From Macrostomum lignano (Eukaryota), in the NCBI GenBank assembly GCA_002269645.1, contig NIVC01000311.1, positions 1-64,000 on the forward strand: a stretch of 64,000 nucleotides of DNA, given 5' to 3'. Position 1 is the first letter of the stretch, and each line of letters opens with the position of its first letter. Positions 1 through 64,000 of the stretch are shown here, one piece after another. The notes beneath the pieces were generated by a model. The model saw only the letters and a list, made by a program, of their open reading frames with translations. It was not told where the DNA came from and did not search any database. The position numbers and the translations under genes were made by a program.

Positions 1-192
1 TGAAGCTTAATCTCGTAGCACTGGCAGACGTTTCTATCTGTGCTCGATTTAATAATTTTAGTTCAATATTTTATTGCTATTAATTATTAATTAATTATGC
101 CAGCCAACTAAGAGATGAGTCCTGAGGACTGGGGTCGCCTGCCCAGTGAGTCCCTAGGTGCAGGATACACAGCAGTATTACAGTGTAGCTCA

Positions 193-3503
<3,311 letters not shown>

Positions 3504-3674
3504 TCATTAATAACGGCTGAAAGAAACCGTTCTCATAACTAAACACTGGAGACAGCAGAAGTCGGTGCATATAATATATATGTTGTACTCATGGGCCATG
3601 GGCGTGCTCAAAGGTATTTTCAGAGGTTCCGACGCATAATATTTGTTATGCTTGATTCTGTAAAACTGTAAAAT

Positions 3675-5397
3675 TCAACTGAACTTCTTCAGCGACTGGT
3701 TCTTCCTGAACTTGTACACCAGGCCGAAGAAGTTGGCGGGGCACTCCAGCTCCAGCGAGTGGCCGCATTCGTCCAGAATGTCCGACTGGCACACGTTGGG
3801 CAGCGACTTCTGGAGCTGGCCGGCCAGGGACACCAGGGATAGCTGAGGGAATGGGTTGGAGGGAGACTGATTAATGGAATCGGTGATTTTTTCTATGAAA
3901 CTGCCTTATTGTAAATCAATAAGATCGCAGCCAATCAGATTTCAGCTAATCAGATCGCATCGAATCAGATTTCAGCTAATCAGATCGCAGCCAATTAGAT
4001 TTCAGCCAATAAAATTTCAGCCAATCAGATTTCAGCCAATCAGATCGCAGCCAATCAGATTTCAGCCAACTAGATCTCAGCCAATCAGATCTCAGCCAAT
4101 CAGATTTCGGCCAATCAGATCTCAGCCAATCAGATTGCAGCTCACCTCGTCCTGCTTGCCCCAGATGATGTGCGTGGCGGCGGTGATCTGCTCGGCCAGG
4201 CGCAGCAGAATATTGCAGTTGGCCTCCTCGAAGCAGTTGGCCAGCAGAGCTCGGTGGAACTCCAGCTTGGGCAGTCGGTCCTCCAGCATGCCGGTGAGCA
4301 CCTGGGAGGCCACCGGCACGGGCCTGTAGGCGCGGTGCCGCAGCGCCACCGTCAGCTCGTCGTAGCTGGCCGGAGCCAGCCAGCTGCTCAGGCGGTGCAG
4401 CAGCTCAGTGTTGGCCTCCTCGGTGGCCGAAGGCTGGCGCATCAACGGGGCGGCCACGGTGAGCAGGTCGGCCTGTTCAGGGTAGAGGGCCGCGTAGGCG
4501 CCAGCCACGCAGGCGCCCATGCTGTAGCCGATCACGTGCATCGGCTGCTTCTCGTAGCCGGCCGCGCAGACCAGGCTGCGGACTCGGCGGGCCAGCGGCT
4601 CCAGGTCGAATTCTTCGGCCGAACTGGCCAGGCTGCCGCCGTGGCCGGGCAGCTCGACGGCCAGGCAGTGCTCGGCCTGCGGGTCGGGGCGGGGGGCATC
4701 CGGGTTCATCCAGGGCATGATCCAGGGTTCATCCAGGGGATGATCCAGGGTTCATCCAGGGCATGATCCAGGGTTCATCCAGGGCAAGATCCAGGGTTCA
4801 CCCAGGGCATGATCCAGGGTTCATCCAAGGCATGATCCAGGGTTCATCCAGCACATTCGCACATTCCTCAAAAGTCCATCCAGGGCAATGGTTTAAGATT
4901 TACTAGCTTATCCTGGGCTTACTGGTGAGCTAATTTAAACCGCTCACCTGCGCGTCAATCAGTTCCACAAAGCTGTTCCAGCTGGACACGTCATCCGCCA
5001 GGCCGTGGATCAGCAGCATGGAGGTGCGGAACTTGTCAGCCCGGCCCTTCTCGGCGATGCGGTAGACTGTGCCGTCCAGCTGGATCTGGCGGCAGCGCAG
5101 GCCGGCCCGGCGGGTCTGCAGCCAGCGCAGCAGGCGGAACAGGTAGAGCGGGTGCTTGAACCAGAGCCAGGCGCCAACCACCAGGCAGAAGTTGAGCAGG
5201 CCGAGACAGATTGGGTAGGCGATCTGCCAGGCTAGCCAGAGACCCGAGCTGGGCTCCCGGGGCGTGGAGCTCATCATGCTGGCGTGCCGGTCGGCGAATG
5301 AGTTGCCACTGTGGCCACTGCCAGCGCCACCACCGCGGAAAGATGATGGCCGGCCACTGCCGCCAAGCATGTCTTTGCCAAATTCGTCAAAGTTCAT
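3675..5397 (-). CDS. ABHD6: ABHD6-like monoacylglycerol lipase (alpha/beta hydrolase), 3 coding exons
   Basis: Exons 5397-4948, 4676-4146 and 3842-3675 join in frame at GT-AG boundaries. N-terminal TM segment. Motifs LLIHGL, VELPGHG, nucleophile HVIGYSMG, IIWGKQDE and LDECGHS (catalytic His). Confidence 0.85.
3920..4140. repeat. 15-bp minisatellite CAGCCAATCAGATTT in ABHD6 intron 2
   Basis: About 14 tandem units, most with a CCAAT core. Confidence 0.95.
4705..4850. repeat. 23-bp minisatellite CATCCAGGGCATGATCCAGGGTT in ABHD6 intron 1
   Basis: About 6 tandem units next to the acceptor. Confidence 0.93.
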
Positions 5398-7806
5398 GGC
5401 AGACAGCTAACCTGGAATAGCTCTGAATTTGCTGAGCATGAATGAAAGAATCATCAAAGCACTGCATGAGGCATTTGCAGAGTAATTGTTCCATGTTATG
5501 CAAAGGAAACATTTATAAAAGTTTTATAAATAATTGCTTAATAACCAAACTATGCTTCTTATTTTTATATGATAGTGCCTATCAATATTTATGTACCAAT
5601 TAAATTGGCATATTGCCTAGATAGGTGTCATATTGTAATAAATAATAAATAATTATCTAAATTAACCTAATTATTAATAAAATGCAATTTGATAGTTATT
5701 TTCACCTGTGATTAGGCACTCATTATTTCCACAGTACTGTATAAATAGTACTATTATTCAGGTAGAGTTGCTTGCTTGGCAAGTAATATAAATAGGAAGG
5801 CAAAAATCAAAATTATTTTAAATTAATTGAATGATGCATTTCACATGATACTGTGCATCTTTAGGTTTATTTTTGAGCAAAAGAAACGAGTGAGATTGGT
5901 AGTAAATGAATACAAAATTTTGGGGTATAAATTAAATCAATATTTGAAGTATATGTTTGTTAGTCCATAAGTCAAGGCAAAGTCCAGGGACAGGTTGATA
6001 GTGATATAGTTAGAAGTACAGAATGTACATCCAATGCCCCTTCCCTTAGAACACACTGAGAACATGTCCTGTGCCACTGAGTTAGAGTTGAGTGTTGAGG
6101 TTGGGGGAATGCACTTTAATTTATAGCACTTCAAGTATTTGCAGTTTGGAATCGAATAAAGATTGATTTGATATGATATATATAAAATACAGCCCTTAAA
6201 ATACTTAAGGGTTGCAAAACTGCCAAACTGGTACCAATTTTTGCCAAAATTAACATCCTAGTGCCAAAATGATTTGAATCCATTGAACCTTGGGTTGCTC
6301 AATTTATACTAGAAGTTAGAGAAAGGAAAAAATAGAGGCTGAAGCCAAGGGAAAGGAATAATAACTACAGACTTCAAAAATCAACCTAATGATAAATTAG
6401 ACTATTGTCATTGGATCTAAATGCTGCCTAATAGGAATATACCTCTCAAATTTTTAAACATTATCTTTTATTTAACTTTGCAAATAGTTTCGACAACATC
6501 AATTTGACACAGAATATAGGCCCAGCAATATATACTTCTATCTAAAGGCATTTCAATTGTCAAATATTATCAAACTAAATCAAATGCTTTAAATTCAACG
6601 ATAAAACTTCAATCAATGGCTATTGAAAATCGTTTTATTTACAACATAATGTAATCTCGAAATGTCATACAAACGGCATGTGCTAGCAAATATATTTTAT
6701 CATGTTCAATGCGTATACATCATAAATTACAACTTCCTTATGAGTTGTGTCCAGAAGCATATAATTTTTTCAGTAAAAGTATACTTACTTTTTTTATTTA
6801 ATTCAATATAAATTCAATGCAAATAGCAACTTGAAAGATTAACATTTTTTAATTTCATACTAAACTACTAAAACAAAAGCAATAAAATTAACTAGGCTAA
6901 GTTTTTAAAAACCTATTAAAAAATCAGATCCCCTGCCTATGGTTTTAAGCAAAGGCTGCTGTATTTTTAATTATGGACTTATAATTTAAAACGAATTCGA
7001 ACAGTTTTGATTGCAAATTTTATTAGAAAAATCGTGCAGGAATATGATTTCGTCGTTAACACCACTCATCAATCATAATTCCACTGCAGTCATCTCATGC
7101 AGTAGAAAGCTGGAGAAATTAGTAACTTCTAAAACTGTACTTTCAGTTTCTATATAAAATCTGTTGATTCGCCCATTTTCATGAAACTTGCCAGAAAATG
7201 ATTTTGCCGCCTACGCCTCCTAGTAGGCCCTAGGCCTAAGGGCTAAGGCTTTTATTACTGAGCGAGAAAATGTAGAAAAATCGATCAATAATTTACGTGT
7301 GATGTTTTTAGGACCTGCATACATTTATTTTTCTCCGATGTCTTTAGTCTTGTATCATAATTTAACATTATATAAAAGTCCAATCCAATGACCAATTGTT
7401 GGCCTACATTTTAACTTTTGTTGCTAGGTGATCTCGAAAGATCAGGGATTAATAATTTTATACCTAAGACTGCCAATAAGAGTACAAGAGAGCTCTATGC
7501 TGTATGCTTCTATTGAAAAATTATTGTTAGGGGTCATAGCCTAATGTAATAGTTTAATGTGGCACTCTAGTATGCCAACTTTTTTAGACTTGATTCCAAA
7601 TGCAGTCACAGTCATTAGTTTAGGGGTTAGGCCATTAGGGTCATTTTTGGCAAAAATTCATTTTGTGAAAGTTATTTTAGCAAAAGGTCATTTTGGTAAT
7701 ATACATTTTAGCAAAAGCTATGTAAATATTAGTTTTTGTTATAATTTTTGAATACTTAGTCAATTTTAGATTTTTAATATTTCTAGTATTATTTAGGTCA
7801 AACAGA

Positions 7807-8169
7807 GGGGGCTGTAGCCCAGCGGTAGCGCAGCTGCTCTGGTGTGCCAGCAACCCAGGCTTGATTCTAAGTGCAGTCACATTAATTTGGGGCTAAATTG
7901 GAATCTTGGCTTGGCTCTACTTGTGTAATTAACGGCCTTGAGAGCCAACCTCCCAAGGCGCAGTGAAGTGTACATGCCTAACGACAAAATAAAGTTAGGG
8001 CTGCTGTACACTCCTGTGTGAGTGTGTGCCTATGTACGTATCCGCATGCTTTTATGCCTGCTCAGGGGAGTCGGCAGAATAGGCAGCAATGCCTCTCGCT
8101 GGTTGTGGTGCCTATGTCGCTTGAAGTGTGCCAGGGTGCACAGAACCCCCCTGCCTCTAATAATAATAA
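7807..8169 (+). mobile_element. tRNA-derived SINE (about 360 bp)
   Basis: tRNA-like head GGGGGCTGTAGCCCAGCGGTAGCGC (A box) and a degenerate B box GGCTTGATTCT. (TAA)n tail. 13-bp TSD TAGGTCAAACAGA at 7794-7806 and 8170-8182. Confidence 0.8.
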
Positions 8170-8852
8170 TAGGTCAAACAGAATTTTTTGCAATGAAAGT
8201 CTAGAGATGCTGCTTAGGAGAATTTGTCAATTTTATTTTTGATTAGGGCTTTAGTAAAAGTCCATTCTGTTTAAGCATCCTATTAAAGTTGTGCAATGAT
8301 TTTTTTGCTGCCTTTTTGTCTGCTAACAGACAAAACAACTTTTCTAGCAGAAGAATTAGGTGTGGGTCCTAGAGTTTTTGTGGTCTGCAGTGAATAGACT
8401 TTTATAAGTTAAAACAAACGTGTAGTTTATTTGTTTAAATAGAAATTATGAGTTATCTTTGAAACAATTCTTGTACTTAACATGCATACTAAGCACAATT
8501 AATTATATATTAATGAACAATTCAAATCATTGTGCTAACAAATCTACATGCTACTAGGGTTAGCAAATGAGTAAAACATACCCTAGAGACTTTATCCATA
8601 GAGATCAAAGCACCATTGAAGTCAGATGGGCAGGCAGGTGGAGAGCCAGTGAACAAGTAAATTAAGAGCAAATTAATTAGTGTGACCTCAAAGAAATGCT
8701 GCAATTTTGGCAGACAAAATGACTTTTCATGAATATTAGCAGACAAAAATGTGGTAGACAAAATGTACAGACAAAATCATTGTTACACTGTGACCAAGCT
8801 ATCTTCTTATCTAATACAATTTACTTCTTATATATTGTATATTATAGTCATA

Positions 8853-9746
8853 ATAATAATAATAATAGTTACGCCCCATGCCAGCCACAGAAGTGGTCAA
8901 AAGGGGGGAGCATCAAATTGCGCGTTTTAGAGCTAGGTCTCTAATGTGCTTCACACCGGCTGCCTGGCTGGGTGCTCGCGCATCTTTAAAAAGGCGGTTG
9001 ATGTAGCGGGCTGATTGTCCCTGGCCATGCCTGCACGGTCCCTGCGGTGTCCACAGCAGGATATCCTGCAGCGGCTCTGGGCAGTAAGCTTCAGCCCAGA
9101 TGACATGTCTGGCCAGCCACAGGCGCCACTGACTCAGCAGGGCAGAAGGCCGCGTCAGGCCTGTGCGCTTGTACAGGGACTCGGTTGTCTCGCTGCCAGG
9201 GCCGCAGCGGGTACCAAAAGCGGCGCGGACTAGGGCTGCATATGCCGCATCGAGCTGTGCCTCAAGCGCCCCAGTCAGTGTCCAGGTCTCAGCATTGTAT
9301 AGCAGGGCAGTCTCAACAACTGCCTGGAACAGCTGGGACCTGGCACCGTTGGACAGGGCCTCAGAGAGTAGCACCGCCTGCACAGATCAGAAGGCAGCCC
9401 TGAAGGCACTTCGGGAGCGCCGTCCTGGTGCCGTCGCCGACTCGAAGTTGAATCTCGGTGGGTAGATCATGCAGCACCGTCAGCACCTCAGTCTTCCTGG
9501 TGTTTATGACGAACCAACCCTCGCCACCGCCGCAGTCAAGCCATCCAGCAGCCGTTGGGCGCCTTCGGCCGTCGAAGACAGCAGGGCGAGGTCATCTGCG
9601 TAGCCAAGGACAGACAGTTTCTTCTCCGGGTGCCATTTACTGGTGCGCCTTTGCAGCAGAAAGCCATCCTCTGATGTCGGCAGGCCAGTCCTGAGCACCC
9701 AGTCCAATACCAGCATGAAGAGAAAGGGCGCCAGAGTCATAAAGAG
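8853..9746 (-). mobile_element. 5'-truncated RTE-clade non-LTR retrotransposon (RT C-terminal part, frameshifted)
   Basis: TLAPFLFMLVLDWVL, LGYADDLALL and LFQAVVETALLYNAETWTLT motifs. (ATT)n tail on the element strand. 12-bp TSD ATTATAGTCATA at 8841-8852 and 9747-9758. Confidence 0.88.
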
Positions 9747-10621
9747 ATTATAGTCATATATATCTTGCTCTTTCTTGTGCATTGCACTTTCATTTTTTCA
9801 ATCAACTATCAATATTAAATACAAATTAGAGTGTTCACTAAGATGCCTTCTATAATTTATATACTCGTATTTGACTTTAATGTCCCTTACTTTATAATGC
9901 AACAACCACCCTACTATGCACATTAAAAAGGGAGAACCCTAAGTATCACATGACAGCACTATAGAAGCTAAAGGGTATAGGCAGGTACAACTATGATTAT
10001 TGCCTAAAGTATATTTGGGACCCAGGTGCATATGCCTTTGCTTCTAACTAGACCTAATCTAATTAGCTAAGAAGTCTATTATCTTCCCATATACAAAAAA
10101 ATTATTTGCTATATTTCATCAATAGGAGCAAGCTATAATAGTATAGCTTTGTCATTTAAGTTATTTGTCAATAAATATATTAAAAACTACCAAAAAGCTA
10201 AGCCAAGGCCTAAAAAAGCTAGAAAACTAATATAAAATTTTTAATTGTTTAATCCTAAAAAGGGATGCTAATATCTTTAGATGAGATGGCTATCTTTCAG
10301 GTTTGATGCTTTTTGCTTTCAATATTTTTGCTTTTAAACTAAGAAGACTAGATAGTTGACTACACAAGGTCAAAAGCTTTATGTAGTATACTAAAAAACT
10401 ATATCTCTTTGTTGCCTTACTAAAGGTATATAGATTGTTAGTTTACATGCTAAATAATAAAAAATTGATATAATAAATCTGTTATGTTGAATTTTAATAA
10501 AAAAATAACAAGTGATTTGTTATATACCTGCGATGGTGGCGATGCTCCAAAGTCAGAATGTATCGTTGCGTTTCTTTCAGTTAAAAAAGCTGAAAACTGT
10601 GAATTGCAAAGAGTTGCAGGT

Positions 10622-12496
10622 ATGGCCACACAGACACAGAAAGTTGATGCTCAGCCGGCACAGTTCAGGTGAGTGTTGATCATCATCACCTTGCCGTTTT
10701 GCATCGCTGCTGACTAGTGAGGGTTATATCTGACTTATTGGCTCAAAAACCAAATCACCGACTCTTTATAGGCTGCTGCCAAAGGTGATCAATGGCGCCA
10801 TTGCTGGCCTGATTGGCGTCACCTGCACTTTCCCATCGATCTGGTCAAGACTCGCCTGCAGAAGCAGCAGGGGGGCACCGGATGTACAGTGGAATGTGAG
10901 CAGCTCACCTTACAGTCTGCTGTATTTGAGCAATTTGATCTGTAGATTTTCTGACGAAACCTGCGCTGTCCAATGCACTTTTGCAGGATCGACTGCGGCA
11001 AAAAGACGTTTATGAAGGAGGGCTTCTTCGGCATGTACAGAGGTATTTGAGCTGGGGATTATTGAATTTTGGGATTAGCATTGATTGATTGAGGATTCTG
11101 AAACGGATAATGAGGTGAGATTATAATCAAGTGGAACTAGGGATTAGGATAATGTCATGGGATTCGAGACTGGGATCAGATTCGGAATTTTTATGATTCA
11201 TCTCGCAGGCAGCGCCGTCAACCTGCTGCTGATTACCCCGGAGAAGGCAATCAAACTGGTTGGAAACGATTTCTTCAGACATAAACTGGAAACGCCCAGG
11301 TAAATGATCGAACATCGTTCTACAGATAAAAGCAGTAAAAGTGCAAATCGATAATTTAAAAGTACGTTCCCCTTCACTGCCGCAGCGGCAAGCTGACGCT
11401 GCCCCGTGAATGCCTGGCCGGCGGTCTGGCCGGTGCCTGCCAGATCGTGGTGACCACCCCCATGGAGCTGCTGAAAATCCACGGCCAGGTGGCCGGAGCC
11501 GCTGCCGACGCGGCCGGGACGCCCCGGGCCTCGACGACCTCAGTGGCGCTCAACTTGATCCGGGAGCGCGGCATCACTGGCCTCTATAAGGGCTTCGGCT
11601 CGACCTTCCTGCGCGACGTCTCCTTCTCGGTGATTTATTTCCCGCTGTTCGCCCACCTGAACCACCTGGGCCCGAGGAAGAGCCCGGATTCGCAGGACGC
11701 CGCCTTCTACGTGTCGCTGCTGGCTGGCATCGTGTCCGGCGCCACCGGCTCCTTCTGCGTCACTCCGCTGGACGTCATAAAAACTCGACTGCAAATTCTC
11801 AAGCACGGCGACGGTGATGTCAAATTTAATGGCGTCATCGACTGCTTCAGGTTGGCTAGGGATTGCTTGTTGGCCAATGATGGGTTGTGGAGAATCGCAG
11901 ATTATGACTGTACACTTAGAGGGGAGAGAATGAATGTACACTCGGGGGAGAGAATGAATGTACACTCAGAGGGGGGGAGGAGAATGAATGTACACTCAAG
12001 GGTAGAGAATGAATGTACACTCCGAGAGGTAGAGAATGAATGTACACTCAGAGGGGTGGAGAATGAATGTACACTCAGAGGGGGGGAGGAGAATGAATGT
12101 ACACTCAGAGGGGTAGAGAATGAATGTACGCTCGGAGGGGTAGAGAAGGAAAGTACATCAATAGGGGTAGAGAATGAAAGTACACCCAGAGGGGTAGAGA
12201 ATGAAAGTACACCCAGAGGGGTAGAGAATGAAAGTACACCCAGAGGGGTAGAGAATGAAAGTACACCCAGAGGGGTAGAGAATGAAAGTACACCCGGAGG
12301 GGTAGAGAACGAATGTACACTCAAACGATTTGAACGCCCCTCTTACAGAAAAACGCTCACCAACGAAGGCGTGACGGCATTCTTCAAAGGCGCCGGGTGC
12401 CGCATGGCGGTGGTGGCGCCACTGTTCGGCATAGCGCAAGCCGTGTACTATGTGGGCATAGCGGAGTTCCTGCTCGACAAGTGCTCATTTGCGTGA
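10622..12496 (+). CDS. SLC25A22: Mitochondrial glutamate carrier (SLC25A22/SLC25A18 family), 6 exons, with two apparent -1 frameshifts in exon 2
   Basis: Exons 10622-10668, 10772-10895, 10987-11042, 11209-11299, 11386-11850 and 12349-12496. Motifs [14 protein letters not shown], (P)[56 protein letters not shown] and [20 protein letters not shown]. The exons total 931 nt; adding 2 nt gives 311 codons. Confidence 0.85.
11910..12322. repeat. 27-bp minisatellite GGGGTAGAGAATGAAAGTACACCCAGA in SLC25A22 intron 5
   Basis: About 14 units, reading as GVENESTPR in the carrier frame. Confidence 0.93.
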
Positions 12497-13179
12497 ACAC
12501 TCTGGTGTGATACTGCTAGATAAAGCTAAATTCATATTAATGATAACATCATGCAAGTCATCGGCTCCTTCAGTATACTTTGCATTCACCTGTCAACTGA
12601 TTACGAAAATCTAGAGGAATTTTTCGCGTGCGCACCAATACTTGGCATTGATTAACTGACTACATGCAATGCTCGGAAATATGCCGCTCTCATTCTCGTG
12701 TAGCCAATTTATATAGATAGCAACTTTACTAAGCTTGTGTTGTTTAACTGAGAATTCCAAGTTGTACACCTGACCCCGCTATCAAGAAGGCTTGTTAATT
12801 GCATTCTTTTTCCCTTGCCCTTAGTCAGTTTTTTCTCCTGTTTTATTAGTTTTTAGTGTCACAATGTTCACCCCTAATGAGATAAAAGAACTGTTAATTG
12901 CACTACCGTATCATTGAGTTATTTTAATTGGATTGGCTTTGTGCAGCTTGGTTTTGTTCGAATTTCATCGTTTTGAAGTGTCTGTGTGTGATGCAGTTTC
13001 CGCTGCCGCTTGCTGTCTCATAATAAATTTGTTTTATTCCTTAGCAATAGTTAAATAAAATAGTTCATTAGCCACTCTCAAGTTGACTAATAATCATGTT
13101 TCCGAGATCTCTTCCTTAAAATTTGCTACAGTTCTCCTTGTTCTTTTAGTCACCTGTAAAATGTCTAGATTGGGTTCAT

Positions 13180-13920
13180 CTCTGTCTACCCAACCTACCT
13201 GTCTACCCAACCTTCCTGTCTACCTAACCTACCTGTCTACCTAACCTACCTGTCTACCTAACCTACCTGTCTGCCCAACCTTTCTGTCTACCCAACCTTC
13301 CTGTCTACCTAACCTACCTGTCTGCCCAACCTACCTGTCTACCCAACCTACCTGTCTACCTAACCTACCTGTCTGCCCAACCTTTCTGTCTACCCAACCT
13401 TCCTGTCTACCTAACCTACCTGTCTACCCAACCTCCCTGTCTACCCAACCTTTCTGTCTACCCAACCTTCCTGTCTACCTAACCTACCTGTCTGCCCAAC
13501 CTACCTGTCTACCCAACCTTCCTGTCTACCTAACCTACCTGTCTGCCCAACCTTTCTGTCTACCCAACCTTCCTGTTTACCTAACCTACCTGTCTGCCCA
13601 ACCTACCTGTCTACCCAACCTTCCTGTTTACCTAACCTACCTGTCTGCCCAACCTACCTGTCTACCCAACCTTCCTGTCTACCTAACCTTTCTGTCTACC
13701 CAACCTACCTGTATACCCTACCTTCCTGTCTGCCCAACCTGCCTGTCTGTTCAGCTCCCTGTCTACCCAACCTCCCTGTCTACCCAACCTTTCTGTCTGC
13801 CCAACCTACCTGTCTAGCCAACCTTCTTGTCTGTCCACCTTCCTGTCTACCCAACCTTCCTGTCTACCCAATCTTCCTGTCTACCCAAACTACCTGTCTG
13901 CCCAACCTCCCTGTCTGAAC
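13180..13920. repeat. 17-bp minisatellite CTACCCAACCTTCCTGT (intergenic)
   Basis: About 43 tandem units with variants. Confidence 0.95.
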
Positions 13921-14069
13921 ACTACCAGTCTCTTTGCTCAGCCCTAGCACTGGCTAGATGTAGCTGCAGTTATTATTAATTTTGCTGAATGCCGCCAAAG
14001 CCCAGCCAATCGCTGACAACCTGCAGCCCAGCTGGCGGCAGCCGCAGCCGCTGCTCAGACTGAAAGCAA

Positions 14070-16633
14070 ATGGACTTAGACGTTGGCGGAGAGGACCCGC
14101 CGCAGCAGCAGCGGTTCTGGCTGAGCCAGCTGCTCTCTGATTGGCTGACAAGCCTGACCAATCGGTGCGCAGCTGCGGCCAGAGCCGCCGTTCCTGTGGC
14201 CGCCTGGCTGGCGAAGGTGGGCAGCTTCCTCGGCACGGCCCTGCTGCTGGCCAGCGCCATCTACCTGCTCCTGTACTACACTCTCATCGGCGAGGAGGTG
14301 GTGAGCCGCAGACTGTACTTCACATTCGACTCCGCCTGCAAGCTCAAACTGGAGCCCGCTGCTACGGGCCTGCCGAGGATCTCGCCTGCGGATTTCCCGT
14401 CGCCAATGTTTCGCTGGCGCCCAACAGGGACGAGGTCGGCGAACTCGTCTATGGCCAGGTGAGGCTAGACTTCTAGTCTAGTCTAGTCTAATCTAGTCTC
14501 TAGGTGAGATATAGTCTCAAATGAGATATAGTCTCAAGCTAGATATAGTCTCAAGATAAGATATAATCTCAAGTTAGATATAGTCTCAAGCTGGATATAG
14601 TCTCAAGCTAGATATAGTCTCAAGATAAGATATAGTCTCAAGGTGTCAGAGCTCTATGCTAATAAGTAGAAAGTAAAGAGTATGGCGTTAAAAGCTTGCA
14701 TGACAGGCAAAAAAACTGTTGAGGAAGTCTTAGAGGACCCCCCGCTCCCCCGCTCCCAGGCCTACCGGGTCAGCGTGCGGCTGTGGCTGCCGGACAGTCG
14801 GCCCAACCGCCTGGCTGGCATGTTCCTCATCCGGCTGCAGCTCTACTCTCCTGGATTCGAGCCCGGGACCTCAGCGATCCGGCCCGCCCTGCTGCCGCAC
14901 CGGCCCTGGGCGGCTCGCCTGTTTGGCGACCTGACCGCCGCGGCCTTCGGCCTCCTGATTGGCTGGGACGCGGAGCCGCGGCAGCTGAGCGTCGACTTGC
15001 TCGATGACTACGTGGAGAACCCCTTCATCAGGTCCAGCGGCCTGCTGGTGGAGCTGCAGAGCCGCCGAGTGCAGGTGGGGAGTCTGAGGACTGACCTTTA
15101 AAACATGCCGTAAATGTTTACTGTCGTAAACTGTCGTAAACCATGAACTGAAATCTCCTTTGTGCCTGGCCGTTCAAGGAAACTCCCTCAGGAGTCATTC
15201 CAAAAAACTCCCTTAAGGTCTTTCCAAGAAACTCCTTTAGTAGCTACCCTCAGGAATCCCCCGTAGCTACCCTCAGGAATCCCCCTTAGTCACCCTCAGG
15301 AATCCCCCTTAGTCACCCTCAGGAATCCCCCGTAGCTACCCTCAGGAATCCCCTTAGTCACCCTCAGGAATCCCCCTTAGTCACCCTCAGGAATCCCCCT
15401 TAGCTACCCTCAGGTATCCCCGTAGCTACCCTCAGGAATCCCCCTTAGCTACCCTCAGGAATCCCCGTAGCTACCCTCAGGAATCCCCTTAGCTACCCTC
15501 AGGGATCCCCCTTAGCCACCCTCAGGAATCCCCGTAGCTACCCTCAGGAATCCCCCTTAGCTACCCTCAGGAATCCCCCTTAGCCACCCTCAGGAATCCC
15601 CGTAGCTACCCTCAGGAATCCCCCTTAGCTACCCTTAGGAATCCCTTTAGCCACCTTCAGAAATCCCCTTAGCCACCCTCAGGAATCCCCTTAGCCACCT
15701 TCAGGAATCCCCTTAGCCACCCTCAGGAATCCCCCGTAGCTACCCTCAGGAATCCCCCTTAGTCACCCTCAGGAATCCCCCTTAGTCACCCTCAGGAATC
15801 CCCCGTAGCTACCCTCAGGAATCCCCTTAGTCACCCTCAGGAATCCCCCTTAGTCACCCTCAGGAATCCCCCTTAGCTACCCTCAGGTATCCCCGTAGCT
15901 ACCCTCAGGAATCCCCCTTAGCTACCCTCAGGAATCCCCGTAGCTACCCTCAGGAATCCCCCTTAGCTACCCTCAGGGATCCCCCTTAGCCACCCTCAGG
16001 AATCCCCGTAGCTACCCTCAGGAATCCCCCTTAGCTACCCTCAGGAATCCCCCTTAGCCACCCTCAGGAATCCCCGTAGCTACCCTCAGGAATCCCCCTT
16101 AGCTACCCTTAGGAATCCCTTTAGCCACCTTCAGAAATCCCCTTAGCCACCCTCAGGAATCCCCTTAGCCACCTTCAGGAATCCCCTTAGCCACCCTCAG
16201 GAGTCCCCCTTAGCCACCTTCAGGAATCCCCTTAGCCACCCTCAGGAATCCCCTTACCCAACCAATCACCATCCATCCCGGCCGCACTTCGCAGGTCCAA
16301 CGAGCCGTCGTGGAGTTCCGCGCCCGCCTGTCTGGGCTAAAGTACATGATGTACTCGTACCCGCTCATCTCCGCCTGCCTGGGCATCCCCGCCATCGCCT
16401 GGCTGCTGTTGCTGGTGTCAGCGCCAGTGCTGCTGCGCAGATGGCTGAGCGGAGGCGGCGAGGAGGCCGACGCTGACTGGCTGGATGGCGACGGGGGCGA
16501 CGGCGGGCCGCAGCCGATGCCGCTGCTGGACCCGACGCGGCACGAGGCGGCAGCGGCGTACGGCGGCGGCGGCGGCGGCGGTGGGGAAGCCAGACGGAGA
16601 CGCGCCGACGGCGACGGCGACGGTTGCAACTGA
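14070..16633 (+). CDS. BSCL2: Seipin (lipid droplet biogenesis), 3 exons, with one apparent -1 frameshift in exon 1
   Basis: Exons 14070-14458, 14760-15074 and 16295-16633. TM1 then LYFTFDSAC, followed in a shifted frame by CGFPVANVSL and LVYGQ. Then AYRVSVRLWLPDSRPNRLAGMFL and EFRARLSGLKYMMYSYP plus TM2, matching seipin FPVANVSL / YGQPY / LPESPVNQDLGMF / GLRYLLYNFP. Confidence 0.9.
14500..14642. repeat. 17-bp minisatellite AGATATAGTCTCAAGCT in seipin intron 1
   Basis: About 8 units. Confidence 0.9.
15240..16255. repeat. 22-23-bp minisatellite TAGCTACCCTCAGGAATCCCCCT in seipin intron 2, with a higher-order duplication of about 474 bp
   Basis: About 44 units. Variant markers recur at an offset of about 474 bp. 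Confidence 0.95.
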
Positions 16634-16799
16634 TGGAGCTCGATTGAATTCAGACGGGGTTCAAGGACGCATCAGCCATGGAGCTCTGAGTGTCCTTCGT
16701 ATCCATGGATTTTCAAACCAAGCTTCTGGCTTGGAGTTTTTGTAACTATAGAGTATATGATGCCGGGTTGTGACTGGCTTTGAGTCTCAGCGATCATGA

Positions 16800-17520
16800 A
16801 GTCTCTATGAAAACCATGGAGCTCTAGATTAAGTATCTGGCTCTCAGAGTGTCTGCAGCCATGGAGTTCTAGATTAGGTATCTGGCTCTCAGAGTTTCTG
16901 TAGCCATGGAGTTCTAGATTAGGTATCTGGCTCTCCTACTGTCTGCAGCCATGGAGTTCTAGATTAAGTATCTGGTTCTCCTACTGTCTGCAGCCATGGA
17001 GTTCTAGATAGAGTATCTGGTTCAGAGTTTCCCTAGCCATGGAGTTCTAGATAGAGTATCTGGTTCAGAGTTTTCCTAGCCATGGAGTTCTGGATAGATT
17101 ATCTGGTTCAGAGTTTCCCTAGCCATGGAGTTCTAGATAGAGTATCTGGTTCAGAGTTTTCCTAGCCATGGAGTTCTGGATAGATTATCTGGTTCAGAGT
17201 TTCCCTAGCCATGGAGTTCTAGATAGATTATCTGGTTCAGAGTTTCCCTAGCCATGGAGTTCTAGATAGAGTATCTGGTTCAGAGTTTTCCTAGCCATGG
17301 AGTTCTGGATAGATTATCTGGTTCAGAGTTTCCCTAGCCATGGAGTTCTAGATAGAGTATCTGGTTCAGAGTTTCCCTAGCCATGGAGTTCTAGATAGAG
17401 TATCTGGTTCAGAGTTTTCCTAGCCATGGAGTTCTGGATAGATTATCTGGTTCAGAGTTTCCCTAGCCATGGAGTTCTAGATAGATTATCTGGTTCAGAG
17501 TTTCCCTAGCCATGGAGTTC
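16800..17520. repeat. 43-bp minisatellite downstream of seipin (AGCCATGGAGTTCTAGATAGAGTATCTGGTTCAGAGTTTCCCT)
   Basis: About 16 units. Confidence 0.95.
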
Positions 17521-18159
17521 TGGCACTGGGAAACTACTCTGACAGACTTTTTCTCTCATTCCTCTTGCATTTTGGCGCTGCATGTCGAGAACAAACTACT
17601 GCACACTTATTTGCTTTGCGTGTTCTGGTAGAACTTGTTTTGTTATAACTGCATTATTTTTTTGCGGTAAAACTTGGCTTGGATCTAATCTGGTTTATGT
17701 GAAATATTGCACCCCTATCTATTTCAATTCTCAAGCACCAATTATTGTCACTGTTATGTACTTTTAAGCTTAACGCTTCCAGTTCAAGCTTAGGAATCAA
17801 GATTTCTGCACAGGCATCAGGGTATGCTAAGCCCTTTTAATTTGGTTCTTAGTAGAAGCTATTTTTCATTTCATGACCGAGAAACTCAACAAGTTGAAAA
17901 ATTGTTCTATTTATTGTTCTAAATAAAACAATTTATTTTTGTATAATTGCCATTTATCCAATTTTGCTTTCTTGGCTCTCGATATACTGCTTGTTCCTGG
18001 AATGAAAAATTCCCTCAGTGTGACCATACTGACCTTTGAACAAAATCCAAACCACCTGACTGCAGTCGCCTCAGATAACCCCACCTTAATGACCTTAGAA
18101 AATGATATTAAACCCGTGACCCCTCTGACTTTACTCAAGGACCTTGAACCTCACTGACC

Positions 18160-18858
18160 TTAGAAATGACCTTAGAAAATGACCTTTCACCACCTGTCCT
18201 TAGAAAATGACCTTTCACCACCTAGCATTAGACAATGACATTCAACTTCACTGACCTTAGAACATGATCTTACACCGCCTGACCTTCAGAAAATGATCTT
18301 GAACTTCACTGACCTTAGACAATGACCTTGAACCCCAATGACCTTGAACCAATGACCTTGAACCCCAATGACCTTAGACAATGACCTTGAACCTCACTGA
18401 CCTTAGACAATGACCTTAACCTCACTGACCCTAGACAATGACCTTGAACCCCAATGATCTTAGACAATGACCTTGAACCCCAATGACCTTAGACAATGAC
18501 CTTGAACCCCAATGACTTTAGACAATGACCTTGAACCCCAATGACCTTAGACAATGACCTTGAACCTCACTGACCTTAGACAATGACCTTGAACCCCAAT
18601 GACCTTAGACAATGACCTTGAACCCCAATGACCTTAGACAATGGCCTTAAACCTCACTGACCTTAGACAATGACCTTAAACCTCACTGACCTTAGACAAT
18701 GACCTTGAACCCCAATGACTTTAGACAATGACCTTGAACCCCAATGACCTTAGACAATGACCTTGAACCCCAATGACTTTAGACAATGACCTTGAACCCC
18801 AATGACCTTAGACAATGACCTTAAACCTCACTGACCTTAGACAATGACCTTGAACCCA
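18160..18858. repeat. 29-bp minisatellite AATGACCTTAGACAATGACCTTGAACCCC abutting the HINFP start
   Basis: About 23 units built from 13+16 bp subunits. Confidence 0.95.
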
Positions 18859-18859
18859 C

Positions 18860-20916
18860 ATGCCGCTAACATCCGCAGCTCTGCAGCTCTCCATGCCGTA
18901 CCCAGACGAGCAGATCCTGCGGTGCGAGTGGGCTGACTGCCAGCACTTGGTCCGCTGCTTCCCCGGCAAGCGGTGGGAGGACCAGCGCCTGGAGTTCAGC
19001 AAGCACTGCGAGCGCCACGCAGTCGAGGCGGTGCGCGTCCTGGCCGTCGAGTTCGGCGGGATCAGCGCCGCGGCCGAGCTGCAGTGCCAGTGGCGCAACT
19101 GCGACGCCAGGCTGGAGATCTGCGAGCAGGAGCTGCAACAGAACCCGAACCGCCTGCTCGAACTGGCCGCCTGTCACGTGACCCAGCACGCGCATCACGT
19201 GATCGTGAAGCAGCTGGGCCGGAAGTTGATCGCGTCCAAGGGCTGGCCAGAGTGCTTGCTGAACTCCGCCTTCTGCAACAGCCTCGCTGACCAGGTGGGT
19301 TATCCGGCTGAGCAGTCCCGAGTTCGATTCCTCACTAATTTGGCATTCTAGAACAGAATGAACTGCCTTCAATGTTAAAATTCCGTTTATCATAATGCTC
19401 ACTGGCTTTTAGCCCTAATGTCTCTGCACAATTGGCTTTAACTAATAATTGCCTCTGAACGTCCACAGAATATGCCCGAAACACCCCACATAATGAGCCC
19501 TAATAACCCCACAGAATCAGCCCGAATCACCCCACATAATGAGTCATAATAACCCCCACACAATGAGTCATAATAACCCCCCACACATTGAGCCATAATA
19601 ACCCACACAATGAGCCATAAAAAACCCCCACAAAATGAGTCATAATAACCCCCCACACAATGAGTCATAATAACCCCCCACACAATGAGTCATAATAATC
19701 CCACACAATGAGCCACAATAACACCACACAATGAGCCCTAATAACCCCACACAATGAGCCATTATAACCCCACACAATGAGTCATAATAACCCCACACAT
19801 TGAGCCCTAATAACCCCACACATTGAGCCCTAATAACCCCACACAATGAGCCCTAATAACCCCACACAATGAGCCCTAATAACCCCACACAATGAGCCCT
19901 AATAACCCCACACATTGAGCCATAATAAGTCCCAATGACACTACTGCTGTGAACACTACCAGTAGTATCAATCAAACACCTGAACTCCACTGCCCCAGTC
20001 GCCCGAGCCGGCGCCGCTCCGCTGCCAGTGGGACTCGTGCGAATATTTCACCTGCAACACCTGCGCCTTCTACCTGCATTGCTCCAATCACCGATTCGAG
20101 TACGAGCGCCCGCCGCCTCAGCAGAAGTTCAGGCAGTACAGGCAGCGCGAGCACCGCGGCATCCGGGACATGCCCTGTCTGTGGCGCGGCTGCGACCACG
20201 TCTGCCGCTCCATCAGCAACCTCACCGAGCACATCCGCTGCCACTCCAAGGAGAAGCCGACCGCCTGCCCGACCTGTGGCCAGAAATTCTTTAATAATTC
20301 AAAACTGCAGAACCACCTGCTGAGGCAGGAGACGCCTAATCCCGTTCACAAGTGAGATTGGGGTTCCATGTTATCCCAGTGTGATCCAATCCCAGTGTGA
20401 TCCCATCCCATCCCAGTGTGATCCTATCTAATCCCAGTGTGATCACATCCAATCCCAGTGTGATCCCATCCCATCCCAGTGTGATCCCATCCAATCCCAG
20501 TGTGATCCCATCCCATCCCAGTGTGATCCCATCCAATCCCAGTGTGATCCCATCCCATCCCAGTGTGATCCCATCCAATATACCAGTGTGATTCCATTCA
20601 ATCCCAAAATGATCCTATCCAGTCTCATGATTATTCTATCAAATCCTCACTCGCCGTGATCCCCGACCCGCGTGCGCAGGTGCGACCAGTGCCACAAGTT
20701 GTTCAGCTCGCAGCGCATCCTCAGCGATCACATGCGCCGCCACGTGAACACGCAGAAGTGCCCCCACTGCGAGTTCACCCTGCCGACGCCCAGCGCTTTG
20801 CGGCGGCACCTGCAGATGAGGCACAGCGAAGAGAGACCGTTTGTGTGCACCGAGCCCGGCTGCGGGCACAGCTGCAAGACGGAGGACCAGCTCAAGGTGC
20901 TCAGCCCAAACTTGTG

Positions 20917-20972
<56 letters not shown>

Positions 20973-21816
20973 GGCAGACAGACAGGCAGACAGGCAGGCA
21001 GACAGGCAGGCAAGCAGGCAGACAGACAGGCAGACAGACAGACAGACAGCTTATTCGTACATATCGGCAGCCACTATAGCCAGGCCACTCCCCCCAACCG
21101 TCCTGCAGGTGCACTCCCGACGGCACGATCGGTCGCTGCGCTGCGACATCTGCGACCAGCACTTCGTGACCACCCACTTCCTGTACCGCCACCTGTCCAA
21201 GGCGCACGGCTTCGACCAGCTGTCGCAGTCAGCCGAGCGGGTGTACGCCTGCCACCTGTGCCACCTGGTCACCAAGGACTCGCGCTGCCTGTCCCGCCAC
21301 CTCATGCGGCGGCACCATCTGAGTCGGCCAGCCGGGTTCTCCAAGTTTAGATTCGAACCCGGGACCGACGGCGTCTGCCGGCTGGTGCAGACCCGGCTGG
21401 AGAGCATCGAGGTCACAAAGGAGGTGCTCGGCAACGAGCTGGTTGAGCACCAGCTCAGCCTGCAACGGCAACAGCAGCAGCAGCAGCAGGAGCAGCAACA
21501 GGAAGAGCAGCAGGAGCAGCAGGTACGGCAGCAGCGCCAGCAGCAGCAGCGGCAGCACCACCTGCAGCGGCATCCCTGGGACTGCAAGGACGCCGCCGCT
21601 CACCTGCAGCTGCCGCTGGTCCTGGGACCGCACGAGGACGACTTCCGGTTGGAGCGCCAGCAAGAGCAGGAAATGCTGCTACTAGAAGAGCCCGGCTACC
21701 AGCAACAGCAGCTGCAGGCCGCCGAGGACGAGTTCCTGCCGCTGCTCAGCGTGGTGACGCCCAAAGCCGGACCATCCGATGAGCAGTGCCTGTCTCTGGA
21801 TATCGGGGGGCTGTGA
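18860..21816 (+). CDS. HINFP: Histone H4 transcription factor (HINFP/MIZF) C2H2 zinc-finger protein, 4 exons
   Basis: Exons 18860 (or ATG 18893)-19294, 19999-20351, 20680-20896 and 21109-21816 are in frame. Motifs LRCEWADC, CQWRNC, HAHHVIVKQLG, CLWRGC..EHIRCHSKEKPTACPTCGQKFFNN, DHMRRHVNTQKCPHC, MRHSEERPFVC and the C-terminal FRFEPGTDGVCRLVQTRLES motif match the HINFP architecture. Q/E-rich tail. Confidence 0.87.
19480..19930. repeat. About 24-bp minisatellite CACACAATGAGCCCTAATAACCCC in HINFP intron 1
   Basis: About 18 units. Confidence 0.93.
20357..20630. repeat. 21-bp minisatellite CCCAGTGTGATCCCATCCCAT in HINFP intron 2
   Basis: About 11-12 units. Confidence 0.93.
20917..21049. repeat. 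(GACA)n/(GGCA)n microsatellite in HINFP intron 3
   Basis: Direct inspection. Confidence 0.95.
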
Positions 21817-21859
21817 CTGTGGCATCTGTGCTGCGGTTCGGTGAGATCTAAAAAATTAG

Positions 21860-22377
21860 ATGAGATCTCATGAAAATTTGATGGGATCTCAGGAAGATTT
21901 GATGGGATCTCATAGGGAATAGATGGGATCTCATAGGGAATAGATGGGATCTCATAGGGAATAGATGGGATCTCATAGGGAATAGATGGGATCTCATAGG
22001 GAATAGATAGGATCTCATTGGGAATAAATGGAATCTCATAGGGAATAGATGGGATCTCATAGGGAATAGATGGGATCTCATAGGGAATAGATGGGATCTC
22101 ATAGGGAATAGATGGGATCTCATAGGGAATAGATAGGATCTCATTGGGAGTAAATGGAATCTCATAGGGAATAGATGGAATCTCATAGGGAATAGATTAG
22201 ATCTCATAGGGAATAGATGGGATCTCATAGGGAATAGATGGGATCTCATAGGGAATAGAGGGGATCTCATAGGGAATAGATAGGATCTCATAGGGAATAG
22301 AGGGGATCTCATAGGGAATAGATGGGATCTCATAGGGAATAGATAGGATCTCATAGGGAGTAGATGGGATCTCATAG
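21860..22377. repeat. 21-bp minisatellite GATGGGATCTCATAGGGAATA downstream of HINFP
   Basis: About 24 units. Confidence 0.95.
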
Positions 22378-23068
22378 GAATATCTGGTTCTGTAGAATCG
22401 ATTTGATATCTCAGGAATTCGATGAGTTCTGTTGTACATGTATTTGATGGAGGGCCATACTTGTGTGTGCTTTATACTTTATGTAATTATGCTCTTATAA
22501 CTCCCAGTTTTACTATGTAAAGTTTCACATCTGCATCTGGGGCTGCTCTGATCATGTTTACAGAAACACTCAGTGGCTCAGTCTTTATGTTGCTGCTGCT
22601 GTTTTGCAACTCTTCAGGCATTGCTACACTGCAATAATTCTCTGTTACAAAAAATTGTGTTTAGCATGCTGCGAGCGTTACACTTATCCGCACATAAACT
22701 AGCAGCTTTGCTAATTAATTAATTTCATTTGTTTATGTGGCAATCTTTGTGTTAAAATATGCGTTTGTTCATCTGTACATCCGCTAGTTTAGTTTAATAA
22801 TAATAATAACTATTTATCTATTTATTTCTAATACCGGAAAATAACAATAATAAGCAAGACATTTTTCGACAGACTACTTATTTTTAAAAATGTTTAAGGT
22901 GATGCAGTATTTAGTTTTTTTCTATTAACAAAAAATCGTAGAATTAATTATTCTAGACAATGTGCCTCTACCTACTGACATTCCAGCCTAGTAGTGCAGT
23001 AAGAACGGGAGCTGTAAAAAGTTAAATAACTTTGCCAATCGAAGCTCCTAAAAAAACTTGGATATTCC

Positions 23069-25638
23069 ATGAGTCACGTGACGGCAGCCGGAGGGGTTGG
23101 CGGCGCCAGTGCCAGCCAATCAGAAGAGGCCGTCCTGTCCAGCGTTCGCTCGGCAGTGATTTACGCCGATTCTGGCGCCGCCGATTGGATCAACTGGCGC
23201 CGGCTACTGCCGCGCCTAATCGAGCACGGCGCGCTGGCTGTGCGCGAATTCCAGCCGGCTGAGAAACTGCAGCAGCAGCCAGCGGCCGCGGCCGTCAGGA
23301 AGGCCGTCTTCTTGCTGGCCGGCCGGCCGGACAGCCGGGTTGCCATGGAGACCCTGGCCGAGCTGGTGTCCGACACCGGACTCAATTATGTGATTCTCCT
23401 CACCGGAGCCTGTCCGGAGACCGCCGTGCTCATGGATGTCGAAGAGCACCTGGCCGGCTGGCTGGGGCACGGGGCCACCGCCCAGGTGAGGCCGCTGAAA
23501 ACTTATTGAAAGTTTCTTACACTATAGGCTCGTATACACTATGTTATATTTTTATTATGCATCTTGTAAGACATGCCAGTGTCTTTCAGACTACAAAAAT
23601 ATTCGGTGGCCCACGATTTCTAAGAATCCGAATCCCACAAACCGTTTGCTCCTCTCAGGTTCGCTTCGTCCCTCTGGGTCACGTGACCCTGATCCGGCCG
23701 CCTGAGGACCACCGCTTGCCCGAATTCGTAGTCCTCGGCGGCGGCGGCGATGACGTCACCGACCCGGATGATGATGACGTCATCAGCGAGCCGATTGGCC
23801 ACCTGGCTGGCCGGCTGCACAGCCTGCTGGCCGAGCTGTCGCTCAAGGAGGACATCCTCTGCCTCGGGCCGGCCGCCTCCCGTCTCGGCGACGCCCTGGC
23901 AGCCCTCGGGCCCGCAAAGGAGCGGCGCCGGCTGCCCAACCACCGGCGGGCGACTGTCGTGCTGGTGGATCGCGCGCTGGACCTGGTCGGGCCGCTCAGC
24001 TTTCTGGCGGACTCCTGGCTGGACACGCTGTGCAGATCTGGCCGCCCGCTGCTGGTCAGCGATGTGCACCTGGACCTCACCGCCTTCACCAGGTGCGCCG
24101 GCTGGAACTCCAGTGGGACTGAGTTGGGACTGGGGTGTTGCTGAGTTGGGACTGAGATGTGGCTGAGTTGGAGTTGGGACTGAGATGTGGCTGAGTTGGA
24201 ATTGGGACTGAGATGTGGCTGAGTTGGAACTAGGGTGTGGCTGAGTTGGAACTGAGGTGTGGCTGAGTTGGGACTGAGGTGTGGCTGAGTTGGGACTGAG
24301 GTGTGGCTGAGTTGGGACTGAGGTGTGGCTGAGTTGTGACTGAGGTGTGGCTGAGTTGGAGTTGGGACTGAGATGTGGCTGAGTTGGAACTAGGGTGTGG
24401 CTGAGTTGGAACTGAGGTGTGGCTGAGTTGGGACGGAGATGTGGCTGAGTTGGGACTGAGGTGTGGCTGAGTTGGGACTGAGGTGTGACTGAGTTGGGAC
24501 TGAGGTGTGGCTGAGTTGGGACTGAGGTGTGACTGAGTTGGGACTGAGGTGTGACTGAGTTGGGACTGAGGTGTGACTGAGTTGGGACTGAGGTTTGGCT
24601 GAGTTGGGACTGGGGTGTGGCTGAATGACCCCTTCCAGCAGCTCAACAGCCAGTTTTCCTCTACCTGCTGCCACTGGCAGATCCCGCAGCGCCGCTCACC
24701 TGCCCATCGGCTGCCTGTCCGGCTGTCTGGACAGCCCCCTCGGCCGGCGCCTGGCCGGCGGAGACGCCAAGCTGGCCGCAGGGAAGGCGGCCGCCGCGGC
24801 AGCCCAGCGGGCCCTGGCCGACGCCATGACGGCCGAGCGGGTGGCCTTCGACCCGGCGCTGCTCGTCGCCTCAACCTCGGCGGCCGGCAGCCCAGCGGGC
24901 AGCCTCGGCCTCCTGCTGGACCGGCTGGCCTCTGAGCGGCCGGGCCTGGCCTTCTCCAGCCGGCACTCCGGCACCGTCCAGCTGGCCGTGGCGGTGGCGC
25001 AGTCCCTGGCGGCCGCGGCCAGCGAGCGTCGGCAGCTTCAACAGCAGCTGGCAGCCGCCGTCCGCATCGAAAAGTCGATGCTGGGCGCCGCTGGCAGCCC
25101 GCCGGACGAGCTCGCCGAGGTCCGAGCGGCAGCTGCCGCTGAAGCTCAAGCGGCCGGGCTGCCTGCCGACGCCCTGCTGGCGCTGAAGGTCATTGGTTCG
25201 AGCCTGCTGCCCGCGCCCAAAGCTGATGTTGACGCTGAAAGCGAGGAGACGGCGGCCATCCTCGGCCGGCTGTCCCGCGTCCGGGCCGGCCAGCCTCGCC
25301 TGCGGCTGGTGGACAACTCGGTGGTGCCCACCTACGCGCCTCTCGTTGCTCAGCTGGGCGCCGAGATCGTTGGCGCCGCTGGGGCGCGGGCGCCGGCGCC
25401 TCAGTCGGCACCATCGCTGCAGCTGGAGCACAAGTCCACCGGGATGGCCGGCCTGTTCGGCTACCTGGGGGTGTCCGGCAAGCCGAAGCTGGCCGAGTCC
25501 GAGCTGGTGCTGGTCTGCGTGATCGGCGGCGCCACCTGGGCGGAGCACCGGGCGCTGCGGGAGCGGCTCCGCCAGCTGCAGCCGGGCCGGTCGGTGGCGC
25601 TGGTGACGGACCGCCTGCTGCGCGCCGCGACCAGCTGA
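23069..25638 (+). CDS. SCFD2: Sec1 family domain-containing protein 2 (SM-family), 3 exons
   Basis: Exons 23069-23485, 23659-24092 and 24639-25638 (a downstream in-phase acceptor is also possible). AVLSSVRSAVIYAD, KAVFLL, ATVVLVDRALDLVGP and the C-terminal LVLVCVIGGATWAE..VALVTDRLL match SCFD2. Confidence 0.85.
24115..24622. repeat. 22-bp minisatellite CTGAGTTGGGACTGAGGTGTGG in SCFD2 intron 2
   Basis: About 22 units filling almost the whole intron. Confidence 0.95.
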
Positions 25639-25809
25639 TCGGGGCGCTACGGCTCGGCGAGCTGTGCTAGCCTGGCTGTTGTTTCCATGGCAACCGTATT
25701 GTCTAGTCTTGGCGACACAATGTTCTGTTTTCCCGTGCCACTGCTTGTACTGAATCCAAATAATCGCCCCAGACACTACAGGCTCTCATAAGAACTTGAA
25801 GACAATCGC

Positions 25810-26120
25810 AGAAGAATCGCCCCAGACCCAACTGCCAGGAATCGCCATAGACCCAGCTGTCAGAAATCGCCCCAGACCCAACTGTCAAGAATCGCCCCAG
25901 ACCCAGCTGTCAGAATCGCCCCAGACCAGCTGTCAGGAATCGCCCCAGACCAGCTGTCAGGAATCGCCCCAGACCAGCTGTCAGGAATCGCCCCAGACCA
26001 GCTGTTAGGAATCGCCCCAGACCAGCTGTCAAGAATCGCCCCAGACCCAGTTGTCAAAAATCGCCCCAGAACCAGCTGTCAGAAATCGCCCCAGACCAGC
26101 TGTTAGGAATCGCCCCAGAC
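25810..26120. repeat. 24-bp minisatellite GAATCGCCCCAGACCAGCTGTCAG between the SCFD2 and GTPBP6 3' ends
   Basis: About 12 units. Confidence 0.93.
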
Positions 26121-26426
26121 CTCCCACAAACTATGAAGATTTTCGCTTGAAATCTGTTTTCATGATTGCCCGCTGTTAATCCAGAGTATTCAGTGAAGCT
26201 GTGAATTCTGGTCTTTGAAATGAACTTTCACGTATAGAATAAATAAACTCGTATTTGCCTCTTCATACGAGGTGCGGATTTAATTTCCGATGCAAATTGG
26301 CTTTCAATGAAACGAACTCAGCTTTTGTCTCGGTTTATTTTATTCAAGTCATATCCTGTACAAAAGGCGGACACGAAACACGCAAAGCACATGAAATGCT
26401 TCTCGAGCACCCGAAAGGCACCCAGG

Positions 26427-29400
26427 TTAAGTGGCTGAATTTTCACTCTCAGAAGCTTCCGCCTGTCCGGCCGGCCGGAACCGGGCCCGGAACTTGGCCA
26501 GCTGCTGCGGCGACATCAGCAGCCGCATCGCCAGCTGATCGCCGCCACCTTGGCTGGCGGGCACTGCGGACTCGACAGTCACGCCCTGCTGCTCCAGCCA
26601 GGTGTACAGCCGGGAGGCCGGGGAGCAGCGGAGACGCACGCGCTGGTAGCCCAGGCCGGAGATGAGCCGCGACTGCAGCCGCCGCTGCAGCTCGACCAGG
26701 TTCAGCCCCGTCTCGCATGACACCAGCAACGAGTCCTCTGGCGGAGCCGGCGACTCAGAGTCAGTCTGGTGGAAAATGGGATTGCGGGAAAGGGGATCAC
26801 ACTGGGGAGAGGGGATCACACTGGGGAGAGGGGATCACACTGGGGAGAGGGGATCAGACTGGGGAGAGGGGATCACACTGGGGAGAGGGGATCAGACTGG
26901 GGAGAGGGGATCACACTGGGGAGAGGGGATCACACTGGGGAGAGGGGATCACACTGGGGAGAGGGGATCAGACTGGGGAGAGGGGATCACACTGGGGAGA
27001 CGGGATCACACTGGGGAGAGGGGATCACACTGGGGAGAGGGGATCACACTGGGGAGACGGGATCACACTGGGGAGAGGGGATCACACTGGGGAGATGGGA
27101 TCAGACTGGGGAGAGGGGATCACACTGGGGAGATGGGATCACACTGGGGAGAGGGGATCAGACTGGGGAGAGGGGATCACACTGGGGAGAGGGGATCAGA
27201 CTGGGGAGAGGGGATCACACTGGATCACACTGGGAGAGGGGATCAGACTGGGGAGAGGGGATCACACTGGGGAGAGGGGATCACACTGGGGAGAGGGGAT
27301 CACACTGGGGAGAGGGGATCACACTGGGGAGAGGGGATCAGACTGGGGAGAGGGGATCACACTGGGAGACGGGATCACACTGGGGAGAGGGGATCACACT
27401 GGGGAGAGGGGATCAGACTGGGGAGAGGGGATCACACTGGGGAGACGGGATCACACTGGGGAGAGGGGATCACACTGGGGAGAGGGGATCACACTGGGGA
27501 GACGGGATCACACTGGGGAGAGGGGATCACACTGGGGAGATGGGATCAGACTGGGGAGAGGGGATCACACTGGGGAGATGGGATCACTGGGGAGAGGGGA
27601 TCACACTGGGGAGATGGGATCAGACTGTGGAGATGGGATCACTGGGGAGATGGGATCAGACTGGGGAGATGGGATCAGACTGGGGAGATGGGATCAGACT
27701 GGGGAGATGGGATCACACTGGGGAGATGGGATCAGACTGGGGAGATGGGATCAGACTGGGGAGATGGGATCACACTGGGGAGATGGGATCAGACTGGGGA
27801 GATGGGATCAGACTGGGGAGAGGGGATCACACTGGGGAGAGGGGATCACACTGGGGAGATGGGATCAGACTGGGGAGATGGGATCACACTGGGGAGAGGG
27901 GATCAGACTGCGGAGATGGGATCACTGGGGAGATGAGATCACACTGGGGAGATGGGATCAGACTGGGGAGATGGGATCAGACTGGGGAGAGGGGATCACA
28001 CTGGGGAGATGGGATCAGACTGGGGAGATGGGATCACACTGGGGAGATGGGATCAGACTGGGGAGATGGGATCAGACTGGGGAGATGGGATCACACTGGG
28101 GAGATGGGATCAGACTGGGGAGATGGGATCAGACTGGGGAGATGGGATCACACTGGGGAGATGGGATCAGACTGGGGAGATGGGATCACACTCGGGAGAT
28201 GGGATCAGACTGGGGAAAAGGGGATCACACTGGGGAGATGGGATCACTGGGAAGATGGGATCACACTGGGGAGATGGGATCACACTGGGGAGATGGGATC
28301 AGACTGGGGAAAAGGGGATCACACTGGGGAGATGGGATCACTGGGGAGATGGGATCACACTGGGGAGATGGGATCAGACTGGGGAGATGGGATCAGACTG
28401 GGAGATGGGATCAGACTGGGGAGAGGGGATCAGACTGGGGAGATGGGATCAGACTGGGGAAAAGGGGATCACACTGGGGAGATGGGATCACTGGGGAGAT
28501 GGGATCACACTGGGGAGATGAGATCACTGGGGAGACGAGATCAGACTGGGGAGATGGGATCAGACTGGGGAGAGGGGATCAGACTGGGGAGATGGGATCA
28601 GACTGGGGAGATGGGATCAGACTGGGGAGATGGGATCAGACTGGGGAGATAGGATCAGACTGGGGAGAGGGGATCACACTGGGGAGAGGGGATCAGACTG
28701 GGGAGATGGGATCACACTGGGGAGAGGGGATCAGACTGGGGAGAGGGGATCACACTGGGCAGATGAGAGCAGACTGGGAAAAGCCCAGGCTCGCTCACCG
28801 AGTCCAGCAGCAGGTCGCACTTGTTGTAAACCGTCAGCATGCCGTTGCGCAGCTTCTCGGACAGTCCGAGTTTGTCCAGCGTGTCCGAAACTGTCCGGCA
28901 CCGTTCCGGCCAGTCCGGATCGCTGCAGTCGACCACGTGGAGCAGCTGGTCGGCGTCCAGCGAGTCGCGCAGGGTGCAGCGGAACGGAGCCACCAGGCTG
29001 GTGGGCAGGTCGGACAGGAAGCCGATGGTGTCCACCAGCAGGCAGGGGAGGCCGCACGGCAGGCGGCAGCGGTGGTGGCTGCTGTGCAGGGTGGCGAACA
29101 GCCGGTCCTCGGGCAGCAGAGACGACTTGCGGGCCAGCAGCGACACTAAAGAGGTCTTGCCGGCGTTGGTGTAGCCCACCACCGCCACAGTGGGCACCTG
29201 CGAATACAGATGGGTTGGGTTCAAGAATTTTTTCCTTCCCTCACCCTGCATCCCCAACCCTTTCTCTCACCCTGCATCCCCAACCCTTTCCCTCACTCTG
29301 CATCCCCAACCCTTTCTCTCACCCTGCATCCCCAACCCTTTCTCTCACCCTGCATCCCCAACCCTTCCCCGACCCTGCATCCCCAACCCTTTCCCTCACC

Positions 29401-31305
29401 CTGCATCCCCAACCCTTCCCCGACCCTGCATCCCCAACCCTTTCCCTCACCCTGCATCCCCAACCCTTCCCCGACCCTGCATCCCCAACCCTTTCCCTCA
29501 CTCTGCATCCCCAACCCTTTCCCTCACCCTGCATCCCCAACCCTTCCCCGACCCTGCATCCCCAACCCTTTCACTCTGCATCCCCAACCCTTTCCCTCAC
29601 CCTGCATCCCCAACCCCTTTTCACACCCTGCATCCCCAACCCCCAACCCCTTCCCTCACCCTGCATCCCAACCCCTTCTCACACCCTGCATCCCCAACCC
29701 CTTCCCTCACCCTGCATCCCCAACCCCTTCTCACACCCTGCATCCCCAACCCTTTCCCTCACCCTGCATCCCCAACCCCTTCTCACACCCTGCATCCCCA
29801 ACCCCCAACCCCTTCCCTCACCCTGCATCCCAACCCCTTCTCACACCCTGCATCCCCAACCCCTTCCCTCACCCTGCATCCCCAACCCCTTCTCACACCC
29901 TGCATCCCCAACCCTTTCCCTCACCCTGCATCCCCAACCCCTTCTCTCACCCTGCATCTCCAACCCTTTCTTTCACCTGTCGCCGCCGCGCCTCCCCCTT
30001 CGCGGTCTTCCTGGCCTCGATGTCAGCCAGTGCCGCCCGCAGCCTCTCCGCCTCGGCCTCCAAGGCGTCGAGGGCCCGCTGCCTGCCGGTGGCCTCAGAG
30101 GCGGCCCGGCCGGCGGCCACGGACTCCGGTGAGACGACGGCGGTGCGGGCGAGACGCAGGGGGATCTCGGCCAGCTGGATCTGCAGTTTGGACTCGCGCG
30201 AGGTCGCCCGGTCGTTGAATGCCTGCAGCACCACCGAGTAGCGGTCCAGCACCGGCCGGCGCCACTCCGCGGACAGGTTGTACGACTGCGGCGGGAGGGG
30301 CGCGGGGTTTTTGACTGGTGTGTGAACAATCTAAATAAATGTGTGAACACTGGGAAATGCGTGAACAATCTAGAGAAGACTGTGAACTATCCAAAGAAAT
30401 ATGTGAATACACAAATTAGTAAACAATCCAGAGAAATGTGTGAACAATCCAGAGAAATGTGTGAATATTCCACAGAAACGTGCGAATAATTTAGCGATAT
30501 GTGTGAATCATTAAGAGAAATGTGTGAATCATTTAGAGAAATGGGTGAATAATCCAGATAAATGTGTGAATAATCAAGAGAAATGTGTGAATCATTTAGA
30601 GAAATGCGTGAATAATTTAGAGAAATGTCTGCACAATTCAGATAAATGTGTGAACATTCAAAGAAAGTGTTAATAATTTAGAAAAAAATGAATAATTTAA
30701 AGAAATGTATGAAAAATCCATAGAAATGTGTGAACAATTCATAGAAATGTGTGCACATTCCATAGAAATGTGTGAACAATCCAGAAAAATGTGTGAAGAT
30801 TCCAGAGAAACTTGTGAATATTCCAGAGAAATGTGTGAACAATCCAGAAAAATGTGTGAAGATTCCAGAGAAACTTGTGAATATTCCAGAGAAATGTGTG
30901 AACAATCCAGAGCCAGCTCACCTGCATGCCGCTCAGCATGGCCACATTGACGAAGACGGCGGTCGCCTCGCTGCGCCGCACCTGGCTGGCGAGCTGGCTG
31001 TACACCCCGCTGGTGAACACCCACTGGGTCCGCTGCTTCATGTTGACGCTGAGGCAGCCCGACACCGACCAGCCATCGATGGAGTTCACCAGAGCGCGCG
31101 CCTCGGCCAGCTGCCGCTCCGGCGGCACCGAGTCCCGGTGGCCCCGCAGCTTCCGGCGCAGAGGCTGGACGATCAAGACGCTGTGCCAGCGACGCGGCAG
31201 CTGCGGCCGAAGGCGCTGGCAGCGGCGGCAGGACTGAGCTGCGAGAAGCTGCAGTGCGGTAGGATCGAAAAATCCCCTGAGATCCCGTAGAACGGATTTG
31301 CTCAT
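26427..31305 (-). CDS. GTPBP6: GTP-binding protein 6 (eukaryotic HflX homologue, mitoribosome factor), 4 exons
   Basis: Exons 31305-30922, 30285-29977, 29197-28799 and 26765-26427, all phase 0. HflX N-domain (QLAEARALV, PVLDRYSVVLQAF, SKLQIQLAE). G1 VVGYTNAGKTSL, G2 LFATL, G3 LVDTIGFLSDLP, G4 VYNKCD and G5 VSCETG. Confidence 0.92.
26790..28778. repeat. 19-bp minisatellite CTGGGGAGA(G/T)GGGATCA(C/G)A in GTPBP6 intron 3, about 2 kb
   Basis: About 100 units. Source of several spurious long ORFs. Confidence 0.97.
29237..29965. repeat. About 26-bp minisatellite CCCTGCATCCCCAACCCTTTCCCTCA in GTPBP6 intron 2
   Basis: About 28 units. Confidence 0.95.
30320..30910. repeat. About 21-bp minisatellite AATCCAGAGAAATGTGTGAAC in GTPBP6 intron 1
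   Basis: Degenerate tandem units throughout the intron. Confidence 0.9.
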
Positions 31306-31479
31306 AGCCAGCGGTTCTGCTAGATGCAGATCGCAATGAGATTAACTGGACCGCTTTTGGGACAAAACATTTCTTGTAGAGAAGAGGCCGGACTCGTGTC
31401 AACATCCAATGTCAATATGTACGAGAATGTCTCACGAAGTCTAATGAATTATGGACACTGGATCTAATAGATCAGGGTT

Positions 31480-32775
31480 CCACTTTCTAAGAGATGTGAG
31501 TCCATAGACTAATCCATAGACTAACCTAGACTATATAGACTAATCCATAGACTATTAGTCATAGACTAATAGATCAGGGTGCCATAGTCTAATAGCTCAG
31601 AGAGCCACAATCTAATAGATCAAGGTGCTATAGTCTAATAGCTCAGAGTGCCACAATCTAATAGATCAGGGTGCCATAGTCTAATAGATCAAGGTGCCAC
31701 AGTCTAATAGATCAGGGTGCCATAGTCTATTAGATCAGGGTGCCATAGTCTAATAGCTCAGAGAGCCACAATCTAATAGATCAAGGTGCTATAGTCTAAT
31801 AGCTCAGAGTGCCACAATCTAATAGATCAGGGTGCCATAGTCTATTAGATCAGGGTGCCATAGTCTAATAGCTCAGAGTGCCACAATCTAATAGATCAAG
31901 GTGCCATAGTCTAATAGCTCAGAGTGCCACAATCTAATAGATCAAGGTGCTATAGTCTAATAGCTCAGAGTGCCACAATCTAATAGATCAAGGTGCTATA
32001 GTCTAATAGATCAGGGTGCCATAGTCTAATAGATCAGGGTGCCATAGTCTAATAGATCAAGGTGCCACAATCTAATAGATCAAGGTGCCACAGTCTAATA
32101 GATCAGGGTGCCACAGTCTAATAGATCAAGGTGCCACAGTCTAATAGATCAGGGTGCCACAGTCTAATAGATCAAGGTGCCATAGTCTAATAGATCAGGG
32201 TACCATAGTCTAATAGATCAAAGTGCCACAGTCAAATAGATCAGGGTGCCACAGTCTAATAGATCAAGGTGCCATAGTCTAATAGATCAAGGTGCCATAG
32301 TCTAATAGATCAAGGTGCCACAGTCTAATAGATCAGGGTGCCACAGTCTAATAGATCAAGGTGCCACAGTCTAATAGATCAGGGTGCCACAGTCTAATAG
32401 ATCAAGGTGCCATAGTCTAATAGATCAGGGTACCATAGTCTAATAGATCAAAGTGCCACAGTCTAATAGATCAGGGTGCCATAGTCTAATAGATCAAGGT
32501 GCCACAGTCTAATAGATCAGGGTGCCACAGTCTAATAGATCAGGGTGCCACAGTCTAATAGATCAAGGTGCCACAGTCTAATAGATCAGGGTGCCACAGT
32601 CTAATAGATCAAGGTGCCATAGTCTAATAGATCAGGGTACCATAGTCTAATAGATCAAAGTGCCACAGTCTAATAGATCAGGGTGCCATAGTCTAATAGA
32701 TCAAGGTGCCACAGTCTAATAGATCAGGGTGCCACAGTCTAATAGATCAAGGTGCCACAGTCTAATAGATCAGGT
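31480..32775. repeat. 23-bp minisatellite GTCTAATAGATCAGGGTGCCACA upstream of GTPBP6
   Basis: About 55 units. Confidence 0.96.
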
Positions 32776-33149
32776 TACCAAACGGTCTTGGATACAGCAA
32801 GCCGAGAAAACAAAGGCAGACACAAGGCAATTTTCAATATTAATAAACCTGTCTAGATGTGCAAATATTAATAATTTCCAAGTCACAGAGATGGAAAGCT
32901 GGCTGACAAAATAAAACAGTATATTTCTTGTATTCCATTTGCTGATCTGCCGCGTCCCAAATAATAACCAGGCCAAATGCAGCGCAGGTGAGCATAAGCC
33001 TAAAGCATTTCATCATAGATCTACTGGTGCAATAAGATTGATCAAGGCAGCACTGCTGAGCTCTTTGTGATTGCAAGTTTCGGTGTACAGTATGGCAACT
33101 CAAGTTTGCAAGCAAGTTACGGGTTGGATCAAAAGGCAGAGAACGATTC

Positions 33150-34930
33150 CTGACGATTCTGATGGTCAGGGGTCCCGATTCTGATGGTCAGGGAGTCCCG
33201 ATTCTGATGGTCAGGTGTCCCGATTCTGATGGTCAGGGAGTCCCGATTCTGATGGTCAGGTGTCCCGATTCTAATGGTCAGGGTCCTGTTTCTGATGGTC
33301 AGGGGTCCTGTTTCTGATGGTCAGGGGTACCGATTCTGATGGTCAGGGGTCCTGTTTCTGATGGTCAGGGGTCCCGATTTTAATGGTCAGGCTCCTGTTT
33401 CTGATGGTGAGGGGTCCTGTTTCTGATGGTCAGGGGTCCCGATTTTAATGGTCAGGCTCCTGTTTCTGATGGTAAGGGGTCCTGTTTCTGATGGTCAGGG
33501 GTCCCGATTTTAATGGTCAGGCTCCTGTTTCTGATGGTGAGGGGTCCTGTTTCTGATGGTCAGGGGTCCCGATTTTAATGGTCAGGCTCCTGTTTCTGAT
33601 GGTGAGGGGTCCTGTTTCTGATGGTCAGGGGTACCGATTTTAATAGTCAGGGTCCTGTTTCTGATGGTCAGGGGTCCTGTTTCTGATGGTCAGGGGTCCT
33701 GTTTCTGATGGTCAGGGGTCTCGATTTTAATGGTCAGGGGTCCCGATTCTAATGGTCAGGCGCACTTATTCTGATGGTCAGGGGTCACGATTCTGATGGT
33801 CAGGGGTACCGATTCTGATGGTCAGGGGTACCGATTTTAATGGTCAGGGGTCCCGATTCTAATGGTCAGGCGCACTTATTCTGATGGTCAGGGGTACCGA
33901 TTCTGATGGTCAGGCGCACTTATTCTGATGGTCAGGGGTCCCGATTCTGATGGTCAGGCGCACTTATTCTGATGGTCAGAAGTACCGATTATAATAGTCA
34001 GGCGCACTTATTCTGATGGTCAGGGGTACCGATTCTAATGTGCAGGGGTACCGATTCTGATGGTCAGGGGTCCCGATTCTAATGGTCAGGCGCACTTATT
34101 CTGATGGTCAGGGGTCCCGATTCTGATGGTCAGGCGCACTTATTCTGATGGTCAGAAGTACCGATTATAATAGTCAGGCGCACTTATTCTGATGGTCAGG
34201 GGTACCGATTCTAATGTACAGGGGTACCGATTCTGATGGTCAGGGGTCCCGATTCTAATGGTCAGGCGCACTTATTCTGATGGTCAGGGGTCCCGATTCT
34301 GATGGTCAGGCGCACTTATTCTGATGGTCAGAAGTACCGATTATAATAGTCAGGCGCACTTATTCTGATGGTCAGGGGTACCGATTCTAATGTACAGGGG
34401 TACCGATTCTGATGGTCAGGGGTCCCGATTCTAATGGTCAGGCGCACTTATTCTGATGGTCAGGGGTCCCGATTCTGATGGTCAGGCGCACTTATTCTGA
34501 TGGTCAGAAGTACCGATTATAATAGTCAGGCGCACTTATTCTAATGGTCAGGGGTCCCGATTCTGATGGTCAGGGGTCCCGATTCTGATAGTCAGGGGTC
34601 CCGATTCTGATGGTCAGGCGCACTTATTCTGATGGTCAGGGGTACCGATTCTGATGGTCAGGGGTACCGATTCTGATGGTCAGGCGCACTTATTCTGATG
34701 GTCAGGGGTCCCGATTCTGATGGTCAGGGGTACCGATTCTGATGGTCAGGCGCACTTATTCTGATGGTCAGGGGTCCCGATTCTGATGGTCAGGGGTACC
34801 GATTCTGATGGTCAGACGCAATTCTTCTAATGGTCAGGGGTCCCGATTCTAATGTACAGGGGTCCTGTTTCTGATGGTCAGGGGTCCCGATTCTGATGGT
34901 CGGGCGCACTTATTCTGATGGTCAGGGGTC
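33150..34930. repeat. 22-bp minisatellite ATTCTGATGGTCAGGGGTCCCG downstream of the GABPB-like gene
   Basis: About 80 units with GCGCACTT, GTACCG and CTGTTT variants. Confidence 0.96.
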
Positions 34931-35089
34931 CCAGTTCTTGTAATCATCCACAGAGGCACCAAAAACCTGACCAGGAGACCCTAACAAGAACAATTATTAA
35001 CCAAAGCGAGAGTGAATTAAAAAACTTGAGTCAGAGCTCCAGCACTGAGCCAGTACAGGGGCGGGCGGGGGCAGTCCAGTTAGGCCCTG

Positions 35090-38000
35090 CTAGGACTCCG
35101 AGCAGGACTGCAGGTGCTCCAGCAGCTGGCAGTCGACCCGGAACGCGGACACAACCAGGCGCGAGGCCGATTCCTCGTGAGTGGCACGCAGGTTCACAAC
35201 GGAGCCGTCGGTGTCATAAAACCAGCCCAGCAGAGACGACCCGTACATTGCCGTCACGCGCAGGCCCAGGCTCGACAGGTGGGCGGGCACCTGGAAAATA
35301 TTGTTTGGGGGAGCTTTGTCACACTGGCGTCACGGCCTTCTTGATGGCGCCCATGCGGTCACAGAGCACTGAGATGAGCACCCAGCCCGGTCATAGAGCA
35401 CTGAGAGGAGCACCCAGCCCGGTCACACTGAGATGAGCACCCAGCCCGGTCACACTGAGATGAGCACCCAGCCCGGTCACAGAGCACTGAGATGAGCACC
35501 CAGCCCGATAACACTGAGATGAGCACCCAGCCCGGTCACACTGAGATGAGCACCCAGCCCGGTCACACTGAGATGAGCACCCAGCCCGGTCACAGAGCAC
35601 TGAGATGAGCACCCAGCCCGATCACACTGAGATGAGCACCCAGCCCGGTCACACTGAGATGAGCACCCAGCCCGGTCACAGAGCTCTGAGATGAGCACTT
35701 AGCCCGGTCACTCTGAGATGAGCACCCAGCCCGGTCACACTGAGATGAGCACCCAGCCCGGTCACAGAGCTCTGAGATGAGCACCCAGCCCGGTCACTCT
35801 GAGATGAGCACCCAGCCCGGTCACAGAGCTCTGAGATGAGCACCCAGCCCGGTCACTCTGAGATGAGCACCCAGCCCGGTCACACTGAGATGAGCACCCA
35901 GCCCGGTCACAGAGCACTGAGATGAGCACCCAGCCCGATCACACTGAGATGAGCACCCAGCCCGGTCACACTGAGATGAGCACCCAGCCCGGTCACAGAG
36001 CTCTGAGATGAGCACCCAGCCCGGTCACTCTGAGATGAGCACCCAGCCCGGTCACACTGAGATGAGCACCCAGCCCGGTCACAGAGCTCTGAGATGAGCA
36101 CCCAGCCCGGTCACTCTGAGATGAGCACCCAGCCCGGTCACAGAGCTCTGAGATGAGCACCCAGCCCGGTCACTCTGAGATGAGCACCCAGCCCGTCACA
36201 CTGAGATGAGCACCCAGCCCGTCACACTGAGATGAGCACCCAGCCCGGTCACTCTGAGATGAGCACCCAGCCCGGTCACACTGAGATGAACACCCAGCCC
36301 GTCACACTGAGATAAGCACCCAGCCCGGTCACTCTGAGATGAGCACCCAGCCCGTCACACTGAGATGAGCACCCAGCCCGTCACACTGAGATGAGCACCC
36401 AGCCGAACCTGGGCGATCCCGCAGCCGGCAGGCAGCCAGACGGACAGCGGGTCGCCATTCCCCTGATCTGCCAGCTCCTGCAGCCGCATCCGCAGCTCCA
36501 GCCCGGACGTGGCAGATGTGGCCGATGAAGCCGCTGAAGCTGGCGAATCGCTCTCGGCCTGCTGCTGCAGTGAAGACTCAGCCGGCTGCTCGAACTGGAT
36601 GTCACCAAGGTCGTCCAGCAGCCCCAGACCTGCGTCGGTGGCGTCGTCAACGCCCGGCCAGCGGCAGGCCTCCGTCAGCGATTCGTCGACGTCGATGCAG
36701 CCAGGTTCGACGACGGGCGGGCCCAGAGACCGGCTGCCGTTTGTGGCGAAGTCGGACAGCAGCGCGGCGCAGCCCAGGCCGGCGTGGCCCAGCGACTCGG
36801 CCACCTGCAGGGGCGTCTGGCCGAACTTGTTCACCGGGCTGTGCTGTGCGCCCGCCCGCAGCAGCAAGTCCACAATGGCCGGCCTGGGGACGCGGGAATG
36901 GGGATGGCGGGTGTCACCTCTGACACAATCCTGTCAGACTGAATATCTGACACAATCCTGTCAGACTGTGAATATCTGACACAATCCTGTCAGACTGTGA
37001 ATATCTGACACAATCCTGTCAGACTGTGAATATCTGACACAATCCTGTCAGACTGTGAATATCTGACACAATCCTGTCAGACTGTGAATATGACACAATC
37101 CTGTCAGGCTGTGAATATCTGACACAACCCTTTCAGACTGTCAATATCTGACACAATCCTGTCAGACCAATCAGAGAACATCTGACACAATCCTGTCAGA
37201 CTGTGAATATCTGACACAATCCTGTCAGACTGTGAATATGACACAATCCTGTCAGGCTGTGAATATCTGACACAACCCTTTCAGACTGTCAATATCTGAC
37301 ACAATCCTGTCAGACCAATCAGAGAACATCTGACACAAGCCTGTCAGACCAATCAGCGAATATCTGACACAAGCCTGTCAGACCAATCAGAGAACATCTG
37401 ACACAAGCCTGTCAGACCAACCAGTGAACATCTGACACAATCCTGTCAGACCAACCAGTGAACATCTGACACAATCCTGTCAGACCAATCAGTGAACATC
37501 TGACACAATCCTGTCAGACCAATCAGTGAAAATCTAACACAATCCTGTCAGACCAATCAGTGAACATCTGACCAATCAGTGAACATCTGACACAAGCCTG
37601 TCAGACCAATCAGTGAACATCTGACCAATCAGTGAAAATCTAACACAATCCTGTCAGACCAATCAGTGAACATCTGACCAATCAGTGAACATCTGACACA
37701 AGCCTGTCAGACCAATCAGTGAACATCTGACCAATCAGTGAAAATCTAACACAATCCTGTCAGACCAATCAGTGAACATCTGACCAATCAGTGAACATCT
37801 GACACAAGCCTGTCAGACTAATCTGTGAATATCTGACCAATCAGTGAACATCTGACACAAGCCTGTCAGACCAATCAGTGAATATCTGACACAAGCCTGT
37901 CAGACCAATCAGTGAATATCTGACACAAGCCTGTCAGACCAATCAGTGAATATCTGACACAAGCCTGTCAGATCAATCAGTGAACATCTGACACAAGCCT

Positions 38001-39414
38001 GTCAGACCAATCTGTGAATATCTGACCAATCAGTGAACATCTGACACAAGCCTGTCAGACCAATCAGTGAATATCTGACACAAGCCTGTCAGACCAATCA
38101 GAGAATATCTGACACAAGCCTGTCAGACCAATCAGTGAATATCTGACACAAGCCTGTCAGACCAATCAGAGAATATCTGACACAAGCCTGTCAGACCAAC
38201 CAGTGAACATCTGACACAAGCCTGTCAGACCAATCAGTGAATATCTGACACAAGCCTGTCAGGCCAATCAGTGAACATCTGACACAAGCCTGTCAGACCA
38301 ATCAGTGAACATCTGACACAATCCTGTCAGACCAATCAGTGAATATCTGACACAAGCCTGTCAGACCAATCAGAGAATATCTGACACAAGCCTGTCAGAC
38401 CAATCAGAGAACATCTGACACAAGCCTGTCAGACCAATCAGAGAATATCTGACACAAGCCTGTCAGACCAACCAGTGAACATCTGACACAATCCTGTCAG
38501 ACCAATCAGTGAACATCTGACACAATCCTGTCAGACCATCCAGAGAACATCTGACACAAGCCTGTCAGACCAATCAGTGAACATCTGACACAAGCCTGTC
38601 AGACCAATCAGTGAACATCTGACACAAGCCTGTCAGACCAATCAGTGAACATCTGACCAATCAGTGAACATCTGACACAAGCCTGTCAGACCAATCTGTG
38701 AATATCTGACACAAGCCTGTCAGTCATTTCCCAATCCACCTACCAGTTGCCCTGGCAGGCGCAGTGCAGCGGCCGGTTGCGCAGGAAGTCCTCGCTGTCC
38801 GGATCCGCCCCGGAGTCCAGCAGCAGCCTGGCAACATCGCCGTGCCCGCCCGCCGCGGCCAGGTGCAGCGGGGTGCGGCCCACTTTATTGCGCGCATCGG
38901 CCTGGAAGCTGTGGGCCAGCAGGCGGCGGCAGATGGCCAGGTGGCCGCTCCGGGCGGCCTGGTGCAAGGCAGTGAAGCCCAGCCAGTCGCTGGAGTGCGG
39001 CACGTTGGACTCCAGCAGGCTGCTCACCTGGGCCAGGTCGCCAGCCTCGGCGTAGGCGTTCAAGCAGCCGCCGAGATTCTTGGCCAGCTCCAGCGGCTTG
39101 TCGTCTTCTTCGTCTGGCTGCTGCTTCACCAGAGGAGTCTGCTGCTCCTGCTCAGCCAATTGCTGCTTCCGCTGTCTGATGCGCCACCTGCAGCCGCTGC
39201 GGCCCTGCATCCGCTGGGAGGCCGCGGCTGCAGAGGCAGCAGCGACAGCTGTGATGGAGGCGGCAGGGTTGAGCAGTGAGGGATCGGCGGCGAGGGACCC
39301 CAGCATTGGACTGCCTGCCTGCTGCTGCTGCTCCTGCGAATATTGCTGCTCCTGCAGAAGCAACTGCTGCTGGAACAATTTCTGTTGCTGCTGCACTGCT
39401 TCTAGTGGCATCAA
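35090..39414 (-). CDS. GABPB1: GA-binding protein beta-like ankyrin repeat protein, 3 exons
   Basis: Exons 39414-38744, 36883-36409 and 35290-35090 are in frame. [66 protein letters not shown] closely follows GABPB (LGKKLLEAARAG..APFTTDWLGTSPLH..DARTKVDRTPLH..SKFCKTAFD). The last exon is less certain. Confidence 0.75.
35365..36403. repeat. 27-bp minisatellite CACTGAGATGAGCACCCAGCCCGGTCA in GABPB intron 2
   Basis: About 37 units, some carrying a 5-bp insertion. Confidence 0.96.
36920..38723. repeat. About 34-bp minisatellite TCTGACACAAGCCTGTCAGACCAATCAGTGAACA in GABPB intron 1
   Basis: About 55 units. Each has the inverted repeat TCTGACA..TGTCAGA and most have a CCAAT core. Confidence 0.96.
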
Positions 39415-39599
39415 TTAGTGGGCATTTGCAGATATATTATTTGTTATATTTATTTTGCTAACAAAAATGTCAACAAATACTTATCAAAGAAGACACATTT
39501 ATAAATGACACTCTAAGCCTGGAATAGCACAAGTACAAGTGTTATAAATTCATATAGAAAATAGAAAAAATGTGTACAATAATAATAATAATTGATTAT

Positions 39600-39880
39600 A
39601 CCTGCCCTAATTGGGCCAGATGTGCAACTGACAGCTCAGCCACAGCTATTGTGTTGCACATCTGAAGGTTGCATATGGCTGTTCAGTCTAAAGACTGGGG
39701 GTTACCATATACCCTGAATTACCCCAGCTAATGCTGGCACCCATTTTATAGCTGGGTGGACTAAAGCATTATAGAGTTAATTGTCTTGCTTAAGGACACA
39801 AGTTGTTCCAATTGGATCTTGAATCCAACTTCCAACCTTCAAGTCACAAGTCCAATGCTTTAAATATCAGACTACAACAC
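39600..39880. mobile_element. Possible decayed CORE-type SINE fragment
   Basis: CCCATTTTATAGCTGGGTGGACT..GTTAATTGTCTTGCTTAAGGACACA resembles the MIR/CORE core (GTTAAGTGACTTGCCCAAGGTCACA). No TSD found. Confidence 0.3.
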
Positions 39881-40128
39881 ATTTAAGTAATAAATCATAA
39901 TGAATTCTACCTTTGAAACTACACATATCAACATATGTAACTGCTAGCCAACCTAGCCAATACAATATAGCTAATATAAATTATGACAAACTAGGAATAA
40001 GTTATAAAATTAACAACTTTTGATAAATTGGACTCTAATTTGTCAAATTAGACAAATTAGACTCTAATTTGGAGAACAAATTTAATAATTTTTATTTTGA
40101 TTTTTGTTAAGTAACAAAGCTAGCTAAG

Positions 40129-40319
40129 CAGGCGCCGCGGAACAGGGGGGGCAGCTGCCCCCCTGACATTGAGTTGGGGGGGCATTGCCCCCCCCCTCAA
40201 ATACTGTTCAACAGCATAATTTTGCTCAAATTTTTGGTCATTGTCCAAGTCAGGGTCTGGGCTTGAGTTTCGGAAACTTGGTCCTGCCCCCCTGGCAAAA
40301 ACTCGTTCCGCGGTGCCTG
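40129..40319. mobile_element. hAT-like MITE (191 bp)
   Basis: TIRs CAGGCGCCGCGGAAC / GTTCCGCGGTGCCTG match 14/15. 8-bp TSD TAGCTAAG (40121-40128) / AAGCTAAG (40320-40327). Confidence 0.82.
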
Positions 40320-41039
40320 AAGCTAAGTTGCATTTTTAACTAAGGTGCATAGCCAATAATATATAGTTTTTGAAGTTGTATGTATATATATTAAAAACTA
40401 TGTAAATTAAAAAAGAATCATGTTGCAAATCTTATGAATGACTTTTTGGGATCAATTTTATTTTAAATTATACTTCAAATATACTCAAGCATTTTTATTT
40501 CTATTTAAATAGAAAAAAACTAATAGTAATAGAGACAATGTATTTAAAATGATTGTCAAAGGTAGGAATAAGCTATAATGCTAAAATTAGAACTGGGAGC
40601 ACCAGATACACAGAAGTGTCAAAACAATTGAGATACTCTGCATGATGCATGTATTAAAACTTTTCAATTTTAGCAATTTTGACCCATTCCCTCTATAGAA
40701 TATATGGCTTTATTTTGGCTTAAGAAGTTAGATTATGCCTGATACCCCTTGGATAAAATAAACTTAGAGCCTGGCTGCCACTGGAAATAGTTCTCTTAGA
40801 GACCTAGTATCTATTGTCTTTTTATAGGCCTATATTACATCTTATTTGTTATGATTCCAAATAGCCTAGCCTGCCTAGGGCTAGGCTGCTTAGCTGCTGG
40901 CATAAGACAAAAATTTAATTAGGCATTATTGTGACATTGCATTATTTAAAAAGGATTCAATATTCTACAAGTTATTTTATTGCAAAAGAGCATTCTTTCG
41001 TTTTATTTGACACAAATAGCCGTTTTATTAGTAACACCT

Positions 41040-41826
41040 GGCTCATTCCATATAAGCATGGTCGTAACATGACAGGCTATTTTTACTTATAAAATGAAAT
41101 ATAATAATAGAATATACTAAATTAATATTTTAAATGAAAGATAATTTTGTCAAAAATATTTTTATAGAGTTTCATGTAGATATCATCATTAGTATAGATG
41201 CTATTAAACCTTGAATGGCACTTATGGTCGTAACAACAGGATTTTTGACAGATAGAAACTAAAAGGTAAAAGTCTTATAACATTTTTATTTTTGATATTT
41301 TGCAATACATTTTTTAAAATTTGACTAAGAACATCTTTAGTAATCATACTCTTTTATTAGAATATATAAACTCAAAAAGGCAACAAAGATACAAAAGAAA
41401 AGGCAGCCTTATGGTCGTAACATTATGGTCGTAACATATTTTTTTCTGTCAATTCAGTAACTTTGAGGTACCAATATATTAAAAATATAATAGATTATTT
41501 GGTCACCAATACTTTTATCTGATGATGCAAGTACTATACTTTTATCTATAGTTTGTTTCAACCTTCCAAAGCTTTCTATTTGTTTTTAAAAGGTACACAA
41601 ACTTAATGATGTCTTTTGCTTTGAAAAATGTCTAAATTTTTACAAAAATGACTTTTTGCCACTTGATAGCATACTAATCTAACATTTTATCATTCATTTA
41701 TTCTTAGATTGTAGATATTACACATAAAAAACATTTGGTAAAAAAATTGGCTGATAAGGCAATGGCAAGCAAAAATATTGACTTTTTTCTATTTTCCAAA
41801 AATGTCCATCTTATATGGAATGAGCC
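41040..41826. mobile_element. Non-autonomous TIR DNA transposon (787 bp)
   Basis: Perfect 17-bp TIRs GGCTCATTCCATATAAG / CTTATATGGAATGAGCC. Flanking direct repeat ACCT (or CACCTG if the TIR starts one base in). Internal ATGGTCGTAACA motif four times. Confidence 0.82.
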
Positions 41827-42559
41827 ACCTGACTCCACGTAACGCAATATGAATGAAGTTCACACACAGTATGACATTTCTTTCTAAGAAAACTCATTTA
41901 AACCATTCTCACTTTTTATAGACAAACAAAAATAGTGACATTGAAATCTTTTATAGAGTCATATAGTATAGGATTTCCAACTCCCTGTATAAATTCTACT
42001 TCTCTTAAATAGCCCCTAAGGCATAAACATTAATGGTAGATCTAGAGTGACAAAGTTTTGAAAGTTTTAATGTCTGCTTTACACTAGGCCTACAGTGTAA
42101 GTTCAAGGACCCAAGGACCATTGTAGTATAGCTATATATATAACTACGCTTGTATATATAACTATATATAACGATATAACTGTAAGCGATACGTTTTTCT
42201 ACGAGTACCGTACGCGGTGTTTGAGTAAATTCTGTTTAACCCTAAACCGTTGTAATTTAGCACCAGAAGACTATGAATTTAAATGCGCTGAATGTAACAT
42301 ATAGAGCTGCAGGATGTAATTTTCTGCAGCTGCAGTTATATCTTAGATTGATAGTTTATATTCGACGGATGCTTCGAAATATAGCGGATGTTAAGATAAT
42401 AGCGGAAGACAAAGCATTTGTTGTTTAATTGGTACAAATCAAAATGACGCGCAACGACTGATAGCTATTTTTTTAAAAGGGCCTTCGTTAAGGGGTAGTG
42501 CATATTCGCGTATATATGAACTTGCTACTATTAGCTAGTTGCACATGTGAACCCTACTT

Positions 42560-43325
42560 CTCCGAAATCAGTTTTCTGAGCGAAGGAAGGGCAAGCAGTC
42601 ACATACCCTCAAGTCAAGTAATTATTTTCCTTTTCCAAAACTGGCGATCCCAATGACTCGGCTGTTCTCAACGCTTAAAGCTGATGCTGTTGCTCGCATT
42701 CTTGGTTCTGCCATTGCAACAAGCTGCAGCTCAAACTCAACCGACGCTTCCTCTTGGTCAAGCCCCGCAACTTTACCATCAGTTGTAAAGCGCCTTAAGT
42801 TCTTTTTGTGTTCAGACAGACAAGTAGAAAAATACAAAAGCAAAAGCCAATAACATGTCTAAAACGTTTTCATCTTTTGCAATAACAAACAATCCTGCTC
42901 CCGGTTGGCAAGGCAGTTCGGTTATGCGGAAACGTCATCGATCACCACAAGGATCGAAACTGGGAAACTCGTCGCGACTCATGAGGATGACGGAGCTGGA
43001 CAGCAGCGTCTGCCTGAAGCCTCGCTGAAGCACGGACGGCGGCACCTGCTCAGCGGGGCAGCGGCTTCTCTGCACGGACACCAGACCGCATGCGGAGTCG
43101 TTCGACTCGACCAGAATGCGGACGGCTCTCAGGTCCGTGAAGTTTGCTCGGCCTGAGTCGAAGTCGAAGAAGAAGAGCTGCGGACCGGACGGCTGCAGCA
43201 GAACCGGGACGGGCTGTCCAAGCGACAGTCGGAAATCCGAAACGAGTTGAGCTCTAGAACTAACAGTGACGAGCATAGCCGACTGGGTAGTCACCCACAA
43301 ATACACCTGCTGCTGCTGCTGCTGC

Positions 43326-43328
<3 letters not shown>
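42560..43328. pseudogene. SID-1/SIDT-like copy A, rearranged: 5' piece on + (ATG 42653, frameshifted) and ectodomain/TM piece on - (about 42805-43328)
   Basis: The + strand MTRLFSTLK..LLAFLVLP..AAAQTQPTLPLGQA matches the N-termini of copies B/C and their upstream DNA. The - strand VYLWVTT..PSGPQLFFFDFDSGRANFTDLRAVRIL..RGFRQTLLSSS matches the B/C ectodomain and ends at a (CAG)7 tract. Confidence 0.88.
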
Positions 43329-43394
<66 letters not shown>

Positions 43395-44870
43395 TTGTGT
43401 GTGCGGTGGATTGCGCCCAGGCACCGCTAGAGGCGGTGCTTGGCCAGTTCTACCAGCCCGAGGGGGTCGGCTGCGATGCTGCTGACATCAATGGAGTGTC
43501 CTCCTAGGAAACGGAGCCTGGCACTGGCGAGGGCCGGGCAGTCGAGCCAGTGAACCAGGTCGTCGCATGGGTGACCGCAGCGTAGGCAGAAGGGATCGAC
43601 CGACGGGTCGATGACGCTGTGGTAGGCTCGAAAGAGAAGGCAGTGCCCCGAACGGATGTTGGCGGGGAGCACGGCGTCGGCTGGTTCATTGATGAGGTTC
43701 TCCTCGAGGTGACAGTTGAGATGGCTGTATGTGAGACTCGAGAGGTCGTGTGGCTGATCGGGGGGTCCTGAATGGCGTGGTGAATGACGTTCTTGGCGCT
43801 GCAAAATCTGACTGGGCAGGGAGAGAGGTCCAGCATCGTGGCCTCCTTGGCGAAGCGGTCAGCCATGCAGTTCGTTGCCGGTGACATTTTAGTGGCCGAG
43901 GACCCATTGCCAGGTGATATCGGCGATGGGCGTTGGCAACTGGGCCCTGATGTTGGGGCTGCCGCTGGCAAGCGATCGGAGGAGGGCCTGGCTATCCATG
44001 CAGATATTGGTGGCTCCCGTGGTGGCGGATTTGTTAAGTCAGCTGATGGCGAGGGCTGCGGCTTGGACCTCCTCCTCGAAGGATGTGGTGGAGGAGCGCC
44101 TCGCTGCTGGAGCGTGGCCAGAATGGTCGGGTTGTCCGGGTCGTCGACCGTGACGATGGCCGCGGCACCGCCACCGGCCGTGCCGCCGGCAGCCGAGCCG
44201 TCACAGAAGATGGTGATTGTGCCTGGAAGCAAGCGAATGATGTTGGTGGCAGCTGCCGTGCGCGCTGGGCGAGGCTCCGGCAGATCCATGCTGATGCGCA
44301 CGTCGTTGAAGCTAAAGGAGGCGTCCCACGGGGCGGGGCGCGCAGTGAAAATCGTAGCGCGCGGTGTAGTGTCCGCTTTAATGAGGGGCGTCAGTGCGCG
44401 CGCAAATGCCACCAGCTGCTTCTGCGGAGGCGGTACGGAGTGTTTCCTGTGACCGCGATGTGGCACGGGTGGGAAGCCGGAAGGCGAAGAGCCCTTTCGT
44501 AGGCGACGAGACAAATGGCGTTACTTCCGGTATGGACGGCGGAGCAGATGCCCGCTTCCAGTCTGAGAGCCTCAACAAGAGTCTTGCCGTGTTGGCCGGT
44601 AACAATGCTGAGGGCGGCGTTCTGCGCTCTTTCAAGCTGGTTGAAGGCGGAGTCAGATAGCCAGGGGTGCCAGGCCGGAGCAGCGTAGTTGATGATGCTG
44701 AGTTGCATTGCCTTGTAGATGCGAAGCAAGAGTTTCTTGCTCCACCCCCATTCCTTGGAGGCGAGACAGGCAAGCAGCCGGCAGCGGGAGGTGGACCGTT
44801 GAAAACTTCTGTTCAATGAAAGTTGCATGTGGCTTTCCAACACTGGGACCCAGAAAGAACTCCAGAAGCT
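43329..44870 (-). mobile_element. 5'-truncated, decayed RNase H-containing non-LTR retrotransposon (I/Ingi/Nimb-like group) with a (CA)n tail
   Basis: Post-RT region EWGWSKKLLLRIYKAM..YAAPAW..LERAQNAAL..EALRLEAG. RNase H motifs IFCDGSA, ICMDSQALL, QWVLGH..GNE and ADRFAKEA (with stops and frameshifts). C-terminal CLRCG..HWLDCP zinc knuckle. Stop at 43427, then (CA)n at about 43403-43329. Confidence 0.85.
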
Positions 44871-45399
44871 CCTTGCCTTACAAGTCATGTCCAAAAGTCA
44901 TGTCATGTCATGTCCAAAAGTCAGACAGACTCTTTTATTGTTTATCTCTCTCACTTGCGTATCCTTATATATGTACGTTGCTCGGCCCAAACAGTTGACT
45001 ATCATATCTATCTTGACGCGTCCCTTGGTAACCTAAACAGATTGGCTCACATAACTTGAGTCCATTCACAAAATGCGTAAACCAATTGTGACCTTTCTTT
45101 GTAATTCGTAAAACTACCAAAACTATTAAAATCTGCTTTGTGAAAACTCGGTTTCAGAAACGGACTTTGCTTCGGTTTGGCCCAGTCAGGAACTTCTAGA
45201 TGTAGAATAAAACACAGTGGCAACGATGGCAGCTTCACAAACTCTTCAATAACTTAAAACCTGTGTTATAAAGCTGAAAAACAATTGCCACATCTAAGCC
45301 ATTCTTTGTTTAAACTTGTAAAGTCGGCAAATTTTAACTCTACTTGAAAAAGTTGAGATGTAGAAAACTGATTCTCATCTCATCTCAACATCAAATTAG

Positions 45400-45587
45400 C
45401 ATCAGATTAACATTAGATTAACGTCAGATTAATATCAGGTTAGCATCAGGTTAACATCAGGTTAACATCAGATTAACATCAGGTTAACATCAGGTTAGCA
45501 TCAGGTTAACATCAGGTTAACATCAGGTTAGCATCAGGTTAACATCAAGTTAACATCCGATTAACGGCATGTTAACATCAGGTTAAC
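45400..45587. repeat. 11-bp minisatellite TTAACATCAGG
   Basis: About 16 units. Only 3-4 degenerate units occur at the paralogous site 55615-55665. Confidence 0.92.
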
Positions 45588-46496
45588 CCATCTTAAGTTT
45601 TCATTGTTTCCACACTAGCGTCAGTGAAGGACTACAATGGTCCTTGGCATCAGTACGCTAGCTTCCAGTCCGCTGATGCTACTTTTAGGCGTCCCTGATC
45701 CAACCAACCTTCAAAACCGTCGCGTTTTTTTTCTTGTTTTGTTGCAATGATCACCCCAGGGCTTGGCGCAGTAGCAATAATTCGTGGGTTCAAATTCAAT
45801 TGCTGATAAGAAAATCCGTGCGTGTCTCAAACGCGAAAATTCATGTGAGCAGCACAACAAGTTTTGACAGGCACCAACTAGCACGTCGACCACAGGTACA
45901 CCAACATCTCAATCAAATTTCCGCTTCAGATCATGCACCACTCGGGAAAATGAGTTTATTAGATAAAGCCAGGCTATTAATGTATGTGTGTGCGGTGAAT
46001 TATAGTTCTGAAAAATAGATTTTTGAAGCCCAGATGACAAAGCCTCAAAAAATTGAATTAAAAATTCTAATAATCATACAATCGTATATTTGGATACAGG
46101 AAGAAATAAATATCAGGAGTTCTAGAGGAATTTTTTCATCAAGAATGTTTTTAAAAAATTCATTTTAATAAGCGATGTCATAGGCATTGAAAGCGATGAG
46201 CTACAAATCAAACGGTTGACAATAACGTCTACTTCGGAAACCGCGAAGAAGCAATGATTAAAAAATATAATATCTAATATCATTGAATAAAAATAATTGG
46301 AGCTACTAGTAGATAAGGCGGTCGGTTTTTATTGCCCACCTCCTTGTTCAAACTAAAAAATTATGCAAATAGTCAAACTGTGAACAGCAAAATATCTCCC
46401 CAAGCACTGCTTCAAAGTTACAATCCACACATGCAGTAATGCCACTTCCGAACATAATTTCAGATCATCTTTGTTCCATGGATTAACTTCTTTGGC

Positions 46497-49282
46497 TCAG
46501 AAAATCCGGTCTGGCGCGAGCTCCTGTCGCTCTTCATCGAAGTCCATGAAGAGAACGAAGAGCAGCAGGCAGAGCAGCGCCTGCGAGCCGATCAGATGCC
46601 ACAGGTCGTGCTGGTCGAACGGCAGGCCAAGCGGATGCCACAAGCAGTCGTTGTTGGATTCTCGGGACTCAGCCGGGCTGCCTTCCCATTCGGTTGGAGG
46701 GTTGAAGAAAAAGACTACGGCCAGGATGAAAAGGCCAGCAAAAAGCAAGAATAAAATGAGTACAGCAGTTCCTCGACAACAGAGCTTGACAGACTTGACA
46801 CACAGACAGGCTTGAATATCCTTTGGTCTCGTCTTTCTGCAACACTTTCGAATGCAGTAATAAAGGAAGTATAGACTTGCAGATCCGGCAGTCACAGCCA
46901 GAAGGAAATTTGCAAATAGAAAATGTTCATGTAGAAATCCAACTAGAAAACTGGCGATTCCAGCGGCAAAGCAGACAAAAGCAGCTAAGAACGTAAGAAA
47001 ATGCTGCAACAACTGCTTTTTCCGAACGATCAAAGAAATAACAGCCAGCAGCAGCAGCACAACACCCAGCACGCTAAACACGAATTCTCGGCTAACCAAG
47101 GAAAACAGAATGCCCAGCGAGTTCACCAGCACCGTGACGCCCAACGCAACGAAGGTGACGTTGGTGACCGAGCCGGAGCTGAGGTGCCGCTTGCTGTAGA
47201 CAGCCAGGCCCAGCATGCTGGAAAGCATGATCATGAAGGTCGTGTCGAACTGGAAGGTGTTGTGCGACGGACAGATGTGGTAGCAGGCAGAGAGCACGCC
47301 CTCCATGGCCAGCGCCAGACCGGCAGCGTAGTGAGCCGAGTAGCAGCGAGGAATGACGACCGGTTTGGAGATCCGGGGCTCAGGTGGGAGCAGTTGCACA
47401 TTCTCAGTACTCGTATGATGCTCTTCTGATCCTTGAACAGTTGCCTAAAGTAGATAAGATGCAAAAGCATTTGGTAGCTTTAGTCAGCGCTGCCGGAGCG
47501 TAGAAAAAAGTTTATTTAAGGGCAACAACTTTGTTTTGAACTTCACATGTACTTTAGGGTACTTAGGCTAACCAGTGATCTCACCTGTGGCTTGTCATGG
47601 AAAAGTTGTTTCGAAAGGACAACCACCATGAACACTATTCCGGCCGTTACGTAGCCCACATTCGATACCGCATTGTTGAATGCAAAAAATGTCGTCAGCT
47701 CTGTTTTTACATAAAAGCGGCACTTGAAATTATAGTAGCACTCATCCAAGTTTCCGAAGGAGCTGATGGAGTCCTGCTGGAGCAGCACCAGCTGAAAAAC
47801 TGGTAGGCAGTAGAAGATAGCTATGGCCGTCAGCTGCATCACGAGGCTGGCATGATGCATTTTTTGCTCCCTTTCTGGCTCTCCTTGGTTGTCACCATCG
47901 TTAATCTCAGGAGGGTCGTGCTGGTGGATGTGCTCCTGTTCTTGGTTGCCAGCGTCGTTATTCTCATGACGGTCGAGTTGGTCGGTGCCGCAGCACTGGC
48001 AGTACATGCAGTAAACGCTGCAACTGCAATTGCAATCGCATCCGCAGCTTATATCACGAAAACCATGCCAAAAATTTTTTATTGAAGAACACGTTTGATC
48101 AAGGACGTTCTTAAACCCCGATTTACATCTATATCCCCCAACAACACATACAATACCGGTAAATAGCAGAATAAGACCTGAACCAAGCAAGAGAAAAAAA
48201 CAGAGTAGCTTTTTGAAAAACCAAAAAAGCAAAACAACGAAGGAAAGAGCGAAACTTATCACAGAGAAGTACAATACAAAAGCCAATATGCTCAAAGCAG
48301 TTAGTTTGTAGATTTTATCACAAAAAATAAAAGCCACAACTATCGCAGCAAGGCAGTCAACTCCGCCTAAAAGAAAAGTCAAACCAATAAGTGCCCACTC
48401 CTCCGAGTCGTGCATGGCGATCTGCTCAACCTTGATCGTGACGCTCTTGCTGGGAAACCACTGTCGCCGTTCCTGCTCCCAGTTGGCAAGGCAGTTTCGG
48501 TTGTCCGGAAACGCCGTCAGCACCACAAGGAAGCTGGGAAACTCATCGCGCCTCATCAAGATGATGGAGCTGGACAGCAGCGTCTGTCTGAAGCCTCGCT
48601 GGAGCACGGACGGCGGCACCTGATCAGCGGGGCAGCGGCTTCTCTGCACGGACACCAAACCGCATGCGGAGTCGTTCGAATCGACCAGAATGCGGACGGC
48701 TCTCAGGTCCGTGAAGTTTGCTCGGCCTGAGTCGAAATCGAAGAAGAAGAGCTGCGGACCGGACGGCTGCAGCAGAACCTGGACCGGCTGTCCAAGTGAC
48801 AGTCGGAAATTCGAAGCGAGTTGAGCTCTAGCACTCACAGTGACGAGCGCAGCTGACTCGGTAGTCACCCGCAGATACACCTGCTACTGCTGCTGCTGAT
48901 CAGGTGTCTGAGGACTCAGATGCGGTGGGCAGATGGTCCTGGTCACCGACTGGAAGCTCTCTACAGTGCTCTGTTCGCCAGTGCTGCTCACATCAACAAA
49001 GGTGTATGGCAGCGACCAGGTGTGCAGTGTCAGTTGTTGTCTGACAACTACGAGAAGTGACGTATTCGAGTAGCTGGTCGTTTCCAATCGAAGTGCAACA
49101 GTTTCATTTTCAGGCTGAGTATATTTCACAAGAACTTCAAGTGCGCTTTTAGAGCTGATGGTAAAGTTGCGGGCTTGATCAAGCGGAAGTGTCGGTTGAG
49201 TTTGAGCTGCAGCTGGTTGCGATGGCAGAACCAGAAATGCCAGCAACAGCACCAGCTTAAGCGTTGAGAACAGCCGAGTCAT
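46497..49282 (-). pseudogene. SID-1/SIDT/CHUP-1 family transmembrane protein, copy B: 2 exons, otherwise intact, with a premature TAG in the polyQ
   Basis: Exons 49282-47585 and 47444-46497 (phase 0). Signal peptide, RTICP, FYCLPVFQLV, CYYNFKC..AFNNAVSNVGY, MEGVLSACYHICP..FQFDTTFM, WEGSPAESRESN and FDQHDLWH are diagnostic of SIDT. In-frame TAG at 48884-48886. Confidence 0.88.
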
Positions 49283-49331
49283 CGGGATCACCAGTTTCTG
49301 AAAGGGGAAATGATTGCTTGACTTGAGGGTA

Positions 49332-49396
49332 CTTACTTAACTACTACTGACGGGGGGCGCAGGCGCCGCAAATAGGCCGCGAGGCCCCAATCGCAA
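49332..49396 (-). mobile_element. 65-bp retroelement 3'-end fragment upstream of copy B
   Basis: 13-bp TSD TGACTT(G/C)AGGGTA at 49319-49331 and 49397-49409. AGTAGTAGTTAAGTAAG tail. Absent at the homologous positions of copies A and C. Confidence 0.65.
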
Positions 49397-49784
49397 TGAC
49401 TTCAGGGTATGAATTGCTTGTCTACACTAGCTCAGAGAACTGATTTCGGAGAAGTTTTTCAGCCTTTTTACAGGACAGTTGTTGAGAACAAACTGATTAA
49501 AATATTCTCCATTTTTCCTGCTATCATTTCAAAGACGCAATTAACTGTCAGTTATTATTAGTTGTTACAACAATTTTATGCCAAAACACTCTCTCTGCTC
49601 CAACACCCCCTTTGCCACAAACAGCTCTTTGCCCAACACTCCCACTGACCCAACACCCCCTCTATCCCAACACCCTCATGAAAGAGCATGTAGATATTTA
49701 GGCGTTGTGAAATTTAGGCGTTGTGAAGTGCGGTGGTTTTAAGCGTTATGAAATTTAGATCTTATGAAAGCTAGAATTAGATCT

Positions 49785-50532
49785 CTGCCCCAGCACCTCC
49801 TCTGCCCCAGCACCTCCTCTGCCCCAGCACCTCCTCTGCCCCAGCACCTCCTCTGCCCCAGCACCTCCTCTGCCCCAGCACCTCCTCTGCCCCAGCACCT
49901 CCTCTGCCCCAGCACCTCCTCTGCCCCAGCACCTCCTCTGCCCCAGCACCTCCTCTGCCCCAGCACCTCCTCTGCCCCAGCACCTCCTCTGCCCCAGCAC
50001 CTCCTCTGCCCCAGCACCTCCTCTACCCCAGCACCTCCTCTGCCCCAGCACCTCCTCTGCCCCAGCACCTCCTCTGCCCCAGCACCTCCTCTACCCCAGC
50101 ACATTCTCTGCCCCAGCACCTCCTCTGCCCCAGCACCTCCTCTGCCCCAGCACCTCCTCTGCCCCAGCACCTCCTCTGCCCCAGCACCTCCTCTACCCCA
50201 GCACCTTCTCTGCCCAGCACCTCCTCTGCCCCAGCACCTCCTCTGCCCCAGCACCTCCTCTGCCCCAGCACCTCCTCTGCCCCAGCACCTTCTCTGCCCC
50301 AGCACCTCCTCTGCCCCAGCACCTCCTCTGCCCCAGCACCTCCTCTGCCCCAGCACCTTCTCTGCCCCAGCACCTTCTCTGCCCCAGCACCTCCTCTGCC
50401 CCAGCACCTCCTCTGCCCCAGCACCTCCTCTGCCCCAGCACCTTCTCTGCCCCAGCACCTCCTCTGCCCCAGCACCTCCTCTGCCCCAGCACCTCCTCTG
50501 CCCCAGCACCTTCTCTGCCCCAGCACCTTCTA
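49785..50532. repeat. 17-bp minisatellite CTCTGCCCCAGCACCTC
   Basis: About 44 near-identical units. Confidence 0.96.
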
Positions 50533-53500
50533 TGCCCCAACGGCCAACATCCGTTTAAGCGATAATGTTTTGTTCAGAATCTTCAATAGAACCTTTTGGG
50601 CTCAGCCACAGAAACGCGCAAGAAAGAGGTCCTCACTCTAAATCAGACAACTTTAATTACTTTTTTCTAGATATCCGCCTACGTGACAAAAACAATATAT
50701 AAACTGTAATACCTCTTAACACAGGTACTAAGATACGCCACAATCCGTCAAATTTAAGCGACACTGCGCAGACAACCACAGAAACAGTAGACTCTACTTT
50801 GCTTGTGACATATCCAGTTACCAGTATTCTAGTTATCTTTGCTCCGAAACGAACTGACAAAGGGTCAACTTAAAAAAATTGAAGTTGTAAGATAGCACAG
50901 ATAGATCTGCAAATCAGTGAAATATTAGGCTAAGCACTGATTGAAATACTTCGTAACTTACGAGTACATAATTCAGAGCTTCCTTAGCGAGTCGAGTTCA
51001 CACTATACAGTGGGATAAATCGAGAAAGGTAGAGTTGAGAATTCAAGTAAATGCGCTTGAAATCTTTAAAATTTTCCTCCTGGATTTTCCTCAACTAGAT
51101 AAACATTCTGAAGACTACTTGTCTGGGAAAACTACTTGTTCATCTTGCTGATTGTTCAACTTTCTCTTCTCTACAAAAACTACAATACTTTCTTATATTA
51201 TAGAATACAGCAAAAAAACATAGCACATACTCGTATTCTAAACACTGCGATGATAAAGGACAGAGCAGAAAAAAGCAACTTTCTTTAAGCACGAGACGGT
51301 AACTCAGTGGCTTGTCGCAGAGGACTGAGTTGCGCGTCGGCCAGAGCGCAGCAACTGCCCTGCTAGTTATAGCCGCTGCGGGAGGCGCTGCCACCAGCAG
51401 AATCGAGCTCAAGGGGTGGGGCGTCTGGGAAGGGGTTCCATTTTTTAGCGTCAGCAGACTTTGCTAACTCAAGGTTTGAGCTTTGGCCGCGGCGAGCAGC
51501 TTGCTTGGCTCACATTGCTTTGCTTGAGACTAATGGGCTTGAATTGTGTTTCGCCAATTTTAAGAGCTGCGTATTTGGCCGCTTGATATGGAATTGACTT
51601 AGGAGCTGGATTGCAACTTAGAGTTAGTCTTTCAAAGAACTCAGAATCACTTTGGGAACGTTGGGAACTAGGGCTTCCGCATTGAGTAGTCTCTGGTGTG
51701 TTGATCGCCGCACTCGACTCCTCGCTTGCCTCGAGCAAGCTTTCAGCTCTCGTCTGAAAAGGTAAGTTGCCACGAAAGCAAGCTTTACTGAGATAACAAG
51801 AGTTGATGAGTTGTGGATTCGAATATAAAAATAATAATTGCACCATGACGCAACCACTTTGGCGACATCGTCCCAGAACAAACGGTAAGGCAATTCTGTC
51901 CATTCCGCTGACTACTGAGCACGCACATGTACATGTGCGCAGACACTGTGCGCAGGCACGCAATAACACACACGCTCATACAAGGTGTACAGCGGTCATG
52001 ACTTTCTAATCGTCAGGTCAAGGACCACTGAAGTCACTTCGTTAAACCTTCTTAAGTAGTCCTTGCGTCAGGTATGTACACCCTCTTTGCACAAGGGGTT
52101 GACCCACAAGCCCAAAAATATGGCCGCGAAAGGAGAGAGATATGAGTGGATCAGGCGATCGGTGACAAACATTAGATCTTACTAGCAATATAGTGCCCCC
52201 TTCTATAAATAAAAAATAAGCAAGGGACTAAAATTATTTATGTGAATCTCTTATGCCTAAGCGATTCCTCCCGTAAGCCTTGACATCTTAGCAATTCCCC
52301 CCGTAAACAAGGAATTCCCTGGTTTACTGGTGCAGGACATCTCAGAAATTCCCCCAGTAAGCCTTGACATCTCAGCAATTCCCCAGTAGACATTTGACGC
52401 GTTTGACGTGACGCAACTTTTATGCTTAATATTTTTAATATAGTCATGTTTTCAGCTAGTGCAATAATCCCTTTTTCATCAAGTGTAATAATCATTTTCT
52501 CATCAAGTGTAATAATCCCTTTCTAAGTTTAGTGAAATAATCCCTTTTACAGTCATTGCATAATCCTTTTCTCAGCTAGTTAGATCTTGTTTGTTATTTT
52601 TAGTCTATAACCCTCTAGTAAAGTCCTACTTTGATCTGGAGTAGGTTAGCGGGCCCGCTTCCACTCCAGCTGGCTTGTTTTAAAAGGCCATTGTTCCGAT
52701 TGCATTTGACTATTCTATTGCTTATGAGTATGACCGATCTAGTTTTACGGCTACACTCACCATAACAATATAATCGAGGGTGGTGGGAAAAGCAAGGGCT
52801 GAGCAGTGGGAAGACTATCGGGGGAGAACTGAAAGGAAACGGAAAGGTTGCTTAACTCCATGAGACCATTGGCTGGATTGGCCAACGATTGGGAGCAGAA
52901 AGTTGAGCAACTGACTTAGGAAATTTTTAGCAAATGAAGCCATTGCCCTGGCTTGGACAGTCTCCAGTGCAGGTGCACCAAAAGCCACCTCTTTCCACAT
53001 TCCACGGACTGACTGGCAATAGGAATAGATCTTACTGGTACAGAGCCAAAACTGGGCAGCTAGAGTCTAGACAGAATTCTAACTGGAAGAGAAGGCTCAC
53101 TTTTTCGTTGGCTAAAAGCGGACACAACCGGGCCGAGTCATTTGGCTTATTTAAACGGCCTGCCTTTCCCCGTCTCAGTCCCATTGACTAAGCGGGTTTT
53201 GAGGTGGGCAGGCTCTTGACAAGGCTTGGGAGTTTTTTGCCATGAACAGGAGACAAACCCTTATGGGGGGGGGGGCGAGGAAATTTGGAGAGCCTGGTAA
53301 ATCAGTGCTGTTTCTGTGTCTGTGATGCATACAGGGTAAAAGCCTAAAGGGCCCCCACTTGAAAGCTGCACCCATGGACATTGGGTGTACCGTTGCTCGC
53401 ATGCTTTTAAGGATGCTTTTTCACCTCAAATGAAAAATGCGCTATAAAAATGCGATATGATACATTAATTATTTATCAGAGAGTATAGGCAGAGAAAAAG

Positions 53501-53541
53501 AATGGGTTACAAAATGTGCAGCTTACAGCTGCAGGTCAGGC

Positions 53542-53913
53542 GGGTCGCCATCATAAGCTCGAAAAATCACATCGTCGAAAACTGATTTAGCAGCCACCAT
53601 CACAAGCTCGAAAAGTCATAAGCTCGAAAAACACATCGTCGAAAAGTTTAGCAACCATCATCACAACCTCGAAAAGGCACAAGCTCTAACCCTAACCCCA
53701 ACCCTAACTTAACCCTAAAGGCACAAGTTCTAACCCCCGACCCTACCTAAACCCTAACACTAAGGCATAAGCTCTAACCCTAACCCTATTCGAGCTTGTA
53801 ATGGTGGTTGCTAGACTTATCGAAGATATGATTTTTCGAGCTTATGACTTTTCGAGCTTGTAATGGTGGATGCTTTTTGACGATGGAATTTTTCGAGCTT
53901 GTGATGGGCCTCC
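53542..53913. mobile_element. Foldback MITE with internal telomere-like (CCCTAA)n repeats
   Basis: GG...CC termini. Subterminal inverted repeats CCATCA(T/C)AAGCTCGAAAAAT and repeated AAGCTCGAAAA in mirrored orientation. Central CTAACC repeats. 8-bp TSD GGTCAGGC at 53534-53541 and 53914-53921. Confidence 0.75.
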
Positions 53914-54244
53914 GGTCAGGCTGTGCAACTGCAAGTAAAAAAATACAAAGAACGATTCAATTTTCCGGAGAAGAAAGCAGAATATTTTTCACGTGCTTCC
54001 TTTGCATGATCCTCAACTATTGGAAAAATGGTTGCGACGAATTCGAAGGGTAAATTACCAAAAGTTCCAACCCACGACAGAATCTCAACTGTGCTCGCTA
54101 TACTTTATTGCTACCGGTTTTCACACGTCACAAGATTCTCAATCACGTCACTGAGAAACAGCGACACTTAAACGTAAGGAGTGATACTGTGCCGTTTATA
54201 AAACAGCAACAAAAATAAAAAGCTGTCAGCCAGTCAAGCGAGTA

Positions 54245-55015
54245 ATGAGATGTAAGGACAACGTCACAGGGCACGTTTCAAGGCCTGGGCGCGAACGTAG
54301 GCCGCACCGCCGGCAGTGTCCGGGGCGCCAGCATCAACCAGCAGGCAGTCGACAAAACGCCAAGTGCGCGCCTGCCCCCGCCGGTAGGGTGCCTGCAGCG
54401 TCAGTAGCAGCACCTCCCGCTCCGGTTGCGGGCAGTTCGACTCGGCTCGGATGATACGCTGGTATGGCTTGCCAGCTGGAGTCGCCGACGGCGCAAAATT
54501 TCGCTGGGACGCGACAGGCCGGTACAGCGATAGAGTGGCGCATTGGTGACGTGCTCGAAGCCGATCTTGAAGGCGGCGCGCAGCAGGCCAGCGTGTGCCG
54601 CATCCACCAGATGTTCGAGCGAATCCGTCAGCATCCAGGTCTCGGCGTTGTACAACAGGATGTTCTCGATCGCCTCCTGGAACAACGCCGCCCTCTGGCG
54701 TTCAGGCAGGGCCTCGGACTGCAGGACAGCTTTTTTGACAGCCCTCACGGAACGGAAGGCAGCTCAGGCAAGTCCACGGCGACGTCGCAGATCCTCGCGA
54801 ACGTCAGGCACCAGACCGCCGAGGTAGACGAACTGCTGACAGTACGGAAGCTTCCTCATCTGTCCGTCAGCGCCTCGGTGTCGCCCAGCACGCATAGCAC
54901 GACGGTCTTCTGTGTGTTGACCCCAGGCCGACGCTCGCCGCAAAGCTCACCAGTCGGTCCAGCTGGCGTTGGGCGCCATCGACGGTCGGCAGTAAGAGAC
55001 TCCTGCGTCAACAAT
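54245..55015 (-). mobile_element. Decayed RTE-clade LINE fragment, same family as 8853-9746
   Basis: AVLQSEALPERQRAALFQEAIENILLYNAETWMLT..GLSRPSEILRRRRLQLASH parallels the 9 kb copy. Upstream GVNTQKTVVL motif. Confidence 0.8.
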
Positions 55016-55087
55016 GCTTTGCTTATCTATAGTTATCTAGAATTCTATGAGCTAGAGGCCTCACACCGAAGATGGCGCCATATCTAT

Positions 55088-55459
55088 CTAAACATTGGCT
55101 ATACGCCTGTCGAGAACATTATCGAACGCCTCCTCGGTAGCTGTGGCGGTGGCGGTGGCGGAGGCAGTGGCGGAGGCGGTTGTCGCTACCGTCGCCTCGT
55201 CTGGTCCGACGCGCCTGGAGTTGGCATTGTTCTCCAGCTCTTCGCTGCCCTGCGGCACCGCTTTCCTCTGGCAGTCGAAGTCCTCGTAGTCGAACTCGCG
55301 ACTGGCGTTGAACACGGAGTCCATGCCCATGAACAGGATGTAGAATCCGTAGAAGCCGATCTGCAGAGCTCCAACCAAGAAGCAAGCTGTCAGCACAGCT
55401 GCATGAAATGGGTATTCAGCCTCGCTGGTCAGCGTTGCATTGATGGCATTCAATGCCAT
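55088..55459 (-). CDS. Hypothetical 123-aa single-pass membrane protein (orphan)
   Basis: ATG-initiated ORF with a GC3-rich core like neighbouring true exons. One TM segment (AAVLTACFLVGALQIGFYGFYILFMGM), an acidic cytosolic part and a T/A-rich tail. I recognise no family. Confidence 0.45.
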   Translation of the reverse strand: MALNAINATLTSEAEYPFHAAVLTACFLVGALQIGFYGFYILFMGMDSVFNASREFDYEDFDCQRKAVPQGSEELENNANSRRVGPDEATVATTASATASATATATATEEAFDNVLDRRIANV

Positions 55460-58083
55460 GCATGCACAAGAAAATCGAATAGAAAAATCTCTGTGTGGAC
55501 CACTGGAGTTCGCGGTTGATCAGTGATTGATCAAGAAAGAAGAAGAGCGCCTTGATGATTCTGACTTAACGGCCATAGGCAATGAAGAATCGGACTTCTT
55601 GAACTTTAGGTACTGTACATCAGGTCAACATCAGATTAAAATCGGGTCAACATCAGGAAAATATCAAACATTAATATTATATTTACCCATCTTAAATACC
55701 CATCCATCGTTTCTACATAGGCGTCAGTACGCTGGCTTCCAGTCCGCTGGTGTTAGGCCTCCCTGACCCAACCAAAATTCAAAACCACTCATTATACTAA
55801 ATTGTTTTGTTGTGAATAATCACCGCAGGCCTTGACGCAATAGCCATGATTGGTGGTTCGAATTCAATTGCTGATAATAAAATCCAGCAACCCTTTCCCA
55901 GCCCCCTGCGCTCCACTGAGCTGGTAGCTACAATTGCTATAAACTCAAGAGCCCATGGATTAAATTGTTTTTGCTCCAGCAGCAGGCAGAAGTCCCGAGT
56001 CGATAGCAGTTGTTCAGTCTCGACTCTCTTCGCAAGACCACACGCAAGCTGCACTACAAAGGCTGGGCTTATATGCAAGTTCAGTTGAAAAATAGAACTT
56101 AGGCAAGTCAAACTAACTTCAACCCACGGACATTTGATTTGTTGATTACTTTGCTAAGTTTTTGCTGTTGCTAATTCCCTCGCAGGGTTCATGCCGATCG
56201 CGCAGCATCAGAAACTGCACGGCTTCAAATGGGCTGCGCCAGAGATCGGCAGGCTCCAGCTCGGTCGGATGAGCAGATAGGGCAGTTCAACAGATATAGG
56301 CTGTCGTGCGAGGCCGCGCCGCAGTCCGGGCGGTCTCAGGGTTCAGCCGTGGTAGCCACAAAGCATGGGGCTGAGGTCTGAGCGCCGCTGAGCTAGTAGG
56401 CAGCGGGTGCCGCGTGGCAACAACCGCTCGGACTCGCAGATAGCGGGGCGCAGAGTCTGAAAGGCAGTCGATGCAGTCTCACACGATAGGCGCATATTGT
56501 GCTCACCTCTCCCTGTCCCAGGCTGCCGCGACGTCAAGGACCACCCGGGGGGCGACTGGCTGTCAGGAGTCGTCAAAATGTGGTGCCGTGGAGCCGCCGG
56601 CTGTTGGAAAGTTGGTGGCAAAGATTCTCTGGGCGTCGGGAGGCCAGCAATAACTGAAGCGGCAGTTGCCTATTGTGCCGGAGGACGCGGATGGGAGCAT
56701 CTGCGTCTCGCAATGGAGGTCGGCAGAGGCCCTAAATCCCGAAATTCCCTGTCGAATGTACCGACTGTGTTGGGGTGATGACGGAATGCTTGAGAGACCA
56801 GCTGAGAATGTCTAGCATTTGAGGTTTCCCCACTGTCGAGGCTTGATCAGCGAAACGCAAGAAATTCGCATCAGGGCGTATTCATAGTCACCTGGTGCCA
56901 CCTGTTGAAGGTCCAGAAGCTCCGCCAGGGAAAAAGCCAGTGACCAACGAAGTCAGAGCTGATATATGCAGACACATGTGGTTGACATGCTGATGAAAAT
57001 TGGAGGCTTGGCAAGGCTGCACTAAGGCGCAGTGCTGATTGGTGCACAGGGGTGTACTGAATACACTGGCGCTTATGGGAAAAATCCGACTTTCTGGCAG
57101 AATTGTCGAATATATCGACGGTCCGGAGAGCTGGAGATTTGGTTCTTGTTCGAGAAGGTGCACAACAAATAGTTGATTTCTTGAATTTCGTGTGCTTGCC
57201 CCCCCTTGGTAGTTCTTGGGAAATAGCTTATTACTCCTACGGTTATTGTGGATGCTCCGACAGTGACCATGGCTTGGAGTTCTAGGATTCCAAAGCCAAC
57301 TGACTTGAATCAAAACTGGCTTTTGATTATCAGACGCGGTTCGCAAATTTGCTTAAAATTTCACCTTCAAAAAAGTGCGCGTCACGAACTCGAAAATTCA
57401 CGAGCTCTAGATTCGACAATGTGAACTTACGAGCTCACCTTTTGCCCCCCAGAATGTGAGCAGCAAAGAAATTTTTGACAAGCAGCAACCAACTCGCACG
57501 TTGACCACAGATACACTGACACCTCAATCAAGTTTACGCATCAAGTCATGCACCACTCATGGAAAAATGAGTTTATTGTATTGGTGTTGATTATAACGTG
57601 TGAGCGGTGAATAAAGTTCTGAATAAATTTCTGACGCCCAGATAACAAAGCTGGAAAATTACCATATATTTGGATGCAGGAGTAAATAAATATTGGGACT
57701 TCTACAATATTTTATAATCTAAAACGGATCCGTATTGATATAAGCTTTGCGATGCATCAAAAGCGGTGAGCTACGAATCAAACGGTTGTCAATTACGGCT
57801 AGTTCAGTAACAGCGCAGATACAAAGATTAAAAATATAATTTCTGAATATCATTGAATATGAATAATGGGAACTACTTGTGTGTAGACTGTCGGATTTTA
57901 TTGCCTACCTCTTTGATCAAACCAAAAATTTATCTAAAACTTCAAACTGTGAACAGCAAAATATCCCAAGCACTGCTTCAAAGCTACAAGCCCAGCCTAG
58001 AGCAGGCAACACATGCAGTAATGCCACTTGCGAAATCCAAAAACAATTTCAGATCAGTTTTTTCTTTTTTCAACTTCTTTGGC

Positions 58084-61000
58084 TCAGAAAATCCGGTCTG
58101 GCGCGAGCTCCTGACGCTCTTCGTCGAAGTCCATGAAGAGAACGAAGAGCAGCAGGCAGAGCAGCGCCTGCGAGCCGATCAGATGCCACAGGTCGTGCTG
58201 GTCGAACGGCAGGCCAAACAGATGCCACAAACAGTCGTTGTTGGATTCTCGGGACTCAGCCGGGCTGCCTTCCCATTCGGTTGGAGCTTTGAAGAAATAG
58301 ACTGCGGCCCAGACGGAAAAGCTGACAAAAAGCAGGAAAAAAAAGACCACAGCAGTTCCTCGGCAGCGGAGCTTTCCAAGTGGCATATTTTCCCTGGGTC
58401 TCGTCTTTCTGCAACACTTTCGAATGCAGTAATAAAGGAAGTATAGACTTGCAGATCCGGCAGTCACAGCCAGAAGGAAATTTGCAAATAGAAAATGTTC
58501 ATGTAGAAATCCAACTAGAAAACTGGCGATTCCAGCGGCAAAACAGACAAAAGCAGCTAAGAACGTAAGAAAATGCTGCAACAACTGCTTTTTCCGAACG
58601 ATCAAAGCAATAACAGCCAGCAGCAGCAGCACACCACCCAGCAGGCCAAACACGAATTTTCGGTTAATCAAGGAAAACAGAATGCCCAGCGAGTTCACCA
58701 GCACCGTGACGCCCAACGCAACGAAGGTGACGTTGGCGACCGAGCCGGAGCTGAGGTGCCGCTTGCTGTAGACAGCCAGGCCCAGCATGCTGGAAAGCAT
58801 GATCATGAAGGTCGTGTCGAACTGGAAGGTGTTGTGCGACGGGCAGATGTGGTAGCAGGCGGAGAGCACGCCCTCCATGGCCAGCGCCAGACCGGCGGCG
58901 TAGTGAGCCGAGTAGCAGCGAGGAATGACGACCGGTCTGGAGCCCTCGGGTGATGTGTGACAAGTGGCGGATTCTCAGTCGTAGTCTCTAGTGGTTCTTG
59001 ATCAGTTGGCAGCGCCGGACCGGCAGCGTAGTGAGCCGAGTAGCTGCGAGGAATGGAGATCTTTGGCTCTTGAACAGCTGCCTAAAGTAGATAAGATGCA
59101 AAAGCATTTGGTAGTTTTAGTCATTTTTAGCTTTAGTTAGTTTTAGGAGGGTAGAAAAAAGTAAACTTAAGGGCAACAACTTTGTTTTAAAGTTCACATG
59201 TATTTAGGGTAACTAGGCTAACCAGAGATCTCACCTGTGTCTGGTCATGGAAAAGTTGCTTCCAAAGGACAACTACCATGAACACTATTCCGGCCGTTAC
59301 GTAGCCCGCATTCGAAACCGCATTGTTGAATGCAAAAAATGTCGTCAGCTCTGTTTTTACATTAAAGCGGCACTTGAAATTATAGTAGCACTCATCCAAG
59401 TTTCCGACGGAGCTGATGGAGTCCTGCTGGAGCAGCACCAGCTGAAAAACTGGCAGACAGTAGAAGATGGCTAGGGCCGTCAGCTGCATCACGAGGCTGG
59501 CATGATGCATTTTTTGCTGCCTTTCTGGCTGTTCTTGGTTGCCAGCATCGTTAATCTCAGGAGGATCGGGCTGGTCGTTGCCAGCATTGATATTCACAGG
59601 AGGATCGGGCTGGTCGTTGCCAGCATTGATATTCACAGGAGGATCGGGCTGGTCGTTACCAGCATTGATATTCATAGGAGGATCGGGCTGGTCGTTGCCA
59701 GCATTGATATTCACAGGAAGATCGGGCTGGTCGTTGCCAGCATTGATATTCACAGGAGGATCGGGCTGGTCGTTGCCAGCATTGATATTCACAGGAGGAT
59801 CGGGCTGGTCGTTACCAGCATTGATATTCATAGGAGGATCGGGCTGGTCGTTGCCAGCATTGATATTCACAGGAAGATCGGGCTGGTCGTTGCCAGCATT
59901 GATATTCACAGGAAGATCGGGCTGGTCGTTGCCAGAATTGATATTCACAGGAAGATCGGGCTGGTCGTTGCCAGCATTGATATTCACAGGAGGATCGGAC
60001 TGGTCGTTGCCAGAATTGATATTCACAGGAGGATCGGGCTGGTCGTTGCCAGCATTGATATTCACAGGAGGATCGGGCTGGTCGTTGCCAGCATTGATAT
60101 TCACAGGAGGATCGGGCTGGTCGTTGCCAGCATTGATATTCACAGGAGGATCGGGCTGGTCGTTTCCAGCATTGATATTCACAGGAGGATCGGGCTGGTC
60201 GTTGCCAGCATTGATATTCACAGGAGGATCGGGCTGGTCGTTGCCAGCATTGATATTCACAGGAGGATCGGGCTGGTCGTTGCCAGCATTGATATTCACA
60301 GGAGGATCGGACTGGTCGTTGCCAGCATTGATATTCACAGGAGGATCGGGCTGGTCGTTGCCAGCATTGATATTCACAGGAGGATCGGGCTGGTCGTTGC
60401 CAGCATTGATATTCACAGGAGGATCGGGCTGGTCGTTGCCAGCATTGATATTCACAGGAGGATCGGGCTGGTCGTTGCCAGCATTGATATTCACAGGAGG
60501 ATCGGGCTGGTCGTTGCCAGCATTGATATTCACAGGAGGATCGGGCTGGTCGTTGCCAGCATTGATATTCACAGGAGGATCGGGCTGGTCGTTTCCAGCA
60601 TTGATATTCACAGGAGGATCGGGCTGGTCGTTGCCAGCATTGATATTCACAGGAGGATCGGGCTGGTCGTTGCCAGCATTGATATTCACAGGAGGATCGG
60701 GCTGGTCGTTGCCAGCATTGATATTCACAGGAGGATCGGACTGGTCGTTGCCAGCATTGATATTCACAGGAGGATCGGGCTGGTCGTTGCCAGCATTGAT
60801 ATTCACAGGAGGATCGGGCTGGTCGTTGCCAGCATCGTTAATCTCAGGAGGATCGGGCTGGTCGTTGCCAGCATTGATATTCACAGGAGGATCGGGCTGG
60901 TCGTTGCCAGCATTGATATTCACAGGAGGATCGGACTGGTCGTTGCCAGCATTGATATTCACAGGAGGATCGGGCTGGTCGTTGCCAGCATTGATATTCA

Positions 61001-62212
61001 TAGGAGGATCGGGCTGGTCGTTGCCAGCATTGATATTCACAGGAGGATCGGACTGGTCGTTGCCAGCATTGATATTCACAGGAGGATCGGGCTGGTCGTT
61101 GCCAGCATTGATATTCACAGGAAGATCGGGCTGGTCGTTGCCAGCATTGATATTCACAGGAGGATCGGGCTGGTCGTTGCCAGCATTGATATTCACAGGA
61201 GGATCGGGCTGGTCGTTGCCAGCATTGATATTCACAGGAGGATCGGACTGGTCGTTGCCAGCATTGATATTCACAGGAGGATCGGGCTGGTCGTTGCCAG
61301 CATTGATATTCACAGGAGGATCGGGCTGGTCGTTGCCGCAGCACTGGAATTGCATGCAGTACAAGCTGAAACTGCAATTGCAATCGCATCCGCAGCCACA
61401 AGCAATAACATGACGAAAGTCTTCTTCATCTTTAATTTGATCAAACACTGTTAACGAATTCCCACACAGGTATCCAATAACAGCAACTACAAGCAGGATA
61501 AGACCTAAAACAAGCAAGATAACAAAACAGAGTAGCTTTTTGAAAAACCAAAGAAGCAGAACAACGAAGGAAAGAGCGAAACTTATCACAGAGAAGTAGA
61601 AAGATACAAAAGCCAATATGCTCAAAATAGTAAGTTTGCAGCTTTGATCATAAAAAATAAAAGCCACAAGTATCGCCACAGCGCAGTCTATAACGCCTAA
61701 AAGAAAAGTCAAACCAACAAGTGCCCACTCTGCCGAGTCGGGCATGGCGATCTGCTCAACCTTGATCGTGACGCTCTTGCTGGGAAACCACTGTCGCCGT
61801 TCCTGCTCCCAGTTGGCAAGGCAGTTTCGGTTGTCCGGAAACGCCGTCAGCACCACAAGGAAGCTGGAATTAAACTCGTCACGCCTCATCAAGATGACGG
61901 AGCTGGACAGCAGCGTCTGTCTGAAGCCTCGCTGGAGCACGGACGGCGGCACCTGATCAGCGGGGCAGCGGCTTCTCTGCACGGACACCAAACCGCATGC
62001 GGAGTCGTTCGACTCGACCAGAATGCGGACGGCTCTCAGTTCCGTGAAGTTTGCTCGGCCTGAGTCGAAGTCGAAGAAGAAGAGCTGCGGACCGGACGGC
62101 TGCAGCAGAACCTGGACCGGCTCTCCAAGCGACAGTCGAAAATTCGAAGCGAGTTGAGCTCTAGCACTCACAGTGACGAGCGCAGCTGACTCGGTAGTCA
62201 CCCGCAGATACA

Positions 62213-62261
<49 letters not shown>

Positions 62262-62645
62262 ATCAGGTGTCTGAGTACTCAAATGCGGTGGGCAGATGGT
62301 CCTGGTCACCGACTGGAAGCTCTCTACAGCGCTCTGTTCGCCAGTGCTGCTCACATCAACAAAGGTGTAAGGCAACAACCAGGTGTGCAGTGTCAGTTGC
62401 TGCCTGACAACTACAAGAAGTGACGCATTCGAGTAGCTGGTCGTCTCCAATCGAAGAGCTACAGTTTCATTTCCAGGCTGAGTATATTTCACAAGAACTT
62501 CGAGTGCACGTTTAGAGCTGATGGTAAAGTTGCGGGCTTGACCAAGCGGAAGTGTCGGTTGAGTTTGAGCTGCAGCTGGTTGCGATGGCAGAACCAGGAA
62601 TGCCAGCAACAGCACCAGCCTAAGCGTTGAGAACAGCCGAGTCAT
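58084..62645 (-). CDS. SID-1/SIDT/CHUP-1 family transmembrane protein, copy C: 2 exons, giant repeat loop, one apparent 1-bp frameshift in exon 2
   Basis: Exons 62645-59235 (1137 codons, no stop) and 59081-58084. Same SIDT signatures as copy B, including SACYHICP and DQHDLWH. Adding one C at the 58948-58950 run restores the frame (about 1469 aa). Confidence 0.87.
59538..61337 (-). repeat. Coding 39-bp minisatellite (13-aa AGNDQPDPPVNIN), about 46 units
   Basis: In frame within exon 1 of copy C. The flanks align to copy B, which has only about one related unit. Confidence 0.96.
62214..62261 (-). repeat. (CAG)16 polyQ tract in the copy C ectodomain
   Basis: 48-nt pure CTG run on the + strand. 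Confidence 0.95.
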
Positions 62646-64000
62646 TGGGATCGCCAGTTTCTGAAAGGAGAGAATGATTTGTTAAAGGTATGAATTGCTT
62701 GCCGTCACAAGTTTAGAGAGTTGATTTTGGATAAGTTTTTCTGCCTTTCAACAGGACAATTGGTCAGAGTGAAACTGACTGAATATTTTCAATTTTTCCT
62801 GCTAACTCATTTTAAAGACGCAATTAACTATCAGTTATTATAACTAAAATTTTGTGCCCAACACCCCCTCTACCCTAACACCATTCTGCCCCAACGCCAC
62901 CTCTGCCCCAACGCTCCCTCTGATCTAACACCCCCTTTGCCCCTGCATCTCCACTGCCCCAACATTCGTTCGAACGATAATTAAGGTTTTGTTCAAATTT
63001 TCGATAGAACGTTTTGGTCTCAGTCACAGTATCGCGCAAGAGAGTGATCCTTATTTTAAGTCATGGCATTAGCAGACAACTTTAATTGCTTTTTCTAGAG
63101 ATATATGCGCCTACTTGTCAAAAATAACATATCAACTGTAATACCTCTTAACAAAGATACAGTAATATACTAAGTAGACACGTCACAACGCGTCAAATTT
63201 AAGCGAAACCGCGCAGACAAGAGTAAATCTACTTTTCCATTACTTTAATTGCGAGTGACATGTCTAGTTATCAGTATTCTATTATCTGTGCTACGAAACC
63301 AGCTGACAAAGGTGCAAATTAAAAATTCTAAGTTGTAAGTTATCACAGATTGACGTGCAATCAGTGAATTATTAGGCTAAGCACTGATGGAAATACGTAT
63401 CTCGTAACTTACATAATGCAGACCTTCTTAGCGAGTCGAGTTCGCAAAATATACTGGCATAATTCGAGAAAGGTAGAATCTTGAAAGCAAGGGAATGCGC
63501 TTCGTTTTTTATGCTGAATATAATAAATAAACTATTGAATAGATAAGCATTCTGAGAGTCAAGCTCTAAAATCACTTGTAGCTACAGCTTTTTGCAGTGT
63601 GCACAGGAAGTACACTTCACGGATTGGCTGTCAATAGGGACAGAACTTACTAGTAACAAAACATCTGCACCTCTCACACTGAAGATGGCGCCATATCTAG
63701 CTAAACACATCGCAAGTAACTTTATCATTTGCTAACTGGACTGCAGCTATCTGCAGGTAAAAATCATCCATTTAGTTGGCTAAGTAAGAAGGGCTGTGGA
63801 CTAATGACGGCAACAAACTTATATAGCCTACACCTTTGGAATGTTATTTCTCTATGTCAATTAAACAAGCAACAAGTAGAGTTTTACTTCGCTGGCAATA
63901 TTTGTTTTAGTTACTGGGTCGGATTAATTCTGGAAAAGTGAATTTTCATCGCATCCGGAGTTGCCAAGCCTGAAGTGAGATGGATCGATAAAGAAGCACG

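Follow-up and report, generated by a model that had tools for sequence, protein, structure and literature searches.

Organisation of the locus

The window analysed here, a stretch of 64 kb of Macrostomum lignano DNA, carries between 42.6 and 62.6 kb three minus-strand SID-1/SIDT (PF13965) paralogues, labelled A, B and C; tblastn and a profile search with PF13965 found these three SID-1-family pieces and no further ones in the window. All three copies are disrupted. The initial annotation had described three paralogues, each altered differently (an inverted fragment in A, one TAG in B and a giant repeat in a loop of C), and all of these alterations are present in the sequence.

Fragment A consists of two pieces. 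The first (42604..42804, plus strand) holds the start codon together with the 5' flank and the signal-peptide region, in the orientation opposite to that of B and C; it is 88% identical to 49331-49130 and 62669-62493 in reverse orientation (blastn) and contains an extra base, which results in a frameshift. The second (42893..43328, minus strand) corresponds to the central ectodomain (residues 135-251 of B), is 91% identical to B and C (blastn) and ends in (CTG)n followed by (GT)37. The PF13965 match of A (E 1e-6) has a score of 28.0, just under the cut-off of 28.7. The second piece is identical to a copy at L002 16090-16440, and the dS of A to the live copies (0.144) exceeds that among the live copies. 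Fragment A is an old rearranged relic that has escaped homogenisation.

Gene B is encoded on the minus strand by two exons. Exon 1 (47585..49282), which in the gene model starts with the ATG at 49282, codes for a signal peptide, the ectodomain, TM1 (48323-48397) and an extra hydrophobic hairpin (48131-48304), both placed by hydropathy and coordinates, followed by a Cys cluster (47987-48046, coordinates taken from the sequence), a short acidic loop and TM2-TM3. The premature TAG (48884-48886) lies within a polyQ tract and replaces a CAG: the other copies have CAG at this position, and L002, the closest reference copy, has 13 uninterrupted CAG/Q codons. The nonsense codon is thus absent from the near-identical reference counterpart, and B is otherwise full length. 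The intron (47445..47584; 140 nt, GT..AG, phase 0) has the donor CAG|GTGAGA and the acceptor TTTAG|G. Its junction matches that of the GenBank model P0002 (...HDKPQ|ATVQGSEE...), and the RNA-seq-derived GenBank models P0001-P0003 all use it, in agreement with the single coding intron noted in the initial annotation. Exon 2 (46497..47444) encodes TM4-TM11, with SACYH at 47277-47291, DQHDLWH at 46596-46616 and the stop codon at 46497-46499, and is 97-100% identical to L002. A simple chimera of two parents, L002 and another copy, was considered for gene B (W_B) but not adopted, as along the identity profile the ectodomains are homogenised uniformly while the loop diverges sharply.

Exon 1 of gene C (59235..62645, minus strand) encodes a signal peptide, the ectodomain with a (CAG)16 tract (62214-62261), TM1 (61653-61727), the extra hairpin (61467-61634), the Cys cluster (61335-61400), a tandem repeat and TM2-TM3. 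The in-frame repeat (59538..61337) is made of 46.2 copies of a 39-bp unit with 97% match and encodes 13-aa units, most often NDQPDPPVNINAG, of which 44 regular ones were counted; the TM1-TM2 loop in which it lies is 606 residues long and carries a net charge of -97. The intron (59082..59234, 153 nt) was delimited by the canonical conserved acceptor, and the GenBank model P0003 has the same junction. A zone at the start of exon 2 (58945..59081) carries two lesions, namely a 66-nt insertion (about 58999-59068) that partially duplicates ...IPRSYSAHYAAGPAL and a 1-nt deletion within 58945-58955; because of these, the zinc-site half of exon 2 is out of frame with the canonical acceptor, so that the repeat, present as initially annotated, is not the sole change in C. 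Both lesions are shared with the reference C-type copy L001, lie outside homopolymers and are identical indels. It is possible, judging from the sequence, that an alternative acceptor (GAG|GGC, exon start 58944) rescues the frame. The conserved frame of exon 2 (58084..58944), covering TM4-TM11 with SACYH at 58849-58863 and DQHDLWH at 58183-58203, is still open. Compared with L001, its dN/dS is 0.23 (7 synonymous and 5 non-synonymous substitutions; binomial P 0.012), a purifying-selection signal that comes from 12 substitutions only and for which gene conversion might also account.

The window is 95-100% identical to contig NIVC01000736 and 96-97% identical to NIVC01000319, and is by sequence match a mosaic of these two reference contigs; at the protein level, too, the array genes hit M. 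lignano entries. NIVC01000319 contains three further tandem SIDT-like copies in the same orientation. The reference also has intact two-exon genes, namely L003b/P0001 and the one in L002. Another reference copy, L003a, is frameshifted beside an A10 run, plausibly an assembly error. The array consists of young paralogues, with dS of about 0.05-0.15. The coding DNA of B and C differs by 6-12%, with loops and late-TM segments entirely different, and their flanks are 74-82% identical or unalignable. Exactly 8 differences separate B and C in the first 128 residues, as against the far stronger divergence of the loop after TM1 and of a single cytosolic-loop/TM stretch late in the protein; both observations had been made initially and hold.

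Family membership and zinc-site core

The exons of B and C match PF13965 with 121-155 bits (cut-off 28.7) and E-values of 1e-35 to 1e-45. The best matches among solved structures are SIDT1 (E 1e-56) and SIDT2 (5e-53), with both the ectodomain and the TM core aligned. The N-terminus is hydrophobic, and residues 51-284 of B align to SIDT1 65-294 (E 5e-13); AF2 predicted β-strands in the ectodomain with low confidence.

In SIDT1, the zinc site is formed by His563, Asp574, His791 and His795 together with Ser559 and Glu555, and disulfides connect C479 with C565 and C485 with C782 (PMC11137008). The array-SIDT1 alignment matches all of E555, S559, H563, D574, H791 and H795, as well as C479, C485, C565 and C782, which correspond to ECYYNFKC, CYHIC and NNDC in B and C. 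SACYH, QFDT and DQHDLWH are kept in six of six copies, with the zinc site and disulfide cysteines invariant. Both the membership in the SID-1/SIDT family, with its zinc residues, and the retention of SACYH and DxHDxWH in B and C were therefore correctly recognised at the outset. Hydropathy analysis recovered the expected TM segments plus an extra post-TM1 stretch, which would imply 13 TM segments against the eleven of the family; the structure model, with a pLDDT of 47, is of too low quality to back this count. The proteins do not qualify as SID-1 orthologues, since SIDT1 is matched with E 1e-56 and C. elegans SID-1 with E 1e-19.

Variable TM1-TM2 loop and selection

The TM1-TM2 loop has gained a hydrophobic stretch of 58-61 residues after TM1, which by hydropathy accounts for about two extra helices, and carries in addition a cluster of 10 Cys and an acidic, Asn/Pro/Asp-rich 13-aa unit. 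The length of the 39-bp minisatellite varies, with 46.2 copies in C, 11.2 in the reference C-type copy and 12 in P0001 (homologous unit); the repeat expansion matches a minisatellite-rich background seen genome-wide. AF2 run on P0001 with a 14-row alignment predicted a helix across the extra segment within an overall poor model (mean pLDDT 47, pTM 0.33). No credible domain was found in the inserted loop with Pfam at E up to 10, and the UniRef label 'DUF4203' of P0002 was not reproduced.

In 15 pairwise comparisons, dN/dS was 0.2-0.4 in the ectodomain and 0.1-0.3 in the TM core: both are under purifying selection. In the TM1-TM2 loop it was 0.75-1.84, with dS also raised and the top value for W_B versus L002. 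The sliding identity profile agrees with this, showing a conserved ectodomain and a divergent loop. The rapid evolution initially ascribed to the subfamily holds for the loop. We do not infer positive selection in the loop, as the value of 1.84, found for a single pair, falls short of significance (P~0.06, estimated from counts) and dS is raised too; because of this raised dS, the high loop dN/dS may reflect exchange of old divergent segments instead.

Relatives and intron content

An exhaustive search with P0001 returned nothing between about 77% and 35% identity, a gap that bears out the earlier description of a lineage-specific subfamily. The nearest relative outside the array is Mlig027904 (P0012; PAA53786.1 / PAA66649.1; E 9e-82, 35% identity). 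Like the array, it is M. lignano-specific in the database and intron-poor, and it is sister to the array; unlike the array, it is intronless, with a single uninterrupted ORF of 795 codons, and its TM1-TM2 loop is about 50 aa long and acidic, without the extra hairpin, Cys cluster or repeat. No second SID-1-family gene was called in 6 kb on either side of it. In the neighbour-joining tree the array clade, and the array together with Mlig027904, both received 100% bootstrap and stood apart from the canonical SIDT1-like gene. Two nematode SIDT-like proteins grouped with other bilaterian SIDTs, also apart from the array.

The canonical SIDT1-like gene of M. lignano, P0019 (Mlig033109/024104/001878), belongs to the same family and, like the array genes, has two coding exons. 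P0019 and P0023 cluster with other bilaterian SIDTs, not with the array, and have a long Ser/Ala/Thr-rich loop; the intron of P0019 lies about 40 aa after MEGVLSxCYH, whereas that of the array lies about 30 aa before the motif. With one coding intron in P0019 and none in the sister P0012, the two-exon architecture does not set the array apart, contrary to what had been proposed initially.

With human SIDT1/SIDT2 (8woq, 7y63) the array shares the ectodomain, TM2-TM6 and TM9-TM11, all of which align, together with the zinc ligands, Ser559, Glu555 and both disulfide pairs, but at an identity of only about 30-35%. The TM1-TM2 loop of SIDT1/2 is disordered, Arg-rich and RNA-binding, whereas that of the array contains about two extra hydrophobic helices, the 10-Cys cluster and the acidic 13-aa repeat. 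The array further differs in the polyQ tract between the two halves of the ectodomain, the one coding intron and the arrangement in a partly pseudogenised tandem array. C. elegans SID-1 (8hip, 8xbs) and CHUP-1/TAG-130 belong to the same Pfam family and have the same zinc-site core; the match to C. elegans SID-1 is weak and restricted to the C-terminal part (E 1e-19). Insect SID-1-like sets (Tribolium Sid-1-related A-C) arose by independent lineage-specific duplications and their role in RNAi is unproven; Tribolium SilB was among the matches. These insect sets are not known to form tandem arrays in which loop insertions are hypervariable or minisatellites are coding. Flatworm SID-like proteins were reported to be nearer to CHUP-1 (PMC5594548), and SID-1-like genes of M. 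lignano have already been counted, with 7 models (PMC5594548 Table S5). Word-index homologue searches with TM core and ectodomain queries returned metagenome fragments or nothing, and missed known M. lignano members too.

Evolutionary scenario

We consider it likely that the region is a segment of an M. lignano-specific, recently amplified tandem array of divergent SIDT/CHUP-1-type (CREST-fold) genes under birth-and-death turnover. Such turnover, suggested already in the initial annotation, is supported by the same-orientation tandem paralogues, by the disrupted copies and the un-homogenised relic beside them, and by differences in copy number, repeat number and structure between the window and the reference. 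The young copies are kept alike in the ectodomain and TM core by purifying selection, retaining zinc ligands and disulfide cysteines, and the cytosolic TM1-TM2 loop is a hotspot that has gained hydrophobic helices (by hydropathy), a Cys cluster and an expanding 39-bp minisatellite. Copies are repeatedly disabled, A by an old rearrangement, B by a nonsense codon and C by a frameshift shared with its reference counterpart. The repeat expansions may most simply be a tolerated by-product of the strong minisatellite tendency of the genome.

That the subfamily is instead non-functional debris, produced by a burst of segmental duplication in a repeat-prone genome and decaying neutrally, is unlikely. 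The three disrupted copies in the window, the C-type frameshift shared with the reference, the frameshifted L003a, a loop dN/dS of about 1 and a repeat expansion that fits the genome-wide minisatellite load would all be expected from it. They have to be weighed against the dN/dS of 0.1-0.4 in ectodomain and core across 15 comparisons, the zinc site and disulfide cysteines invariant in 6/6 copies, and the intact L002 gene and L003b/P0001, with gene models that are RNA-seq derived; moreover, the truly dead relic A is visibly more diverged.

The initial annotation had raised a possible retrogene derivation. That the subfamily goes back to an intronless retrocopy of a multi-exon SIDT gene and gained its one intron later appears improbable. 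The single uninterrupted 795-codon ORF of the sister Mlig027904 and the different intron positions in the array and in the canonical gene point towards it. However, the canonical SIDT1-like gene also has a single coding intron, and a low intron number can therefore be explained without retroposition; the array genes hold an intron, and no poly(A) remnant was seen downstream of P0012 (roughly 400 nt read) or of B. With a species mean of 4.9 introns per gene (PMC5730564), genes with 0-1 introns are unremarkable.

We regard it as quite unlikely that the array proteins are primarily the dsRNA importers behind the efficient soaking RNAi of M. lignano, with a loop diversifying in conflict with viruses or transposons. 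Membership in the SID-1 family, the conserved ectodomain, a loop dN/dS of up to 1.84 (W_B versus L002) and the circumstance that no route has been described by which dsRNA enters M. lignano (PMC11075559) speak for this role. Against it, the proteins match SIDT1/2 (E 1e-56) much more closely than C. elegans SID-1, which aligns over the C-terminal part only (E 1e-19), in line with the reported proximity of flatworm SID-like proteins to CHUP-1 (PMC5594548); the loop is polyanionic and not Arg-rich as in SIDT1/2 (PMC11137008), dN/dS above 1 is not significant (estimated P~0.06) with dS raised too, and the canonical P0019 and P0023 are more obvious candidates.

It is very improbable that the array is an assembly artefact, with uncollapsed haplotypes or homeologues of a single locus set side by side as B and C, and with consensus errors behind the nonsense codon and the frameshift. 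Such an artefact could be suspected because the genome is that of a hidden polyploid, in which duplicated blocks of at least 95% identity add up to 180 Mb (PMC5730564), because the window combines matches to two reference contigs in a mosaic and because the L003a frameshift sits at an A10 homopolymer, but the 6-12% coding difference between B and C, their flanks (74-82% identical or unalignable) and entirely different loops and late-TM segments, the three same-orientation copies on one contig of the reference assembly (treated as independent) and C-type indels that lie outside homopolymers and are identical in window and reference all argue for distinct genes; that B and C might be haplotypes of one locus had been named as a refuting outcome in the initial annotation.

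Possible function and significance

Under the favoured birth-and-death reading, intact members of the array may be zinc lipid hydrolases or ligand binders of the SIDT type, to judge from their sequence. They would work like SIDT1/2, the ligand (nucleic acid or sterol) being bound by an extracellular or luminal double β-sandwich, and lipids being hydrolysed by a zinc-dependent core within the membrane. In place of the Arg-rich loop that binds RNA in SIDT1/2, they would have a hairpin embedded in the membrane, a string of Cys residues that are probably acylated or bind metal, and a disordered tail of polyanionic character; as this acidic loop is devoid of the Arg-rich motif of SIDT1/2, a function in RNA transport is not implied. 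No evidence ties the array to RNAi and RNA uptake or to sterol scavenging, the links suggested at first.

A bolder reading, to which we assign a low likelihood, would see in the intact members a neofunctionalised 13-TM SIDT variant, in which a hairpin in the membrane, a string of palmitoylated or metal-binding Cys residues and a polyanionic tail of polymorphic length take the place of the cytosolic RNA-binding loop. The new module might diversify under selection, e.g., in conflict with viruses or mobile RNA or for tuning of environmental RNA or sterol uptake, and the frameshifted C-type genes might yield a truncated ectodomain-plus-loop decoy or regulator.

The locus is a divergent variant of the known SID-1/SIDT family and not a new system; its initial ranking as the best candidate for one was too strong, given that none of the three copies in the window has escaped disruption and that annotations of the family already exist. 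Its value is also limited in that function is inferred, that for RNA uptake the canonical SIDT1-like genes make better candidates and that the window contains no intact copy. M. lignano is a model for regeneration and stem-cell research in which soaking RNAi is the main genetic tool and the entry of dsRNA into cells is undescribed (PMC11075559). Statements that 'SID-1 is present' in this animal are complicated by a SID-1/SIDT branch that is specific to the species, expanded and altered in structure, and the array lends itself as a natural experiment to the study of what the TM1-TM2 loop of SIDT proteins, still poorly understood, does.

Representation in GenBank

The locus also illustrates how tandem duplication, gene conversion, coding minisatellites and polyploid redundancy combine and mislead gene annotation. 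The GenBank gene models of M. lignano were derived from StringTie/TACO RNA-seq assemblies, and its genes have 4.9 introns on average (PMC5730564). The array genes are already in GenBank as hypothetical proteins, and two of the three models at the locus are truncated or frameshifted; a literature search for four array gene IDs found no paper that mentions them. A single tblastn HSP suggested that P0001 is intronless, which we rejected, as its intron is a multiple of 3 nt and reads through. Likewise, the C-terminal frameshift of P0002 is not real: the genome is intact there, and the model omits 37 nt without GT..AG, probably an artefact of read mapping across paralogues.

Three disrupted family members

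The array of SID-1/SIDT-family genes in the window belongs to a known family, of which it is a lineage-specific structural variant; databases already list the variant as hypothetical proteins, and the window represents it by damaged copies only. The observation made in the initial annotation was confirmed and its interpretation partly supported. Coding content was surveyed by six-frame ORFs over 41-64 kb together with Pfam scans, and PF13965 coding sequence was found at three places on the minus strand (paralogues A, B and C); a tblastn search with the reconstructed B protein as query found no further family copies in the whole window.

Gene B (minus strand) starts at ATG 49282. Its exon 1 runs from 49282 to 47585 and ends at a phase 0 donor (CAG|GTGAGA), followed by an intron of 140 nt with the 3' end TTTAG|G and a phase 0 acceptor, and by exon 2, from 47444 to the stop codon at 46497-46499. 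A single nonsense TAG at 48884-48886 (minus strand) lies within the CAG/polyQ tract and corresponds to a CAG-to-TAG change. This tract lies between the halves of the ectodomain and ranges in length from 6 to 16 codons across copies (window 62214-62261, 48881-48898 and homologous sites), which makes it a second length-variable coding microsatellite.

Exon 1 of gene C (minus strand, 62645 to 59235) includes (CAG)16 and 46.2 tandem copies of a 39-bp unit (97% match; 59538-61337, minus strand). The units encode 13 amino acids, most commonly NDQPDPPVNINAG, and are housed in a 606-residue TM1-TM2 loop whose net charge is -97. The giant repeat loop by which C had been described as altered is real; a frameshift in exon 2 had been missed. 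Compared with B-type copies, this exon has lost 1 nt and gained 66 nt, the inserted sequence partially duplicating the downstream ...IPRSYSAHYAAGPAL segment; the exon is out of frame when the conserved acceptor is used (exon start 59081). Predicted translation from 59081 ends after 99 out-of-frame codons, leaving a predicted product without the zinc site or TM4-TM11. Exon 2 nevertheless retains its conserved frame, open at 58084-58944, and we infer that a weaker AG (GAG|GGC, exon start 58944) could act as a frame-restoring acceptor.

Fragment A consists of a decayed 5' piece (42604-42804, plus strand), inverted relative to B and C, and a central ectodomain piece (42893-43328, minus strand) adjoining a (GT)37 microsatellite and a repeat element. 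With the nonsense codon of B, the frameshift of C and the decay of A, each window copy is disrupted in some way. The difference between B and C over the first 128 aa, estimated earlier at about 8 residues, is exactly 8.

The microsatellite and the element, which has no Pfam match, occupy 43329-45587. The element shares 98.7-99.8% identity with L003 15084-17098, which lies on a different contig, and this near-identity marks it as a probable young transposable element, inserted beside relic A. An 11-bp repeat is present in 18 copies at 45387-45587.

Relatives in the reference assembly

Close protein matches were limited to three M. lignano GenBank proteins, P0001, P0002 and P0003, which are the models for the reference copies L003b, L002 and L001, respectively. 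Window positions 37.1-47.9 kb match contig NIVC01000736 at 95-100% identity and 55.1-64 kb match NIVC01000319 at 93-97%. The latter contig holds three further copies, all in one orientation, which bears out the tandem array: L001 is a C-type gene that shares both indels of C but has only 11.2 repeats; L003a (L003 2501-5228) is an unannotated, additional full-length copy with a frameshift beside an A10 run in the loop that may be a homopolymer assembly error instead of a true lesion; and L003b, which is intact, repeats a distinct yet homologous 39-bp unit 12 times in the same register. On NIVC01000736 lie an identical copy of relic A and L002, an intact B-type gene that has two exons and 13 Gln codons without interruption.

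That B and C are uncollapsed haplotypes of one locus is ruled out by the divergence of their flanks (74-82% identical or unalignable) and of their loops, which are unrelated, against coding DNA identity of 88-94%. Together with the tandem copies in the reference, this sequence divergence argues that B and C are true tandem paralogues. As a whole, the window probably represents a homeologue or haplotype of loci that the reference already contains, consistent with the 180 Mb of blocks duplicated at 95% identity or above in the M. lignano assembly (PMC5730564).

At 49783-50539, about 0.5 kb upstream of B, the 17-bp sequence CTCTGCCCCAGCACCTC is tandemly repeated (44.6 copies, 97% match); a degenerate 6-copy form occupies the equivalent site upstream of C (62857-62964), so the repeat belonged to the duplicated unit. 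An ankyrin-repeat gene at 35356-41044 (ORF 38740-39414, minus strand), which has tandem repeats of 27 and 34 bp both upstream of and within it, shows synteny with the Ank gene beside the B-type gene on NIVC01000736 (L002 17.6-22.5 kb).

The GenBank annotation of M. lignano was built from RNA-seq with StringTie/TACO (PMC5730564), and all three models share exactly the intron predicted here, which supports transcription of the family and its two-exon structure. The P0003 model terminates in a frameshifted tail and that of P0002 (Mlig014992g1; L002 10001-12750) skips 37 nt near the 3' end without GT..AG, both pointing to annotation trouble at these loci; the P0002 protein also has 7 Gln against 13 in the genome. 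The P0002 errors probably arose from reads cross-mapped between paralogues, and its frameshifted tail is not a real lesion, the genomic gene being intact.

Phylogenetic position and intron content

In an exhaustive HMMER search over 1.84 billion representatives, just the two sibling clusters exceeded 50% identity. The next-best match, at 35%, was Mlig027904 (P0012), also from M. lignano, in agreement with the lineage-specific subfamily proposed initially. In a neighbour-joining tree (34 sequences, 723 columns, 100 bootstraps), the array clade and its grouping with Mlig027904, on a long branch, were both supported at 100%, apart from the canonical M. lignano SIDT1-like proteins P0019 and P0023, which grouped with other bilaterian SIDTs.

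In contrast to the array genes, Mlig027904 is an uninterrupted ORF without the hairpin, the Cys cluster and the repeat loop. Canonical P0019 has one coding intron (958 nt, after KIYQTR) at a position unlike that of the array intron. Two-exon structure therefore does not distinguish the array: all three M. lignano lineages of the family are poor in introns, so this trait carries no information about the array in particular, and a retrogene origin of the subfamily is unsupported.

A published flatworm survey lists seven SID-1-like models in M. lignano, three in Schmidtea and, among the parasitic flatworms considered here, mostly one, with two in Echinostoma caproni; it places flatworm SID-like proteins closer to CHUP-1 and makes no mention of the array or the loop (PMC5594548).

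Conserved core and novel loop

The best solved-structure matches were human SIDT1 (E 1e-56) and SIDT2 (E 5e-53); for C. elegans SID-1 (E 1e-19) only the C-terminal part aligned. Alignment showed that each SIDT1 residue with an assigned role is kept: the zinc ligands His563, Asp574, His791 and His795, as well as Glu555, Ser559 and the disulfide Cys 479, 485, 565 and 782 (roles from PMC11137008). All are invariant in 6/6 copies, leaving the catalytic and zinc motifs complete, and the placement of B and C in the SID-1/SIDT family with their zinc residues holds.

The TM1-TM2 loop of SIDT1/2 is cytosolic and disordered and binds RNA via an Arg-rich motif (PMC11137008), whereas that of the array proteins has, at sequence level, a new combination of hydrophobic stretch, Cys cluster and acidic segment. 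The hydrophobic stretch (58-61 residues) resolves by hydropathy into two TM segments parted by KK; the two extra predicted helices would leave the remaining topology unchanged. It is followed by 10 cysteines in 20 residues (CGCDCNCSCSVYCMYCQCCG) and, last, by an acidic Asn/Pro/Asp-rich segment, of which B-type genes have one or two copies and C-type and P0001-type genes an amplified set. The insertion has no Pfam domain match, and the AF2 model (pLDDT 47) was too poor for anything beyond a helix over the extra segment.

Intact members would resemble SIDT1/2 in having an ectodomain that binds ligand and, in the membrane, a zinc-dependent lipid hydrolase; the Cys cluster may be acylated or metal-binding, and the polyanionic repeat would form a disordered cytosolic tail. 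Loss of the Arg-rich loop argues against RNA binding on the cytosolic side.

Selection and turnover

Nei-Gojobori estimates for six copies gave dN/dS of 0.20-0.56 (mostly 0.2-0.4; dS 0.05-0.12) for the ectodomain and 0.05-0.57 (mostly 0.1-0.3; dS 0.04-0.16) for the TM2-TM3 block, against 0.75-1.84 (dS 0.13-0.40) for the loop from TM1 to the Cys cluster in pairs of different gene types; in the near-allelic pair of window copy C and L001, the loop shows just 3 differences. Positive selection in the loop is not claimed, because its dS is raised too and the sole value above 1 is not significant. Exon 2 gave 0.55-0.84 between types, due to a single replaced cytosolic-loop/TM stretch, and 0.21-0.23 in the near-allelic pairs B/L002 (binomial P 0.004) and C/L001 (P 0.012).

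Sliding identity was 91-98% in the ectodomain across all copies and 45-90% in the loop, and window copy B matches L002 at 97-100% from 47.75 kb downstream. Relic A has a dS of 0.144 to every live copy, above the divergence among live copies, as expected if homogenisation or constraint acts on live copies but not on dead ones. Selection pattern, identity profile and relic A together agree with the birth-and-death array described initially and point to gene conversion as part of the pattern.

Minisatellite background

Minisatellites with periods of 11-45 bp number more than 20 in the window. The coding 39-bp expansions, tolerated in a disordered loop, are thus in line with a genome-wide tendency.

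Between 11.9 and 38.7 kb, more than 20 separate arrays with periods of 17-45 bp and as many as 105 copies take up much of the window, in accordance with the 15% simple and tandem repeat content reported for M. lignano. An 11-bp satellite, GACAGGGGAGA, with about 280 copies at 225-3179, shows extreme strand asymmetry (GC skew 0.5-0.67, AT skew 0.6-0.8). An ORF at 11447-12496 (plus strand) encodes three mitochondrial-carrier repeats (PF00153, E 3e-29) and contains a 27-bp tandem repeat at 11904-12323. Another at 24625-25638 (plus strand) weakly resembles the Sec1 family at its C-terminal end, below threshold (E 2e-4), and may represent an exon from a gene of the Sec1/Munc18 type.

Follow-up and report, generated by a model that had tools for sequence, protein, structure and literature searches.

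The human DRD4 gene carries in exon 3 a 48-bp VNTR that is present in 2-11 copies in an intact and expressed receptor, and exitrons are protein-coding introns internal to exons. In the SID-1 family itself, the first cytosolic loop (CL1) of human SIDT1 is more than 100 aa long, disordered and unresolved in cryo-EM (PMC11208740), in accordance with the disorder that the initial annotation had ascribed to this region, and the cytosolic domain of SIDT2 binds RNA and displays an Arg-rich nucleic-acid-binding motif in the loop (Hase 2020, cited in PMC11208740). Here, we describe a SID-1-family paralog of Macrostomum lignano, copy C, in which CL1 is occupied by a long tandem array; the locus lies in a window of 64,000 nucleotides, the whole stretch of DNA that was analysed. 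We consider it reasonably probable that the array is a young, length-unstable coding VNTR, close to neutral and located in a paralog that was disabled only recently, and not a selected scaffold.

Exon 1 of copy C (59235..62645, minus strand, 1137 codons), defined by its ORF, by Pfam and by alignment to SIDT1, encodes in this order a signal peptide, a polyQ-bearing ECD, three hydrophobic segments, a Cys-rich motif, the array and TM2-TM3, and its 3' end is the donor CAG/GTGAGA. Both the exon-1 ORF (E 5e-35, 121.6 bits) and the C-terminal ORF (E 1e-40, 140.2 bits) match PF13965 (SID-1_RNA_chan) far above the gathering cut-off of 28.7 bits, and a phmmer search against the PDB matched human SIDT1 with an E-value of 2e-63. 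In the SIDT1 alignment the ECD corresponds to residues 64-295 and the array follows the ECD and TM1, directly before the helix that extends from residue 447 onward; this helix is TM2 and the array is thus located between TM1 and TM2, in CL1, where it had originally been placed. The layout of the family, an N-terminal, beta-rich extracytosolic domain (ECD) followed by TM1, a long disordered CL1 and then the core that begins with TM2 and extends to TM11, is found in copy C with the array in CL1. Canonical SIDT proteins, however, have TM1 alone upstream of the loop, whereas copy C atypically presents two extra hydrophobic segments; the three segments (aa 305-330, 337-367 and 369-392; 61470..61733, minus strand) were recognized in the sequence and appear as helices at low confidence in AlphaFold2 (AF2). 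The Cys-rich motif CGCGCDCNCSFSLYCMQFQCC (61338..61400, minus strand, from the translation) stands directly N-terminal to the array. The polyQ tract of the ECD is encoded by 16 CAG codons (62214..62261, minus strand, from TRF and comparison); the matching site holds 8 Q in L001, the counterpart locus in the Mlig_3_7 reference assembly, 6 in each of the paralogs P0001 and P0003, and QQQQ-stop-Q in paralog copy B. The sole intron (59082..59234, minus strand, GTGAGA...CTACTTTAG) was located by splice-site comparison, and its donor and acceptor are the same in copy C, copy B, P0001 and P0003.

The array spans 59538-61337 in the TRF output (period 39, 46.2 copies, 97% matches, 0% indels, score 3404), a span that comprises 46 full units and 6 bp from the next, diverged unit. 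On the minus strand the 46 full units of 13 aa, (GNDQPDPPVNINA)x46, run from 61337 to 59544 (59544..61337, from TRF and translation) with zero stops and within an ORF of 1152 aa (59187-62645, minus strand), which bears out the in-frame 39-bp units previously reported. The encoded 598 aa include neither K nor R and are strongly acidic, with a net charge of about -92 and a pI of about 4.05. Nevertheless, the open minus-strand frame taken alone is weak evidence of coding, since two plus-strand frames are likewise open over the full array (ORFs 59502-61454 and 59539-61413) because the unit has no stops in those frames either. Head-to-tail 39-bp units of high identity belong to the 10-100 bp class of minisatellites, and the period, a multiple of three, together with an open frame that runs on into the coding sequence at either side, makes the array a coding minisatellite. 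The initial annotation called the repeat perfect, which overstates its homogeneity: 25 of the 46 units have the consensus at the nucleotide level and 29 at the protein level. In the protein, P>S affects 7 units, P>L 6, V>M 3 and A>S 2, and the synonymous changes GGC>GGA and GGC>GGT are found in 2 units each; the mutation types, 4 of them nonsynonymous and 2 synonymous, are, judging from the sequence, in the ratio expected without selection.

The arrangement of these variants gives insight into how the array would have grown. EIND-type units are found at positions 13 and 46, and the distance between them, 33 units (1287 bp), is the one noted before; the S units (16 and 27) are separated by 11 units, as are the GGA units (20 and 31), and units 39-41 match units 43-45, a 4-unit repeat. 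Interspersed variants, 11- and 4-unit periodicities and an internal unit of the terminal type form the pattern of unequal exchange. As read from the variant units, the expansion proceeded by the duplication of several units at a time, in blocks of 4, 11 and about 33, and the internal EIND unit is the putative mark of a duplication that took in the array terminus. The block duplication originally proposed stands to this extent, but not as a simple 33-unit block, since units 1-13 and 34-46 are not alike. The flanks of the array can be aligned, as had been claimed, to copy B (46497-49291, minus strand; Pfam and alignment), which has no array and displays the loop GTDQLDRHENNDAGNQEQEHIHQHDPPEINDGDNQGEPEREQK, and the array is derived from the non-repetitive loop that copy B presents. 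The surroundings are rich in similar elements: TRF returned 66 tandem-repeat rows in the 64-kb window, with periods of 11-102 of which about one third are multiples of 3, and tandem and simple repeats account for 15% of the M. lignano genome (PMC5730564).

A shorter version of the array is present in Mlig_3_7, in the gene model P0002 (Mlig025017g1; NIVC01000319.1, L001), where it occupies 11285-11719 and comprises 11.2 copies of 39 bp. The window and L001 share 96-97% identity, their exons diverge by 1.4-1.9%, and the flank identity of 96-97% suggests that the two loci may be homeologs, haplotypes or strains. They have in common the unit, the variant types (C12T, C19T, G24A, G36T and GGT), the order of the 3' terminal units (M, GGT, consensus, EIND) and a lesion in exon 2, and differ in the number of units (11 versus 46) and of glutamines (8 versus 16). 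Given the common variants and the same 3' terminal motif, the arrays are homologous, though about four-fold different in length. The comparison of copy number, 46 in the window and 11.2 in Mlig_3_7, covers two assemblies, and the independent assembly could be taken to mean that the array is real but that its 46-unit length (1.8 kb) is an assembly artefact, the true length being nearer 11 units. We regard this as very unlikely, as structured, non-periodic variants and an internal EIND unit are not what collapse or looping in an assembly would generate; moreover, long reads easily span a 1.8-kb array, and with flanks that diverge by 3-4% from L001 the two loci are maybe homeologs or haplotypes with true length differences.

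Whether copy C still encodes a complete protein depends on the start of exon 2. In this region (58945..59081, minus strand) part of the IPRxYSAHYAAGxAL segment is duplicated and the length differs by 1 nt from that of copy B, so that the frame entered at the canonical acceptor is not in phase with the C-terminal half of the SID-1 domain, which is conserved. This frame comprises 92 codons and ends in a stop at 58803-58805. The canonical acceptor itself, TAG/G, is strong (16 of 20 pyrimidines). The C-terminal half (58084..58944, minus strand; Pfam and SIDT1 alignment) remains open for 286 codons plus stop and retains the motifs SACYHICP, FQFDTTF and FDQHDLWH, but it is reached in frame solely via a weak acceptor at 58944, CCCGAG/G, with 13 of 20 pyrimidines and a disfavoured GAG, which a minor isoform may use. 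Enumeration of all frame-restoring acceptors and internal GT-AG pairs of copy C gave only weak candidates, the pairs having poor donors. Via the canonical acceptor, the zinc-site/hydrolase motifs (S..YH.CP, FQFD, HD.WH) are thus not in one polypeptide with the ECD, and a truncated protein is expected from copy C. The lesion is identical in Mlig_3_7, with 0 mismatches over 290 bp between the window and L001 and the same out-of-frame tail in the P0002 model; a frame-disrupting lesion common to both loci is what is expected of a pseudogene. The initial annotation had overlooked the broken junction, and likewise the stop within copy B, the 11-unit array of Mlig_3_7 and the second, homologous array of P0001.

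These observations bear on the proposal that copy C is expressed as a full-length SID-1-like protein, for example via the acceptor at 58944, in which the acidic Pro/Asn-rich repeat of about 600 aa is a selected disordered cytosolic spacer or scaffold that would alter trafficking, the binding of partners or the way in which CL1 handles nucleic acids. In its favor, the C-terminal ORF is open with its motifs kept, and dN/dS between copy C and L001 is low (0.37 in the ECD, 0.09 after the array and 0.23 in the C-terminal half read in the conserved frame), though calculated from few substitutions; the changes are 21 synonymous to 19 nonsynonymous, when about 24% synonymous would be expected. Such values suggest constraint until recently, or selected variants brought in by gene conversion. 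The proposal also agrees with a CL1 that is long and disordered in SIDT1 and a cytosolic domain that binds RNA in SIDT2 (PMC11208740), with the confinement of the arrays to one subfamily and with the apparently intact P0001 described below, which bears a 12-unit homologous array in CL1. On the other hand, the strong canonical acceptor shifts the frame and the restoring site is a disfavoured GAG whose pyrimidine tract is modest, the RNA-seq-based P0002 model is truncated by the exon-2 frame, homologous loci hold 11 and 46 units, the variants within the array show no synonymous excess, and a charge of -92 would repel RNA, unlike the Arg-rich motif of SIDT2. We therefore consider a selected scaffold unlikely, and the multivalent scaffold of the initial annotation lacks support, the frame being disrupted downstream of the array in both the window and the reference assembly.

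A second array of this type is found in P0001 (Mlig005546g1; NIVC01000319.1, L002 12099-12567), with 12 copies and 98% homogeneity. It resembles that of copy C in the subfamily, in the CL1 site after a Cys-rich CC-G motif and in the 39-bp/13-aa period, but its unit, PENNDAVADHAER, is different, being identical at 29 of 39 nt to the copy C consensus and at 31 of 39 to the EIND unit; the P0001 and copy C units match in a unique register, and shuffling gave a maximum of 25 of 39. The P0001 gene model is full length, in frame and appears intact, so that arrays of this kind are tolerated by the loop of a possibly functional protein. In an AlphaFold2 model of P0001 (13-sequence alignment) the array is coil with a pLDDT of about 30, and with a mean pLDDT of 54.9 and a pTM of 0.48 the model is too weak to decide which topology the extra hydrophobic segments adopt. 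Among 160 SID-1 family members sampled, arrays of this kind were found in the Macrostomum subfamily only. A protein search with the repeat alone returned no matches, but since the repeat-bearing P0002 was also missed, probably due to composition filtering, this negative is uninformative. It may be proposed that CL1 of this Macrostomum-specific subfamily is a hotspot in which a 13-aa acidic module is repeatedly amplified and tolerated or even selected in expressed proteins, as in P0001, which we consider rather doubtful. That length-polymorphic, highly acidic cytosolic tethers would tune the activity or sorting of a membrane protein handling dsRNA or lipids is likewise improbable in our view; copy C would in that case be either a long allele that is functional through the use of a non-canonical acceptor, or a decoy formed by the truncated ECD-repeat product.

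The gene models also bear on the suggestion that the array is an exitron, in which the CCT/GTGAAT donor and the GACCAG/ acceptor of each unit would allow variable numbers of units to be spliced out in frame. The NCBI gene models of Mlig_3_7 are based on StringTie and RNA-seq (PMC5730564), and those of P0002 and P0001 keep 11 and 12 units, respectively. GT and AG do occur at codon boundaries in each unit and any removal would amount to 27+39k nt, but in-frame removal is automatic at a 39-bp period. Inspection of the sequence in the light of general splice-site knowledge showed a donor without -1G and +5G, and an acceptor that has no polypyrimidine tract, with about 40% pyrimidines upstream, both sites being weak by the metazoan consensus; the genuine intron of the locus, in contrast, uses CAG/GTGAGA and TTTAG/. 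Splicing within the array is therefore unsupported and, in our opinion, extremely improbable.

Other copies of the cluster are damaged as well. Copy A (42893..43328, minus strand, from sequence comparison) is an ECD-only fragment of the family that adjoins retroelement-like ORFs, copy X in L002 is frameshifted, and so is the C-terminus of P0003. In copy B the frame is interrupted by a TAG (48884-48886) inside the polyQ tract; an alternative genetic code was considered and rejected, as the gene ends in TGA, the codon is CAG in the other paralogs, and we know of no departure of M. lignano from the standard code. Between paralogs dN/dS is 0.6-0.8; relaxed selection would bring the ratio near 1. 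In a search for close homologues all of the closest proteins were from M. lignano and no transcript-derived or Logan relatives were returned, a literature search with three M. lignano gene IDs found no papers, and papers on M. lignano RNAi and flatworm small-RNA pathways name SID-1 only generically.

Returning to the near-neutral VNTR that we favor, we infer that a 39-bp piece of the CL1-coding sequence in a Macrostomum-specific SID-1/SIDT-like paralog was amplified by replication slippage and unequal exchange, at first in single units and later in blocks of 4, 11 and about 33, until 46 copies were reached. The frame would have been kept solely because the unit measures 3 x 13 nt and has no stop in that frame. 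The predicted product of copy C would consist of the ECD, TM1 and two hydrophobic segments, the acidic repeat, TM2-3 and 92 junk residues, devoid of the conserved zinc-site half, and the array would be a near-neutral by-product of a minisatellite-prone genome, lodged in a recently disabled member of a fast-turnover tandem gene cluster. If this ordinary reading holds, the locus flags a fast-evolving, partly decayed SID-1-like cluster in M. lignano and its value is mainly practical: gene models, paralog counts and protein lengths vary by assembly, with 11 or 46 units and 8 or 16 Q in addition to frame lesions, which is relevant to the cataloguing of the dsRNA-uptake machinery in this RNAi model. 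M. lignano takes up dsRNA by soaking. The locus is also a clean case of a minisatellite born from a 13-aa loop segment and then grown block-wise. Should CL1 instead be a hotspot, copy C would belong to the first SID-1-family members with a repeat-expanded CL1, and the arrays would provide a natural length series to probe the role of the disordered loop.

When set against the known systems, the array of copy C shares with an exitron its position inside a coding exon and a length that is a multiple of 3, and departs from it in the weak splice signals of its units and in its retention in transcript-based models. With the loops of human SIDT1 and SIDT2 it has in common the homologous position between TM1 and TM2, although the human loop is non-repetitive, whereas the array is repetitive, strongly acidic and preceded by a Cys-rich motif and by the two additional hydrophobic segments. 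The DRD4 VNTR is likewise an in-frame, Pro-rich minisatellite whose period is divisible by 3, located in a cytoplasmic loop of a multi-pass membrane protein; copy C differs from it in its 46 copies and in the frame broken downstream, resembles it in variant units arranged via unequal exchange, and may resemble it in a variable copy number.

The 39-bp array at 59538-61337 is a real coding minisatellite in the TM1-TM2 loop (CL1) of copy C, a lineage-specific SID-1-like paralog encoded on the minus strand of Macrostomum lignano contig NIVC01000311.1, and its length appears to differ between homologous loci. Tandem Repeats Finder (TRF) reports a single array of period 39 with 46.2 copies, 97% matches and no indels (score 3404). 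As the initial annotation had stated, it is in frame without a stop: its minus-strand translation gives 46 complete GNDQPDPPVNINA units from 61337 to 59544, enclosed in a 1152-codon ORF (59187-62645). The open frame is by itself little evidence, because two plus-strand frames are likewise open over the full array. The repeat had also been called perfect, but only 25 of the 46 units are identical to the nucleotide consensus and the remainder carry variants, namely C12T (P>S) in seven units, C19T (P>L) in six, G24A (V>M) in three and G36T (A>S) in two, besides synonymous changes in codon 1 (GGA and GGT, two units each) and the EIND unit, which has four substitutions. No selection signal was found within the array, with four nonsynonymous and two synonymous variant types.

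Both the enclosing ORF (E 5e-35) and the ORF at 58084-58878 (E 1e-40) match Pfam PF13965 (SID-1_RNA_chan), and in a search against solved structures the spliced copy C protein aligned with human SIDT1 (E 2e-63). SIDT1 residues 64-295 are the counterpart of the extracytosolic domain (ECD), and TM2 (SIDT1 from residue 447 onward) is that of the helix directly after the array; the array therefore sits in CL1, as previously proposed. The human SIDT1 CL1 exceeds 100 aa, is disordered and is invisible in cryo-EM (PMC11208740), in agreement with the disorder ascribed earlier to this loop in SID-1/SIDT. The Macrostomum subfamily displays, between TM1 and the loop, two additional hydrophobic segments (61470-61733, minus strand) and a Cys-rich CGCGCDCNC...CC motif (61338-61400, minus strand), neither of which occurs in the aligned canonical SIDT homologues. 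Palmitoylation or metal binding are conceivable roles for the motif; alternatively, the segments may be an added TM hairpin. A cytosolic loop is still consistent with this arrangement, since the hydrophobic segments number three, an odd count; the AlphaFold2 model (pLDDT 54.9) is too weak to confirm that location. The ECD also contains a (CAG)16 polyQ tract (62214-62261, minus strand), a second length-unstable coding repeat of copy C, with 16, 8 and 6 Q among the copies and QQQQ*Q in copy B.

Among 5.8 billion proteins, only three entries were close to copy C, all from M. lignano, and the following best SID-1-family members share at most 36% identity. In one of the three, P0002 (Mlig025017g1), the same loop holds 11 units. 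The P0002 locus in assembly Mlig_3_7 (L001, contig NIVC01000319.1) shares 96-97% identity with the window and carries a 39 bp x 11.2 array. The two arrays have variant types in common and finish at the 3' end with the same series of units (M, GGT, consensus, EIND), and are therefore homologous, with an approximately four-fold length difference. On the same reference contig, P0001 (Mlig005546g1) harbors at the same position 12 units of a different 13-aa unit, PENNDAVADHAER. In a single register, its 39-bp unit matches the copy C consensus at 29 of 39 positions and the EIND unit at 31 of 39 (maximum of 25 in shuffled controls), from which it follows that the EIND unit is the ancestral type and that both arrays descend from the same loop module. 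A single-copy loop, such as CCGIDQLDPPIKTDAGNQEQPER, is found in copy B of the window, in copy X (L002, contig NIVC01000319.1) and in P0003. No tandem array was seen in any of the 160 SID-1-family proteins retrieved except P0001 and P0002.

EIND units were indeed found exactly 33 units apart, at unit 13 inside the array and at its end (unit 46). The single 33-unit block duplication proposed from this recurrence is nevertheless too simple, because units 34-46 do not reproduce units 1-13. An 11-unit spacing separates S-type units at 16 and 27, and likewise GGA units at 20 and 31, and units 43-45 repeat units 39-41, a pattern that fits multi-unit block unequal exchange on top of slippage. The repeat-rich genomic background favours such growth: 15% of the M. 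lignano genome consists of simple and tandem repeats (PMC5730564), and TRF lists 66 tandem-repeat rows, with periods of 2 to 102, in the 64-kb window. Minisatellite density in the window is extreme, and many arrays are of kilobase scale with unrelated units (225-3179, 11 bp x 280; 26793-28778, 19 bp x 106; 33154-34932, 22 bp x 81; 49783-50539, 17 bp x 45). Several of them yield long spurious ORFs in multiple frames.

The suggestion that the array is an exitron, spliced out through donors and acceptors within the units, is not supported, a minor isoform being possible. Neither -1G nor +5G is present in the suggested donor CCT|GTGAAT, a pyrimidine tract is missing from the acceptor GACCAG|, and in-frame excision is an automatic consequence of the 39-bp period. 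Moreover, the Mlig_3_7 gene models, which derive from a StringTie/RNA-seq genome-guided transcriptome (Wudarski et al. 2017), keep 11 (P0002) and 12 (P0001) units.

Exon 1 of copy C ends at a CAG|GTGAGA donor (59235|59234) and exon 2 starts at 59081 after the canonical acceptor CTACTTTAG|G, which copy B, P0001 and P0003 share. Within its first 137 nt, exon 2 of copy C has an incomplete second copy of the IPRxYSAHYAAGxAL segment and differs from copy B by 1 nt in length, and consequently the exon 1 frame runs out of register for 92 codons to a stop at 58803-58805. The conserved C-terminal half (58084-58944), which contains the motifs SACYHICP, FQFDTTF and FDQHDLWH, is open. To enter it in frame, splicing would have to use either CCCGAG|G, a disfavoured acceptor (13/20 pyrimidines), or one of two internal GT-AG pairs whose donors are poor. 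L001 has the identical lesion, and the NCBI model P0002 terminates in the identical 92-residue out-of-frame tail. In fact, the intron and lesion-bearing start of exon 2 (58945-59234) are 100% identical to L001 12023-12312, with no mismatches across 290 bp, against a difference of 1.4-1.9% in the adjacent exons; the lesion thus looks young, and recent gene conversion of this segment is suggested.

Between copy C and L001, dN/dS is 0.37 in the ECD (11 synonymous, 13 nonsynonymous changes), 0.09 after the array (3 and 1) and 0.23 in the C-terminal half (7 and 5), compared with 0.6-0.8 against other paralogs. The low values argue for constraint until recently, or for import of functional-paralog variants by gene conversion. 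Together with the intact paralog P0001, low dN/dS also favours a full-length copy C protein with a functional acidic loop, which we consider unlikely. Since copy C is frame-disrupted downstream of the array in two assemblies and this genome generates minisatellites everywhere, the array is most likely, and in our judgement probably, a VNTR that is nearly neutral, carried by a paralog recently disabled or truncated.

Copy B (46497-49291, minus strand) has an in-frame TAG (CAG>TAG, 48884-48886) in a short polyQ tract; as the remainder is open and splices in frame, the change has the appearance of a nonsense mutation that arose very recently, or of a base error. Copy A (42893-43328, minus strand) is a fragment comprising only the ECD; within 42893-44894 it adjoins retroelement-like ORFs without Pfam match, and 43525-44161 is 99.8% identical to L002 16461-17098. 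Exon 1 of copy X and the C-terminus of P0003 are frameshifted, lesions which, coming from a PacBio assembly, could be indel errors. Comparison with L002 (2492-5231) and with the P0003 contig (L003) shows the gene cluster to be a mosaic. From its 3' half on, including the sequence downstream, copy C matches copy X (96.5%); the corresponding stretch of copy B matches at 98% the P0003 locus, which lies on another reference contig, and the 5' halves share only 88-93% identity. Such a structure implies that paralogs or homeologs have undergone unequal crossing-over or gene conversion. An ankyrin-repeat ORF (38740-39414, minus strand; Ank_2, E 4e-19) is present in the window, and L003 also has an ankyrin-repeat gene call, downstream of P0003.

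If translated, the array would be a disordered polypeptide of ~61 kDa with pI ~4, net charge ~-92 and no K or R, and in this it is the reverse of the SIDT2 CL1, which is Arg-rich and binds nucleic acids (PMC11208740). As an instance within the SID-1 family, this coding VNTR appears to be new. Coding VNTRs are a known kind of feature, and the copy C array is of the same kind as that in exon 3 of DRD4.
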